36,271 nucleotides of DNA from an uncultured Thermoanaerobaculia bacterium. Its GTDB lineage: Bacteria; Acidobacteriota; Thermoanaerobaculia; Multivoradales; DATKCC01. Positions within the stretch are counted from its first letter, which is position 1. Every line of letters starts with the position of its first letter. The translations under genes and the position numbers were made by a program. The stretch lies in contig CAZIIB010000002.1 of the NCBI GenBank assembly GCA_964539125.1, positions 1 to 36,271 of the forward strand. Reading direction: 5' to 3'. Positions 1-36,271 of this stretch are shown piece by piece. A model generated the notes under the pieces. That model saw only the letters and a program-made list of their open reading frames with translations, did not search any database and was not told the origin of the DNA.

Positions 1-2226
1 ACCGCCCGGGCCCTCGGGTATCGGGCCCGCAACCGGGTGCCCGCCGAGGAGGTCCGCCTCGCCGTGGTGGTCCAGCGGCTGGTTCCCGCCGAGGTGTCCG
101 GAGTCCTGTTCACCGCCAACCCGTTGACCGGCCACCGGGGCGAGATCGTCGTCGACGCCAGCTTCGGGCTCGGAGAGGCGGTGGTTTCCGGGCAGGTGGA
201 GCCCGACCACTACGTCGTCGACTCGCGGCGGTGGCGGATCTCCTCCAAGGCCCTGGGCGCCAAGGCCCTGGCGATCGTCCCGCGGCCCCAGGGGGGCACG
301 GCGGTCGTCGACCGGAGCGACGGCGACCTCTCGGCGCTCTCGGACGCCCAGATCCTCGAGCTGGCGAGGACCGCGGCGCGGGTCGCCGAGCACTTCGGAA
401 CGCCCCAGGACGTGGAGTGGGCCTGGGCGGACCGGCTCTATCTTCTCCAGGCGCGTCCGATCACGACGCTCTTCCCCCTCCCGGCCCCGCCGGCCGGGGC
501 GGGCGACGGGCTCCGGCTCTACCTGAACTTCAGCGCCATCCAGGGGGTGATGGATCCCTTGACGCCTCTCGGCCGCGCCGCCCTCCAGATCCTGGGCCGG
601 GGCTTCCGCGCCGCCGCCGGGCACGATCTCGTGGTCGAAGCCGGAGGCCGGATCTTCTGCGACATCACGGGGCCACTGCGCAATCCGCGCCTGCGCAGGC
701 CGCTCCTGGGGGCCATCGGCCGGGTCGATCCGGGGGCCCGGCAGGCCCTCGCCGGCCTCCTCGAGCAGGGGCGGCTCACCGGCGGGGGGGCGCCGCGGCC
801 CCGGAGGCGCGGCGGCCCCCTGCGCCGGCTCAAGGCGCCCGCCGCCGTGGGCCGGAGGATCTTCCGCGCCCGTCGCCTGATCCGGCGCGCCGTCTCCGCG
901 CTCGTCTTTCCCAAGTGGACCCGCGCCCGCGCCGTCGCGGCCTCGGAGGCGTTTCTGGCGGACATCCGCCGGCGGGCCCCCGAGACCCGGGACCTGGCCG
1001 GCCTGCTCGCCTCCTTCGAGGCCGACGTCAGGGCCACGGCGGGTGGCGTCTTCGGCCACCTGGCGCCGCTCACCGTTCCGACGACCATCCTCATGTCGGT
1101 GGTGGACCGTTGGCTGGTGCGCTGGTTGCGCCTCGAGCCGGGAGCGGGCCTCCAGCTCATGCGCGGAATGCCCGACAACGTGACCGTGGAGATGGACCTG
1201 GCGCTTTGGAGGATCGCGCGGACGATCCGGGCGGACGGCGCGACCCGCGAACGGCTGCTCGCCCGGTCGGCCCAGGAGCTCGCCGAGGACTACCGGAGGC
1301 GGGCGCTCCCCCGGGCCGTCCTGGAGGCGATCGATCGCTTCCTGGAGGAGTACGGCATGCGGGGGGTGGCGGAGATCGACATGGGGCGCCCCCGGTGGCG
1401 CGACGATCCGAGCCTGGTCCTGGACGTCCTCCACGGCTACCTGGAGCTGGAGGACGACACGCACTCGCCCGAGACCACCCTCGAGCGCGGCGCCGCGGAG
1501 GCGGAGGCGTTGCGGGCGGAGTCCGTGCGCCGGCTTCGAGCGACTCGCGGAGGCTTCCCGCGGGCGAAGCTGCTGAATGCGGCGATCTATCGGTTGCGCG
1601 CCCTGGGCGGGCTGCGGGAGCTGCCGAAGCTCCAGTTCTGCAAGGTACTGGACGTCTATCGGACGCTGCTGCGGACCCGCGGCGAGGAGCTGGTGGCCGC
1701 CGGCGCGCTGGCCCAGGCCGACGACGTCTTCTTCGTTCCGCTCCCGGAGCTCGAGCGCTTCGCGGCCGGCGAGCCGGTGGACCTGCGGGGCGCCGTCGCG
1801 GCCCAGCGCGCCGACTACGAGCGCGAGGTCGCCCGCCGCTGGCCGCCACGCCTGCTCCTGAGCACCGGCGAGACCTTCTATGAAGGCCTGAGCGAGGGCG
1901 GCGACGGCACCGACCTGGTCGGCGCCCCGGTATCGCCCGGGGTGGTCGAGGGCAATGTGCGGGTGGTCTTCGAGCCCCGCGGAGCTCACCTCGAGCCGGG
2001 AGAGATCCTGGTCTGCCCGTCCACCGATCCCTGTTGGACGCCCCTGTTCGTCACCGCCGGCGGCCTGGTGATGGAGATGGGCGGTCTCGCGACCCATGGC
2101 GCGGTCGTGGCTCGCGAGTACGGCATCCCGGCGGTCGTGGGCGTCCACCAGGCAACCGAGCAACTGAAGACCGGAACGCGGATCCGGGTGGACGGCAGCG
2201 CGGGCCGGGTCACCCGGCTCACCTGA
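1..2226 (+). CDS. PEP-utilising phosphotransferase (PpsA / rifampin-phosphotransferase-like dikinase), 5'-truncated by the window edge
   Basis: Frame 1 is open from nt 1, with no stop before the listed GTG at 37, so the gene starts upstream of the window. The N-terminal part matches the distal half of a PEP/pyruvate-binding ATP-grasp domain (RLAVVVQRLV..SGVLFTANPLTG..GLGEAVVSGQVEPDHY..DVEWAW..LYLLQARPIT). A ~440-aa Arg-rich helical middle region follows. The C terminus is a PEP-utiliser swivel domain with the phosphohistidine motif GGLATHGAVVAREYGIPAVVGV. The TGA stop at 2224-2226 lies 1 nt before the next ATG. Confidence 0.85.
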   Translation, partial: TARALGYRARNRVPAEEVRLAVVVQRLVPAEVSGVLFTANPLTGHRGEIVVDASFGLGEAVVSGQVEPDHYVVDSRRWRISSKALGAKALAIVPRPQGGTAVVDRSDGDLSALSDAQILELARTAARVAEHFGTPQDVEWAWADRLYLLQARPITTLFPLPAPPAGAGDGLRLYLNFSAIQGVMDPLTPLGRAALQILGRGFRAAAGHDLVVEAGGRIFCDITGPLRNPRLRRPLLGAIGRVDPGARQALAGLLEQGRLTGGGAPRPRRRGGPLRRLKAPAAVGRRIFRARRLIRRAVSALVFPKWTRARAVAASEAFLADIRRRAPETRDLAGLLASFEADVRATAGGVFGHLAPLTVPTTILMSVVDRWLVRWLRLEPGAGLQLMRGMPDNVTVEMDLALWRIARTIRADGATRERLLARSAQELAEDYRRRALPRAVLEAIDRFLEEYGMRGVAEIDMGRPRWRDDPSLVLDVLHGYLELEDDTHSPETTLERGAAEAEALRAESVRRLRATRGGFPRAKLLNAAIYRLRALGGLRELPKLQFCKVLDVYRTLLRTRGEELVAAGALAQADDVFFVPLPELERFAAGEPVDLRGAVAAQRADYEREVARRWPPRLLLSTGETFYEGLSEGGDGTDLVGAPVSPGVVEGNVRVVFEPRGAHLEPGEILVCPSTDPCWTPLFVTAGGLVMEMGGLATHGAVVAREYGIPAVVGVHQATEQLKTGTRIRVDGSAGRVTRLT

Positions 2227-2227
2227 G

Positions 2228-8712
<6,485 letters not shown>

Positions 8713-8716
<4 letters not shown>

Positions 8717-11700
8717 GCGACACGACCGTACACGACCCGCGCGAGGGACTGGACGTCGCGATCGTCGGGATGGCCTGCCGGTTCCCCGGCGCCGAGACAC
8801 TCGAGACGTTCTGGAGCAACCTGCGCGACGGCGTCGAGTCGATCCGCTCGTTCAGCGACGAGGAGCTGGTCGCCCTCGGGGTCGATCCTCGGGCGCTGGA
8901 GGATCCGGCCTTCGTCAAGGCGGGATCGATCCTGACCGACGTCGACCTCTTCGATGCCGCCTTCTTCGGCTACTCGCCGCGGGAGGCCAGCCTCCTGGAC
9001 CCCCAGCACCGGGTCTTTCTGGAGTGCGCCTGGGAGGCCCTCGAGCGGGCCGGGTACGACGCCGAGCGGTTCGGCGGGATCGTGGGGGTCTATGCCGGCA
9101 CCAGCCTGAGCACCTACCTGCTCTTCAACCTGCTGCTCAGCCCCTCCCTGGCCCACGCCGAGAACAACTTCCCGGTCATGGTGAGCAACGACAAGGACTT
9201 CCTCTGCACCCGGGTGTCCTACAACTTCAACCTGGACGGTCCCAGCCTCGACGTCCAGACCGGCTGCTCCACCTCCCTGGTGGCCGCGCACCTGGCGTGT
9301 CAGGGCTTGCTCACCTACCAGGTGGACATGGCCCTGGCCGGTGGCGTCTCGGTGCAGGTTCCCCAGCGCACGGGCTACTACTTCCAACCGGGCGGGATCA
9401 CCTCGCCCGACGGCCACTGCCGGGCTTTCGACGCCCGCGCCGAGGGGACGATCTTCGGCAGCGGCGTGGGGGTCGTGGTGCTCAAGCGGTTGGCGGACGC
9501 CCTCGCTGACGGCGACGCCATCCACGCGGTCATCAAGGGCTCCGCCGTCAACAACGATGGCTCGCGCAAGATCGGCTACACCGCGCCGGGCCTCGAAGGG
9601 CAGCGGCGGGTGATCGAGCTGGCCCAGGCGGTCGCCGGGGTCGAGGCGGAGAGCATCGGCTACGTGGAGGCCCACGGCACCGCCACGGCCCTGGGAGACC
9701 CGGTGGAGGTCTCGGCCCTCACCCGGGCTTTCCGGACCCAGACCGAGGCGCGAGGGTTCTGCGCCCTGGGCTCGGTGAAGAGCAACCTCGGTCATCTCGA
9801 CGCCGCCGCCGGCGTCGCCGGGCTGATCAAGACCGTCCTCGCCGTCGAGCACGGGGAGCTTCCGCCGAGCCTCCACTTCGACGAGGCCAACCCCCGGATC
9901 GACTTCGCCGAGAGCCCCTTCTACGTCAACCGGGAGCTCGCGGAGTGGCCCCGGGGAGCGGCGCCGCGGCGGGCCGGGGTGAGCTCCTTCGGCATCGGCG
10001 GCACCAACGCCCACCTCGTGGTCGAGGAGGCGCCCTCCGTCGAGCCCTCGGGGCCGACCCGGGCCCGCCAGTTGCTCCTCCTCTCCGCCAAGACCGCCTC
10101 GGCCCTGGAGTCGGCCACGTCGAACCTGGCGGAGCTCCTCCGGGAGCACCCGGACGTCGACCTGGGCGACGTCGCCTACACCCTCCATGTGGGCCGCCGG
10201 GTCATGAGCCATCGCCGGCTGTGCGTTTGCTCGGGGCGCGAGGACGCCGTGGCGGCCCTCGAGGCGAGGGATCCCCGCCGGGTGATGACCCTCCAGCAGG
10301 AGGCCACCGATCGGCCGGTGGTCTTCATGTTTCCCGGCGGAGGAGCCCAGTACGTCGACATGGCCCGGGGGCTCTACGAGACCGAGGCCCTGTTCCGCGA
10401 GGAGGTCGACGCCCAGGCCGGGATCCTCCGCCGGGACCACGGGATCGAGCTCTTCGACGTCCTCTACCCCGACGCCGAACAGCGCGAGGCGGCCGGCGAG
10501 GCGATGCAGCGGACCTCGGACGGCCTGCCGGCGCTGTTCGTGATCGAGCACGCCCTGGCCCGACTCTGGATGTCGTGGGGCATCGCGCCCCGGGCGATGA
10601 TCGGCCACAGCCTCGGCGAGTACGTGGCGGCCTGCCTGGCGGGGGTGTTCTCGCCGGAGACGGCGCTGGCGCTGGTGGTGCTCCGGGCCCGCTTGTTCGA
10701 CGAGCTGCCGGCGGGAGGGATGCTCAGCCTGCCGCTGGCCGCGGCCGAGGTCACGAGGCTGCTGGACGAGCGGCTGTCGCTGGCGGCGATCAACGGCCCG
10801 GCGCAATGTGTGGTCTCCGGACCCACCGAGGCGATCGACGAGCTGGCCGGCCGACTCGCCGCCCAGGAGATCGAGTGTCGCCGTATCAAGATCGAGGTGG
10901 CGGCCCACTCGCGGTCGGTGGACCTCATCATCGATCGGTTCCGCGAGTTCGTGGCCACCGTGGAGCTGCGGCCGCCGGAGATCCCCTACCTGTCCAACGT
11001 CACCGGGGGGTGGATGACGGCCGAGGACGCGGTCGATCCCGGCTACTGGGCGCGGCACCTGCGCGAGACGGTGCGCTTCAGCGACGGCGTCGCCGAGCTC
11101 CTGCGCGAGCCCAGCCGGATCCTTCTCGAGGTGGGGCCGGGCCAGGGGCTCACCACCCTGGCACGGGCGCAGTCCGGCCGCGCCGCGGAGAGCAGCGTCT
11201 TCGCCTCGGTGCGCCATCCCTACGACCCGCAGCCCGACGACGCCCATCTCCTCACCACCCTGGGCCGGCTCTGGCTGGCCGGAGCGCGGGTGGACTGGGG
11301 CGGGTTCTACGCCGCCGAGCGCCGCCGGCGCGTGGTCCTTCCGACCTACCCCTTCGAGCGCCGGCGCTTCTGGATCGATCCGCCGGCCGCGGGGGCGACG
11401 GGGCGCGCCGGCCGCGGGGGCACGCTCGAGAAGCTGCGCAACGTCGACGACTGGTTCTACGTCCCCTCCTGGCGCCGCACCCTCGGCGCCGCCCTCCCGC
11501 CCGCGCCGGCCTCGCCCGACGCCCCGGACCTCTGGCTCGTGTTGCGGGACGACGGCGCGCTGGCCCGGGGCTTCGCCGAGCGGGCCAGACGGGAGGGTCA
11601 CCAGGTGGTCGAGGTGAGCCCCGGCGAGGGCTTCGAGGAGGTGGGGGAGGGAGCCTTCACGGTGGAGCCGGGATCCCGCGGCGACTACCGGCGGCTCCTC

Positions 11701-13386
11701 GAGGAGCTGGCGACGCGCTCCCTCCGGCCCCGGGTGATCGTCCACCTCTGGAGCCTGCCCGCGGGGCCCGCCTGCCCCGACGGCTACCGGGCCTTCGCGG
11801 CGGCCCAGGAGCACGGCTTCTTCAGCCTCCTCGCCCTCGCCCAGGCGATGGGCGAGGGTGACGGCGAGGGCGAGACGGAGCCGACGCGGCTCTGGGTCGT
11901 CACCGGCGACCTCCAGGAGGTGGAGAGCGGCGACCGGTCGCGGCCCGAGCAGGCGACGATCTCCGGCCTCTGCAAGGTCATCCCGCAGGAGGTCCCGCAC
12001 CTCGTCTGCCACACCGTCGACGTGGCGGTTCCGGAGGCCGGGAGCGTCGAGATCGACCGCCTGGCGGAGCGCCTGGTCGCGGAGATCGGCGCCGAAGGGC
12101 CTGACCGGACGCTCGCCTACCGCGGCGAGGAGCGCTGGGTCCAGGCCTGGGAACCGACGCGAGCGAGCGAGCGAGCGGCGCTCCGGGAGCTGCGCCACAA
12201 GGGTGTCTACCTCCTCCTCGGCGGGTTGGGCCGGGTGGGGATGGCCATCGCCGGCCACCTGGCACGCACCGCGGCCGCCCGCCTGGTCCTGACGAGCCGC
12301 TCCGGGCTGCCCGAGCGGTCCGAGTGGGAACGCCTCCTCGGCCGTCCCGGCGAGCCGCACCCCCTGGCCCCCAAGATCCGGGCGCTCCAGGAGCTGGAGC
12401 GCGCCGGCGCGGAGGTCCTCGTGCTACGGGCGGACGTCGCCGACGAGCGCCGCATGCGGGCCGTGCTGGAGAGCGTCGACGAGACCTTCGGAGGGCTTCA
12501 CGGCGTGATCCACGCGGCGGGCTTCGCCGGCGAGAGCGCCCTGAGCTTCCTCCCGGAGACCGACCGCTCGGCCTGCGACCTTCACTTCCAGGCCAAGGCC
12601 AAGGGGCTCTACGTCCTGGACCGCGTGCTGGCGGACCGGGAGCTCGACTTCTTCCTGCTCTGCTCCTCCAACGCGTCGGTCCTGGGCGGGCTCGGGTCGG
12701 CGGCGTACGCGGCGGCCAGCTCCTTCATGGACGCCTTCGCCGTCAGCCACCGGAGGGAGGGGGGCGGGCCCTGGATCAGCGCCAACTGGGACGGCTGGCT
12801 GAGCGCGGACCAGGACCGGCTGAGCGCGACGTTCCGCACCAGCATCGACCGCTACGCCATGGACCCCGGCGAGAGCGTAGCGGCCTTCGAGCGAGTGGTC
12901 ACCCGATTCCCGGCGGGCCAGGTCGTGGTCTCCACCGGCGACCTGACGAGCCGGATCGACCTGTGGGTGCGGGGCGAGGGCCTGGGCTGGAGCGAGGAGC
13001 CCGGAGCGGAGGAGCGGCCGGCGGTCCTGCATCCGCGGGAAGGGATCGAGACCCCCTACGAGCCCCCCGGCGACGAGCTCGAAGCGCTCATCGCCAGGGT
13101 CTGGCAGGAGGCCCTCGGCATCGAGCAGCTCGGCATCCACGACAACTTCTTCGACCTGGGGGGCAACTCTCTCATCGGGCTGCGGGTGGTCTCCCGGCTC
13201 CGTCGGGAGCTGGGGCGAGAGATCCAGGTGGTCAGCCTGTTCGAGGGGCCCACGGTGAGCGCCCTGGCCAAGCTGTTGCGGGCGGCGCCGGGCGAGACGC
13301 CGGTCTTCGAGGAGAGCCAGGACCGCGGCGAGCAGCGCAGGATGCGGCGGGAAGGCAAGAGACGAGCGAGCGTGGCCGATGAATGA
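8713..13386 (+). CDS. Type I PKS module: KS-AT-KR-T
   Basis: The real start is ATG 8713, giving an ATGA overlap with the upstream TGA at 8714-8716, with GGGAGG 11 nt upstream. The listed ORF start at 4852 is only an open-frame extension. 1557 aa. KS: DVQTGCSTSLVAAH, EAHGTATALGDPVE, KSNLGHLDAAAG. AT: GHSLGEYVAA. KR: GVYLLLGGLGRVG..HGVIHAAG..SAAYAAAS. T domain: FFDLGGNSLIGLRV. Confidence 0.95.
8746..10032 (+). other. KS domain (Cys-His-His triad intact)
   Basis: aa ~12-440, with GCSTS, EAHGTAT and NLGHLD. Confidence 0.9.
10309..11277 (+). other. AT domain with divergent motifs
   Basis: aa ~533-855. FPGGGAQY replaces FPGQGAQY. The active-site GHSLGE is intact. The specificity-motif position reads VAAH (nt 10897-10908) rather than HAFH or YASH. 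Confidence 0.8.
11446..12972 (+). other. KR domain (structural plus catalytic subdomains)
   Basis: aa ~912-1420. WFYVPSW..VIVHLWSL structural part, Rossmann motif GGLGRVGMAIAGHLA, catalytic region CSSNASVLGGLGSAAYAAAS (the usual YAAAN Asn is Ser here). Confidence 0.8.
13060..13278 (+). other. Carrier (T) domain, PCP-like signature
   Basis: aa ~1450-1522: ELEALIARVWQEALGIEQLGIHDNFFDLGGNSLIGL. Confidence 0.85.
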
Positions 13387-16270
13387 GCCGTCGAGCGGGA
13401 CCGGGATCGCGATCATCGGAATGGCCGGGCGCTTTCCGGGGGCCCGGAGCGTGGACGAGCTGTGGCGCAACCTCGCGGCGGGGGAGGAGTCGATCCGGGC
13501 GCTCAGCGACGAGGAGCTGGCGGCCGGAGGGGTGGAGCCGGACCTCCTGGCCGATCCCCGCTTCGTCAAGGCCGCGGCGGTTCCCGACGGCGTGGACCTG
13601 TTCGACGCCGCGTTCTTCGGCATGACCGCGAGGGAGGCGGAGCTCGTCGATCCGCAGCACCGGGTTCTTCTCGAGACCGCCTGGCAGGCGCTGGAGGACG
13701 CGGGCTACGCGGCGGGCTCCTGCCCCGGCGCCGTCGGCGTCTATGCCGGGGCCACCATCAACACCTATCTGCTGTTCAACCTCCGGGGTAATCGCGAGGT
13801 CGTCAGGTCTCTCGACCTGCCGCAGCTCAACATCGCCAACGGCCGGGACTTCCTGGCCACCCGGGTGTCGTACAAGCTCGACCTCAAGGGCCCCAGCCAC
13901 CTGGTGCAGAGCGCGTGCTCGACCTCCCTCGTGGCGGTGCACGTGGCCGCGCAGAGCCTCTACGACGGGCAGTGCGACATGGCCCTGGCGGGCGGCGTCT
14001 CGGTCAACGTCAAGCTGATGCACGGCTACCGCCACGCCGAGGGTGGCCTGACCTCCCCCGACGGGCACTGCCGGCCCTTCGACGCCCTCGCGGCGGGGAC
14101 CGTCTTCGGCGGCGGCGCCGGAGTCGTGGTGCTCAAGCCGCTGGATCGGGCGCTGGCCGACGGCGACACGATCCGCGCCGTCCTCAGGGGGTCGGCGGTC
14201 AACAACGACGGAGCCGCCAAGGTGGGCTTCACGGCGCCGAGCGTCGAGGGCCAGGCGAAGGTGATCACCGAGGCGCTGGCCGATGCCGGTCTCGAGCCCG
14301 CGGCGATCAGCTACGTGGAGACCCACGGCACGGGCACCCCCCTGGGCGACCCCATCGAGGTCCAGGCCCTGAAACGGGCGTGGGGGGCGCGGGGAGCCGG
14401 CAGGCACACGTGCGCCCTCGGCTCGCTGAAAGCGAACATCGGGCATCTCGACGCCGCGGCCGGGGTCACCAGCCTGATCAAGACGGTTCTCGCCCTCGAG
14501 CACCGCCAGATCCCGCCGAGCCTCCACTTCGAGCAGCCGAACCCGGAGCTCGCCCTGGACGACAGCCCGTTCTTCGTCAACGCGCGCCTCACCGAATGGG
14601 AGCGGGGCCCGAGCCCGCGGCGGGCGGGGGTGAGCGCCTTCGGCGTCGGCGGCACGAACGCCCACGTCGTGGTCGAGGAAGCGCCGGAGCTCGAGGCGTC
14701 CGGGCCGTCGCGATCCTGCCAGCTCCTGGTCCTGTCGGCGTGCACCGCCACCGCGCTCGCGGCGCAGGAGGCCGGCCTGGCCGACCACCTGAAACGCCTG
14801 CCGGCCGCGAGTCTCGCCGACGTCGCCTACACGCTGGCCGTCGGACGCCGGCCGTTCGAGCACCGGCGGGCTCTGGTCGCGGGTAGCGCGCGGGAGGCGG
14901 TCACGATGCTCGAAGGCGGCGAGCCGGAGCGCAAGCCCGGCGGCCGGGCCGGGGACGCCGAGACCCCGGTCGTCTTCCTGTTCCCCGGCGCGAGCGCCCG
15001 GCACGCCGGCGCCGGCGGCGAGCTCTACGGCCACGAGGCGGTCTTCCGCAAGGGGCTGGACGCCTGCTCCGAGGTCGCCCGGCGTCGCCTCGGCCGGGAC
15101 CTGCCGGCGGTGCTCTTCGCCGCCGGCGGAGCGGCCTCTTCGCCGGTGGGCGAGGTGGAGGCCGACTCGCTGGAGCGAGCGGCGAGCTTCGCCCTGGAGC
15201 ACGCCCTCGCCGGGCTCTGGATGTCCTGGGGGGTCCGGCCCGCGGCGGTGATCGGCTACGGCACCGGTGAGCTGGTGGCGGCCTGCCTGGCCGGCGTCCT
15301 GACCCTCGACGACGCCCTGGCGCTGGCAGCGGCCCCGGTCACGGATTCCGCCGGCCGCCCGGAGGACCCCCGGGTCGGCCCGGCTCGGATTCCCTGGATC
15401 TCGAGCGTCACCGGTGCCCGGGTCACCGAGCCGCTCGCCGGCGAGCCCGGGTACTGGACCGCCCGGGAGCGGGACGGGTCGCGGCTCGACGACGGGATCG
15501 CGGAGCTCCTGGGTACGGCCGACCGGATCTTCCTGGAGGTCGGCTGGGGAGACGCCCTGGCGAGTCGCGTCGCGGCCCACGAGGCGTTCCGGCCCGGGCG
15601 CGTCGTGCTCTCGTCGCTGGCGGGGAGAGTGGACACCCGCACGGAGCCGGCGGCTCTCTTGGGGACGCTGGGCCGGCTCTGGCTCGCCGGGGTGCCGGTG
15701 GACTGGCATGGGCTCTACGCGGGCGAGCGCCGCCGCCGCATTCCTCTTCCCACCTACCCGTTCGAGCGCAAGCGCTACTGGATCGAGCCGACGCCGGAGG
15801 CCCATCGAGAGGCGGACGTGCCGGCCGCCGCAGGCCACGCCGAAGACGGCGGGGGGGCCCGGTCCGACGAAGAGGCGCCCCTCGCGCCGGCTCGCCATCC
15901 GCGACCCGACCTCATGGTGCCGTACGCGCCCCCCTCGACACCTCTCGAACGGCGTCTCGCCGAGGTCTGGCAGAGCGCCCTCGGGCTCGAGGTGGTGGGC
16001 ATCGACGACGGCTTCTTCGAGCTGGGCGGGGACAGCCTGGTGGCGGTCCAGGTGATGGACCAGCTCTCGGCGGAGCTCGGGAGAGCGATCCCCGCGGTCA
16101 GCCTGTACGAGGAGCTCACCGTCCGTGCCCTGGCGGAGCTCCTGACCGCCGAGGAGGACGCGCCGGCCCCGGAGCCCGGCGGAGCGGGAGAGAGGGAAGG
16201 CTGGACCCAGCGGCGGAAGGAGTTCCAGGAACGAGCGCGGCTGCGCAGAACGGAGAAGAGTCGGTCATGA
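13379..16270 (+). CDS. Type I PKS module: KS-AT0(degenerate)-T
   Basis: 963 aa. ATG 13379 overlaps the upstream stop at 13384-13386 by 8 nt. KS: QSACSTSLVAVH, ETHGTGTPLGDPIE, KANIGHLDAAAG. The AT-like region has GYGTG in place of GHSxG and is shortened. T domain: FFELGGDSLVAVQV. There is no KR, DH or ER. Confidence 0.95.
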   Translation: MNEPSSGTGIAIIGMAGRFPGARSVDELWRNLAAGEESIRALSDEELAAGGVEPDLLADPRFVKAAAVPDGVDLFDAAFFGMTAREAELVDPQHRVLLETAWQALEDAGYAAGSCPGAVGVYAGATINTYLLFNLRGNREVVRSLDLPQLNIANGRDFLATRVSYKLDLKGPSHLVQSACSTSLVAVHVAAQSLYDGQCDMALAGGVSVNVKLMHGYRHAEGGLTSPDGHCRPFDALAAGTVFGGGAGVVVLKPLDRALADGDTIRAVLRGSAVNNDGAAKVGFTAPSVEGQAKVITEALADAGLEPAAISYVETHGTGTPLGDPIEVQALKRAWGARGAGRHTCALGSLKANIGHLDAAAGVTSLIKTVLALEHRQIPPSLHFEQPNPELALDDSPFFVNARLTEWERGPSPRRAGVSAFGVGGTNAHVVVEEAPELEASGPSRSCQLLVLSACTATALAAQEAGLADHLKRLPAASLADVAYTLAVGRRPFEHRRALVAGSAREAVTMLEGGEPERKPGGRAGDAETPVVFLFPGASARHAGAGGELYGHEAVFRKGLDACSEVARRRLGRDLPAVLFAAGGAASSPVGEVEADSLERAASFALEHALAGLWMSWGVRPAAVIGYGTGELVAACLAGVLTLDDALALAAAPVTDSAGRPEDPRVGPARIPWISSVTGARVTEPLAGEPGYWTARERDGSRLDDGIAELLGTADRIFLEVGWGDALASRVAAHEAFRPGRVVLSSLAGRVDTRTEPAALLGTLGRLWLAGVPVDWHGLYAGERRRRIPLPTYPFERKRYWIEPTPEAHREADVPAAAGHAEDGGGARSDEEAPLAPARHPRPDLMVPYAPPSTPLERRLAEVWQSALGLEVVGIDDGFFELGGDSLVAVQVMDQLSAELGRAIPAVSLYEELTVRALAELLTAEEDAPAPEPGGAGEREGWTQRRKEFQERARLRRTEKSRS
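13400..14686 (+). other. KS domain (Cys-His-His triad intact)
   Basis: aa ~8-436, with ACSTS, THGTGT and NIGHLD. Confidence 0.9.
14963..15703 (+). other. Degenerate acyltransferase remnant (AT0)
   Basis: aa ~529-775. FPGASARH replaces FPGQGAQY. The nucleophile elbow reads G-Y-G-T-G (nt 15254-15268), so the catalytic Ser position is Gly. About 85 aa are missing between the elbow and the IPWISSVTG segment compared with the three sister modules, which removes the HAFH-bearing small subdomain. Confidence 0.8.
15932..16144 (+). other. Carrier (T) domain
   Basis: aa ~852-922: PLERRLAEVWQSALGLEVVGIDDGFFELGGDSLVAVQV. Confidence 0.85.
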
Positions 16271-19200
16271 CCCGCGAGCGGAACGGATCGGAGGTCGCGA
16301 TCATCGGCATGTCCTGCCGGTTTCCGGGGGCGCCGGGCGTCGACGCCTTCTGGGAGAACCTCCGCGGAGGGGTCGAGTCCATCACCTTCCTGCGCGACGA
16401 CGAGATCGAGGTCTCGAACCTCGAGCCCTCCGCCGTGGGCAGCCCGAGCTACGTCAAGGCGGCCTCGGTCCTCGAAGGGGTGGAGCTGTTCGACGCCGGC
16501 TTCTTCGGCGTCACTCCGAAGGAAGCCCTGGTGATGGATCCGCAGCACCGCCTGTTCCTCGAGTGCGCCTGGGAGGCGCTGGAGCACGCGGGCCACGAGC
16601 CCGACGCCTTCCCGGGCCCCGTCGGGGTCTTCGCCGGCGCACGCACCGACACCTACCTCCTGAACCTGTTCGCCGACCGCAGGCGCTTCGAGAGCCTGGG
16701 CGCCTTCCAGGTGGGTCTCGGCAACGACCTCGGCTTCCTCAGCACGCGGGTCTCCCACAAGCTCGACCTCAAGGGGCCGAGCTGCTCGGTCCACACCGCC
16801 TGCTCGACCGCTCTGGTGGCGGTCCACCTGGCGAGCCAGAGCCTGCTGACCGGCGAGTGCGACCTGGCTCTGGCCGGAGGCGTTGCGGTGAACGTGCCGC
16901 AGCGCACCGGCTACCTCTATCAGCCGGGGGGCATCGCCTCCCCCGACGGGCACTGCCGCACGTTCGACGCCAAGGCGGCGGGAACCATCTTCGGCAGCGG
17001 CGTAGGCGTCGTGGTGCTCCGGCGGCTGGTGGACGCCGAGGAGGACGGCGACCTCATCCACGCCGTGATCAAGGGCTCGTTCGTCAACAACGACGGCTCC
17101 TCCAAGGCCAGCTTCACGGCGCCGAGCGTTCGCGGGCAGGCCGAGGCCATCTCCGAGGCCCTCGCCGCCGGCGAGGTGGATCCGGCATCGGTCTCCTACG
17201 TGGAGGCCCACGGCACGGCGACGGAGCTCGGCGACGCCATCGAGATCCGCGCGCTGCGCAGAGCCTTCGGCCTCGACGGCCGAGAGGGCTACCGCTGCGC
17301 CATCGGCTCGGTCAAGACCAATTTCGGCCACCTCGACGCCGCGGCGGGCATCGCCGGGCTGATCAAGACCGCCCTGATGCTCGAGCACCGGGAGCTCGTT
17401 CCGAGCCTGCACTTCGTCACTCCCAACCCGCGGATCGAGTTCGACGGCGGCCCCTTCTACGTCAACACCGAGAACGCCGAGTGGCGCAACGGCGAGGGCC
17501 CGCGGCGGGCGGGAGTGAGCTCCTTCGGCGTCGGGGGCACCAACGTCCACGTGGTTCTCGAGGAAGCCCCGGAGCGGCCGCCGTCGGAGGGCTCGCGCCC
17601 GTGCGCGCTCCTGACGCTGTCGGCGAGGAGCAGCGAGGCCCTCGACAGGGCGACCGCCGACCTCCACGCCTTTCTGGAGGCGAATCCGGGGGCACTTCTC
17701 GCCGACGTCGCGTACACGTTGGCGGTAGGCCGCAAGGGCTTCACCCACCGGCGGACCCTGGCCTCCAGGGACCTGGCGGCGGCGGCCGAGGCCCTGGAGG
17801 CCTCCGATCGCCGGCGGGTCTTCACCGACCAGTGGGAAGGTGGCGAGCCCTCCGTCTGCTTCCTGTTCCCGGGACAGGGCGCCCAGTACGTGGGCATGGC
17901 CGGCGAGCTGTACCGGCACGAGGAGAGCTTCCGGGAGGACCTGGAGCTGTGCTGCGAGATCCTCCGGCCGCATCTCGACCTCGACCTGCGGGCGGTCCTC
18001 TACCCGGACCCGTCGGACGCCGAGGCGGCCGGCGAGCGGCTGGCCCGGACCGCCGTCGCCCAGGCAGCCCTGTTCGTCGTGGAGTACGCGCTGGCGCGGC
18101 TCTGGATGCGCTGGGGCGTTCGGCCGAGCGCCTTTCTCGGCCACAGCGTCGGCGAGTTCGTGGCGGCCTGCCTGGCCGGCGTCTTCTCCCTGGAGGAGGG
18201 GCTCACCCTGGTGGCGGAGCGCGGCCGCATGATGGACCGGCTGCCGGAGGGCGCCATGCTGGCGGTACCCCTGGGCGAGGCGGACCTCGCGCCGTTGCTC
18301 GTACCGGATCTCGAACTGGCGGCGGTCAACGGCCCGACGATGTGCGTGGCTTCGGGCACGGTCGAGGCCGTGGCGCGGCTGGAGGAGGCGCTGGCGAGCC
18401 GGCGCCTGCCCAGCCGCCGACTGGCGACCTCCCACGCCTTCCACTCGGCGCTGGTGGAGCCGGTGGTCGAGACGTTCACGGCGCGGGTGGCGGAGATCGG
18501 CCTCCAGGCGCCGGAGATGCGCTACGTCTCCAGTGTCACCGGTACCTGGGCCACCGCCGGCCAGGCCACCGACCCGGCGTACTGGGGGCGCCAGCTCCGG
18601 CACACGGTGCGCTTCTCCCAGGGCGTCGGGACGCTCCTCCAGGACGGCGTCCAGGTTCTGTTGGAGGTGGGGCCCGGCCGGGCCCTCGGACAGCTCGCGA
18701 AGCGGGACCCGGCGCTCGCCTCTGGGCACACCATTCTGGCCTCCCTCGGCGACGAGCGGGACGCGGGCCGGGAGACCGAGCCGCTGCTGCGGGCGCTGGG
18801 CCGCCTCTGGAACGTGGGGGTGGCGGTCGACTGGCACGCCTTCTACGCCGGGGAGCGGCGCCAGCGGCTGCCCTTGCCGACCTACCCCTTCGAGCGTCGG
18901 CGCTTCTGGGTCGAGGCGCGCGAGCCCGATCCGTCCGAGGTCGGGGCCGCCACGGGCAAGCGGAGAAACCTCGCGGAGTGGTTCCACCTCCCGTCGTGGC
19001 GGCGGACGATGGCGCCCCGTGCGCCCGGCGCCGAAGAGCTCTCCGAGGAGCCGCGTTGCTGGTGGCTGCTCCTGGACGACGAGGGCGTCGGCGAGGCCCT
19101 GGCCGCCCGCCTCCGCGAAGGGGGGCAGGAGGTGGTCGCCGTCTCCATGGGGGAGGGTTTCGAGCCGCTCGGCGAGGGCGCCTTCCGGGTGTCCCCCGAC

Positions 19201-21753
19201 CGGAGCGAGGATCTCGAGCTGCTGGTGGAGTCCCTGCGCCCGGCGCAGCAGTCCCCGGCGGTGGTCGTCCATCTCTGGAGCCTCACCCCCGCCGGCGAGG
19301 CGCGGGAGGGCGAGGCGCGCCTCGACGAAGAGCTCCGCCGGGGCCTCCATAGCCTCTTTCCCCTGGCTCGTGCCCTGCGGCGCCTGCCGCCGGGCGCGGC
19401 AACCGACCTCTGGGTGGTTTCGGACGGCTTGCAGGCGGTGGAGAGCCGGGACCGGACCATCCCCGAGAAGGCGACCCTCCTGGGCGCGGCGAAGGTGATG
19501 CCCCAGGAGATCGAGAGCCTGACCTGCAGGGTTCTCGACACGGACGCGGGCGCGGCGGACGGCGCAGGGGCCGGCCGCCTGGCGGAGCGGATCCTCGCCG
19601 AGGTCTGGGGAGCGAGCCCCGACGCGGAGATCGCCCTCCGCGGACCGCAGCGATGGGTGCGTGCCTTCGAGCCGGCGCGCCTGGAAGGGGACGCCCCGCC
19701 GCGCAGAGCGCTGCGCACGGGCGGTGTCTACCTGATCACCGGCGGTCTCGGCGGCGTTGGGATCCGTCTCGCAAGGTACCTGGCGGAGACGTTCCAGGCG
19801 AAGCTGGTCCTCACCGGCCGCTCGGAGCTTCCCCCGGCGGAGCGCTGGGACGCCTGGTTGGAGGCCCACGACCCGGACGACGAGCTCGCCGTGAAGATCC
19901 GGCGGGTCCGGGAGCTCGAGGAGGCGGGCGCGGAGATCCTGGTGCTGGCCGCCGACGCGGCGGACGAGGACCAGATGCGGGCCGTGCTGCGCGAGGCGGA
20001 GGCCCGCTTCGGGCGGCTCGATGGCGTGCTGCACGCCGCGGGGACCACGGGCGGCGATTCCCTCTACCGGCCCATGGCCGAGATGGGGCGCGAGGAGGCC
20101 GGCGAGCAGTTCCGCTCCAAGGTCCACGGCGTGTACGTGCTCGAGCGCATCCTGGAGGGCCGGGCGCCCGACTTCTGCCTCCTGTTCTCGTCGATGGCCG
20201 CGGTCCTGGGCGGCATCGGGTACGCCGCCTACAGCGCCGCCAACGGCTTCATGGACGCCTTCGCCCTCGGCCGGCGGGACCGGGAGGGCCCGGCGTGGCT
20301 CAGCGCCGACTGGGATCCCTGGCCCGAGGAGACCAAGAAGCTCGCCGGGGTCCGGACCAGCGTCGATCGCTACGCCATGAGCGAGGACGAGGCCGCCGAG
20401 GCGTTTCGGCGGGTGGTGTGTCTCGCCGAGCCGGGCCAGGTCGTGGTGGCGACGGGCGACCTGCCGACGCGTTGGGACCTGTGGATCCGCCGCCAGTTCG
20501 CAGCGGAGGAGGAGGGCGACCTCGCGGCGGGCGAGGATCGCTCCAGCCAGGCGCGGCCGGAGATGAAGACCGCCTTCGTCGCGCCGCGCGACGAGCTCGA
20601 GCGGAGCATCGCGGTCATCTGGCAGGGCGTGCTCGGGATCCGCGAGGTCGGTGTCGAGGACAACTTCTTCGACCTCGGAGGGCACTCGCTGCTCATGATC
20701 ACGGTTCAGGGCAAGCTGCGGGAGCTCATCCAGGTCGACCTGCCCATGGTCGACCTGTTCAAGTACCCGACGATCGCCGCCCTGGCGGAGGCGCTGCGGC
20801 GGGACCGGGGCGACGTCCTCCTGTTCCAGCAGATCGACGACCGGGCGCGGCGCCAGGCCGAGGCGATCAACCGCCAGCGGCCGGGGCGGACCGGGGGCAG
20901 CGCCGAGCCGGGGGCCAGCGCCCCGGAGGCCGCGGACGCCGAGGGCGGCCGGGAGGCGATCCTCGAGGCGCTGGGCGAGATCGTCGGTGGCGGACCGTCG
21001 GGCGACGGGTGGGGGCTCGGTGACGACCGTGAGGGACATCTCGCCGACGAGGACCTGGCGGCGTTCGCCGGCGAGCTGGTGAGCTCCTTGGAGCCCGTCG
21101 CGGAGAGCGTCCTCTACTACCCGCATCCCTTCAACCGGGGCGGGTTCGTCGTCGTCCTCCCGGACGAAGGGGTGGACCTCCTGGAGCGCCTGGTGTCCGC
21201 CTACGCCGGGGCGCCCCCCGACGTCATGGTCACGGTCCTGCGCCGGTCCGAGCTGGCCGAGCTTTCGTACCCCGGCATGTTCGTCCCCACCGACGTCAAC
21301 CCGAGGGTCCACCTGGCGCTCTGGCTCAAGCACAAGGGGAGCGTTTTGTTCGGCGCCGACCTCCGGGAGGAGATCCCCGAGCCCGAAACGGATCCCGGCC
21401 TGCTCCTGGAGGCTCACCTGGCCGGCTGCGCCCTCTCCCTGCGCTCCGCCGTCCTCGAACGGCTGTTGGAAGGCAAGTACCTGGCCCTGGTACGCGAGCT
21501 GGACCGCCAGGCGAGATACCTGATGGCGACGGCGCTGCGGGCGCGCGACGAGTGGGACGTCGACCTGGAGACCCTGCCGGAGCGCTTCGCTCGGGTGTTC
21601 GCCGACGCGGCGCTCCGCGACGCCTTCGCCGGCGTCGCCGCCGTCCGGGAGCGGATGGAGAGCTCGCCGGACGCCGAGTCCCGTGACCTCGCCCTCGAAG
21701 CGGTCTGGTCGGTGGATCGCTTCGTGCGGCGGTTGAGGAGCCAGGCCCGATGA
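16267..21753 (+). CDS. Type I PKS module with an extra C-terminal domain: KS-AT-KR-T-X (X = nucleotidyltransferase-fold-like)
   Basis: 1828 aa. ATG 16267 forms an ATGA overlap with the upstream stop. KS: HTACSTALVAVH, EAHGTATELGDAIE, KTNFGHLDAAAG. AT: GHSVGEFVAA and SHAFHS (malonyl-type). KR: GVYLITGGLGGVG..HAAG..GYAAYSAAN. T domain: FFDLGGHSLLMITV. A ~320-aa tail follows that is not a TE, R or C domain. Confidence 0.95.
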   Translation: MTRERNGSEVAIIGMSCRFPGAPGVDAFWENLRGGVESITFLRDDEIEVSNLEPSAVGSPSYVKAASVLEGVELFDAGFFGVTPKEALVMDPQHRLFLECAWEALEHAGHEPDAFPGPVGVFAGARTDTYLLNLFADRRRFESLGAFQVGLGNDLGFLSTRVSHKLDLKGPSCSVHTACSTALVAVHLASQSLLTGECDLALAGGVAVNVPQRTGYLYQPGGIASPDGHCRTFDAKAAGTIFGSGVGVVVLRRLVDAEEDGDLIHAVIKGSFVNNDGSSKASFTAPSVRGQAEAISEALAAGEVDPASVSYVEAHGTATELGDAIEIRALRRAFGLDGREGYRCAIGSVKTNFGHLDAAAGIAGLIKTALMLEHRELVPSLHFVTPNPRIEFDGGPFYVNTENAEWRNGEGPRRAGVSSFGVGGTNVHVVLEEAPERPPSEGSRPCALLTLSARSSEALDRATADLHAFLEANPGALLADVAYTLAVGRKGFTHRRTLASRDLAAAAEALEASDRRRVFTDQWEGGEPSVCFLFPGQGAQYVGMAGELYRHEESFREDLELCCEILRPHLDLDLRAVLYPDPSDAEAAGERLARTAVAQAALFVVEYALARLWMRWGVRPSAFLGHSVGEFVAACLAGVFSLEEGLTLVAERGRMMDRLPEGAMLAVPLGEADLAPLLVPDLELAAVNGPTMCVASGTVEAVARLEEALASRRLPSRRLATSHAFHSALVEPVVETFTARVAEIGLQAPEMRYVSSVTGTWATAGQATDPAYWGRQLRHTVRFSQGVGTLLQDGVQVLLEVGPGRALGQLAKRDPALASGHTILASLGDERDAGRETEPLLRALGRLWNVGVAVDWHAFYAGERRQRLPLPTYPFERRRFWVEAREPDPSEVGAATGKRRNLAEWFHLPSWRRTMAPRAPGAEELSEEPRCWWLLLDDEGVGEALAARLREGGQEVVAVSMGEGFEPLGEGAFRVSPDRSEDLELLVESLRPAQQSPAVVVHLWSLTPAGEAREGEARLDEELRRGLHSLFPLARALRRLPPGAATDLWVVSDGLQAVESRDRTIPEKATLLGAAKVMPQEIESLTCRVLDTDAGAADGAGAGRLAERILAEVWGASPDAEIALRGPQRWVRAFEPARLEGDAPPRRALRTGGVYLITGGLGGVGIRLARYLAETFQAKLVLTGRSELPPAERWDAWLEAHDPDDELAVKIRRVRELEEAGAEILVLAADAADEDQMRAVLREAEARFGRLDGVLHAAGTTGGDSLYRPMAEMGREEAGEQFRSKVHGVYVLERILEGRAPDFCLLFSSMAAVLGGIGYAAYSAANGFMDAFALGRRDREGPAWLSADWDPWPEETKKLAGVRTSVDRYAMSEDEAAEAFRRVVCLAEPGQVVVATGDLPTRWDLWIRRQFAAEEEGDLAAGEDRSSQARPEMKTAFVAPRDELERSIAVIWQGVLGIREVGVEDNFFDLGGHSLLMITVQGKLRELIQVDLPMVDLFKYPTIAALAEALRRDRGDVLLFQQIDDRARRQAEAINRQRPGRTGGSAEPGASAPEAADAEGGREAILEALGEIVGGGPSGDGWGLGDDREGHLADEDLAAFAGELVSSLEPVAESVLYYPHPFNRGGFVVVLPDEGVDLLERLVSAYAGAPPDVMVTVLRRSELAELSYPGMFVPTDVNPRVHLALWLKHKGSVLFGADLREEIPEPETDPGLLLEAHLAGCALSLRSAVLERLLEGKYLALVRELDRQARYLMATALRARDEWDVDLETLPERFARVFADAALRDAFAGVAAVRERMESSPDAESRDLALEAVWSVDRFVRRLRSQAR
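16288..17568 (+). other. KS domain
   Basis: aa ~8-434, triad intact. Confidence 0.9.
17851..18831 (+). other. AT domain, malonyl-CoA-type motifs
   Basis: aa ~529-855, with FPGQGAQY, GHSVGE and HAFH. Confidence 0.85.
18973..20481 (+). other. KR domain
   Basis: aa ~903-1405. WFHLPSW..VVVHLWSL structural part, then GGLGGVGIRLARYLA, then SSMAAVLGGIGYAAYSAAN. Confidence 0.85.
20572..20796 (+). other. Carrier (T) domain, PCP-like
   Basis: aa ~1436-1510: FVAPRDELERSIAVIWQGVLGIREVGVEDNFFDLGGHSLL. Confidence 0.85.
21034..21750 (+). other. C-terminal domain X: degenerate AadA/ANT-like nucleotidyltransferase-fold domain, paralogous to the next gene
   Basis: aa ~1590-1828. By-eye alignment with the downstream 300-aa protein: LRRSELAELSYPGMF..GSVLFGADLREEI against LSRDELSALHLSPFY..RTAFGEDLLSEI, and LLLEAHLAGCALSLRSAV against TYFFEARHAAHFHLARFL. 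The G-S...D-x-D catalytic motif is absent; the equivalent stretch reads LYYPHPFNRGGFVVVLPDE. Confidence 0.5.
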
Positions 21754-22652
21754 CGGTCACGATCGCGGACTACGACGTCGCCCTGGAGCGCTTCCTGGAA
21801 ACCCTGGGCCGGATCGGGGCCGGCCTCCAGAGCGTCGTCCTCCACGGCTCCATGGCGTGCGGCACGGTCAAGCCGGGCTGGAGCGACGTGATGGACGCCC
21901 ACGTGGTCCTGGGCGACGAGGTGTTCGAGGATCGGGAGACCTACCTCGCCGCCCTGGCGGTGATGCTGGACGCCTGCCAGGAGCTGGAGGCCTCCGGCCT
22001 CCCCTTCCACCCCTTCGGCTACCTGAGCCGGGACGAGCTCTCCGCCCTCCACCTCTCGCCGTTCTACACCTTCCCCTTCGAGCCGTACTCGCGGACGGCG
22101 TTCGGCGAGGACCTGCTCTCGGAGATCCGCCAGGGGCCGGCGAGCCGCGAGCTCGCCCGTACCTACTTCTTCGAGGCGCGTCATGCGGCCCACTTCCATC
22201 TCGCCAGGTTCCTGGGGAAGCCGGAGCTCACCGACGCCGAGCGCGCGCAGCTCATCACCGTCCTGCTCTCGATCAACAAGTCCCTGGTCATGGCCTGTGC
22301 GGCGCTGGGCGTCGACCTCGTCGACATCCGGAAGCTCGACATCGTGGCGCAGCTCGAGACTCTGGTCCCCGGGCTCGACGCCTCGGTCATCGGCCGGATC
22401 GAGGACCTGCGGGGCGCCCTGGAGGTGGCCCCGGAGACCGCGCGACCCGCCCGGAAGGCGCGGGGGAGCCTGAGCGAGGAGGGAGCGAGGCGCAGCGAAG
22501 AGGCCCGGGAGGTCGCCTGGCAGGCCCTGCGCTTCGTCGAGGCGCTCCACGACGAGATCGTCCGCCGCCGACGCGACGAGGCGACGGTCTGCTCCGAGGC
22601 CGTGCCCGCGGCTCCCACCCACGGCGGACAGATGCGCGAGGGGAAGGGCTGA
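21750..22652 (+). CDS. Nucleotidyltransferase-fold protein, AadA / ANT(3'')-like (atypical metal-binding motif)
   Basis: 300 aa. ATG 21750 forms an ATGA overlap with the PKS stop, with GAGGAG 9 nt upstream. The N terminus VVLHGSMACGTVKPGWSDVMDAHVVL (nt 21846-21896) resembles the aminoglycoside adenylyltransferase motif LYGSxxxGGLKPxSDIDLLV, but the two Asp are spaced D-x-x-D rather than D-x-D. The downstream helical half (FGEDLLSEI..ARHAAHFHLARFL) resembles the AadA C-terminal domain. GC3 codon bias supports this frame. Confidence 0.6.
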   Translation: MTVTIADYDVALERFLETLGRIGAGLQSVVLHGSMACGTVKPGWSDVMDAHVVLGDEVFEDRETYLAALAVMLDACQELEASGLPFHPFGYLSRDELSALHLSPFYTFPFEPYSRTAFGEDLLSEIRQGPASRELARTYFFEARHAAHFHLARFLGKPELTDAERAQLITVLLSINKSLVMACAALGVDLVDIRKLDIVAQLETLVPGLDASVIGRIEDLRGALEVAPETARPARKARGSLSEEGARRSEEAREVAWQALRFVEALHDEIVRRRRDEATVCSEAVPAAPTHGGQMREGKG

Positions 22653-22656
22653 GACG

Positions 22657-23955
22657 ATGCGCGCCTCGCCACAGGGCGGCGGCCGGGAGACGGGGGCCGG
22701 GAGGCGCTCACCGGAGCGGCCTCTTCACGTGATGGCCCTGTCCCTCGAGTACACGCCCAAGCTCAGCGGCGGCATGGGCACCCAGGTCTACGAGCTCTCG
22801 CGGGGCCTCGCCGGCGCCGGCCACCGGGTCTCCGTGCTGGCCTACACGTCGGGAGAGCCGCAGGAGCTGCGACGGCCCAACGAGACCGTGCACCTGATCT
22901 CTCCCTCCGTCGGCGCCGGCTCGACCCGCGCGCGCCCGTCCATGGCCGAGGGGATCCTGGAGTTCAACGAGGCGCTGATCGCTCGCGCCGCTCCCCTCAT
23001 CGACGAGGCGCGGCAGCGCCCCGACGTCCTCCACTTCCACAACTGGGCGACCTATCCCGCGGCGAAGGCCTTGGGAGAGCGCTTCGGCATCCCCGGCTTC
23101 GGCACCGTCCACTTCATCTCGGAGCCCATCGAGCGATGGTGGGGCCAGACCCCCGACCCCGAGATCGTGGAGCAGGAGCGTCGGATGTTCGCCGAGGCGA
23201 AGGCCCTGGTGGCGGTGAGCCACTCCCTGCGCTCGGTCGTGCGCTCGGCGTACGCCCTGAACGGCGCCTCCTTCGGCGTCGTGCACAACGGCCTGGATCC
23301 GACGCCGTTCGCCTCCCTCGCCGGTCGCGGGGCCGATCGGGAGCGGCTGCGCCGGGCGGTCGCGGCGGCCGACGAGAAGCTCGTCCTCTTCGCCGGGCGC
23401 CTCAACCTGCAGAAGGGTGTTCCGGCGCTCCTGGCGTCGGCGGCCCGGGTGCTCGAAGAGTACCCGAGGGCCCGCTACCTGATGGTGGGGGAGCCCGACT
23501 CCCGCGACTTCGGCGCCACCCTCGAGCGGACCCTGGACGAGCTTCCCGTCCTGCGGCGGCGCGTGACGTGGATGGGCAAGCTGCCGCGCCGGCAGCTCGC
23601 CGCCCTCTACCAGGTCGCCGACCTGGCAGTGGTCCCCTCGATCTACGAGCCGTTCGGGTACGCGGCGATCGAGGCGATGGCGGCGGCGGTGCCCCTCGTG
23701 GCGAGCCGCGTGGGCGGGCTGGCGGAGATCGTGGAGGACGGTGTCAGCGGGCTGCTGGTGCCCGTCGAGGAACCGCCCTCCGCGGCGCACACCGTGGACG
23801 TCGATGCCCTCGCCGCGGCGCAGCTCGAGCTGCTTCGCGACGCGGGACGGGCCCAGGAGGTGGGCCGGGCGGCACGGCGGCGGGCAATCCAGGACTTTTC
23901 TGTCGAGCGCATGGTCGCCTCGACGACGGAGGCCTATCTCGATGCAGTCGCATGA
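22657..23955 (+). CDS. GT-B glycosyltransferase, family GT4-like (Glycos_transf_1 type)
   Basis: 432 aa. N-terminal MALSLEYTPKLSGGMGTQVYELSRGLAGAGHRV. C-terminal nucleotide-sugar-binding region LLFAGRLNLQKGV..VVPSIYEPFGYAAIEAMAAAVPLVASRVGGLAEIVEDGVSGLLV (E-x7-E motif). ATG 22657 lies 4 nt after the upstream stop and has a GGGGAAGGG Shine-Dalgarno sequence. ATG 22732 (M26) is an alternative start that would remove a low-complexity 25-aa extension. Confidence 0.85.
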   Translation: MRASPQGGGRETGAGRRSPERPLHVMALSLEYTPKLSGGMGTQVYELSRGLAGAGHRVSVLAYTSGEPQELRRPNETVHLISPSVGAGSTRARPSMAEGILEFNEALIARAAPLIDEARQRPDVLHFHNWATYPAAKALGERFGIPGFGTVHFISEPIERWWGQTPDPEIVEQERRMFAEAKALVAVSHSLRSVVRSAYALNGASFGVVHNGLDPTPFASLAGRGADRERLRRAVAAADEKLVLFAGRLNLQKGVPALLASAARVLEEYPRARYLMVGEPDSRDFGATLERTLDELPVLRRRVTWMGKLPRRQLAALYQVADLAVVPSIYEPFGYAAIEAMAAAVPLVASRVGGLAEIVEDGVSGLLVPVEEPPSAAHTVDVDALAAAQLELLRDAGRAQEVGRAARRRAIQDFSVERMVASTTEAYLDAVA

Positions 23956-24028
23956 GGAGATCGAGGCGCGGCAGGCACCGATCGGCTTTCGAACTGACCA
24001 CGAGCCAGGCAATGACGGAAGGTGAGCA

Positions 24029-27000
24029 ATGAGCACGGGCAAGACCGAGAATCCCATCGAGAGCATCGCGATCGTCGGCATGAGCGGGAGGTTCCCCGGA
24101 GCGGCGGACGTCGACGAGTTTTGGCAGAACCTCCAGGCCGGCAAGGAGTCGATCGAGATGCTCTCGGACGACGAGCTGCGGAGCCAGGGCATCCCCGACT
24201 CGGTGCTCGCCAAGCCCAACTACGTCAAGGCGCGCTCCGCGGTCGACGGCATGGAGCTGTTCGACGCCTCCTTCTTCGGCTTCAACCCGAACGAAGCGAG
24301 GATTCTCGATCCCCAGCACCGCCTGTTCCTGGAGTGCGCCTGGGCGGCGCTGGAGAACGCGGGGTACGACGTCGAGACCTACCCCGGCACGGTCGGGGTG
24401 TTCGGCTGCGCCAGCTCCAGCAACTACTTCCTCTACAACCTCTTCCCGAACCGTGAGGTGAGGGACCTGGTGGGGGCCTTTCAGCTCGCCATCGGAAACG
24501 ACCGGGAGTTCCTGCCCACCCGGGTCTCCTACAAGCTGAACCTGAAGGGCCCGAGCGTCAACGTCCAGACCGCCTGCTCGAGCTCGCTGGTGGCGGTCCA
24601 TCTGGCTTGCCAGAGCCTGCTCAACTATCAGAGCGACATGTGCCTGGCCGGCGGGGTCTCCATCCGGAGCGCCGTCGGCGGCTACTACTTCACCGAGGGG
24701 GGCATCCTGTCGCCCGACGGTCACTGCCGAGCCTTCGACGCGCGGGCCCACGGGACCATCTTCGGCAGCGGTCTGGGAATCGTCGTCCTCAAGCGTCTGC
24801 GCGACGCCCTCGATGACGGGGACGAGATCTACGCGGTGATCCGGGGCTCCGCGGTGAACAACGACGGCTCGGACAAGGTGGGCTACACGGCTCCGGGAGT
24901 CGAGGGCCAGACCCGCGTCATCGCCGAGGCGCAGGCCATCGCCGGCGTCGACCCGGACACGATCGACTACGTGGAGGCCCACGGCACGGCCACGGCGCTG
25001 GGCGACCCGATCGAGGTGGCGGCCCTCACCCAGGTGTTCCACCGCGGCACGTCGCGGCGGAACTATTGCGGGATCGGCTCGGTCAAGAGCAACGTCGGGC
25101 ACCTCGACGCCGCGGCCGGCGTCACCGGCCTGATCAAGACGGCGCTCATGGTCAAGCACGGAAAGCAGGTGCCGAGCCTCCATTACCGGGAGCCGAACCC
25201 CCAGATCGACTTCGCGAGCAGCCCGTTCTTCGTCGGCACCGAGCTCCGCGACTGGCAGGTCGAGAAGAGACCACGGCGGGCCGGTGTGAGCTCCTTCGGG
25301 ATCGGCGGCACCAACGCCCACCTCATCCTGGAGAGCGTCGCCCCCCGGGAGGCCGCGACTCCGTCGGTCGCGCCGCATCTGCTCTTCCTCTCGGCGCGCA
25401 CCGCCAGCGCCCTCGAAACCGCCACGGCGAATCTCGCCCAGCACCTGAAGCTCCACCCGGAGGTCGATCTCGGCGACGTCGCCCACACCCTGCACGTCGG
25501 CCGCGCCGCTTTCGACCACCGCCGGATGCTGGTCTGCACCGACGTCGACGACGCCGTCACGGCTCTGGAGACGGCTAGCCCCCGGCGCCTGAGGACCGCC
25601 GTCCACGAGCCCGCGCCGCGCAACGTGGTCTTCATGTTCCCGGGCCAGGGCGCCCAGTACCCGGGGATGGGCGCCGGCCTGTACGACGGCGAGCCGGTCT
25701 TCCGCCGTCACCTGGACGCCTGCCTCGAGGTGCTGGAGGCGCGTGCCGAGCTCGACCTGCGCCCGGTTCTCTATCCCGCCGGCGAGCCGTCGGAAGAGGA
25801 GAAGGCCACGCTCTCCGAGACGGGGTTCGCCCAGCCGGCGCTCTTCGCGGTGGAGTACGCGCTGGCCAGGCTCTGGATGGAGTGGGGAGTCTCTCCGGAG
25901 GCGCTGATCGGCCACAGCATCGGGGAGTACGTGGCGGCCTGCCTGGCGGGAGTCTTCTCCCTCGAGGACGCTCTGGCGCTGGTGGCGCGGCGGGGGCGCC
26001 TGATGCAGGACCTCCCCGGCGGTTCCATGCTGTCGGTCCCGCTGAGCGCCGAGGAGCTGTCGGGGCGCCTGGGAGAGGACCTGGCCCTCGCGGCGGTCAA
26101 CGGACCCTCGGTCTGCGCCGTGTCCGGGACCCCGGAGGCGATCGCCGGCCTGGAGGCCCGGCTCGCCGAGGAGCAGGTGGCCTTCCGGCGTCTCCACACC
26201 TCCCACGCCTTCCATTCCGCCATGATGGATCCCATCCTCGACGAGTTCACCGAGGCGGTGGAGGCGGTCGAGCGCCGGCCGCCGCAGATCCGCTTCCTGT
26301 CCAACGTCAGCGGTACCTGGATCACCGACGCCGAGGCGACCGATCCGCGCTACTGGGCCCGGCACCTGCGGGAGACCGTGCGGTTCTCGGACGGCGTGCG
26401 GGAGCTCCTGAAGGACCCGTCGCGGGTCTACCTGGAGGTCGGTCCGGGGCGGGCCCTCTCCGCCCTGACCCGGCAGCACCGCGAGGGACCGGCGACGAAG
26501 CTGGTGCTCTCGTCCTTGCGGCCGGCGAACGAGCTGCGCCCGGACGCCGAGGTGCTCCTCGACGCCCGGGGTCAGCTCTGGCTGGCCGGCGTCGAGGAGG
26601 CCCCCGGAACGCTCCATGCCGGCGAGGGCACCCGCCGGGTGCCGTTGCCGAGCTATCCCTTCGAGCGGCGGCGCTACTGGATCGAGGCGGGCGCCGCCAC
26701 GGAGGCGAAGGACGAGGCGCCGGCGGGCAGGATCCAGGACCTCTCCGACTGGTTCTTCCTACCCTCCTGGAAGCGCTCCACGCCCCTGGCGGTCGCCGAC
26801 GGGTCGAGCCCGGAAGCCTCCTGGCTGGTCTTCTCCGACGACTGCGGCCTGGGAGACGCCCTGGACGGGAGGCTCCGGGAAGCCGGAGAGGAGGTCTTCT
26901 CCGTCCGCGCCGGCACCGGCTACGGCGAGGCGAAGGACGGCACCTTCACCGTCGCCCCGGGGAGTCGCGCCGACTACGTCGACCTGCTTCGCGGACTCGA

Positions 27001-29704
27001 AGGCCGGCGCACCAAGCCCCTCAACGTGGTCCACCTGTGGAGCGTCACCGGTGAGGCGAAGAACGACCTGGGCGAGCTCGACGAGGTCCAGGGAGCGGGC
27101 TTCGACAGCCTGCTCTGCCTGGTGCAGGCCGTGGGCGAGGCGCTTCCGGACGAAGAGGTCCACCTGGGCGTGGTCTCCAACGATCTCCACGCGGTGCTGG
27201 ACGGAGACCGGCTCAGCCCGGCGAAGGCGACGCTGCTCGGCCCCGCCAGGATCGCGCCGGCGGAGTACCCCAACCTGAGCTGCAGCTCCATCGACGTGGT
27301 CCTGCCGGGCTCCGCCGAGGGTCTCGCCGATCTCGCCGGCTCCCTGGTGGCGGAGCTCGGGGCGCGGCGCCGCGAGCCGGTGGTGGCGTACCGCGGCGGC
27401 TACCGGTGGATCCAGACCTTCGACGCGGTCCGCCTCGAGGCCGGTGACGGGGAGGCGCGGCGGTTGCGAGATCGCGGCGTGTACCTGATCACCGGCGGTC
27501 TGGGAGGGGTCGGCCTGACCCTGGCGCGCCACCTGGCGGAAGCGGTGCGGGCGCGGCTCGTCCTGGTCTCGCGCTCGGCCCTGCCGGCGCGGGAGGAGTG
27601 GAAGGGGTGGCTGGAGTCGCATCCCGAGGCCGACGAGACGAGTCGGCGGATCCTGGAGATCCAGCGCCTGGAGGAGGCCGGCGCCGAGGTGTGGGTGGCG
27701 TCGGCCGACGTCGCGCACCGGGAAGAGATGGAAGAGGTGGTGCGGCGGGCGGTCGAGCGGTTCGGGGCGATCCACGGCGTCATCCACGCCGCCGGGCTGC
27801 CGGGGGGCGGCCTGATCCAGCTCAAGACTCGGGAGACGGCGGCCGAAGTCCTCGCGCCGAAGGTGCGGGGCAGCCTGGTGCTCGACTCGGTGCTCCGCGG
27901 CCGGGACCTGGACTTCTTCGTCCTCTGCTCCTCGCTGGCTTCGATCCTCGGCGGCGTCGGAAAGGTGGACTACTGCGGGGCCAACGCGTTCCTCGACGCC
28001 TTCGCGCACCTCCGGTCGGAGCGCGACGGCGGCGGACCCACCGTCTCCATCTGCTGGGACACCTGGGGGGAGGTGGGCATGGCCGTCAAGGCGGTGGAGG
28101 CCTTCGGCTCGCCGCACGCCGCCGGGAACGGGTCCGGCACCGGGCCGTCCGGAGCGTCCGTCCCGGCGCAGGCGGGCGAGGCGGCCGAGCATCCCCTCTT
28201 CGACCGCGTTCGGCGGAGCGGCGACGAGGAGGTCTACTCGACGGAGATGAGCGCCGACCGGCAGTGGGTGGTGGGCGAGCACCTGATCGGCGGCCGTCCG
28301 ACCCTCGTCGGGACCGCCTACCTGGAGATGGCCCGGGCGGCCTTCGAACGACGGGCTTCGGGCGCTCCGGTGCGCATCGAGGACGTGCTCTTCGTGTCGC
28401 CCTTGAGCCTGGAGGCCGAAGGGGCAAGGGAGGTGGAGACCGTCCTCCAGGAGAGCTCGGACGGCGTCTCGTTCGTCGTCCAGAGCCGGCCTCTGGGGGG
28501 CGGCGACGGCGCCCGGCCCTGGCAGGAGCACGCCCGCGGGCGGCTCGCCCCACTCTCCGCGGAGGCGGCGGAGGCGGTCGACCTGCAGAAGCTCCTGGCG
28601 CGCTGCGACTCGGAGGTCATCTCGCCGTCGCGCTCCGGCTCGGGTGGCTCCGAGCCGGCCGCGGACGCCAAGCCCGCGGAGATGAGCTTCGGTCCGCGCT
28701 GGAAGAGCCTCCAGAAGATCTACATCGGGGAGAACGAGGCGGTGGCTCTCCTGGAGCTCCCTGCCGAGTTCGCGGACGACCTGGGCGCCTTCGGTCTCCA
28801 CCCGGCGCTCCTCGATCTCGCAACCAGCTTCGCCATTGCGCGCCTGGGCGGCGGCGGCCTCTACCTGCCCTTCGCCTACCAGGCGGTGGACGTCCGCCGG
28901 CCCATGACCGGGCGCTCGTACAGCCACGTGAGATTCGCGGCGGACGGTTCCGGCGGCGCCAAGGAAGCGGTGACCCTCGACATCTCGGTGCTCGACGAGG
29001 AGGGCAACGTCCTGGTGGAGGTCGCCGGCTTCACCATGAAGCGGGTGAGCGAGAAGCTGCTCCAGGCGCTGGCGGCGCGGGGCGGCCGGGGCGTCGCGCC
29101 GGACGAGCATGAGCCCGCCGCACCGGCTGCGGCGAAGGGGCGATCGGTGCCGACTCTCCGGGACGCGATCCGCCCGCAGGAGGGGGTGGAAGCCTTCCGG
29201 CGCATCCTCTCCCGCGACGGCCTACGCCAGGTGATCGTCTCCACCCTGCCCTTCCGGCCTCGGGTGGAGAGGGCGCGCACCGCCAGCTCCGCCAAGCTCG
29301 TGGAGGAGATGGAGGAGCGCAGCCAGGCGGCTCCGCCGACCCACGCCCGGCCGAGCGTCAAGACCGAGCTGGTCGCGCCCCGCAACGAGCTGGAGGAGCA
29401 GATCGCGGCCATCTGGCAGCGGGTGCTGGGGATCGAGCAGATCGGCGTCAACGACGACTTCATCGAGCTCGGCGGGCACTCGCTGCTGGCGATCCAGATC
29501 ATGTCGCAGATGCGGGAGGCCTTCCAGGTCAACCTGCAGCCCGACACCATCCTGAACTCGCCCACGGTGGCCACCCTGGCCGAGGCGATCCTCCAGGCTC
29601 TCGCCGAGGCCGCGGACAGCGAGCTCATCGGAGAGCTCCTCGACGAAGTCGAAGGGCTGTCCGACGACGAGGCCGGCGCGATGTCGACCGCGGACACCGT
29701 TTGA
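24029..29704 (+). CDS. Type I PKS module with non-canonical order: KS-AT-KR-DH-T plus an acidic C-terminal docking tail
   Basis: 1891 aa, with GGAAGGTGAG upstream of ATG 24029. KS: QTACSSSLVAVH, EAHGTATALGDPIE, KSNVGHLDAAAG. AT: GHSIGEYVAA and SHAFHS. KR: GVYLITGGLGGVG..HAAG..GKVDYCGAN..SICWDTWGEVGMA. DH: HPLFDRV..WVVGEHLIGGRPTLVGTAYLEM..HPALLDLATS. T domain: FIELGGHSLLAIQI. Tail: ELIGELLDEVEGLSDDEAGAM. Confidence 0.95.
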   Translation: MSTGKTENPIESIAIVGMSGRFPGAADVDEFWQNLQAGKESIEMLSDDELRSQGIPDSVLAKPNYVKARSAVDGMELFDASFFGFNPNEARILDPQHRLFLECAWAALENAGYDVETYPGTVGVFGCASSSNYFLYNLFPNREVRDLVGAFQLAIGNDREFLPTRVSYKLNLKGPSVNVQTACSSSLVAVHLACQSLLNYQSDMCLAGGVSIRSAVGGYYFTEGGILSPDGHCRAFDARAHGTIFGSGLGIVVLKRLRDALDDGDEIYAVIRGSAVNNDGSDKVGYTAPGVEGQTRVIAEAQAIAGVDPDTIDYVEAHGTATALGDPIEVAALTQVFHRGTSRRNYCGIGSVKSNVGHLDAAAGVTGLIKTALMVKHGKQVPSLHYREPNPQIDFASSPFFVGTELRDWQVEKRPRRAGVSSFGIGGTNAHLILESVAPREAATPSVAPHLLFLSARTASALETATANLAQHLKLHPEVDLGDVAHTLHVGRAAFDHRRMLVCTDVDDAVTALETASPRRLRTAVHEPAPRNVVFMFPGQGAQYPGMGAGLYDGEPVFRRHLDACLEVLEARAELDLRPVLYPAGEPSEEEKATLSETGFAQPALFAVEYALARLWMEWGVSPEALIGHSIGEYVAACLAGVFSLEDALALVARRGRLMQDLPGGSMLSVPLSAEELSGRLGEDLALAAVNGPSVCAVSGTPEAIAGLEARLAEEQVAFRRLHTSHAFHSAMMDPILDEFTEAVEAVERRPPQIRFLSNVSGTWITDAEATDPRYWARHLRETVRFSDGVRELLKDPSRVYLEVGPGRALSALTRQHREGPATKLVLSSLRPANELRPDAEVLLDARGQLWLAGVEEAPGTLHAGEGTRRVPLPSYPFERRRYWIEAGAATEAKDEAPAGRIQDLSDWFFLPSWKRSTPLAVADGSSPEASWLVFSDDCGLGDALDGRLREAGEEVFSVRAGTGYGEAKDGTFTVAPGSRADYVDLLRGLEGRRTKPLNVVHLWSVTGEAKNDLGELDEVQGAGFDSLLCLVQAVGEALPDEEVHLGVVSNDLHAVLDGDRLSPAKATLLGPARIAPAEYPNLSCSSIDVVLPGSAEGLADLAGSLVAELGARRREPVVAYRGGYRWIQTFDAVRLEAGDGEARRLRDRGVYLITGGLGGVGLTLARHLAEAVRARLVLVSRSALPAREEWKGWLESHPEADETSRRILEIQRLEEAGAEVWVASADVAHREEMEEVVRRAVERFGAIHGVIHAAGLPGGGLIQLKTRETAAEVLAPKVRGSLVLDSVLRGRDLDFFVLCSSLASILGGVGKVDYCGANAFLDAFAHLRSERDGGGPTVSICWDTWGEVGMAVKAVEAFGSPHAAGNGSGTGPSGASVPAQAGEAAEHPLFDRVRRSGDEEVYSTEMSADRQWVVGEHLIGGRPTLVGTAYLEMARAAFERRASGAPVRIEDVLFVSPLSLEAEGAREVETVLQESSDGVSFVVQSRPLGGGDGARPWQEHARGRLAPLSAEAAEAVDLQKLLARCDSEVISPSRSGSGGSEPAADAKPAEMSFGPRWKSLQKIYIGENEAVALLELPAEFADDLGAFGLHPALLDLATSFAIARLGGGGLYLPFAYQAVDVRRPMTGRSYSHVRFAADGSGGAKEAVTLDISVLDEEGNVLVEVAGFTMKRVSEKLLQALAARGGRGVAPDEHEPAAPAAAKGRSVPTLRDAIRPQEGVEAFRRILSRDGLRQVIVSTLPFRPRVERARTASSAKLVEEMEERSQAAPPTHARPSVKTELVAPRNELEEQIAAIWQRVLGIEQIGVNDDFIELGGHSLLAIQIMSQMREAFQVNLQPDTILNSPTVATLAEAILQALAEAADSELIGELLDEVEGLSDDEAGAMSTADTV
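24059..25333 (+). other. KS domain
   Basis: aa ~11-435, triad intact. Confidence 0.9.
25619..26584 (+). other. AT domain, malonyl-CoA-type motifs
   Basis: aa ~531-852, with FPGQGAQY, ETGFAQPALFA, GHSIGE and HAFH. Confidence 0.85.
26741..28063 (+). other. KR domain
   Basis: aa ~905-1345. WFFLPSW..NVVHLWSV structural part, then GGLGGVGLTLARHLA, then CSSLASILGGVGKVDYCGAN. Confidence 0.85.
28184..29053 (+). other. PKS-type dehydratase (double hot-dog) domain located downstream of the KR
   Basis: aa ~1386-1675. HPLF start. Catalytic His in EHLIGGRPTLVGTAYLE (His codon at nt 28280-28282; the usual Pro of HxxxGxxxxP is Val). The second motif, LHPALLDLATS, has Ser where Q/H is usual. Confidence 0.7.
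29366..29593 (+). other. Carrier (T) domain, PCP-like
   Basis: aa ~1780-1855: LVAPRNELEEQIAAIWQRVLGIEQIGVNDDFIELGGHSLLAIQ. Confidence 0.85.
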
Positions 29705-29742
29705 TTCACCGAGACCCTGCCGACGGAAACGGGAGACGACCG

Positions 29743-30897
29743 ATGACCAACATCGCCGAACGTATCGCCAACCTGCCGCCGGAGAAGCGCACTCTTCTCC
29801 TGGAGCGGCTGCGCCGCCAGGGGGTCGTCAAGGGGAGTGGGGAGGCGGCGCCTGCGCCCGACCCCACCCGGAGGCCGTTCGATCCGGAACGGGACGGGAA
29901 CTTCCATCTCGAGGTCACCCAGCCGGGAGTCCTCGAGAGTCTGCGGCCGCGGGTCTGCCCGCGCCGGACCGTGGGTCCCGGACAGGTGCTGATCGAGGTC
30001 TCGGCGGCGAGCATGAACTTCCGGGACGTGCTGATCGCCCTGGGGATGTACCCGACGCCACCCGGGATCAAACCGGTGATGGGGAGCGACTGCGCCGGCA
30101 CCATCGTCGCGCTGGGCGAGGGCGTCGAAGGGCTGCGCGAGGGCGACGAGGTCCTGGCCCTGACCTCGGACAGCCTCAGCGCCATCGCCGCCGCCTCGGC
30201 GGTGACGGTGGCGAAGAAGCCGGCCGCGATGACCTTCCAGGAGGCGGCATCGATCCCCACGGTCTTCCTGACGGTCTACTATTCCCTCCAGGTCCTCGCC
30301 CGCCTGGCGCAAGGAGAGCGTCTCCTGGTGCACTCGGCGGCCGGCGGCGTGGGACTGACCGCGCTGCAGCACGCCCGCTGGCGTGAGGCCGAGGTCTTCG
30401 CCACCGTCGGCACCCAGGAAAAGCGGGACCTCCTCCGCTCCATGGGGGTGGAGCACATCATGAACTCCCGGTCCCTCGACTTCGCCGACGAGATCCTGGA
30501 GATGACCGGCGGCGAAGGCGTGGACGTCGTGCTGAACTCCCTGGCGGGGGAGGCGATCCCCCGGGGCATCGGGCTCCTGCGGCCCCTCGGCCGGTTCATC
30601 GAGCTGGGCAAGCGCGACATCTACGAGGACAAGAAGATCGGTCTGCGGCCGTTCCACAAGGGCCTGTCCTTCTTCGCCATCGAGCTGAGCCCCCTGGCCG
30701 CCAAGAGGCCCGAGCTGTTCCGTTCCCTCTGGCGCGAGGTCCTGGACCTCTTCGCCGAGGGTGTCTTCACGCCTCTGCCCAGCACCGTCTACTCCATCAA
30801 CGACGCCGCGGACGCCTTCAAGTTCATGTCCCAGGGGATCCACATCGGCAAGATCGTCATCGACATGAAGCCCGGCGAGGTCCTCGTGGAGGCCTGA
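29743..30897 (+). CDS. Stand-alone PKS-type enoylreductase (MDR superfamily) with an N-terminal docking-like helix
   Basis: Preferred start is ATG 29743, with GGGAGA 7 nt upstream. The listed TTG at 29701 overlaps the PKS stop and adds 14 poorly coding-looking residues. ER motifs: PGQVLIEVSAASMNFRDVLIALGMYP, GSDCAGTIVALGEGV, and the NADPH-binding LLVHSAAGGVGLTALQ. The N terminus is MTNIAERIANLPPEKRTLLLERLRRQG. Confidence 0.85.
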   Translation: MTNIAERIANLPPEKRTLLLERLRRQGVVKGSGEAAPAPDPTRRPFDPERDGNFHLEVTQPGVLESLRPRVCPRRTVGPGQVLIEVSAASMNFRDVLIALGMYPTPPGIKPVMGSDCAGTIVALGEGVEGLREGDEVLALTSDSLSAIAAASAVTVAKKPAAMTFQEAASIPTVFLTVYYSLQVLARLAQGERLLVHSAAGGVGLTALQHARWREAEVFATVGTQEKRDLLRSMGVEHIMNSRSLDFADEILEMTGGEGVDVVLNSLAGEAIPRGIGLLRPLGRFIELGKRDIYEDKKIGLRPFHKGLSFFAIELSPLAAKRPELFRSLWREVLDLFAEGVFTPLPSTVYSINDAADAFKFMSQGIHIGKIVIDMKPGEVLVEA

Positions 30898-30918
30898 GGC
30901 GAGCACCGGAGCTACGCC

Positions 30919-31419
30919 ATGAGCGACCGCATCGAGAGCGTCTTCATCGGCACGGCCGGGCTCGCGTTGGCGGCGTTCGTCGCCCTCTACCTGGCGATCG
31001 CGCGGAGCGCGGCGGCCTCCGAGCCGGCGGCCCGCGATCGCCTCGTGCGACTGGTCGCCCTCGCCATCGCGGTAGAGGCCCTGCACTTCGTCGAAGAGCT
31101 GACGACCGGCTTCCAGCGCCAGTTTCCCCACTTCCTGGGGCTCACCGACTGGACGACCGGCTTCTTCGTCACCTTCAACGTCGCGTGGTTCCTCGTCTGG
31201 ATCGTGTCCGCGTTCGCTCTGCGGCCGAACTACGCCTGGGCCTATTTCCCGATCTGGTTCCTGGGGATCGGGATGCTGGTCAACGGCATCGTCCATCCGT
31301 TCCTGGCGCTGGCGAGCGGGCGGTACTTCCCGGGCCTCCTGACCTCCCCCTTCGCCGGGGTGCTGGGAGCGATCCTCCTGCGGCGGCTGTGGGTGCTGAC
31401 CCAGGCCCGGTGGTGGTAG
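30919..31419 (+). CDS. HXXEE-domain integral membrane protein (function unknown)
   Basis: 166 aa with about four hydrophobic spans. Signature H-F-V-E-E within EALHFVEELTTGF. GGAG lies 7 nt upstream of the ATG. Confidence 0.7.
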   Translation: MSDRIESVFIGTAGLALAAFVALYLAIARSAAASEPAARDRLVRLVALAIAVEALHFVEELTTGFQRQFPHFLGLTDWTTGFFVTFNVAWFLVWIVSAFALRPNYAWAYFPIWFLGIGMLVNGIVHPFLALASGRYFPGLLTSPFAGVLGAILLRRLWVLTQARWW

Positions 31420-31428
31420 GAGGGGCGC

Positions 31429-32835
31429 GTGCGCCGAGGCGACGGAGCGGAGGCGACGGCCCGGTCACCGTGGGGCCTCCTGGCAGATCGCGGGTCCCGG
31501 ACCTTCGTCTCGCTCTGGGCGGCCCAGGTCGTCTCCCAGCTCGGCTCGGGCCTCTCCGGCTTCGCCCTGGGCGTCTGGATCTACCAGGACACCGGCTCGG
31601 TGACGCAGTTCGCCGCCATGACGCTGTCGCTGATGCTTCCGGGCGTCCTCGCCACGCCGCTGGCCGGCATGTTCAGCGACCGGTGGGATCGCCGCCGAAC
31701 GGTCATCGTCTGTGAGGCGACCAGGTCCCTGGGCACGTTGGCCATCGCGGTCCTGCTCCTCACCGGGACGTTCAACCTGTGGAATCTCTGCCTGACGCTG
31801 GCCCTGAGCTCCACCTTCACCGCCTTCAAGGAGGTGGCGGCCAATGCCATGGTGGTGATGCTCATCCCGAAGGAGCAGTTCGGGCGGGCGAGCGGCCTGC
31901 TCCAGGCGGGGCGCCCCGCGACCCGCATCCTCTCGCCCATGATCGCGGCGGTCCTCCTGGTGTGGATCGGGATCGTGGGCGTCGTCCTCATCGACTTCGT
32001 CACCTTCCTGGCGCCCATCGCGGTCCTTCTGTTCGCCGACGTCCCGGCCCCCCCGGCGAGCGACGAGGGAGCGGTGGGAAAGGGATCCGCCTGGCGCGAG
32101 CTGATCACGGGCTGGACGTTCATCCGCAGCCGCCGAGGCGTCCTGGCTCTCCTCGGGTACTTCGCCATCCTCGATCTCACCATGGGTTTCGCCTACGCCC
32201 TCTATCGCCCGATGCTCCTGAGCTTCACCTCGGTGGAGGTGGTGGGCACCGTGAGCTCCGTGGGGGCGAGCGGGGTGCTCCTCGGCAGCATCGTCCTGGT
32301 GGCGTGGGGCGGGCCGCAGCGGCGGGTGCCGGCGATTCTCTTCTTCGGGGTGCTCTATGGCCTGGGGCTGATCGCCATCGGGCTGCGGCCCTCGGCGTGG
32401 CTCGTGGGGAGCGCGCTGTTCGTGCTGATCTTCGGCATCCCCTTGAGCCGGGGGTTCATCCGGATCATCTGGATGCGCAAGACCCCGGCGGATCTCCAGG
32501 GCCGCGTGTTCGCGGTCTGGACCGTCATCTCGCGTGTGACGCTCCTCCTCGCCTTCGCCCTGTCCGGGCCGCTTGCGGACCGGGTGTTCGAGCCGCTCCT
32601 CGTCGCGGGAGGCCCGCTGGCGGCGACGGTGGGACGGTGGATCGGCGTCGGGCCGGGCCGGGGCATGGGCCTCATGTACATCGGTCTCGGGGTGATCTCC
32701 CTGGTGGCGACCGGCCTCGCCTCCCTCCACCGCGGCCTGCGCCGACTGGAAGAGGATCTGCCCGACGCCATCGAGGATGCGGCCCCGCCGGACTCCGGCC
32801 TCCCGATCTCGGGGCGGGTGGCGACCCCCCAGTGA
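31429..32835 (+). CDS. MFS transporter (DHA3 / EntS / macrolide-efflux-like), probable exporter
   Basis: 468 aa with about 12 hydrophobic spans. N terminus FVSLWAAQVVSQLGSGLSGFALGVWIY..LAGMFSDRWDRRR is typical of this MFS subfamily. GTG 31429 is preceded by GGAGG with a 5-nt spacer. Confidence 0.85.
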   Translation: MRRGDGAEATARSPWGLLADRGSRTFVSLWAAQVVSQLGSGLSGFALGVWIYQDTGSVTQFAAMTLSLMLPGVLATPLAGMFSDRWDRRRTVIVCEATRSLGTLAIAVLLLTGTFNLWNLCLTLALSSTFTAFKEVAANAMVVMLIPKEQFGRASGLLQAGRPATRILSPMIAAVLLVWIGIVGVVLIDFVTFLAPIAVLLFADVPAPPASDEGAVGKGSAWRELITGWTFIRSRRGVLALLGYFAILDLTMGFAYALYRPMLLSFTSVEVVGTVSSVGASGVLLGSIVLVAWGGPQRRVPAILFFGVLYGLGLIAIGLRPSAWLVGSALFVLIFGIPLSRGFIRIIWMRKTPADLQGRVFAVWTVISRVTLLLAFALSGPLADRVFEPLLVAGGPLAATVGRWIGVGPGRGMGLMYIGLGVISLVATGLASLHRGLRRLEEDLPDAIEDAAPPDSGLPISGRVATPQ

Positions 32836-32875
32836 CCCGGGCGGTCCGCGATCGGCGGAGATCGGGCGTGGCGTG

Positions 32876-33706
32876 ATGGCAGGGAGCGAGGAGATCGGGA
32901 CGTCCGAGGCGCTGCCCGCGCGCCGGTTCCGCATCTACAACGTCGGCATCGCCAAGACCGGCACCACCTCCATCGCCGGCATCTTCGGGCGTTACAGGTC
33001 GGCGCACGAGTACATGTTCCAGGAGACGGTGGAGCGGATCTCGGCCTGGCACCGAGGCGAGATCTCGGACGAGGACCTCCGGGAGCACGTGCTGCGGCGG
33101 GACCGGGAGGGCAACCTCGAGCTCGACTCCGCGAGCTTCAACCACCACTTCCTCCCCATCCTCGTCGAGGAGTTCCCGGACAGCAAGTTCATCTTCACCG
33201 TGCGCGACTGCTTCTCCTGGCTCGACTCCATCGTCGCCATGGGTCTCCAGGCCGGAAGCGGGGTGCCCGACTGGATGGTCGAGTACGGCCGGTTTCTGGC
33301 GAGCGACAGGGTGGGACGGTCTTCGATCGCCGCCCCGTTCGACATCCTCAAGGCCCTGCCCGACCTGGTGGACGGCCTGTTTCGCTACTGGAGCGAGATG
33401 AACGGGAGGGTGCTCGCGCTGCTTCCGGAAGGCCGGTCGCTGATCGTGCGCACGGACGAGCTCTCGAGCTCCCTGGATCGCCTGGCGCTGTTCGCCGGAG
33501 TGCCGCGCGACACGCTGGTGGGGCGGGCGAAGCACGAGAACCGGGCCACGGGACGGATCGACGTCTTGCCGAGCCTGGACCCGGCCCTGGTGGAGGAACG
33601 GTACGCCGCGCGTTGCCGGCCGCTGATGGAGCGTCTCTTCCCGGATCTCGCCTCCAGGCCCCGCCCGTCCTCCGGCCGGTCCCCGCTCCCGGAGACGACG
33701 GTTTGA
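32876..33706 (+). CDS. PAPS-dependent sulfotransferase-like protein
   Basis: Start taken at ATG 32876. The listed start at 32777 overlaps the MFS gene and encodes an Arg/Pro-rich stretch. 5'-PSB-like loop VGIAKTGTTSI (compare PKxGTT). 3'-PB-like FTVRDCFSWLDS (compare RDPxxxxxS). About 276 aa, typical for cytosolic/bacterial sulfotransferases. Confidence 0.6.
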   Translation: MAGSEEIGTSEALPARRFRIYNVGIAKTGTTSIAGIFGRYRSAHEYMFQETVERISAWHRGEISDEDLREHVLRRDREGNLELDSASFNHHFLPILVEEFPDSKFIFTVRDCFSWLDSIVAMGLQAGSGVPDWMVEYGRFLASDRVGRSSIAAPFDILKALPDLVDGLFRYWSEMNGRVLALLPEGRSLIVRTDELSSSLDRLALFAGVPRDTLVGRAKHENRATGRIDVLPSLDPALVEERYAARCRPLMERLFPDLASRPRPSSGRSPLPETTV

Positions 33707-33721
33707 CGGCGCCGGCCGTCA
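33704..33721. terminator. Stop-to-stop hairpin between convergent genes (possible bidirectional terminator)
   Basis: TGACGGC-GCCG-GCCGTCA is a perfect 7-bp stem with a 4-nt loop. The outer triplets are the TGA stops of the + strand sulfotransferase (33704-33706) and the - strand halogenase (33719-33721). There is no U-tract on either side. Confidence 0.35.
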
Positions 33722-35089
33722 GAACCTGGGCACGAACGCCCGCACCGTCATGTCGTTGAGCAACTCGTGCCAGGGGTGCTTCGGGTTGTCCTCCACCTTC
33801 CGGACCATCTCCCGCATCTCCGCGAGCACCGGCGGCTCGTCCTGGTCGTAGACGTCGCCCTGGAGGAGCTTGAGGACGTCGAGGCGGTAGCGGGGATCTT
33901 GCACGAAGAAGGTGAACAGGACGTTCAGCCGGTAGTAGAGCGAGATGAAGCTGTGCCAGTTGTCGGCGCCGCGGCGGATCGTCTGCTGGTACTCACCGTA
34001 GGTCTCCTGGCGGAAGTCCCCCGTCTCGAGGGCCCGCAGGACGTCCCTGTGGGCAAAACGCGAGCTGTTGAGGGCGATGCTCACCCCGGTGGAGAAGATC
34101 GGATCGACGAAGCGGGCGGCGTCGCCGATCATGAGCCAGCGGTCGCCGCAGATCTGGGTCATGGCGTAGCTGTAGTCGGCCTCGTGGGTGAAGGGCCGCA
34201 CCTGGGTGGCCGCCCGGAGCCTCTCGGCCACCTCCGGTCGCGATTCCAGGGTCTTCCAGAAGAACTCCTCGCGCGACTGCCGGGACTTCGCAAAGCTCCC
34301 CCGCTGCGTGACCACGCCGATGCTGGTGAGCTCCTCGGAGATGGGGATCTGCCACGCCCAGGTGTTCGCCAGCGGCAGGAAGTGGATGAAGATGTAGTTG
34401 CGCATCAGCGGGGTCTTCGCCCAGGCGTCGCGGTCGTAGTCGCCGAACCAGGTGTGGATCGCGAACTGGTCGAACTCCTCGTCGCGGACGCGGAGCTTGA
34501 GCTGGTTGCCGAGGAGGGTGCGCCGGCCGCTGGCGTCGACGACGATCTGGGCGCTCAGCTTGGACTCCTTGCGTCCGAGGCCGAAGACGACCCGGGGCGG
34601 CGAGCCGTCGTCGAGCTCGACCTGCCGAACCCGCACTCCCTCGTAGACCTGCGCGCCGAAGCGGTGGGCGTGGAGAAGGAGCTCGTTGTCGAAGTCCGCC
34701 CGGTCGACGTGGTAGGTGTACTCCTGGTCCACGCCCGGCTGGGCTCGTTCGGCGAAGCGGACGGTGGCCTCGGTCTCCGGGTGGAGGTCCCGCTCGTCGT
34801 CGGACGCCCGGAACTCGAGGGTGTGGGAGCCGGACCGGTTGCCCGCCGTCCAGGCGGCGCCGAACTTCTTGGGGTAACTGCGTTCCTCCATCTTGTCGAG
34901 GAAGCCCAGGTCCTTGAAGACCCGCGTGGACGAGGGCACCAGAGATTCTCCGACGTGGGGCCGAGGGAAGATCTCCCCTTCGAGCACGACACAGTGGACA
35001 CCGGCCTTGGCCAGGTAGGCGGCCATGCTGGCGCCGGCCGGGCCGCCGCCGAGGATCGCGACATCGGTGTGCGTTCTGTGCGGACTCAT
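33719..35089 (-). CDS. Flavin-dependent halogenase (tryptophan-halogenase family; non-Trp, carrier-protein or small-molecule variant likely)
   Basis: FAD motif DVAILGGGPAGASMAAYLAKAG. Hallmark NTWAWQIPI (WxWxIP). FVDPIFSTGVSIAL (FxDPxFSxG). Candidate catalytic Lys in YPKKFGAAW. Preferred start is ATG at 35089 (MSPHRTHTDVAILGGG). The listed TTG at 35188 would add 33 aa. Confidence 0.85.
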   Translation of the reverse strand: MSPHRTHTDVAILGGGPAGASMAAYLAKAGVHCVVLEGEIFPRPHVGESLVPSSTRVFKDLGFLDKMEERSYPKKFGAAWTAGNRSGSHTLEFRASDDERDLHPETEATVRFAERAQPGVDQEYTYHVDRADFDNELLLHAHRFGAQVYEGVRVRQVELDDGSPPRVVFGLGRKESKLSAQIVVDASGRRTLLGNQLKLRVRDEEFDQFAIHTWFGDYDRDAWAKTPLMRNYIFIHFLPLANTWAWQIPISEELTSIGVVTQRGSFAKSRQSREEFFWKTLESRPEVAERLRAATQVRPFTHEADYSYAMTQICGDRWLMIGDAARFVDPIFSTGVSIALNSSRFAHRDVLRALETGDFRQETYGEYQQTIRRGADNWHSFISLYYRLNVLFTFFVQDPRYRLDVLKLLQGDVYDQDEPPVLAEMREMVRKVEDNPKHPWHELLNDMTVRAFVPRF

Positions 35090-35213
35090 CTGCTGGGCGT
35101 CTCGTCCTTTGGGTCGCTCGCCGGACCTCGTCTCGAACCCTGGCTGAGCGTCGCGGGAGCCTCCAGGCAACCGGGCCGGGGCCTTCAAACTTCATAGTGC
35201 ATGCGAAACAGAT

Positions 35214-35255
35214 ATTGTTGACAATAGACATGCTGACGCATATGCTTTTATGCGT
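35214..35255. promoter_or_regulatory. Two inverted repeats overlapping the -35 and -10 elements (candidate operator sites)
   Basis: ATTGT-TG-ACAAT (35214-35225) spans the -35 hexamer. ACGCATA-TGCTTT-TATGCGT (35236-35255) spans the -10 hexamer. Confidence 0.35.
35218..35246 (+). promoter_or_regulatory. Sigma-70-like promoter, TTGACA-17 nt-TATGCT, facing the SGNH hydrolase gene
   Basis: TTGACA at 35218-35223, an exact 17-nt spacer, and TATGCT at 35241-35246. It lies in the only AT-rich stretch of the window (about 35190-35260). Confidence 0.45.
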
Positions 35256-35487
35256 GGAGTCGACACAGCGCCGGAGCTCGCCCGGTGACCTCCGGCGATG
35301 CCCGGAGAGCCGGCGGAGCGCGGCGGCCCTGGGAACTCGACGAATTCCTTCGAGGGCCGGGCCCGCCGCTACCTGCCGGCCCGGGCGGGCCCCGGGTGCT
35401 TCCGATCTTCCACGGCGTGTCCACCACCGAGAGGGTCCGCTCGGAGACCATCGGCTTTCCGACCCTTCGATTCAAGGAGCAACAGTC

Positions 35488-36271
35488 ATGCCGATCCGCT
35501 TGCGTCGCTTCGCCGTTCCGGTGCTCGTGTTCGTCCTGCTCGCCGCGGCGATGGGGGCCCCGGCCACCCACGCCCAGGACACTGGGAGGGCGGACTTCTC
35601 CCGGTTCGTCACGCTCGGCGACAGCCTCGGGGCGGCCTTCTCGTCCGGTGGCCTGGTCCGCGGCGCCCAGAAGAACAGCGTCTCGGCGCTGATCGCCCGG
35701 CAGACGACGGGGCAGACGATCGAACAGCCGCTCGTCTCGGAGCCTGGGATCCCGGCGCTCCTTCACCTTACGAACCTGTCGCCGCTTGTGATCAGGCTCC
35801 TGCCGGGGTTCGGACGGCCGCTCAACCTCACCCTGCCGCGGCCGTACGACAACCTCTCGGTGCCGGGGTTCCGGCTGGGGGACGCGCTGCGCAACCGTGC
35901 CCGGCCAGCCAACAGCTACGCGCAGCTCGTTCTCCGCACCAACGCGACCATGCTCGAACAGGCCCTGGCGTTGAGGCCCACGTTCGCCCTGGTCTGGTTG
36001 GGCAGCAACGACGTCCTGGCTGCGGCCGTGAACGGGAGGGTGATCGAGGGTGCCACCATCACGCCCGTGGCCCAGTTCGAGGCCGACTACTTCGCTCTGG
36101 TCGGTACGTTGCGGGCGGCCGGTGTCGACTTGGCGCTCGCCACCATCCCGGACGTGACCTCCATTCCCTGGGTGACCACGATTCCACCGTTCCTCATCGA
36201 CCGCACGACGAACCAGCCGGTGATCGGACCGAACGGCCAGCTCATACCCATGATCGGGCCGAACGGTCCCC
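35488..36271 (+). CDS. Secreted SGNH/GDSL-family hydrolase (lipase/esterase), 3'-truncated by the window edge
   Basis: This gene is not in the ORF track because no stop is reached. I translated it by hand from ATG 35488 (AAGGAG 8 nt upstream) to the end of the window without meeting a stop. Signal peptide MPIRLRRFAVPVLVFVLLAAAMGAPATHA|QD. Block I FVTLGDSLGAAF (GDSL). Block III LVWLGSNDVL (GxND). Confidence 0.8.
   Translation, partial: MPIRLRRFAVPVLVFVLLAAAMGAPATHAQDTGRADFSRFVTLGDSLGAAFSSGGLVRGAQKNSVSALIARQTTGQTIEQPLVSEPGIPALLHLTNLSPLVIRLLPGFGRPLNLTLPRPYDNLSVPGFRLGDALRNRARPANSYAQLVLRTNATMLEQALALRPTFALVWLGSNDVLAAAVNGRVIEGATITPVAQFEADYFALVGTLRAAGVDLALATIPDVTSIPWVTTIPPFLIDRTTNQPVIGPNGQLIPMIGPNGP

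Follow-up and report, generated by a model that had tools for sequence, protein, structure and literature searches.

Enzymes of the RPH-like, ANT-like and glycosyltransferase (GT) families are best known for the inactivation of antibiotics by phosphorylation, nucleotidylylation and glycosylation, respectively, and RPH, PigC and RedH are ATP-dependent enzymes. Flavin-dependent halogenases of the PltA/Mpy16/ChlB4 type act on pyrrolyl or aryl thioesters bound to a carrier protein. No pathway is known in which a polyketide intermediate is nucleotidylylated, phosphorylated or glycosylated in line. The role of MOx insertions in glycine-specific adenylation (A) domains has been described, including those of MtaG and MelG, in which the N-C bond is cleaved as a consequence of C-alpha hydroxylation (PMC11342130), while the release logic of CurM and the olefin synthases (OLS) has been summarised elsewhere (PMC11837247). 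The locus presented here is read as a lipo-NRPS/PKS assembly line whose growing chain would be decorated in line by a nucleotidyltransferase (NT) and a GT4 glycosyltransferase, both held in place by a domain designated X; this reading of the whole pathway is given a probability of roughly 60%. The most unusual feature of the cluster is a rare, resistance-like NT with an apparently inactive twin fused to the end of a PKS protein.

Extent and relatives of the cluster

The window, i.e., the whole 36,271-nucleotide contig that was analysed, begins inside gene g1, and position 1 is a contig edge and not a cluster border. Twelve co-directional, mostly overlapping genes are followed by one convergent halogenase gene (Table 1). 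The original prediction of twelve same-strand genes with overlapping or very short junctions is borne out by the measured junctions and by the codon-position GC pattern (GC3 0.9-0.98), which places all genes from 1 to 33706 on the forward strand and the halogenase on the reverse strand. The GC content is 68-75% across the whole window, the source being a high-GC (~72%) uncultured bacterium.

Table 1. Features of the window, with the distance to the next gene (negative values denote overlaps)
Feature	Position	Strand	Assignment	Junction (nt)
g1	1..2226	+	RPH-like ATP-grasp/swivel-His phosphotransferase, 5' end cut by contig edge	+1
g2	2228..8716	+	FAAL-ACP-C-A(MOx)-PCP (Pfam); FAAL aa 16-576, ACP 605-680, C 705-1158, MOx within A aa 1411-1750, PCP 2054-2118	-4
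g3	8713..13386	+	PKS module KS-AT-KR-ACP (Pfam)	-8
g4	13379..16270	+	PKS module KS-AT0-ACP, no reductive domains (Pfam)	-4
g5, main part	16267..21099	+	KS-AT-KR-ACP, then basic docking-type helix and low-complexity linker	
X	21100..21750	+	C-terminal domain of g5; degenerate g6 paralogue without the GS...DxxD motif	-4
g6	21750..22652	+	ANT-like two-domain nucleotidyltransferase (predicted), 300 aa, rare unnamed family	+4
g7	22657..23955	+	GT4 glycosyltransferase (Glycos_transf_1 4e-31, Glyco_transf_4 2e-21)	+73
g8	24029..29704	+	KS-AT-KR-DH-ACP, acidic C-terminal tail (Pfam); KR 1150-1347, DH 1388-1678, ACP 1790-1854	-4
g9	29701..30897	+	Stand-alone MDR enoyl reductase with N-terminal docking-like peptide (ADH_zinc_N, ADH_N); probable start ATG 29743	+21
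g10	30919..31419	+	Small membrane protein, borderline HXXEE; putative cluster member	+9
g11	31429..32835	+	MFS transporter (MFS_1 2.4e-27); putative cluster member	-59 (longest ORF) or +40 (ATG at 32876)
g12	32777..33706	+	Sulfotransferase (Sulfotransfer_4 30.3 bits, cut-off 22.8); putative cluster member; ATG 32876 the more likely start	12, convergent
g13	33719..35089	-	PltA/Mpy16/ChlB4-type flavin-dependent halogenase; putative cluster member; ATG start at 35089	

Synteny was observed with a 233-kb metagenome contig (L004; JGI 3300037692, 72% GC), which carries the series RPH-like/NRPS/PKS/PKS/PKS at 65-77% identity, its RPH-like protein being 72% identical to that of g1 and in the equivalent position. 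Upstream of this gene, L004 encodes a stand-alone A domain, a carrier protein, two FabF-like KS proteins, SCP2, an HMG-CoA synthase/thiolase/DUF35 trio and a PEMT-type methyltransferase. Since L004 possesses these additional biosynthetic genes, the present cluster is incomplete on its left side, and the window probably covers the right-hand ~35 kb of an uncharacterised lipo-NRPS/cis-AT type I PKS hybrid whose full extent is greater. Four further loci (L001-L003 and L014; Logan, 71-73% GC) encode X, NT, GT4 and a KS of the g8 type at 57-76% identity, while a Pyrinomonadaceae MAG (L008) exhibits the order KS-AT-ACP / KS-AT-KR-ACP-X / NT / GT4 / KS-AT-KR-DH-ACP / ER at 38-62% identity, with g8 (54%, full-length) and g9 (62%) represented in equivalent positions. 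All close homologues of the cluster proteins are unnamed metagenomic proteins. No characterised equivalent of the cluster was found in the full-text literature (MIBiG being outside the scope of this search), in agreement with the original statement that its gene and domain order was not recognised. The cluster, the greater part of which lies in the window, is real though uncharacterised, and its product is probably a fatty-acyl-glycine polyketide.

The assembly line and its putative starter

In terms of gene order, the NRPS protein g2 precedes four PKS modules, and a stand-alone ER follows the last of these. The originally proposed single assembly line, with its listed modules, is supported by Pfam domains and active-site motifs. 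For g2, Pfam returns an AMP-binding domain (FAAL models score best in this region), PP-binding, Condensation, an A domain interrupted by Bac_luciferase, and a second PP-binding domain. The MOx insertion, which reaches 520.6 bits with TIGR04020 (cut-off 244), is judged genuine, and the A domain itself reaches 594 bits with TIGR01733 (cut-off 317); the motif HHIVAD is found in the C domain, FDISVLE (A4) ahead of the MOx and NMYGPTETTIW behind it. The Stachelhaus code, read by eye as DILQMGMIWK, is close to that for Gly and the A domain reads as glycine-specific, so that the prediction of a glycine A domain with a MOx holds for both of its parts.

On this basis, a fatty acid would be adenylated, loaded onto the ACP and joined to glycine, the C-alpha of which would be hydroxylated by the MOx; a starter other than a plain fatty acid may be used, the left part of the cluster being outside the window. 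Were the MOx to act as in MtaG/MelG, the N-acyl hemiaminal formed by C-alpha hydroxylation would collapse, the acyl chain would be released in the form of a primary amide, and the PKS would receive a glyoxylyl-S-PCP unit or nothing; the lipid would then serve transiently as a cap or form a product of its own. Both this cleavage and the outcome for the PKS are regarded as improbable, even though a MOx of the same family occupies the same place (between A4 and A5) in a Gly-type A domain and the cleavage chemistry has been described for myxothiazol and melithiazol (PMC11342130). The g2 module is the first and not the last of its line, no TE follows it, and in many homologues (P0005, P0006, P0026, P0027, P0030 and P0033) a FAAL-ACP-C-A(MOx)-PCP start leads into NRPS modules. 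Furthermore, consuming a fatty acid for a glyoxylate starter would be wasteful, and N-acyl-alpha-hydroxyglycines are, as a matter of general chemistry, reasonably stable without a lyase.

The PKS modules differ in their active sites. In g3, the KS Cys/His/His and the KR K/S/Y residues are in place, and the AT contains GHSLGE but an atypical VAAH(S) at the HAFH/YASH position. The g4 KS is intact, whereas its AT is dead, with GYGTGE in place of GHSxGE and without its C-terminal half (the match spans only profile positions 1-113 of 319), as its designation AT0 had anticipated. The L004 orthologue of g4 is of equal length (964 aa), while the counterpart in L008 has a full AT. The g5 AT, with GHSVGE and HAFH, is of the malonyl type; HAFH is also present in the AT of g8, where the DH His and Asp are located in EHLIGGRPTLV and HPALLD, respectively. 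The domain order of g8, with the KR before the DH, is unusual. Among NCBIfam alignments, the best for g9 (280 bits) is with the ER portion of mycobacterial Pks2. Four C2 extensions would leave, in turn, a beta-OH, a beta-keto, a beta-OH and a fully reduced position, yielding an ACP-bound 10-(acylamino)-5,9-dihydroxy-7-oxodecanoyl chain. Domain searches of the window returned no thioesterase, reductase or terminal C domain, and since no release domain exists, the polyol lipid class of the product stays an inference; release may proceed via delta-lactonisation or an enzyme encoded outside the window.

Group-transfer enzymes and the X domain

The g6 protein has no Pfam or NCBIfam match of its own. 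A word-indexed search of 5.8 billion proteins returned only one homologue, and an exhaustive HMMER search 95 representatives among 1.84 billion proteins; the family is rare. Its invariant residues are Y8, G33, S34, S45, D46 and D49, the NT motif being DxxD in contrast to the classical DxD, and two relatives (P0245 and P0246) exceed the cut-off of Pfam NTP_transf_2. Foldseek searches with an AF2 model (pLDDT 90.6) returned ANT(4') (6UN8/1KNY), AAD(9) (6XZ0) and AadA (5LUH) as top matches, with a probability of 1.00 and E values of 8e-4 to 5e-3, at TM-scores of only 0.39-0.49. According to this predicted structure, g6 folds like a two-domain aminoglycoside nucleotidyltransferase of the ANT(4')/AadA type, which substantiates the ANT-like assignment initially made for this 300-aa protein.

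Past its ACP, g5 extends for about 310 aa without any Pfam family. The X domain within this extension has no Pfam, NCBIfam or PDB sequence match, yet hhalign aligns the g6 and X families over 158 columns (probability 94.5%, E 7.8e-8), and the X HMM cross-matches five g6-family proteins (E 5e-6 to 4e-4). By these profile comparisons, X is a remote, catalytically degenerate paralogue of g6, fused to the end of the third PKS. In every locus examined, X lies directly 5' of the NT gene or is fused to NT: the two are adjacent in eleven further loci (loci with this arrangement include L006 and L008-L013) and fused in P0305, P0319, P0324, P0325 and P0326. NT is also fused to GT4 (P0243) and to Capsule_synth (P0311). 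The GT4 part of P0243, from the close relative L014, is 71% identical to g7. Among solved structures, g7 comes closest to alpha-maltose-1-phosphate synthase (6TVP), followed by enzymes of the MshA and BshA types. The adjacencies and fusions show X, NT and GT4 to be one conserved, fusion-linked unit attached to the PKS. Of the four hydroxyl-derivatising families originally listed, GT4 and the sulfotransferase (g12) are credible assignments, whereas a view of them as four independent enzymes overlooks the fusion linkage of X, NT and GT4.

If the ANT(4') dimer is taken as a guide, X would be the dead half of a heterodimer with the active NT, positioning NT, and via NT also GT4, beside the ACP of module g5, where the hydroxyl generated by the g5 KR would receive a nucleotidyl and/or a glycosyl group on, or close to, the assembly line. 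The KS-AT-KR-ACP-X architecture, the beta-hydroxyl-forming module and the lack of any other release domain would also suit a chain-release function for X. In that case g5 would be the last module, g8 and g9 would act earlier or iteratively, and O-nucleotidylylation of the beta-hydroxyl would replace the O-sulfation of the ACP-ST-TE end of CurM/olefin synthases. Both the release function and the analogy appear very unlikely: X has neither the NT catalytic motif nor any hydrolase signature, and it also occurs stand-alone or NT-fused without any PKS. Moreover, between its ACP and X, g5 carries a segment, DDRARRQAEAINRQR, that by eye resembles the tails at the C-termini of g2, g3 and g4; each of the four contains a basic helix of docking type, and only the g8 KS is left as a partner for that of g5.

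The third type of group transfer is represented by g1, which matches PPDK_N (1.8e-45) and PEP-utilizers (2.1e-24) in Pfam, while its best NCBIfam models, all below their cut-offs, are PRK06241.1-3 (518 bits) and RIF_Ptrans_rph (483), followed by RedH (279) and PigC (257). Alignments to RPH/PEP-synthase profiles begin at profile position ~156, i.e., ~156 N-terminal residues are lacking; the Listeria RPH structures 5FBS/5HV1 are matched at 2e-103, and the swivel His is located in GGLATHGAVVAREYGIP. The earlier description of g1 as PEP-dependent is wrong for the RPH family, in which ATP is used. In the proposed pathway, g1 would phosphorylate a further hydroxyl or carbonyl oxygen at the expense of ATP.

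It is conceivable, if not favoured, that the RPH-like kinase, NT with X, and GT4 constitute a self-protection or pro-drug system and do not decorate the final product; the corresponding scenario, in which a toxic product is masked on leaving the assembly line and unmasked outside the cell, is likewise viewed as rather unlikely. The closest characterised relatives are indeed the resistance enzymes RPH and ANT(4')/AAD(9)/AadA, and X-NT pairs without PKS fusion occur in varied NRPS/PKS neighbourhoods, so that their role may be general (e.g., self-protection) and not bound to one module. For example, downstream of one such pair lie a further adenylyltransferase, of the ANT(6) family, and an amidase, and another pair is flanked by an esterase and a penicillin-amidase-type acylase. 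At its right edge, the present window carries a gene for a secreted GDSL-type hydrolase. However, X is fused to a PKS module in mid-pathway, with the g8 module still to follow, an arrangement more in keeping with in-line action than with the masking of a finished product, and the NT-GT4 and NT-Capsule_synth fusions suggest biosynthetic coupling. Self-protection and in-line decoration are not mutually exclusive.

The right-hand genes

The HXXEE (PF13787) score of g10, 24.9 bits, is just short of the cut-off of 25, and g11 reaches 162 bits with TIGR00900, also under its cut-off. The g12 protein, without a match in the PDB sequence search, holds AKTGTTS, which resembles a PAPS 5'-phosphosulfate loop. 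The g13 protein matches Trp_halogenase/FAD_binding_3 in Pfam and, over its full length, the structures 5BUK, 5DBJ and 7FCO (PltA/Mpy16/ChlB4; phmmer 4e-156, 523 bits), with GGGPAG, WAWQIP and the Lys in YPKKFGAAW conserved. While the flavin-dependent halogenase that had been predicted is thus confirmed at the family level, chlorination of the polyol chain, as suggested, is not the first reading to come to mind, because PltA-type enzymes act on carrier-bound pyrrolyl or aryl thioesters. The window genes encode no route to such a carrier-tethered group, and the substrate to which the g13 type points is not obviously made by the proposed pathway.

It is a possibility, albeit the less probable one, that the ER gene g9 is the last gene of the cluster and that g10-g13 belong to another pathway or to none. 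In L008, the sole relative readable past the ER gene (the high-GC relatives are readable only as far as g8), an NRPS condensation-domain gene takes the place of g10-g13. The GC content falls slightly past 29 kb, from 0.72-0.75 to 0.68-0.70, g13 lies on the opposite strand and is of the PltA type, for which the window offers no matching substrate pathway, and the HXXEE score is under its cut-off. On the other hand, g9 to g12 are separated by gaps of 9-40 nt on one strand, which makes co-transcription with the PKS genes likely, and an exporter and tailoring enzymes are usual at cluster edges. If g10-g13 are cluster members, the sulfotransferase would add sulfate, the halogenase would add chlorine and the MFS protein would export the product.

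Extent of the cluster and its relatives

Codon-position GC (GC3 0.9-0.98, in the phase with GC1 > GC2) delineates an unbroken row of plus-strand genes, a single minus-strand gene and a further plus-strand gene at the right end of the 36,271-bp window, whose GC content ranges between 68 and 75%. The earlier description of twelve genes that run in one direction and overlap or nearly abut is borne out, the junctions measuring -8 to +21 nt with the exception of 73 nt ahead of the PKS gene g8, while an Rfam scan of the window returned no RNA family. The first gene, the RPH-like g1, is truncated by the left edge, with alignments to RPH/PEP-synthase profiles beginning at approximately position 156, and a related locus, L004, carries additional biosynthetic genes upstream of its RPH-like gene; position 1 is therefore a contig edge, and the window covers the cluster only in part.

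Coordinates of the features discussed in the text
Feature	Sequence	Position	Strand
Unbroken gene row, g1 to g12	window	1-33706	+
PKS gene g3	window	8713-13386	+
X, last ~217 residues of PKS g5 (aa 1612-1828)	window	21100-21750	+
Acidic C-terminal tail of PKS g8	window	29590-29704	+
N-terminal extension of ER g9	window	29701-29880	+
First 33 residues of the longest g12 ORF	window	32777-32876	+
Candidate ATG start of g12	window	32876	+
Halogenase gene g13	window	33719-35089	-
Sigma-70-like site	window	35218-35246	
GDSL-type hydrolase gene, off right end	window	35488-36271	+
Genes upstream of the RPH-like gene	L004	1-7274	same as RPH-like gene
Stand-alone NT-X-NT	L006	1047-3470	
Stand-alone X-NT and neighbours	L009	11351-12331, 14779-16362	
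Stand-alone X-NT and neighbours	L010	3881-4690, 7609-10014	

The best homologue of the NRPS g2, P0004 (68% identity, same architecture), is encoded on a 233-kb JGI metagenome contig (Ga0395784_0000014, 3300037692). The readable 26.5 kb of this contig, locus L004 (72% GC), encodes an RPH-like protein (913 aa), an NRPS and three PKSs (1554, 964 and 1827 aa) in window order and with 65-77% identity. Its upstream genes specify a stand-alone A domain, a carrier protein, two FabF-like KSs, SCP2, an archaeal-type HMG-CoA synthase, a thiolase, a DUF35 protein and a PEMT-type methyltransferase, and the starter unit may be chemically more complex than a plain fatty acid. A reading of the KAS-III-like/thiolase/DUF35 trio as PhlACB-like was dropped in favour of an archaeal-type HMG-CoA synthase because NF003274 scores 324 bits against a cut-off of 244. 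Such an archaeal-style thiolase/HMG-CoA synthase/DUF35 trio is unusual within a bacterial NRPS-PKS cluster.

The cluster is represented in four sample sets with a GC content of 71-73%, i.e., the window, JGI 3300037692, Logan SRR24224855/6/8 and Logan SRR13588946, and its more distant relatives come from acidobacterial MAGs. Among named organisms, those with the nearest PKS/NRPS homologues are Acidobacteriota, Chloroflexota, cyanobacteria and myxobacteria. They include no actinomycetes, for which reason a Streptomyces origin, suggested by GC content alone, was rejected; the search with g8 was swamped by bimodular PKSs, and the JGI orthologue was not among the matches listed. The hosts are uncultured soil-type lineages whose gene content is related to that of Acidobacteriota. 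Among the relatives, L008 (Pyrinomonadaceae MAG SMAG_U3200, DASVQF010000043.1) possesses a six-gene block, KS-AT-ACP / KS-AT-KR-ACP-X / NT / GT4 / KS-AT-KR-DH-ACP / ER, whole and in the same order as in the window, thus sharing the PKS-fused X domain, the nucleotidyltransferase (NT), the GT4 glycosyltransferase, the KR-before-DH module and the stand-alone ER. It differs from the window in its 38-62% identity, its GC content of 61%, the intact AT of its KS-AT-ACP protein and an NRPS gene that follows the ER, where the window has g10 to g13.

Full-text literature searches turned up neither this gene set, nor a nucleotidyltransferase-like domain fused to a PKS, nor an RPH-like gene belonging to a cluster of this kind, and none of the related loci found here is linked to a product. 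There is good support, short of proof, for regarding the cluster as uncharacterised. Since metagenomes abound in NRPS/PKS clusters of this status, finding one more is no surprise; its distinctive and testable feature is a module consisting of a PKS-tethered pseudo-nucleotidyltransferase, a nucleotidyltransferase and a GT4.

The assembly line

Every module that had been named from the sequence alone has its domains matched by Pfam and NCBIfam. The NRPS g2 is organised as FAAL-ACP-C-A-PCP with a luciferase-like monooxygenase (MOx) inserted within the A domain. The top ligase models for residues 4-576 are FAAL families (PRK05850, PRK12476 and FadD32), with 467-513 bits and thus below the whole-protein cut-offs, and Pfam places PP-binding and Condensation domains next, i.e., in the lipo-initiation order FAAL/ACP/C. 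The C domain carries HHIVAD (HHxxxD), and the phosphopantetheine-serine motifs GVDSL, GGHSL and GGDSL were found in carrier domains. The MOx (aa 1411-1750) scores 520.6 bits for TIGR04020, a natural-product LLM family, against a cut-off of 244.45, and by sequence reading is inserted past core A4 (FDISVLE) and ahead of A5 (NMYGPTE). The ten specificity positions of the A domain, DILQMGMIWK, are by eye near the glycine code, and C-alpha hydroxylation is the expected chemistry of a MOx in a Gly-type A domain (PMC11342130).

MtaG and MelG, of myxothiazol and melithiazol synthesis, likewise possess a TIGR04020-family monooxygenase between A4 and A5 of a glycine-type A domain. In those systems, however, the MOx module is the last and serves terminal amide release, whereas that of g2 opens the line, is fused to FAAL-ACP-C and is followed by KS/PKS modules; the terminal module and TE that release a terminal amide in the MtaG/MelG manner are absent here. 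The same FAAL-ACP-C-A(MOx)-PCP start, with a second NRPS module next, occurs in many unstudied synthetases (P0005, P0006, P0026, P0027, P0030, P0033 and others), some of which also carry a TE, e.g., those of Sorangium sp. So ce128 and Roseiflexaceae. N-acyl-(hydroxy)glycyl lipopeptides appear, from such domain orders, to be a widespread and uncharacterised class. The MOx-glycine start is not mentioned in a review of FAALs (PMC11837247), and its position at the start of the line raises the question of whether an N-acyl-alpha-hydroxyglycine is kept or cleaved.

In all four PKSs (g3, g4, g5 and g8) the KS Cys/His/His residues are present (GCSTS/ACSTS/ACSTA/ACSSS, EAHGT/ETHGT and K(S/A/T)N(L/I/F/V)GH). 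Malonyl- and methylmalonyl-specific ATs are marked by HAFH and YASH, respectively, and the ATs of g5 and g8, with GHSxGE and HAFH, are of the malonyl type. That of g3 has a normal GHSLGE (aa ~631) and an atypical VAAH(S) (aa ~729), and its extender unit may be unusual. The designation of the g4 AT as 'AT0' is correct, since the GHSxG motif seen in the other three is replaced by GYGTGE and the C-terminal half is missing; as read from its residues, this module must be either loaded in trans or non-extending. The KRs have their K/S/Y residues and lack both stereochemistry markers, LDD and W. The domain order of g8 is unusual in that the KR (1150-1347) precedes the DH (1388-1678) and the ACP, an arrangement kept in the 54% identical L008 orthologue. 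The gene g9 encodes a stand-alone MDR reductase, for which the top NCBIfam alignment is the ER region of mycobacterial Pks2. The C-terminus of g8 forms an acidic tail, LLDEVEGLSDDEAGAM, and g9 begins with an extension of ~60 aa containing LPPEKRTLLLERLRRQG; by eye, the two look like a matching docking pair. Furthermore, a basic helix between the ACP of g5 and X, DDRARRQAEAINRQR, resembles by eye the C-terminal tails of g2, g3 and g4, which suggests that g5 still docks to the KS of g8 and that X is an appendage and not a terminator.

Based on these modules, a fatty acyl-AMP would be loaded onto the ACP and joined to glycine to yield N-acyl-Gly-S-PCP, and the MOx would hydroxylate the glycine C-alpha. 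Four malonyl-type extensions would then introduce a beta-hydroxyl (g3), a beta-keto group (g4, trans-loaded), a second beta-hydroxyl (g5) and a fully reduced unit (g8 with g9), resulting in an ACP-bound 10-(acylamino)-5,9-dihydroxy-7-oxodecanoate. In none of the 13 window proteins do Pfam or NCBIfam indicate a release domain of the TE, R or terminal C type, and because a TE is missing one may speculate that the finished chain is released as a delta-lactone via its 5-hydroxyl.

The X domain, the putative nucleotidyltransferase g6 and GT4

The protein encoded by g6 (300 aa) matched nothing in Pfam, NCBIfam or PDB sequences, and an exact-protein look-up returned no record. A word-indexed search of 5.8 billion proteins yielded a single homologue, while exhaustive HMMER searching of 1.84 billion yielded 95 family representatives, 31 of them with E < 1e-30. 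The Pfam family NTP_transf_2 does not match g6 itself, while its relatives P0245 and P0246 score above threshold. Across 61 family members Y8, G33, S34, S45, D46 and D49 are invariant, and the resulting signature, GS...D..D, has a DxxD spacing as opposed to hG[GS]...D-x-[DE]. An AlphaFold (AF2) model based on the 61-member alignment (pLDDT 90.6) exhibits a nucleotidyltransferase fold and a helical second domain, and its top Foldseek hits are ANT(4')/kanamycin nucleotidyltransferase, AAD(9) and AadA (probability 1.00, E 8e-4 to 5e-3), at TM-scores of 0.39-0.49 and 9-15% sequence identity. An early model from a two-sequence alignment had a pLDDT of 56.6 and its Foldseek hits were meaningless. 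The fold and, in part, the motif support the label 'ANT-like nucleotidyltransferase', at that level. The protein is like ANT(4'), AAD(9) and AadA in its two-domain fold and may share their signature in the form GS...D..D, yet differs from them in its lack of a Pfam hit, its DxxD motif, its biosynthetic context and its partner X, a paralogue that is separate, degenerate and part of a PKS polypeptide. A genome-collection scan with g6 alone, a metagenome scan with the g6 alignment and a tblastn search of a plasmid collection found no relatives; for the genome collection no search pattern could be drawn from the 61 aligned sequences because of their diversity, while a six-sequence alignment was effective.

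X, which likewise had no match in Pfam, NCBIfam or PDB sequences, shows 61-69% identity in high-GC relatives and 35-49% in acidobacterial loci. When a ten-sequence X profile was aligned to the g6-family profile, hhalign returned a probability of 94.5% (E 7.8e-8, 158 columns) across residues 87-270 of g6 and 42-212 of X, with the motif hh-G-x-D-h-R common to both; this link was null with two-sequence profiles and was seen only with deeper alignments. In addition, the X HMM matches five ordinary g6-family proteins (E 5e-6 to 4e-4). Neither GS nor DxxD is conserved among the ten X sequences, which, together with the homology, argues that X is a degenerate (pseudo-enzyme) paralogue of the nucleotidyltransferase and probably inactive.

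The X domain is located directly upstream of the NT gene in every one of the six loci recovered from GTDB, which belong to MAGs of Pyrinomonadaceae, Bryobacteraceae and further Acidobacteriota, and also in the Logan contigs, and five family representatives carry X and NT as one polypeptide. In the Logan locus L014, NT and GT4 form a single 709-aa protein (63% identical to g6 and 71% to the GT4 g7), while another g6-family member carries a Capsule_synth glycosyltransferase domain in the same polypeptide. Fusion of X behind the ACP of a KS-AT-KR-ACP protein is observed in the window, L001, L014, L008 and, judged by length, L004. Gene order, in eleven further loci, and independent fusions connect the PKS-fused pseudo-nucleotidyltransferase, its ANT-like partner and the GT4; on this evidence X, NT and GT4 belong together.

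A metagenome scan with the X alignment returned three short loci only, and the JGI contig was not among them. In the locus L006 (metagenome contig Ga0207665_10023502, 55% GC), two paralogous g6-like genes flank an X-like gene in a stand-alone cassette that is followed by an ABC-transporter-like gene with no PKS in view, so the X/NT pair exists outside PKS fusions too. Two acidobacterial MAG loci carry X-NT in other company: in L009, a stand-alone X-NT lies near an amidase and another adenylyltransferase, which belongs to the streptomycin ANT(6) family (PF04439), and in L010, a likewise stand-alone X-NT is flanked by an esterase and a penicillin-amidase-type acylase, two glycosyltransferases being encoded farther downstream. 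These neighbours hint at masking/unmasking chemistry.

A known arrangement with which g5 may be compared is that of CurM and the cyanobacterial olefin synthases (KS-AT-KR-ACP-ST-TE), in which the ACP of a module that forms a beta-hydroxyl is likewise followed immediately by a group-transfer-type domain; the olefin synthase line opens with FAAL-ACP (PMC11837247), as is the case here. In g5, however, the appended domain has a nucleotidyltransferase fold instead of being a sulfotransferase, is probably inactive, lacks a TE after it and is followed by a further PKS module. The sulfotransferase of the cluster (g12), unlike that of CurM, is a separate gene located 11 kb away, and Pfam analysis of the window proteins found no ST-TE of this type fused after the last ACP.

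ANT(4') is a dimer whose active sites are shared and built from both subunits, which provides a rationale for an active/inactive pair of g6 and X. By analogy, X would pair with g6 such that one active site and the GT4 are held at the ACP of g5; the obvious candidate acceptor would then be the 3-hydroxyl made by the g5 KR. The nucleotidyl group might remain as a decoration of the end product, serve for activation or mask the hydroxyl for a time. A more far-reaching reading, to which we assign a probability of about one in five, is that X constitutes the inactive subunit of a heterodimeric nucleotidyltransferase of the ANT-like kind behind a PKS ACP, where it would dock g6 (GT4-fused in some relatives) for O-nucleotidylylation of the beta-hydroxyl of an ACP-bound intermediate, thereby activating this for glycosylation or substitution, or masking it. 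If true, this would represent in-line polyketide tailoring of an undescribed kind and a biosynthetic origin for an 'antibiotic-resistance' fold. The module as such points to an undescribed manner in which an assembly line could recruit tailoring enzymes. RPH, ANT and GT folds are known mainly from antibiotic inactivation, and the presence of all three inside a producer pathway bears on the origin of such resistance enzymes.

Other putative tailoring genes

The original prediction, an unrecognised FAAL-primed NRPS/PKS cluster with four hydroxyl-derivatising families and a halogenase, is confirmed as an observation and holds in part only as an interpretation. The 'PEP-dependent' phosphotransferase assigned to g1 did not stand, as RPH-type enzymes use ATP and not PEP. 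The product of g1 shares with RPH and PigC/RedH a three-part PEP-synthase-like architecture (ATP-grasp, substrate-binding and swivel-His) with a conserved swivel histidine, and is nearer to RPH (RIF_Ptrans_rph, 483 bits against a cut-off of 999, with ~156 N-terminal residues missing) than to RedH (279 bits) or PigC (257 bits). It differs from all three in scoring below the NCBIfam equivalog cut-offs, in being truncated here and in the translational coupling of its gene to the NRPS gene, a tight coupling that is kept in L004.

The sulfotransferase assignment of g12 is upheld by Sulfotransfer_4 (30.3 against a threshold of 22.8) and a PAPS-loop (5'-PSB)-like AKTGTTS, while a PDB sequence search with g12 was empty. 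Its longest ORF overlaps the MFS gene g11 by 59 nt and its initial residues are Arg/Pro-rich; the downstream ATG (MAGSEEIG...) is the more likely start.

PltA, Mpy16 and ChlB4 act on pyrrolyl or aryl thioesters bound to carrier proteins, which they halogenate. The predicted flavin-dependent halogenase g13 proves to be of this type, matching these enzymes over its full length (4e-156, 523 bits; 5DBJ, 5BUK) with the FAD GxGxxG motif, WxWxIP and the catalytic Lys all conserved. Its setting differs from theirs: g13 is a convergent gene at the cluster edge and its partner set is missing in the window, where Pfam detects no pyrrolyl/aryl-S-carrier route (prolyl-AMP ligase/PCP/dehydrogenase or aromatic-acid synthase). 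The substrate of g13 may be an intermediate of the missing left part or an enolisable beta-ketoacyl-ACP (e.g., that of module g4), or g13 may simply be a neighbour. The stand-alone A domain upstream in L004 was considered as a PltF-type prolyl ligase feeding g13 and rejected, LgrA A2 scoring 245 bits against 132 for PltF; it resembles a glycine-type A domain more closely than it does PltF.

The gene at the right end of the window encodes a secreted GDSL-type hydrolase with a signal-peptide-like N-terminus, MPIRLRRFAVPVLVFVLLAAAMGAPATHA, and the GDSL block VTLGDSLG (Lipase_GDSL 21.8 bits, slightly below the cut-off of 23.6). It lies outside the finding described here and could be unrelated or an unmasking esterase; a sigma-70-like site, TTGACA-17-TATGCT, is located upstream of it.

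Follow-up and report, generated by a model that had tools for sequence, protein, structure and literature searches.

Whether a PKS module whose own AT has lost its catalytic serine can still extend a chain, and which AT would then supply the extender unit, is the question raised by the second of the four PKS proteins (PKS2) encoded in the window, the 36,271-nucleotide stretch of DNA analysed here. A first-pass annotation had described this module as a decayed copy of its neighbours with an otherwise intact KS-AT0-T architecture. Our analysis suggests that PKS2 is probably a working, condensation-competent module with a dead AT that would be malonylated in trans, in the manner of ClbC from the colibactin pathway.

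Gene and domain organisation of PKS2

The four PKS proteins are collinear up to the AT, as first described, with Pfam KS matches starting at aa 10, 14, 9 and 11 and AT matches at aa 532, 537, 532 and 534. The nucleophile elbow lies at aa 631-636 in PKS1, 626-631 in PKS2, 625-630 in PKS3 and 628-633 in PKS4. The segment originally singled out as a decayed AT (14963-15703) corresponds to aa 529-775 of PKS2, which is the AT remnant (AT0; Table 1). Also in agreement with the first-pass annotation, the Cys-His-His triad of the KS (Cys180, His316 and His356) is present and there is no KR: between the motif PTYPFERKRYW and the T domain lie only some 50 residues, which are disordered. The T-domain Ser886 is present as well. 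A basic C-terminal helix, whose motif is conserved within the orthogroup, is probably a docking element towards PKS3.

Table 1. Positions in the window of the domains and catalytic motifs of PKS2 and of the candidate AT donors
Feature	Position	Strand	Remarks
PKS1 AT, full length	10321..11217	+	atypical FPGGGAQY, GHSLGE, VAAHS; candidate trans donor
PKS2 gene, KS-AT0-T, 963 aa	13379..16270	+	start overlaps PKS1 stop, stop overlaps PKS3 start (ATGA)
PKS2 KS domain, aa 10-435	13406..14683	+	Pfam matches and motifs
PKS2 KS Cys180	13916-13918		catalytic residue
PKS2 KS His316	14324-14326		catalytic residue
PKS2 KS His356	14444-14446		catalytic residue
PKS2 KS-AT linker domain, aa 436-530	14684..14968	+	CurL-like_PKS_C and RhiE-like_linker matches
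AT0 large subdomain, N-terminal part, aa 531-651	14969..15331	+	AT profile positions 4-129
FPGASARH	14981-15004		within AT0 N-terminal part
Dead elbow GYGTGE	15254-15271		within AT0 N-terminal part
Gly628	15260-15262		at the Ser position; within AT0 N-terminal part
Short loop, about aa 652-668	15332..15382	+	in place of the Arg motif, the small subdomain and the HAFH motif, all deleted
AT0 large subdomain, C-terminal part, aa 669-775	15383..15703	+	AT profile positions 225-361
Post-AT linker	15704..15787	+	includes PTYPFERKRYW (15749-15781; aa 791-801); alignment and motif
T (carrier) domain, aa 855-926	15941..16156	+	PP-binding match
Phosphopantetheine Ser886	16034-16036		within the T domain
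C-terminal basic helix RRKEFQERARLRR, aa 938-962	16190..16264	+	modelled as helix
PKS3 AT, intact malonyl type	17860..18756	+	GHSVGE, RGRMM, HAFHS; candidate trans donor
PKS4 AT, intact malonyl type	25628..26524	+	GHSIGE, RGRLM, HAFHS; candidate trans donor

The AT remnant lacks its catalytic determinants

The elbow of PKS2 reads GYGTGE (codons GGC TAC GGC ACC GGT GAG) instead of the GHS(V/I)GE of PKS3 and PKS4, and FLFPGASARHA at aa 533-543 (nt 14975-15007) takes the place of their FPGQGAQY. Direct reading of the translation revealed no other G-x-S-x-G within aa 520-810. The deletion, initially estimated at about 85 aa, appears in a four-way alignment of the AT regions as gaps of 39, 30 and 12 (81 aa), and the spacing from the elbow to the post-AT linker is 161 residues in PKS2 compared with 242 in 75 of 123 relatives. 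Matches of the AT profile to PKS2 are limited to positions 4-129 and 225-361; the 95 positions between them are missing, replaced by 14 residues, and the score is 275 bits versus 531-547 bits for the line's three intact ATs. The Pfam AT match is confined to profile positions 1-113 of 319. The missing positions 130-224 comprise the carboxylate-binding Arg of the RGRLM motif, the whole ferredoxin-like small subdomain and the HAFH motif. Having lost the Gln of GQG, the Ser, the Arg, the His and the small subdomain, the AT of PKS2 is predicted to be catalytically dead.

The alignment of solved ATs to PKS2 is confined to two stretches, between which about 100 target residues are unmatched; the second stretch is the C-terminal part of AT0 (aa 669-775). 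In a structure model of PKS2 (pLDDT 79, pTM 0.80) the fold of the AT0 region is for the most part predicted with confidence, with pLDDT values mostly of 84-95 in this C-terminal part, and the loss of the small subdomain is borne out by a coil at aa 652-683 with the lowest confidence at aa 656-659. The best structural matches of the model were ClbI, CurL, Lsd14 and the DEBS KS-AT, and ClbC was matched as well. What survives, about 225 residues, makes up the large subdomain's alpha/beta core between the KS-AT and post-AT linkers, and we infer that it has been kept as a structural spacer.

The KS and T domains are conserved around a fast-evolving AT

We compared PKS2 with its counterpart in a collinear cluster (L001), whose proteins are 65-72% identical to those of the window. 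The KS of PKS2 is 79% identical to its ortholog, versus 82% for those of PKS1 and PKS3. The dN/dS values (NG86) come from this single sequence pair at a genomic GC content of 72%, so that only their relative magnitudes are meaningful: 0.26 for the KS of PKS2 against 0.26-0.28 for the neighbouring KSs, and 0.27 for its T domain. Both domains are thus constrained like those of the neighbouring modules. AT0, by contrast, is 54% identical to its ortholog, versus 74% for intact ATs, and its dN/dS is 0.63, compared with 0.29-0.31. The remnant is thus evolving at about twice the rate of the intact ATs, and its dN/dS fits weak constraint and near-neutral evolution alike. Relaxed constraint was likewise seen in the KS-AT linker (dN/dS 0.64), and the post-AT linker was the best-conserved segment outside the KS (75% identity).

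The residues C180, H316, H356 and S886 are invariant across 47 relatives, every AT-impaired form among them included. The HGTGT His is typically lost in non-elongating KS0 domains. In PKS2, neither this His nor the Cys is lost, and ETHGTGT, NIGH and ACSTS are all there.

PKS2 occupies the second position of a widespread cluster family

The proposed origin as a copy of the neighbouring modules did not hold, as the PKS2 KS has an identity of 58-60% with its counterparts in PKS1, PKS3 and PKS4. It shares 66-69% identity with second-position KS-AT-T orthologs of other clusters, and 78% with the AT0 orthologs P0002 and P0003. PKS2 is the ortholog of the second PKS module in a widespread family of uncharacterised clusters, headed by FAAL-T-C-A(MOx)-T, and collinear orthologs are kept in at least three other clusters. 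Second-position modules (e.g. Corallococcus sp. CA054B, P0043) agree with PKS2 in synteny and orthologous position, have the same C-terminal tail and T domain and likewise lack a KR, but differ in having a full-length AT with GHSIGE and HAFHS. Intact ATs at this position are of the malonyl type, with the HAFH motif.

Across the family the AT at this position is intact, carries only the Ser-to-Gly change (P0011, P0013), is deleted with the Ser retained (P0113), or combines deletion and Ser-to-Gly (PKS2 of the window, P0002, P0003, P0016). These impaired forms are scattered through KS and AT trees, which were built by neighbour-joining without support values and in which long-branch attraction may shift the placement of AT0. 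Their occurrence in several clusters indicates that an AT at this position is dispensable in the line. All AT-impaired cases with a visible context (the window, P0002, P0016, P0011 and P0013) are extended lines, and the AT is intact in a three-gene Corallococcus version of the cluster. Extended lines with an intact AT exist as well (L003, L089), and the visible contexts are too few to make it a rule that the AT decays only where more malonyl-type ATs follow.

The earlier view that the module has lost its KR was supported in part. A degenerate KR0 is present in the sister protein P0003, so that a KR was probably lost in the PKS2 lineage; however, KS-AT-T is already the architecture of intact orthologs at this position, whose normal output is therefore an unreduced keto group.

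A literature search for the family (FAAL, MOx-interrupted A domain and single-module PKSs) returned only unrelated pathways, namely those of myxofacyclines, myxoglucamides and corallorazines. An exact-sequence look-up of PKS2 gave no record, and a contig profile scan with the T-domain tail alignment found only distant carrier domains (best identity 55%). The nearest named relatives are from Myxococcota and Acidobacteriota.

The same AT remnant was also found in many other PKSs, where the KS before it keeps Cys-His-His in 28 of 30 cases, and it seems to have arisen there independently. Some AT0 modules have an intact KR (P0036 and Nostoc L010). We tentatively suggest, as a possibility for which we would not yet argue strongly, that the Ser-to-Gly core without a small subdomain is no random debris but a recurrent and stable endpoint of AT decay, reached independently when another AT serves the carrier and kept for the KS-linker architecture or for docking of a foreign AT. 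If so, the family would preserve a stepwise series from intact AT through Ser-to-Gly change and excision to a ClbC-like stub, and such a series would show the conversion of cis-AT modules into trans-acylated ones.

Candidate donors of the extender unit

A six-frame scan of the window with an AT profile, filters off, found four AT-like regions and no free-standing AT. Upstream of the ortholog, the same profile detected no AT within 10 kb, which brings the sequence scanned to 46 kb in all. The window begins inside a gene and ends 6.5 kb past PKS4; given these limits, a donor AT might be unlinked or lie farther away. A hidden AT was sought in the C-terminal 300 aa of PKS3, in a 300-aa ORF (21750-22652) and in the ORF at 33767-35197, and none was found. 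The last of these ORFs is an antisense shadow of a halogenase gene; the first two showed no detectable kinship with each other or with solved structures. The T domain of PKS2 is 57% identical to that of PKS1, 43% to that of PKS3 and 39% to that of PKS4, and this proximity to PKS1 speaks, if anything, against PKS3 and PKS4 with their malonyl-type ATs as the source of the extender. We judged carrier-domain similarity too weak to name the donor AT.

Proposed working of the module and alternative explanations

As stated in the first-pass annotation, a dead AT next to an intact and conserved KS and T domain implies that the module is either acylated in trans or non-elongating. We consider the most likely mechanism to be elongation after malonylation in trans, leaving a beta-keto group. 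The KS of PKS2 would take the beta-hydroxyacyl chain from PKS1 and condense it with malonyl-T, the T domain having been malonylated by the AT of PKS1, PKS3 or PKS4, by the housekeeping FabD or by an AT encoded outside the window. An unreduced beta-ketoacyl chain would then be handed to PKS3; the retention of the keto group on elongation, likewise anticipated, follows from the lack of a KR in PKS2.

Alternatively, the KS and T domain of PKS2 could merely hand the chain on from PKS1 to PKS3, so that the product of AT0 lineages would be two carbons shorter than that of lineages with an intact AT. Non-elongating modules are well known among trans-AT PKSs, PKS2 lacks its own loading domain, and the scanned sequence showed no dedicated trans-AT. 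Nevertheless, we regard a relay as unlikely. The KS of PKS2 is as constrained as those of its elongating neighbours, the triad persists in all AT-impaired relatives and in nearly all modules with the remnant, and the KRs of related AT0 modules require a beta-keto substrate. Together with the malonyl-type ATs of the orthologs, these observations favour elongation.

A second alternative concerns the donor: a dedicated free-standing AT outside the window, comparable to ClbG, might load PKS2, perhaps with an unusual extender unit that a discrete carrier protein provides. Only part of the locus lies in the window, genes for a discrete ACP and an AMP-ligase lie upstream on the contig of the ortholog, and colibactin pairs AT-defective modules with ClbG (PMC8402462). 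We find this rather improbable, since neither the window nor the 10 kb that precede the ortholog showed an AT-like ORF, and the malonyl-type HAFH motif of the intact-AT orthologs points to plain malonate as the ancestral extender.

That PKS2 is a dying module which has dropped out of biosynthesis seems highly improbable. The gutted AT, the relaxed constraint in AT0 and the KS-AT linker and the dead KR of P0003 could be read in this way, and chance long ORFs at 72% GC make the intact reading frame weak evidence to the contrary. Yet the KS and T domain have been conserved like those of functional neighbours over about 30% protein divergence, the catalytic residues are invariant, collinear orthologs have been kept in other clusters, and overlapping start and stop codons couple the gene translationally to its neighbours. 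Equally implausible is residual self-malonylation by the remnant or the T domain, a reaction reported, though disputed, for some type II ACPs, as PKS2 has none of the four catalytic determinants, lacks the small subdomain that binds the substrate and offers no alternative G-x-S-x-G.

If elongation with malonylation in trans is correct, product predictions should count PKS2 as a malonate extension without reduction and not as a skipped or broken module, and domain predictors that call an AT present from a partial Pfam match would mislead. The family also offers natural ortholog pairs with intact, point-inactivated and excised ATs. These are suited to tests of which AT rescues an AT-less carrier and of how much AT is needed for the stability of a KS-AT didomain, both of which bear on PKS engineering by AT knock-out and trans-complementation.

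Comparison with known systems

The closest parallel is ClbC of the E. coli pks island, which like PKS2 consists of a KS, an AT remnant and a T domain, has no KR, and belongs to a line that also holds cis-AT modules. In a direct alignment, both proteins have Gly at the Ser position of the elbow (G-A-G-T-G in ClbC, G-Y-G-T-G in PKS2); in both, the small subdomain with the HAFH segment is deleted, and they have the pre-T motif xPRPxLxVP(Y/F) in common. The ClbC remnant is more eroded C-terminally, with 23% identity over the aligned region, and the closest solved structure to PKS2 is ClbI (40% identity; TM-score normalised to target 0.80). ClbC, ClbK and ClbO have been described as lacking functional ATs (PMC8402462). 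The clb island contains the free-standing AT ClbG, whereas none was seen in the window or within 10 kb upstream of its ortholog; the ClbC-dependent products made in vitro were obtained with ClbN, ClbB, ClbC, ClbH, ClbI and malonyl-CoA, a list that does not include ClbG (bioRxiv 10.1101/567248). The host and product of colibactin are unrelated to those of the PKS2 cluster.

Trans-AT modules, in which the KS is followed by a flanking or "AT-docking" subdomain (e.g. the KS of OzmQ or OzmN), resemble PKS2 in having no working cis AT, and the KS, linker and post-AT linker of 4oqj superpose well on it (TM-score normalised to target 0.87). In the sequence search, however, the matches of trans-AT KS structures were limited to the post-AT end of the AT region. 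Unlike them, PKS2 keeps much of the AT core, its nearest relatives are cis-AT modules, and no discrete AT was seen in its locus as scanned.

Inactive ATs within cis-AT PKSs have been reported for module 12 (M12) of irumamycin and for bengamide, desertomycin and conglobatin as well as gephyronic acid (PMC11672594; PMC9301873), and T12 of irumamycin has been proposed to reach AT11, the AT of the neighbouring module (PMC11672594). These PKSs share with PKS2 an AT without its catalytic Ser inside an otherwise cis-AT line; compared by description, their ATs are predicted to be inactive by Ser loss, whereas in PKS2 the small subdomain has been excised as well. The hybrid cis/trans arrangement proposed for PKS2 has a precedent in colibactin ClbC, and the concept is already in the literature for ClbC, ClbK and ClbO and for irumamycin M12.

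The acyltransferase of PKS2 is a remnant

Aligned with the other three polyketide synthases of the cluster, the acyltransferase (AT) of PKS2 carries FPGASARH in place of FPGQGAQY and GYGTGE in place of GHSxGE, and shows gaps of 39, 30 and 12 residues. The elbow lies at aa 626-631, with Gly628 occupying the serine position. The Pfam match is restricted to profile positions 1-113 of 319 (53 bits, versus 168-193 bits for the neighbouring ATs). When a profile built from intact relatives was run on all frames of the window, just two parts of it, positions 4-129 and 225-361, matched PKS2. Between them, 14 residues stand for 95 positions, and the score is 275 bits, compared with 531-547 bits for the ATs of PKS1, PKS3 and PKS4. 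The arginine of RGRLM, the HAFH motif and the small subdomain all fall within the missing block. Solved ATs (ZmaA, ClbI, CurL, DEBS) likewise aligned in two stretches, with ~100 of their residues unmatched in between.

The AlphaFold model of PKS2 (pLDDT 79, pTM 0.80) agrees with this picture. The remnant is modelled as a confidently folded alpha/beta core, and the place of the small subdomain is taken by coil only (aa 652-683, confidence lowest at aa 656-659). Its top structural matches were the KS-AT didomains ClbI, CurL, Lsd14 and DEBS, and it also matched the trans-AT KS OzmQ and ClbC. These data confirm the first-pass annotation, which had placed the motifs correctly and described the serine-to-glycine elbow, the altered FPGQGAQY motif and the loss of the HAFH-bearing small subdomain. 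An intact Ser-His dyad elsewhere in the region, which would have spoken against it, was checked for by alignment, and the translated AT region holds no other G-x-S-x-G.

Gene organization of the cluster

The window (72% GC) contains a single biosynthetic operon on the plus strand (Table). The PEP-synthase-like gene also adjoins the FAAL gene in the contig L086 and in Pyrinomonadaceae clusters. Neither the C-terminal region of PKS3 nor the 300-aa ORF matched any Pfam or NCBIfam family, apart from a weak nucleotidyltransferase hint (E = 0.026), and no relationship between the two was detectable. At the position of this ORF, the orthologous cluster L001 encodes one 738-aa protein including GT4 domains, apparently the ORF and the GT4 fused into one gene. 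The domain order of PKS4 is reversed relative to usual modular synthases, with the KR (aa 1150-1347) ahead of the DH (aa 1388-1678). The called transporter and sulfotransferase ORFs share 59 nt, and the true start of the latter is probably a later codon. If the CmlS-like halogenase works on activated methylene/enol carbons, one could speculate that it targets the beta-keto position that PKS2 would leave.

Table. Features of the window
Feature	Position	Strand	Remarks
PEP-synthase / rifampicin-phosphotransferase-like gene, 3' part	37-2226	+	729 codons of ~913 aa; cut by window start
FAAL-T-C-A-T	2228-8716	+	luciferase-like monooxygenase inside A domain, aa 1413-1725
PKS1	8713-13386	+	KS-AT-KR-T
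PKS1 AT	10321-11217	+	FPGGGAQY, GHSLGE, VAAHS
PKS2	13379-16270	+	KS-AT0-T; 963 aa
PKS2 AT elbow	15254-15271	+	GYGTGE
PKS3	16267-21753	+	KS-AT-KR-T
PKS3 C-terminal region	20830-21750	+	~300 aa without assigned domain
300-aa ORF	21750-22652	+
GT4 glycosyltransferase	22657-23955	+
PKS4	24029-29704	+	KS-AT-KR-DH-T
Enoylreductase-like dehydrogenase, HXXEE protein	downstream of PKS4	+
MFS exporter	31429-32835	+	downstream of PKS4
Sulfotransferase	32777-33706	+	downstream of PKS4
CmlS-like halogenase	33719-35188	-	FADH2-dependent
ORF	33767-35197	+	antisense shadow of halogenase

PKS2 is a conserved module of a cluster family

A collinear cluster on a 233-kb metagenomic contig (L001/L086) encodes proteins that share 65-72% identity with their counterparts in the window. 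Domain-by-domain comparison of these orthologs, in which dN/dS is meaningful only in relative terms (one sequence pair, GC-rich genome), gave 79% identity and a dN/dS of 0.26 for the PKS2 KS, similar to the KSs of PKS1 and PKS3 (82%, 0.26-0.28), and 72% and 0.27 for its carrier domain (T). The AT remnant reached 54% and 0.63, versus 74% and 0.29-0.31 for the intact ATs of PKS1 and PKS3. None of 47 KS-AT(0)-T relatives deviates at C180, H316, H356 or the carrier Ser886, and the start and stop codons of PKS2 overlap those of its neighbours. By these measures, the module is not a pseudogene.

The earlier interpretation holds in large part, except for the origin it proposed, a decayed copy of the neighbouring modules. 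The PKS2 KS is 58-60% identical to those of PKS1, PKS3 and PKS4, but 66-69% to second-position KS-AT-T proteins of other clusters and 78% to P0002 and P0003. Moreover, Corallococcus sp. CA054B, a Pyrinomonadaceae MAG and many metagenomic contigs also carry the cassette FAAL-T-C-A(MOx)-T, KS-AT-KR-T, KS-AT-T. PKS2 is therefore the ortholog of a conserved module rather than a recent, decayed neighbour copy. The first gene, with its interrupted A domain, is conserved in this apparently uncharacterised family of Myxococcota, Acidobacteriota and many metagenomes.

As for the missing KR, the closest relative with extra domains, P0003 (metagenomic, 1415 aa, KS-AT0-KR0-T, 65% identity with PKS2), carries a KR between its AT0 and T domains. 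This KR has lost its Rossmann (glycine) motif as well as the catalytic residues Lys, Tyr and Asn, so that one conserved module combines two dead domains. Loss of a KR in the PKS2 lineage is therefore probable, although the intact second-module orthologs have none either.

The second-module AT of this family exists in four states: intact (P0005, P0007, P0025, P0043); full length with only Ser changed to Gly (P0011 and P0013, GHGLGE, the latter also with HAFL); excised with GHSIGE retained (P0113); and excised with Ser-to-Gly (window, GYGTGE; P0002, GAGAGE; P0003, GEGGGE; P0016, GRGIGE). These forms are scattered over the KS tree, and such graded, repeated decay inside one cluster family adds modest interest.

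AT remnants recur and are compatible with elongation

The same type of remnant is widespread. Nostoc calcicola KS-AT0-KR-T, Actinomycetota KS-AT0-T, deltaproteobacterial A-T-KS-AT0 and Planctomycetaceae KS-AT0-T-ST proteins contain it. Among the 148 best-matching representatives of 50%-identity clusters, 24 have it, most of them sharing a protein with full ATs. Gap boundaries are alike, and the elbow is mostly G-x-G-x-G. In an AT tree without support values, many remnants adjoin the intact AT from the protein or cluster they belong to, a pattern that speaks for several independent origins. The KSs preceding remnants keep both His in 30/30 cases and Cys in 28/30, and intact KRs are present in the AT0 modules of P0036 and Nostoc. 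For these reasons we favour elongation, with the T domain malonylated in trans, over a non-elongating transfer role.

Possible malonyl donors

An AT profile search revealed no fifth AT in any frame of the window, and no free-standing AT either there or within 10 kb upstream of the L086 ortholog. That upstream region (L086 2000-10020) encodes an AMP-ligase, an ACP, a KS, a second, possibly CLF-like KS, SCP2, a KASIII-like protein, a thiolase-like protein with DUF35 and a PEMT-type methyltransferase. It looks like a type-II-like (KS/CLF/ACP) starter-unit set, and the lack of a malonyl transferase within it hints that FabD may already serve the pathway. Among the window carrier domains, that of PKS2 is closest to that of PKS1. 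The ATs of PKS3 and PKS4 are of canonical malonyl type. The PKS1 AT has FPGGGAQY, GHSLGE and VAAHS in place of FPGQGAQY, GHSIGE and HAFHS. Because related clusters (L001-L004, L006) keep these atypical motifs in their first PKS and purifying selection acts on the domain, this AT may have an unusual extender specificity.

Comparison with known systems

In irumamycin biosynthesis, AT11 has been proposed to load T12 (PMC11672594). In the colibactin pathway, ClbC, ClbK and ClbO lack functional ATs, ClbI is a cis-AT synthase and ClbG a free-standing AT (PMC8402462); reconstitution with ClbN, ClbB, ClbC, ClbH, ClbI and malonyl-CoA has yielded ClbC-dependent products (bioRxiv 10.1101/567248). We aligned ClbC and ClbI from the clb island of E. 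coli CFT073 with PKS2. ClbI, unlike PKS2, has GHSLGE and HAFHS. ClbC shares with PKS2 the KS-AT*-T organization without KR and the same excision, with the elbow G-A-G-T-G, whereas its remnant is eroded further on the C-terminal side. ClbC is the closest known system, and a dead-AT module of the PKS2 type is thus already known.

Follow-up and report, generated by a model that had tools for sequence, protein, structure and literature searches.

The question raised by this locus is what a domain of about 240 aa is doing at the C-terminal end of a modular polyketide synthase (PKS3), and how it relates to the 300-aa protein encoded immediately downstream. The domain is referred to here as X, the downstream protein as Y and the whole 36,271-nt stretch of DNA that was analysed as the window. 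PKS3 and the modules that follow it are laid out as follows:

16267-21753, + strand: PKS3 gene, KS-AT-KR-ACP, linker and X domain (ORF of 1828 aa; Pfam domains)
20608-20796, + strand: PKS3 ACP (PP-binding, aa 1448-1510; PF00550, E 4.9e-15; GGHSL serine motif, aa 1471)
20797-21033, + strand: post-ACP basic helix LLFQQIDDRARRQAEAINRQR, then a Gly/Ala/Glu/Pro-rich tether of about 60 aa (aa 1511-1589; from the translation)
21034-21750, + strand: X, a degenerate nucleotidyltransferase paralogue of ANT-like type (aa 1590-1828; hhalign; family alignments A4 and A5 of X)
24029-29704, + strand: PKS4, KS-AT-KR-DH-ACP, the module after PKS3 (also after GT4 in loci L006 and L023)
29701-30897, + strand: trans-acting enoylreductase-like protein (ADH_zinc_N; kept after PKS4 in L006 and L023)

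Pfam finds KS, AT, KR and PP-binding domains in PKS3, while X has no Pfam and no NCBIfam match. The KS carries C-H-H, the AT carries GHSxG/HAFH, the KR motifs are intact and a DH is absent. An earlier note on this DNA had expected a TE, R or C domain at the end of PKS3. This premise fails: with PKS4 and the trans-acting ER downstream, PKS3 is an internal module, and no release domain is expected at the position of X. As PKS1 and PKS2 have basic post-ACP tails at their C-termini that resemble that of PKS3, X looks appended beyond the normal C-terminal element of the synthase.

The features of Y, the presumed catalytic subunit, are:

21750-21753, + strand: ATGA in which the stop of PKS3 (X) overlaps the start of Y, coupling the two genes (sequence)
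21750-22652, + strand: Y gene, stand-alone 300-aa nucleotidyltransferase (ORF; family profiles)
21846-21896, + strand: active-site motif G33-S34 ... S45-D46-x-x-D49 (family conservation)
22104-22112, + strand: G119-x-D121 motif, candidate third carboxylate (G119 98%, D121 94% in the family)
22137-22598, + strand: C-terminal helical domain, about aa 130-283 (secondary structure of models; alignment A8)

The ATGA overlap is present as the earlier note had it, and so is the nucleotidyltransferase signature that it had read in the stand-alone copy, as the string LHGSMACGTVKPGWSDVMDAHVV occupies aa 31-53 of Y. The unusual D-x-x-D spacing (D46-x-x-D49) in place of D-x-D was likewise read correctly; most members of the Y family share it, and two have the canonical D-x-D (alignment A8). 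The family is rare, with 95 clusters (95 cluster representatives). Among 87 members the motif is nearly invariant (G33 98%, S34 100%, S45 98%, D46 98%, D49 98%), and window Y retains all five of the conserved residues G33, S34, D46, D49 and D121. Members diverge to as little as 21-30% identity while these residues stay at 94-100%, the pattern left by purifying selection that maintains a catalytic site. R37 and R123, present in most of the family, are both absent from window Y, where position 123 is Leu (Arg in 86% of members).

The assignment to a nucleotidyltransferase fold comes from the family, in which 71 of 87 members match PF01909 (NTP_transf_2; best E 2e-8) and 47 match PF18765; window Y itself reaches 15.4 bits against the Pfam nucleotidyltransferase model, under the cut-off of 21 bits. 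The best PDB matches of the family profile are the minimal NTase AF0614 (2.6e-4) and ANT(4')-IIb (6e-3), together with AadA and LinB. Against AadA chains the profile gives no significant sequence similarity (E 0.07-0.12), and membership of Y in the AadA family by sequence was rejected. Thus of the earlier label "AadA/ANT-like" the fold and the two-domain build stand and the family membership does not; the evidence supports Y as a nucleotidyltransferase of the Pol-beta type, built from two domains as the ANT enzymes are.

The relationship of X to Y is visible in deep profiles only. Pairwise BLASTP sees no similarity (E 0.65), so the likeness noted "by eye" earlier is undetectable at that level, and shallow profiles of 2 and 3 sequences give an hhalign probability of 0.3%. 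By contrast, comparison of 87 Y sequences (A3) with 8 X sequences (A4) gives a probability of 93.9% (E 1.5e-7, 147 columns), and in local hhalign runs the collinear alignment extends to 208-248 columns at E-values from 5e-7 to 9e-6, with reversed or column-shuffled controls at E >= 0.28. A Y HMM also matches six independent X sequences from elsewhere in the same register throughout (E 1e-6 to 2e-4). Mutual homology had been named beforehand as a point on which a profile search could refute the relationship, and homology was found. At the positions aligned to the Y motif, both the G-S and the Asp pair are absent from X, as the note had said of the PKS-fused copy, and a GxDxR motif is kept (G107, D109 and R111 in domain numbering), equivalent to the G119-x-D121 region of Y. 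The profiles therefore support X as a remote paralogue of Y that has lost the G-S and Asp motif.

Structure prediction points in the same direction. A natural single-chain X-Y fusion, P0066, gave an AlphaFold2 model with pLDDT 91.0 and pTM 0.92, this being a homologue 25-26% identical to the window proteins; the sole model of window Y is poor (pLDDT 56.6). The order of secondary-structure elements is identical in the X and Y halves of P0066, and each half is predicted to be a Pol-beta-type nucleotidyltransferase core with a helical bundle, as in nucleotidyltransferases for aminoglycosides and lincosamides. When the P0066 model was searched with Foldseek, three aminoglycoside nucleotidyltransferases ranked first, in line with the fold proposed earlier: ANT(3'')(9) (7uy4, probability 1.00), AAD(9) (6xz0, 1.00) and KNTase (1kan, 0.89), with a fourth match much weaker (E 0.16). 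The E-values are modest (4e-3 to 1e-2, none <= 1e-3), and the target-normalised TM is 0.50-0.51 for ANT(3'')(9) and AAD(9) and 0.30 for KNTase. Like X/Y, ANT(3'')(9)/AadA and ANT(9)/AAD(9) (7uy4, 6xz0, 5lpa) have an N-terminal Pol-beta NTase core with G-S...Asp and a C-terminal helical domain, and they give weak profile matches in the motif region. They differ in the D-x-D spacing, in acting on aminoglycosides as single chains with no known pseudo-subunit, and in being resistance genes outside PKS/NRPS clusters.

Their genomic arrangement strongly backs the idea that X and Y work together, with one copy anchored next to a carrier. In 12/12 independent loci where the two are unfused and sequence upstream of Y is available, X immediately precedes Y, five found by contig look-up (L001, L004, L006, L008, L010) and seven in Acidobacteriota genomes; the window is the thirteenth. 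The two genes overlap by 4 nt in 5/5 loci with called genes (the same five contigs), and in five cluster representatives X and Y are fused into one chain. NRPS clusters lacking any KR-ACP module contain X/Y as well. The pairing of a dead and a live nucleotidyltransferase on a PKS is conserved and undescribed: no published description of a PKS with a fused dead copy and a live partner was found.

Two neighbours in the window complete the picture:

22657-23955, + strand: GT4 glycosyltransferase, separated from the 3' end of Y by 4 nt (Pfam Glycos_transf_1, Glyco_transf_4)
1-2226, + strand: rifamycin-phosphotransferase/PEP-synthase-like enzyme, truncated by the 5' end of the window (PPDK_N, PEP-utilizers)

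The best PDB relatives of GT4 are GlgM (6tvp, E 4e-36), MshA and GlgA. The gene right after Y is GT4 in L001, L006, L014/L023 and the window. The gene order KS-AT-KR-ACP-X, Y, GT4, KS-AT-KR-DH-ACP, ER is a cassette seen again elsewhere, a Pyrinomonadaceae genome being one case, and is conserved in loci spanning 56-72% G+C. Y is fused to a GT4 in P0004 (locus L004), which is known from a single contig and could be a frameshift artefact, and to a Capsule_synth glycosyltransferase in P0072; in L018 the second gene downstream of Y joins a GT4 to an NRPS condensation domain. As no glycosyltransferase lies near X/Y in L020, L022 and L005, where carbamoyltransferases and MacB-type exporters are found instead, coupling to glycosylation may be limited to some clades. 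The phosphotransferase-like reading frame has no stop between its start in the window, base 1, and the rest of the gene (NCBIfam RIF_Ptrans_rph, E 6.5e-140, under its cut-off), and with a homologue after the ER in L006 the gene belongs to this gene-cluster family.

The explanation that best accommodates these observations, to which we give a probability of about 0.55, is that an ANT-like enzyme and its pseudoenzyme partner form a heterodimer anchored at the ACP, which works with GT4 on a beta-hydroxy intermediate by a presumed nucleotidyl-transfer chemistry. X and Y would form an obligate 1:1 heterodimer with a single live active site. As X sits on a flexible tether of about 60 aa right after the ACP, the heterodimer would be within reach of the phosphopantetheine-bound beta-hydroxyacyl intermediate and may act there. 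GT4 would be held at the ACP too, because it is encoded next to Y and relatives have Y-glycosyltransferase fusions. GT4 would probably glycosylate the new beta-hydroxyl first, and Y would then move an NMP from an NTP onto a sugar hydroxyl, as in ANT-type chemistry, or onto the aglycone, both steps preceding passage of the chain to PKS4. ANT enzymes nucleotidylylate hydroxyls of sugars, and PtmJ of pactamycin biosynthesis glycosylates ACP-bound intermediates, as proposed here for GT4, albeit in a discrete-type PKS where we know of no nucleotidyltransferase-like partner or tethering domain. The natural template for the pair would be KNTase (ANT(4')-Ia), ANT(4')-IIb and LinB (1kan, 4ebj, 3jyy), which have the same two-domain fold, appear among the matches (1kan as the third Foldseek match, 4ebj and 3jyy in the Y profile search) and are dimers whose active sites are formed by both subunits. 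These are homodimers with two live sites, whereas X is a motif-less partner fused to a PKS carrier or to Y. A KNTase-like X-Y dimer is offered as an analogy, since the best structural matches, AadA and AAD(9), are monomers. The arrangement of X, Y and GT4 probably puts nucleotide- and sugar-adding machinery right on the assembly line.

The same proximity to the ACP could serve to turn the beta-hydroxyl into a leaving group by adenylylation, as the earlier note proposed, ready for elimination or substitution and with X merely a tether for Y. PKS3 would present such a hydroxyl beside X, given its intact KR and missing DH, and Y has kept its catalytic residues. The parallel is the CurM/Ols sulfotransferase-thioesterase, also a group-transfer enzyme beside an ACP and placed for a tethered beta-hydroxyl, which differs in being a PAPS sulfotransferase of another fold and cofactor in a terminal module with a TE; PKS3 is internal and has neither ST nor TE at the place of X. 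This explanation is unlikely: GT4, the most consistent partner and directly 3' of Y in every PKS-type cassette, would be left unexplained, as would the glycosyltransferases fused to Y in two lineages and the X/Y pairs in NRPS clusters without KR-ACP modules. The nearest structural relatives in the Foldseek search are ANT enzymes, which target sugar hydroxyls, and O-AMP elimination is to our knowledge without precedent in a PKS. Distinctly unlikely is a self-resistance or pro-drug tag, in which X/Y would nucleotidylylate the released metabolite so that it stays inactive until export, as Mur29 does in muraymycin producers, and the rifamycin-phosphotransferase-like enzyme of the window and L006 would be a complementary phosphorylating partner. 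The ANT-like fold fits, exporters directly adjoin X/Y in L012, L020, L022 and L010, and an MFS gene lies within the window. In the muraymycin cluster, the nucleotidyltransferase Mur29 and the kinase Mur28 both modify one hydroxyl of the metabolite (PMC12710036), a parallel to the presence of Y and a phosphotransferase-like gene in one cluster. Mur29/Mur28 serve self-resistance by acting on free intermediates or products and have no pseudo-subunit, carrier-protein fusion or glycosyltransferase fusion. X is covalently joined to the ACP of an internal module and Y and GT4 sit between two PKS genes in five loci, both of which favour action on the assembly line over action on a released product, and known resistance ANTs have no counterpart of an obligate pseudo-subunit.

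If nucleotidyl transfer were irrelevant, X and Y could be a large, purely structural docking pair that brings in GT4, or some other enzyme working in trans, to the ACP. The ACP-X, X-Y and Y-glycosyltransferase fusions do physically connect the partners, the X-Y fusion model has a pTM of 0.92, which indicates that the arrangement is fixed, and the two Arg are lost from window Y. Conservation of the active-site residues in so divergent a family, all five of them in window Y, argues against this, as do the X/Y clusters without a nearby glycosyltransferase, and we regard it as decidedly improbable. Hardly probable at all is that Y makes an NDP-sugar donor, or uses an NDP/CDP donor to transfer a phospho-sugar or phospho-alcohol in the manner of the NTase-fold enzymes LicD/FKRP, a route that would yield a phosphodiester-linked glycolipid. 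Donor channelling would fit the fusion of Y to two unrelated glycosyltransferase families (GT4 and Capsule_synth), the phosphotransferase in the cassette, and the use of phosphorylated acceptors by GlgM and MshA, the closest solved GT4 relatives. Against it, LicD/FKRP were not matched in PDB profile, Pfam or Foldseek searches, we know of no Pol-beta-fold sugar-1-phosphate nucleotidylyltransferase, and there is no evident reason why an enzyme that makes a donor should be tethered to an ACP.

A minor feature of Y is an insertion of about 20 aa around aa 226-245, which is specific to the closest PKS-linked relatives (the window and P0002).

One biosynthetic gene cluster, which includes PKS3 and Y, is encoded on the + strand of the window:

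1-2226, + strand: rifamycin-phosphotransferase/PEP-synthase-like enzyme (PPDK_N and PEP-utilizers), truncated by the 5' end
2228-8716, + strand: NRPS with fatty-acyl-AMP ligase-ACP-C-A-PCP and a luciferase-like monooxygenase within the A domain
8713-13386, + strand: PKS1, KS-AT-KR-ACP
13379-16270, + strand: PKS2, KS-(degenerate AT)-ACP
16267-21753, + strand: PKS3, KS-AT-KR-ACP and ~320 additional residues
21750-22652, + strand: Y, a 300-aa protein
22657-23955, + strand: GT4 glycosyltransferase
24029-29704, + strand: PKS4, KS-AT-KR-DH-ACP
29701-30897, + strand: enoylreductase-like protein
30919-31419, + strand: HXXEE protein
31429-32835, + strand: MFS transporter
32777-33706, + strand: weak sulfotransferase-like ORF

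PKS3 and Y are coupled by the ATGA at 21750-21753. Past the ACP (aa 1448-1510), PKS3 continues with a basic helix and a ~60-aa Gly/Ala/Glu/Pro-rich tether which leads to X (aa 1590-1828; window positions 21034-21750). The earlier note had expected a TE, R or C domain at this end; this premise was wrong, as PKS3 is an internal module with PKS4 downstream, which also rules out X as a release domain. PKS docking domains are short (about 20-40 aa) helices at the termini of successive PKS proteins, and X does not resemble such an element, being a globular domain of ~240 aa which is distinct from the basic post-ACP helix that precedes it. A short basic, Arg/Gln-rich helix follows the ACP in PKS1, PKS2 and PKS3 alike (13290-13386, 16170-16270 and 20797-20870), while all four KS domains begin at most 14 residues from the N-terminus and no classical N-terminal docking domain is evident.

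Several other features of the assembly line are worth recording. The A domain of the NRPS is split between the AMP-binding core and AMP-binding_C by a PF00296 luciferase-like monooxygenase (aa 1413-1725), an interrupted architecture known from MtaG/MelG-type modules. Besides its KS and ACP, PKS2 (963 aa) has an AT that lacks the GHSxG motif and whose match is confined to the first 113 of the 319 profile positions; a complete AT is present in the equivalent gene (836-4018, 1060 aa) of the Pyrinomonadaceae locus L023. The sulfotransferase-like ORF is a weak match (Sulfotransfer_4, E 4.7e-7) and starts before the MFS gene has ended, and the 476-aa ORF at 33767-35197 has no match in Pfam or NCBIfam. 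The window shows neither a thioesterase nor any other release domain, in contrast to L023, where a free condensation domain follows the ER.

X and Y, which contains LHGSMACGTVKPGWSDVMDAHVV, had been aligned by eye in the earlier note. Their similarity escapes pairwise BLASTP (E 0.65) as well as hhalign with profiles of two and three sequences. Deep profiles bear the homology out: hhalign of 87 Y sequences against 8 X sequences gives a probability of 93.9% and an E-value of 1.5e-7 over 147 columns, whereas controls with reversed or column-shuffled Y alignments stay at E-values of at least 0.28. Local hhalign runs extend over 208-248 collinear columns, nearly the full length of both proteins, at ~17% identity. 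The Y HMM also matches six independent X sequences directly (1e-6 to 2e-4) with a constant register, and MAFFT stacks the X of the window on the Y block unprompted. For the same tool, the rows of the window X were omitted from the fusion alignment, as MAFFT drags them to the Y half when the Y rows are many. Most of the signal lies in the C-terminal ~150 residues, and the G-x-D-x-R motif after the fourth strand is common to both families. Homology of the N-terminal core rests on the local hhalign runs together with the matching order of secondary-structure elements. Within this aligned N-terminal part, X is devoid of the G-S turn, the ~9-residue loop bearing S45-D46 is deleted and D49 is replaced.

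Y carries candidate catalytic residues of a nucleotidyltransferase. The hG[GS] motif of the beta1-alpha2 turn, absent from X, is present as H32-G33-S34 (G33 conserved in 98% and S34 in 100% of the 87 members), followed by D46-x-x-D49 with each Asp conserved in 98%. The D-x-x-D spacing is the one to which the earlier note had drawn attention. HMMER aligns this pair to the D-x-D of AF0614 and ANT(4')-IIb via a one-residue gap, and two proteins in the Y alignment (P0009 and P0016) have the canonical S-D-I-D instead of S-D-x-x-D. These two proteins argue for D46 and D49 as the usual metal ligands and suggest that the metal-binding strand can accommodate one inserted residue. Conservation is 94-100% for G33, S34, S45, D46, D49, G119 and D121, the last of which (94%) stands in G119-x-D121 after a predicted strand and is a candidate third catalytic carboxylate. 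The motif-less X has this same G-x-D, so the role of the motif may be structural, or it may contribute in trans. Two positions vary: at 37, Cys stands in the window Y in place of the Arg of 73% of the family (GSxARG), and the Arg at 123 (GxDxR, 86% of the family) is missing in the PKS-linked members compared (window Y, P0002, P0004 and P0005). This arginine is retained in the PKS-fused X, a pattern in which residues could be divided between the two subunits.

The window Y matches Pfam NTP_transf_2 with 15.4 bits (E 0.026), below the gathering cut-off of 21; across the family, 71 of the 87 members match PF01909 at E <= 0.1 (best 2e-8) and 47 match PF18765. X has no match in Pfam or NCBIfam, NCBIfam holds no model matching either protein, no Y member matches any Pfam family for the C-terminal domain, and neither X nor Y gave a meaningful phmmer match among PDB sequences. 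With the Y profile, the top matches among PDB sequences are the minimal nucleotidyltransferase AF0614 (2.6e-4) and ANT(4')-IIb (6e-3), with AadA, LinB and CdnD next at E-values of about 0.1. Y does not belong to the AadA family by sequence, as the AadA chains (E 0.07-0.12) match over the ~40-residue motif region only.

The fold was predicted on a homologue, the natural X-Y fusion P0066 (25-26% identical to the window proteins), which was modelled with AlphaFold2 from 85 sequences and reached a pLDDT of 91.0 and a pTM of 0.92. The two halves of the model share one build, a beta/alpha core and then a bundle of five or six helices, with the order alpha-beta-(alpha)-beta-alpha-beta...beta in the Y half and beta-beta-alpha-beta...beta in the X half. 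Foldseek places ANT(3'')(9) first (7uy4, E 4.4e-3, probability 1.00, TM 0.50), AAD(9) second (6xz0, E 7.6e-3, probability 1.00) and kanamycin nucleotidyltransferase third (1kan, E 1.1e-2, probability 0.89), E-values that are modest, with the fourth match already at 0.16. All top matches are nucleotidyltransferases, an alpha/beta NTase core is predicted for this homologue, and the matches to 7uy4_A and 6xz0 span core and helical C-terminal domain (268-284 columns, target-normalised TM 0.50-0.51). The model of the window Y, built from two sequences, reached a pLDDT of 56.6 and its fold search gave no useful match. Even so, sequence profiles and predicted structure agree in pointing to an ANT build for the family, which by sequence falls within none of the ANT families. 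The AziU2-AziU3 complex of azinomycin aziridine formation (8gs1, 7wuw) recurs among the non-significant matches of both models.

Word-indexed searches retrieved one homologue of Y (P0002, 57% identical) and one fragment of X (P0003, 67% identical), and an exhaustive HMMER search, in which the Y profile was run over 1.84 billion cluster representatives, brought up 95 proteins, with 86 reaching E <= 1e-10. The majority stand alone and are 250-270 aa long. Five members with a length of ~540 aa have Y in their C-terminal half, and their N-terminal halves match a three-sequence X HMM (3e-12 to 7e-4), by which they are natural X-Y single-chain fusions. In two further proteins, Y is fused to a GT4 glycosyltransferase (P0004, 709 aa, known from one short contig) and to Capsule_synth (PF05159; P0072, 738 aa).

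X accompanies Y with great regularity. When 185,579 species genomes were scanned with a degenerate DNA motif, nine loci came up; two of these (in Streptomyces katrae and an alphaproteobacterial genome) were rejected as not belonging to the Y family. The seven with a true Y all come from Acidobacteriota genomes assembled from metagenomes (three Pyrinomonadaceae, a Bryobacteraceae, a Thermoanaerobaculia, a Blastocatellia and an "Acidobacteria bacterium"), and in each of them an X ORF immediately precedes Y. A genome search with the X alignment found no genome. Leaving the window aside, X lies upstream of Y in all 12 independent unfused loci that hold upstream sequence, immediately so and with a 4-nt stop/start overlap each time in L001, L004, L006, L008 and L010. 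The X of the window, L001, L004, L006 and L014/L023 is joined to a PKS ACP, and that of the remaining eight unfused loci is a free-standing ORF of 240-340 aa. Strict adjacency, a translational coupling that is conserved, natural fusions and the high pTM of the fusion model combine into the classic signature of an obligate heteromer; for a dimer of the KNTase type, with active sites formed by both subunits, the adjacency, the fusions and the pTM of 0.92 lend indirect support.

Nearly all X/Y loci examined adjoin NRPS, PKS or other biosynthetic genes. The PKS-type cassette is conserved in the order KS-AT(-like)-ACP, KS-AT-KR-ACP-X, Y, GT4, KS-AT-KR-DH-ACP and ER. The window (72% G+C) has it, as do L006 (a 56-kb metagenome contig of 56% G+C, where a rifamycin-phosphotransferase-like gene follows) and L023 (a Pyrinomonadaceae genome of 61% G+C, where a free C domain follows), with partial copies in L001 and L004. 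Other loci are arranged differently:

L010: X and Y-Capsule_synth, adjoining an ABC exporter
L018: X, Y, a gene of unrecognised type and a GT4 fused to an NRPS C domain
L012: X-Y fusion, adjoined by MacB, two GT4 genes and a FAAL-NRPS
L005: X-Y fusion with MbtH, FAAL and a carbamoyltransferase
L020 and L022: OTCase-like gene, X, Y and MacB

A glycosyltransferase is the commonest neighbour of X/Y and the sole fused one, yet it is not universal. The nearest solved relatives of the GT4 in the window are GlgM, MshA and archaeal GlgA.

From the homology, the motif loss in X, the fold of the homologue, the co-occurrence and the fusions, we infer that X and Y form an enzyme/pseudoenzyme heterodimer. 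Y would supply the NTP/Mg site and X the second subunit needed by dimeric ANTs; in KNTase, ANT(4')-IIb and LinB, both subunits are used per active site. In the PKS clade, X would in addition act as a covalent tether next to the ACP. The fusions form a chain, from ACP-X over X-Y to Y-glycosyltransferase, which implies that the glycosyltransferase would be brought to the same place. Y and the GT4 lie between PKS3 and PKS4, which is collinear with an action on the product of module 3, which the intact KR motifs and the lack of a DH predict to be a beta-hydroxyacyl thioester. Sugar hydroxyls are the targets of ANT-type enzymes, and the simplest chemistry would therefore be glycosylation of the beta-hydroxyl by the GT4 and subsequent O-nucleotidylylation of the sugar by Y. 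The most far-reaching form of this reading, to which we give a probability of roughly 0.22, would make X/Y a processing unit of a new kind: an ACP-anchored enzyme/pseudoenzyme nucleotidyltransferase and the glycosyltransferase would together O-glycosylate and O-nucleotidylylate the carrier-bound beta-hydroxy intermediate before the next condensation.

The same intermediate could be adenylylated by Y directly on its beta-hydroxyl to create a leaving group. This is unlikely and comes next in rank. Beta-hydroxyl activation of the CurM/Ols type relies on a sulfotransferase domain and a TE in the terminal module; PKS3 has neither domain and is internal, with another module downstream. X and Y might instead tag the released product for self-resistance, for which Mur28/Mur29 offer a comparison (PMC12710036); we consider this improbable and place it behind direct adenylylation. 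Doubtful as well, and ranked below product tagging, is a purely structural role of X/Y in recruitment, while donor-side chemistry by the pair seems very improbable. AMPylation of the ACP or the GT as protein targets is at best remotely conceivable, with no evidence found for it. A role in defence or as an MNT-HEPN toxin-antitoxin is ruled out by PADLOC and the genomic context: PADLOC returned nothing for X or Y of the window and only weak NTase-core matches for relatives. HEPN toxins of MNT-HEPN systems do recur in the Foldseek lists of both models, as non-significant matches only.

The fold is familiar, as is the probable reaction class; the unfamiliar features are the asymmetric pairing of paralogues, the fusion to a PKS carrier domain and the coupling to a glycosyltransferase. 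Literature searches, of incomplete coverage and hence amounting to absence of evidence, turned up neither a carrier-protein/nucleotidyltransferase-like fusion nor an ANT-like pseudo-dimer in a PKS; a paper on the myxoglucamide cluster looked alike, but mentions no nucleotidyltransferase. We know of no PKS or NRPS for which nucleotidylylation and glycosylation of a carrier-bound intermediate have been described. If anchored glycosylation and nucleotidylylation were true, a nucleotide-tagged or -activated polyketide would travel down, or be rerouted on, a modular PKS, and this would be the first nucleotidyl-transfer chemistry coupled to glycosylation within an assembly line. Modular PKSs would gain a type of accessory domain in which a pseudoenzyme is the covalent anchor for its active paralogue, and such a tether and partner could serve for recruiting tailoring enzymes to engineered PKS modules. 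The pair is also a natural experiment in how asymmetric heterodimers can arise from dimeric nucleotidyltransferases of antibiotic resistance. X and Y represent two families without a Pfam or NCBIfam model (for X or for the C-terminal domain of Y, PADLOC holds none either) and mark a conserved, uncharacterised family of gene clusters in the Acidobacteriota, whose natural products are, to our knowledge, almost unexplored.

The surroundings of the pair offer some further observations. In L018 (1-2526, - strand), from a Thermoanaerobaculia metagenome-assembled genome (DASQPA010000130.1), an ORF two genes downstream of the X/Y pair joins a GT4 (aa ~150-485) and an NRPS condensation domain (aa 573-839, cut by the edge of the locus) in one frame; if real, this would be a glycosyltransferase built into an NRPS. 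X/Y that are not fused to a PKS stand directly beside MacB/FtsX or ABC exporters in L020 (773-2390) and L022 (3780-5260), as do those in L012 (7418-11614) and L010 (7389-12217). Two such cases directly follow an ornithine/aspartate-carbamoyltransferase-like gene, and a carbamoyltransferase of the NodU/CmcH type is present in L005 and L020. The rifamycin-phosphotransferase/PEP-synthase-like enzyme, which is also PigC/RedH ligase-like, belongs to this cluster family in two organisms (window 1-2226; L006 19640-20789) and may phosphorylate a hydroxyl of the product.
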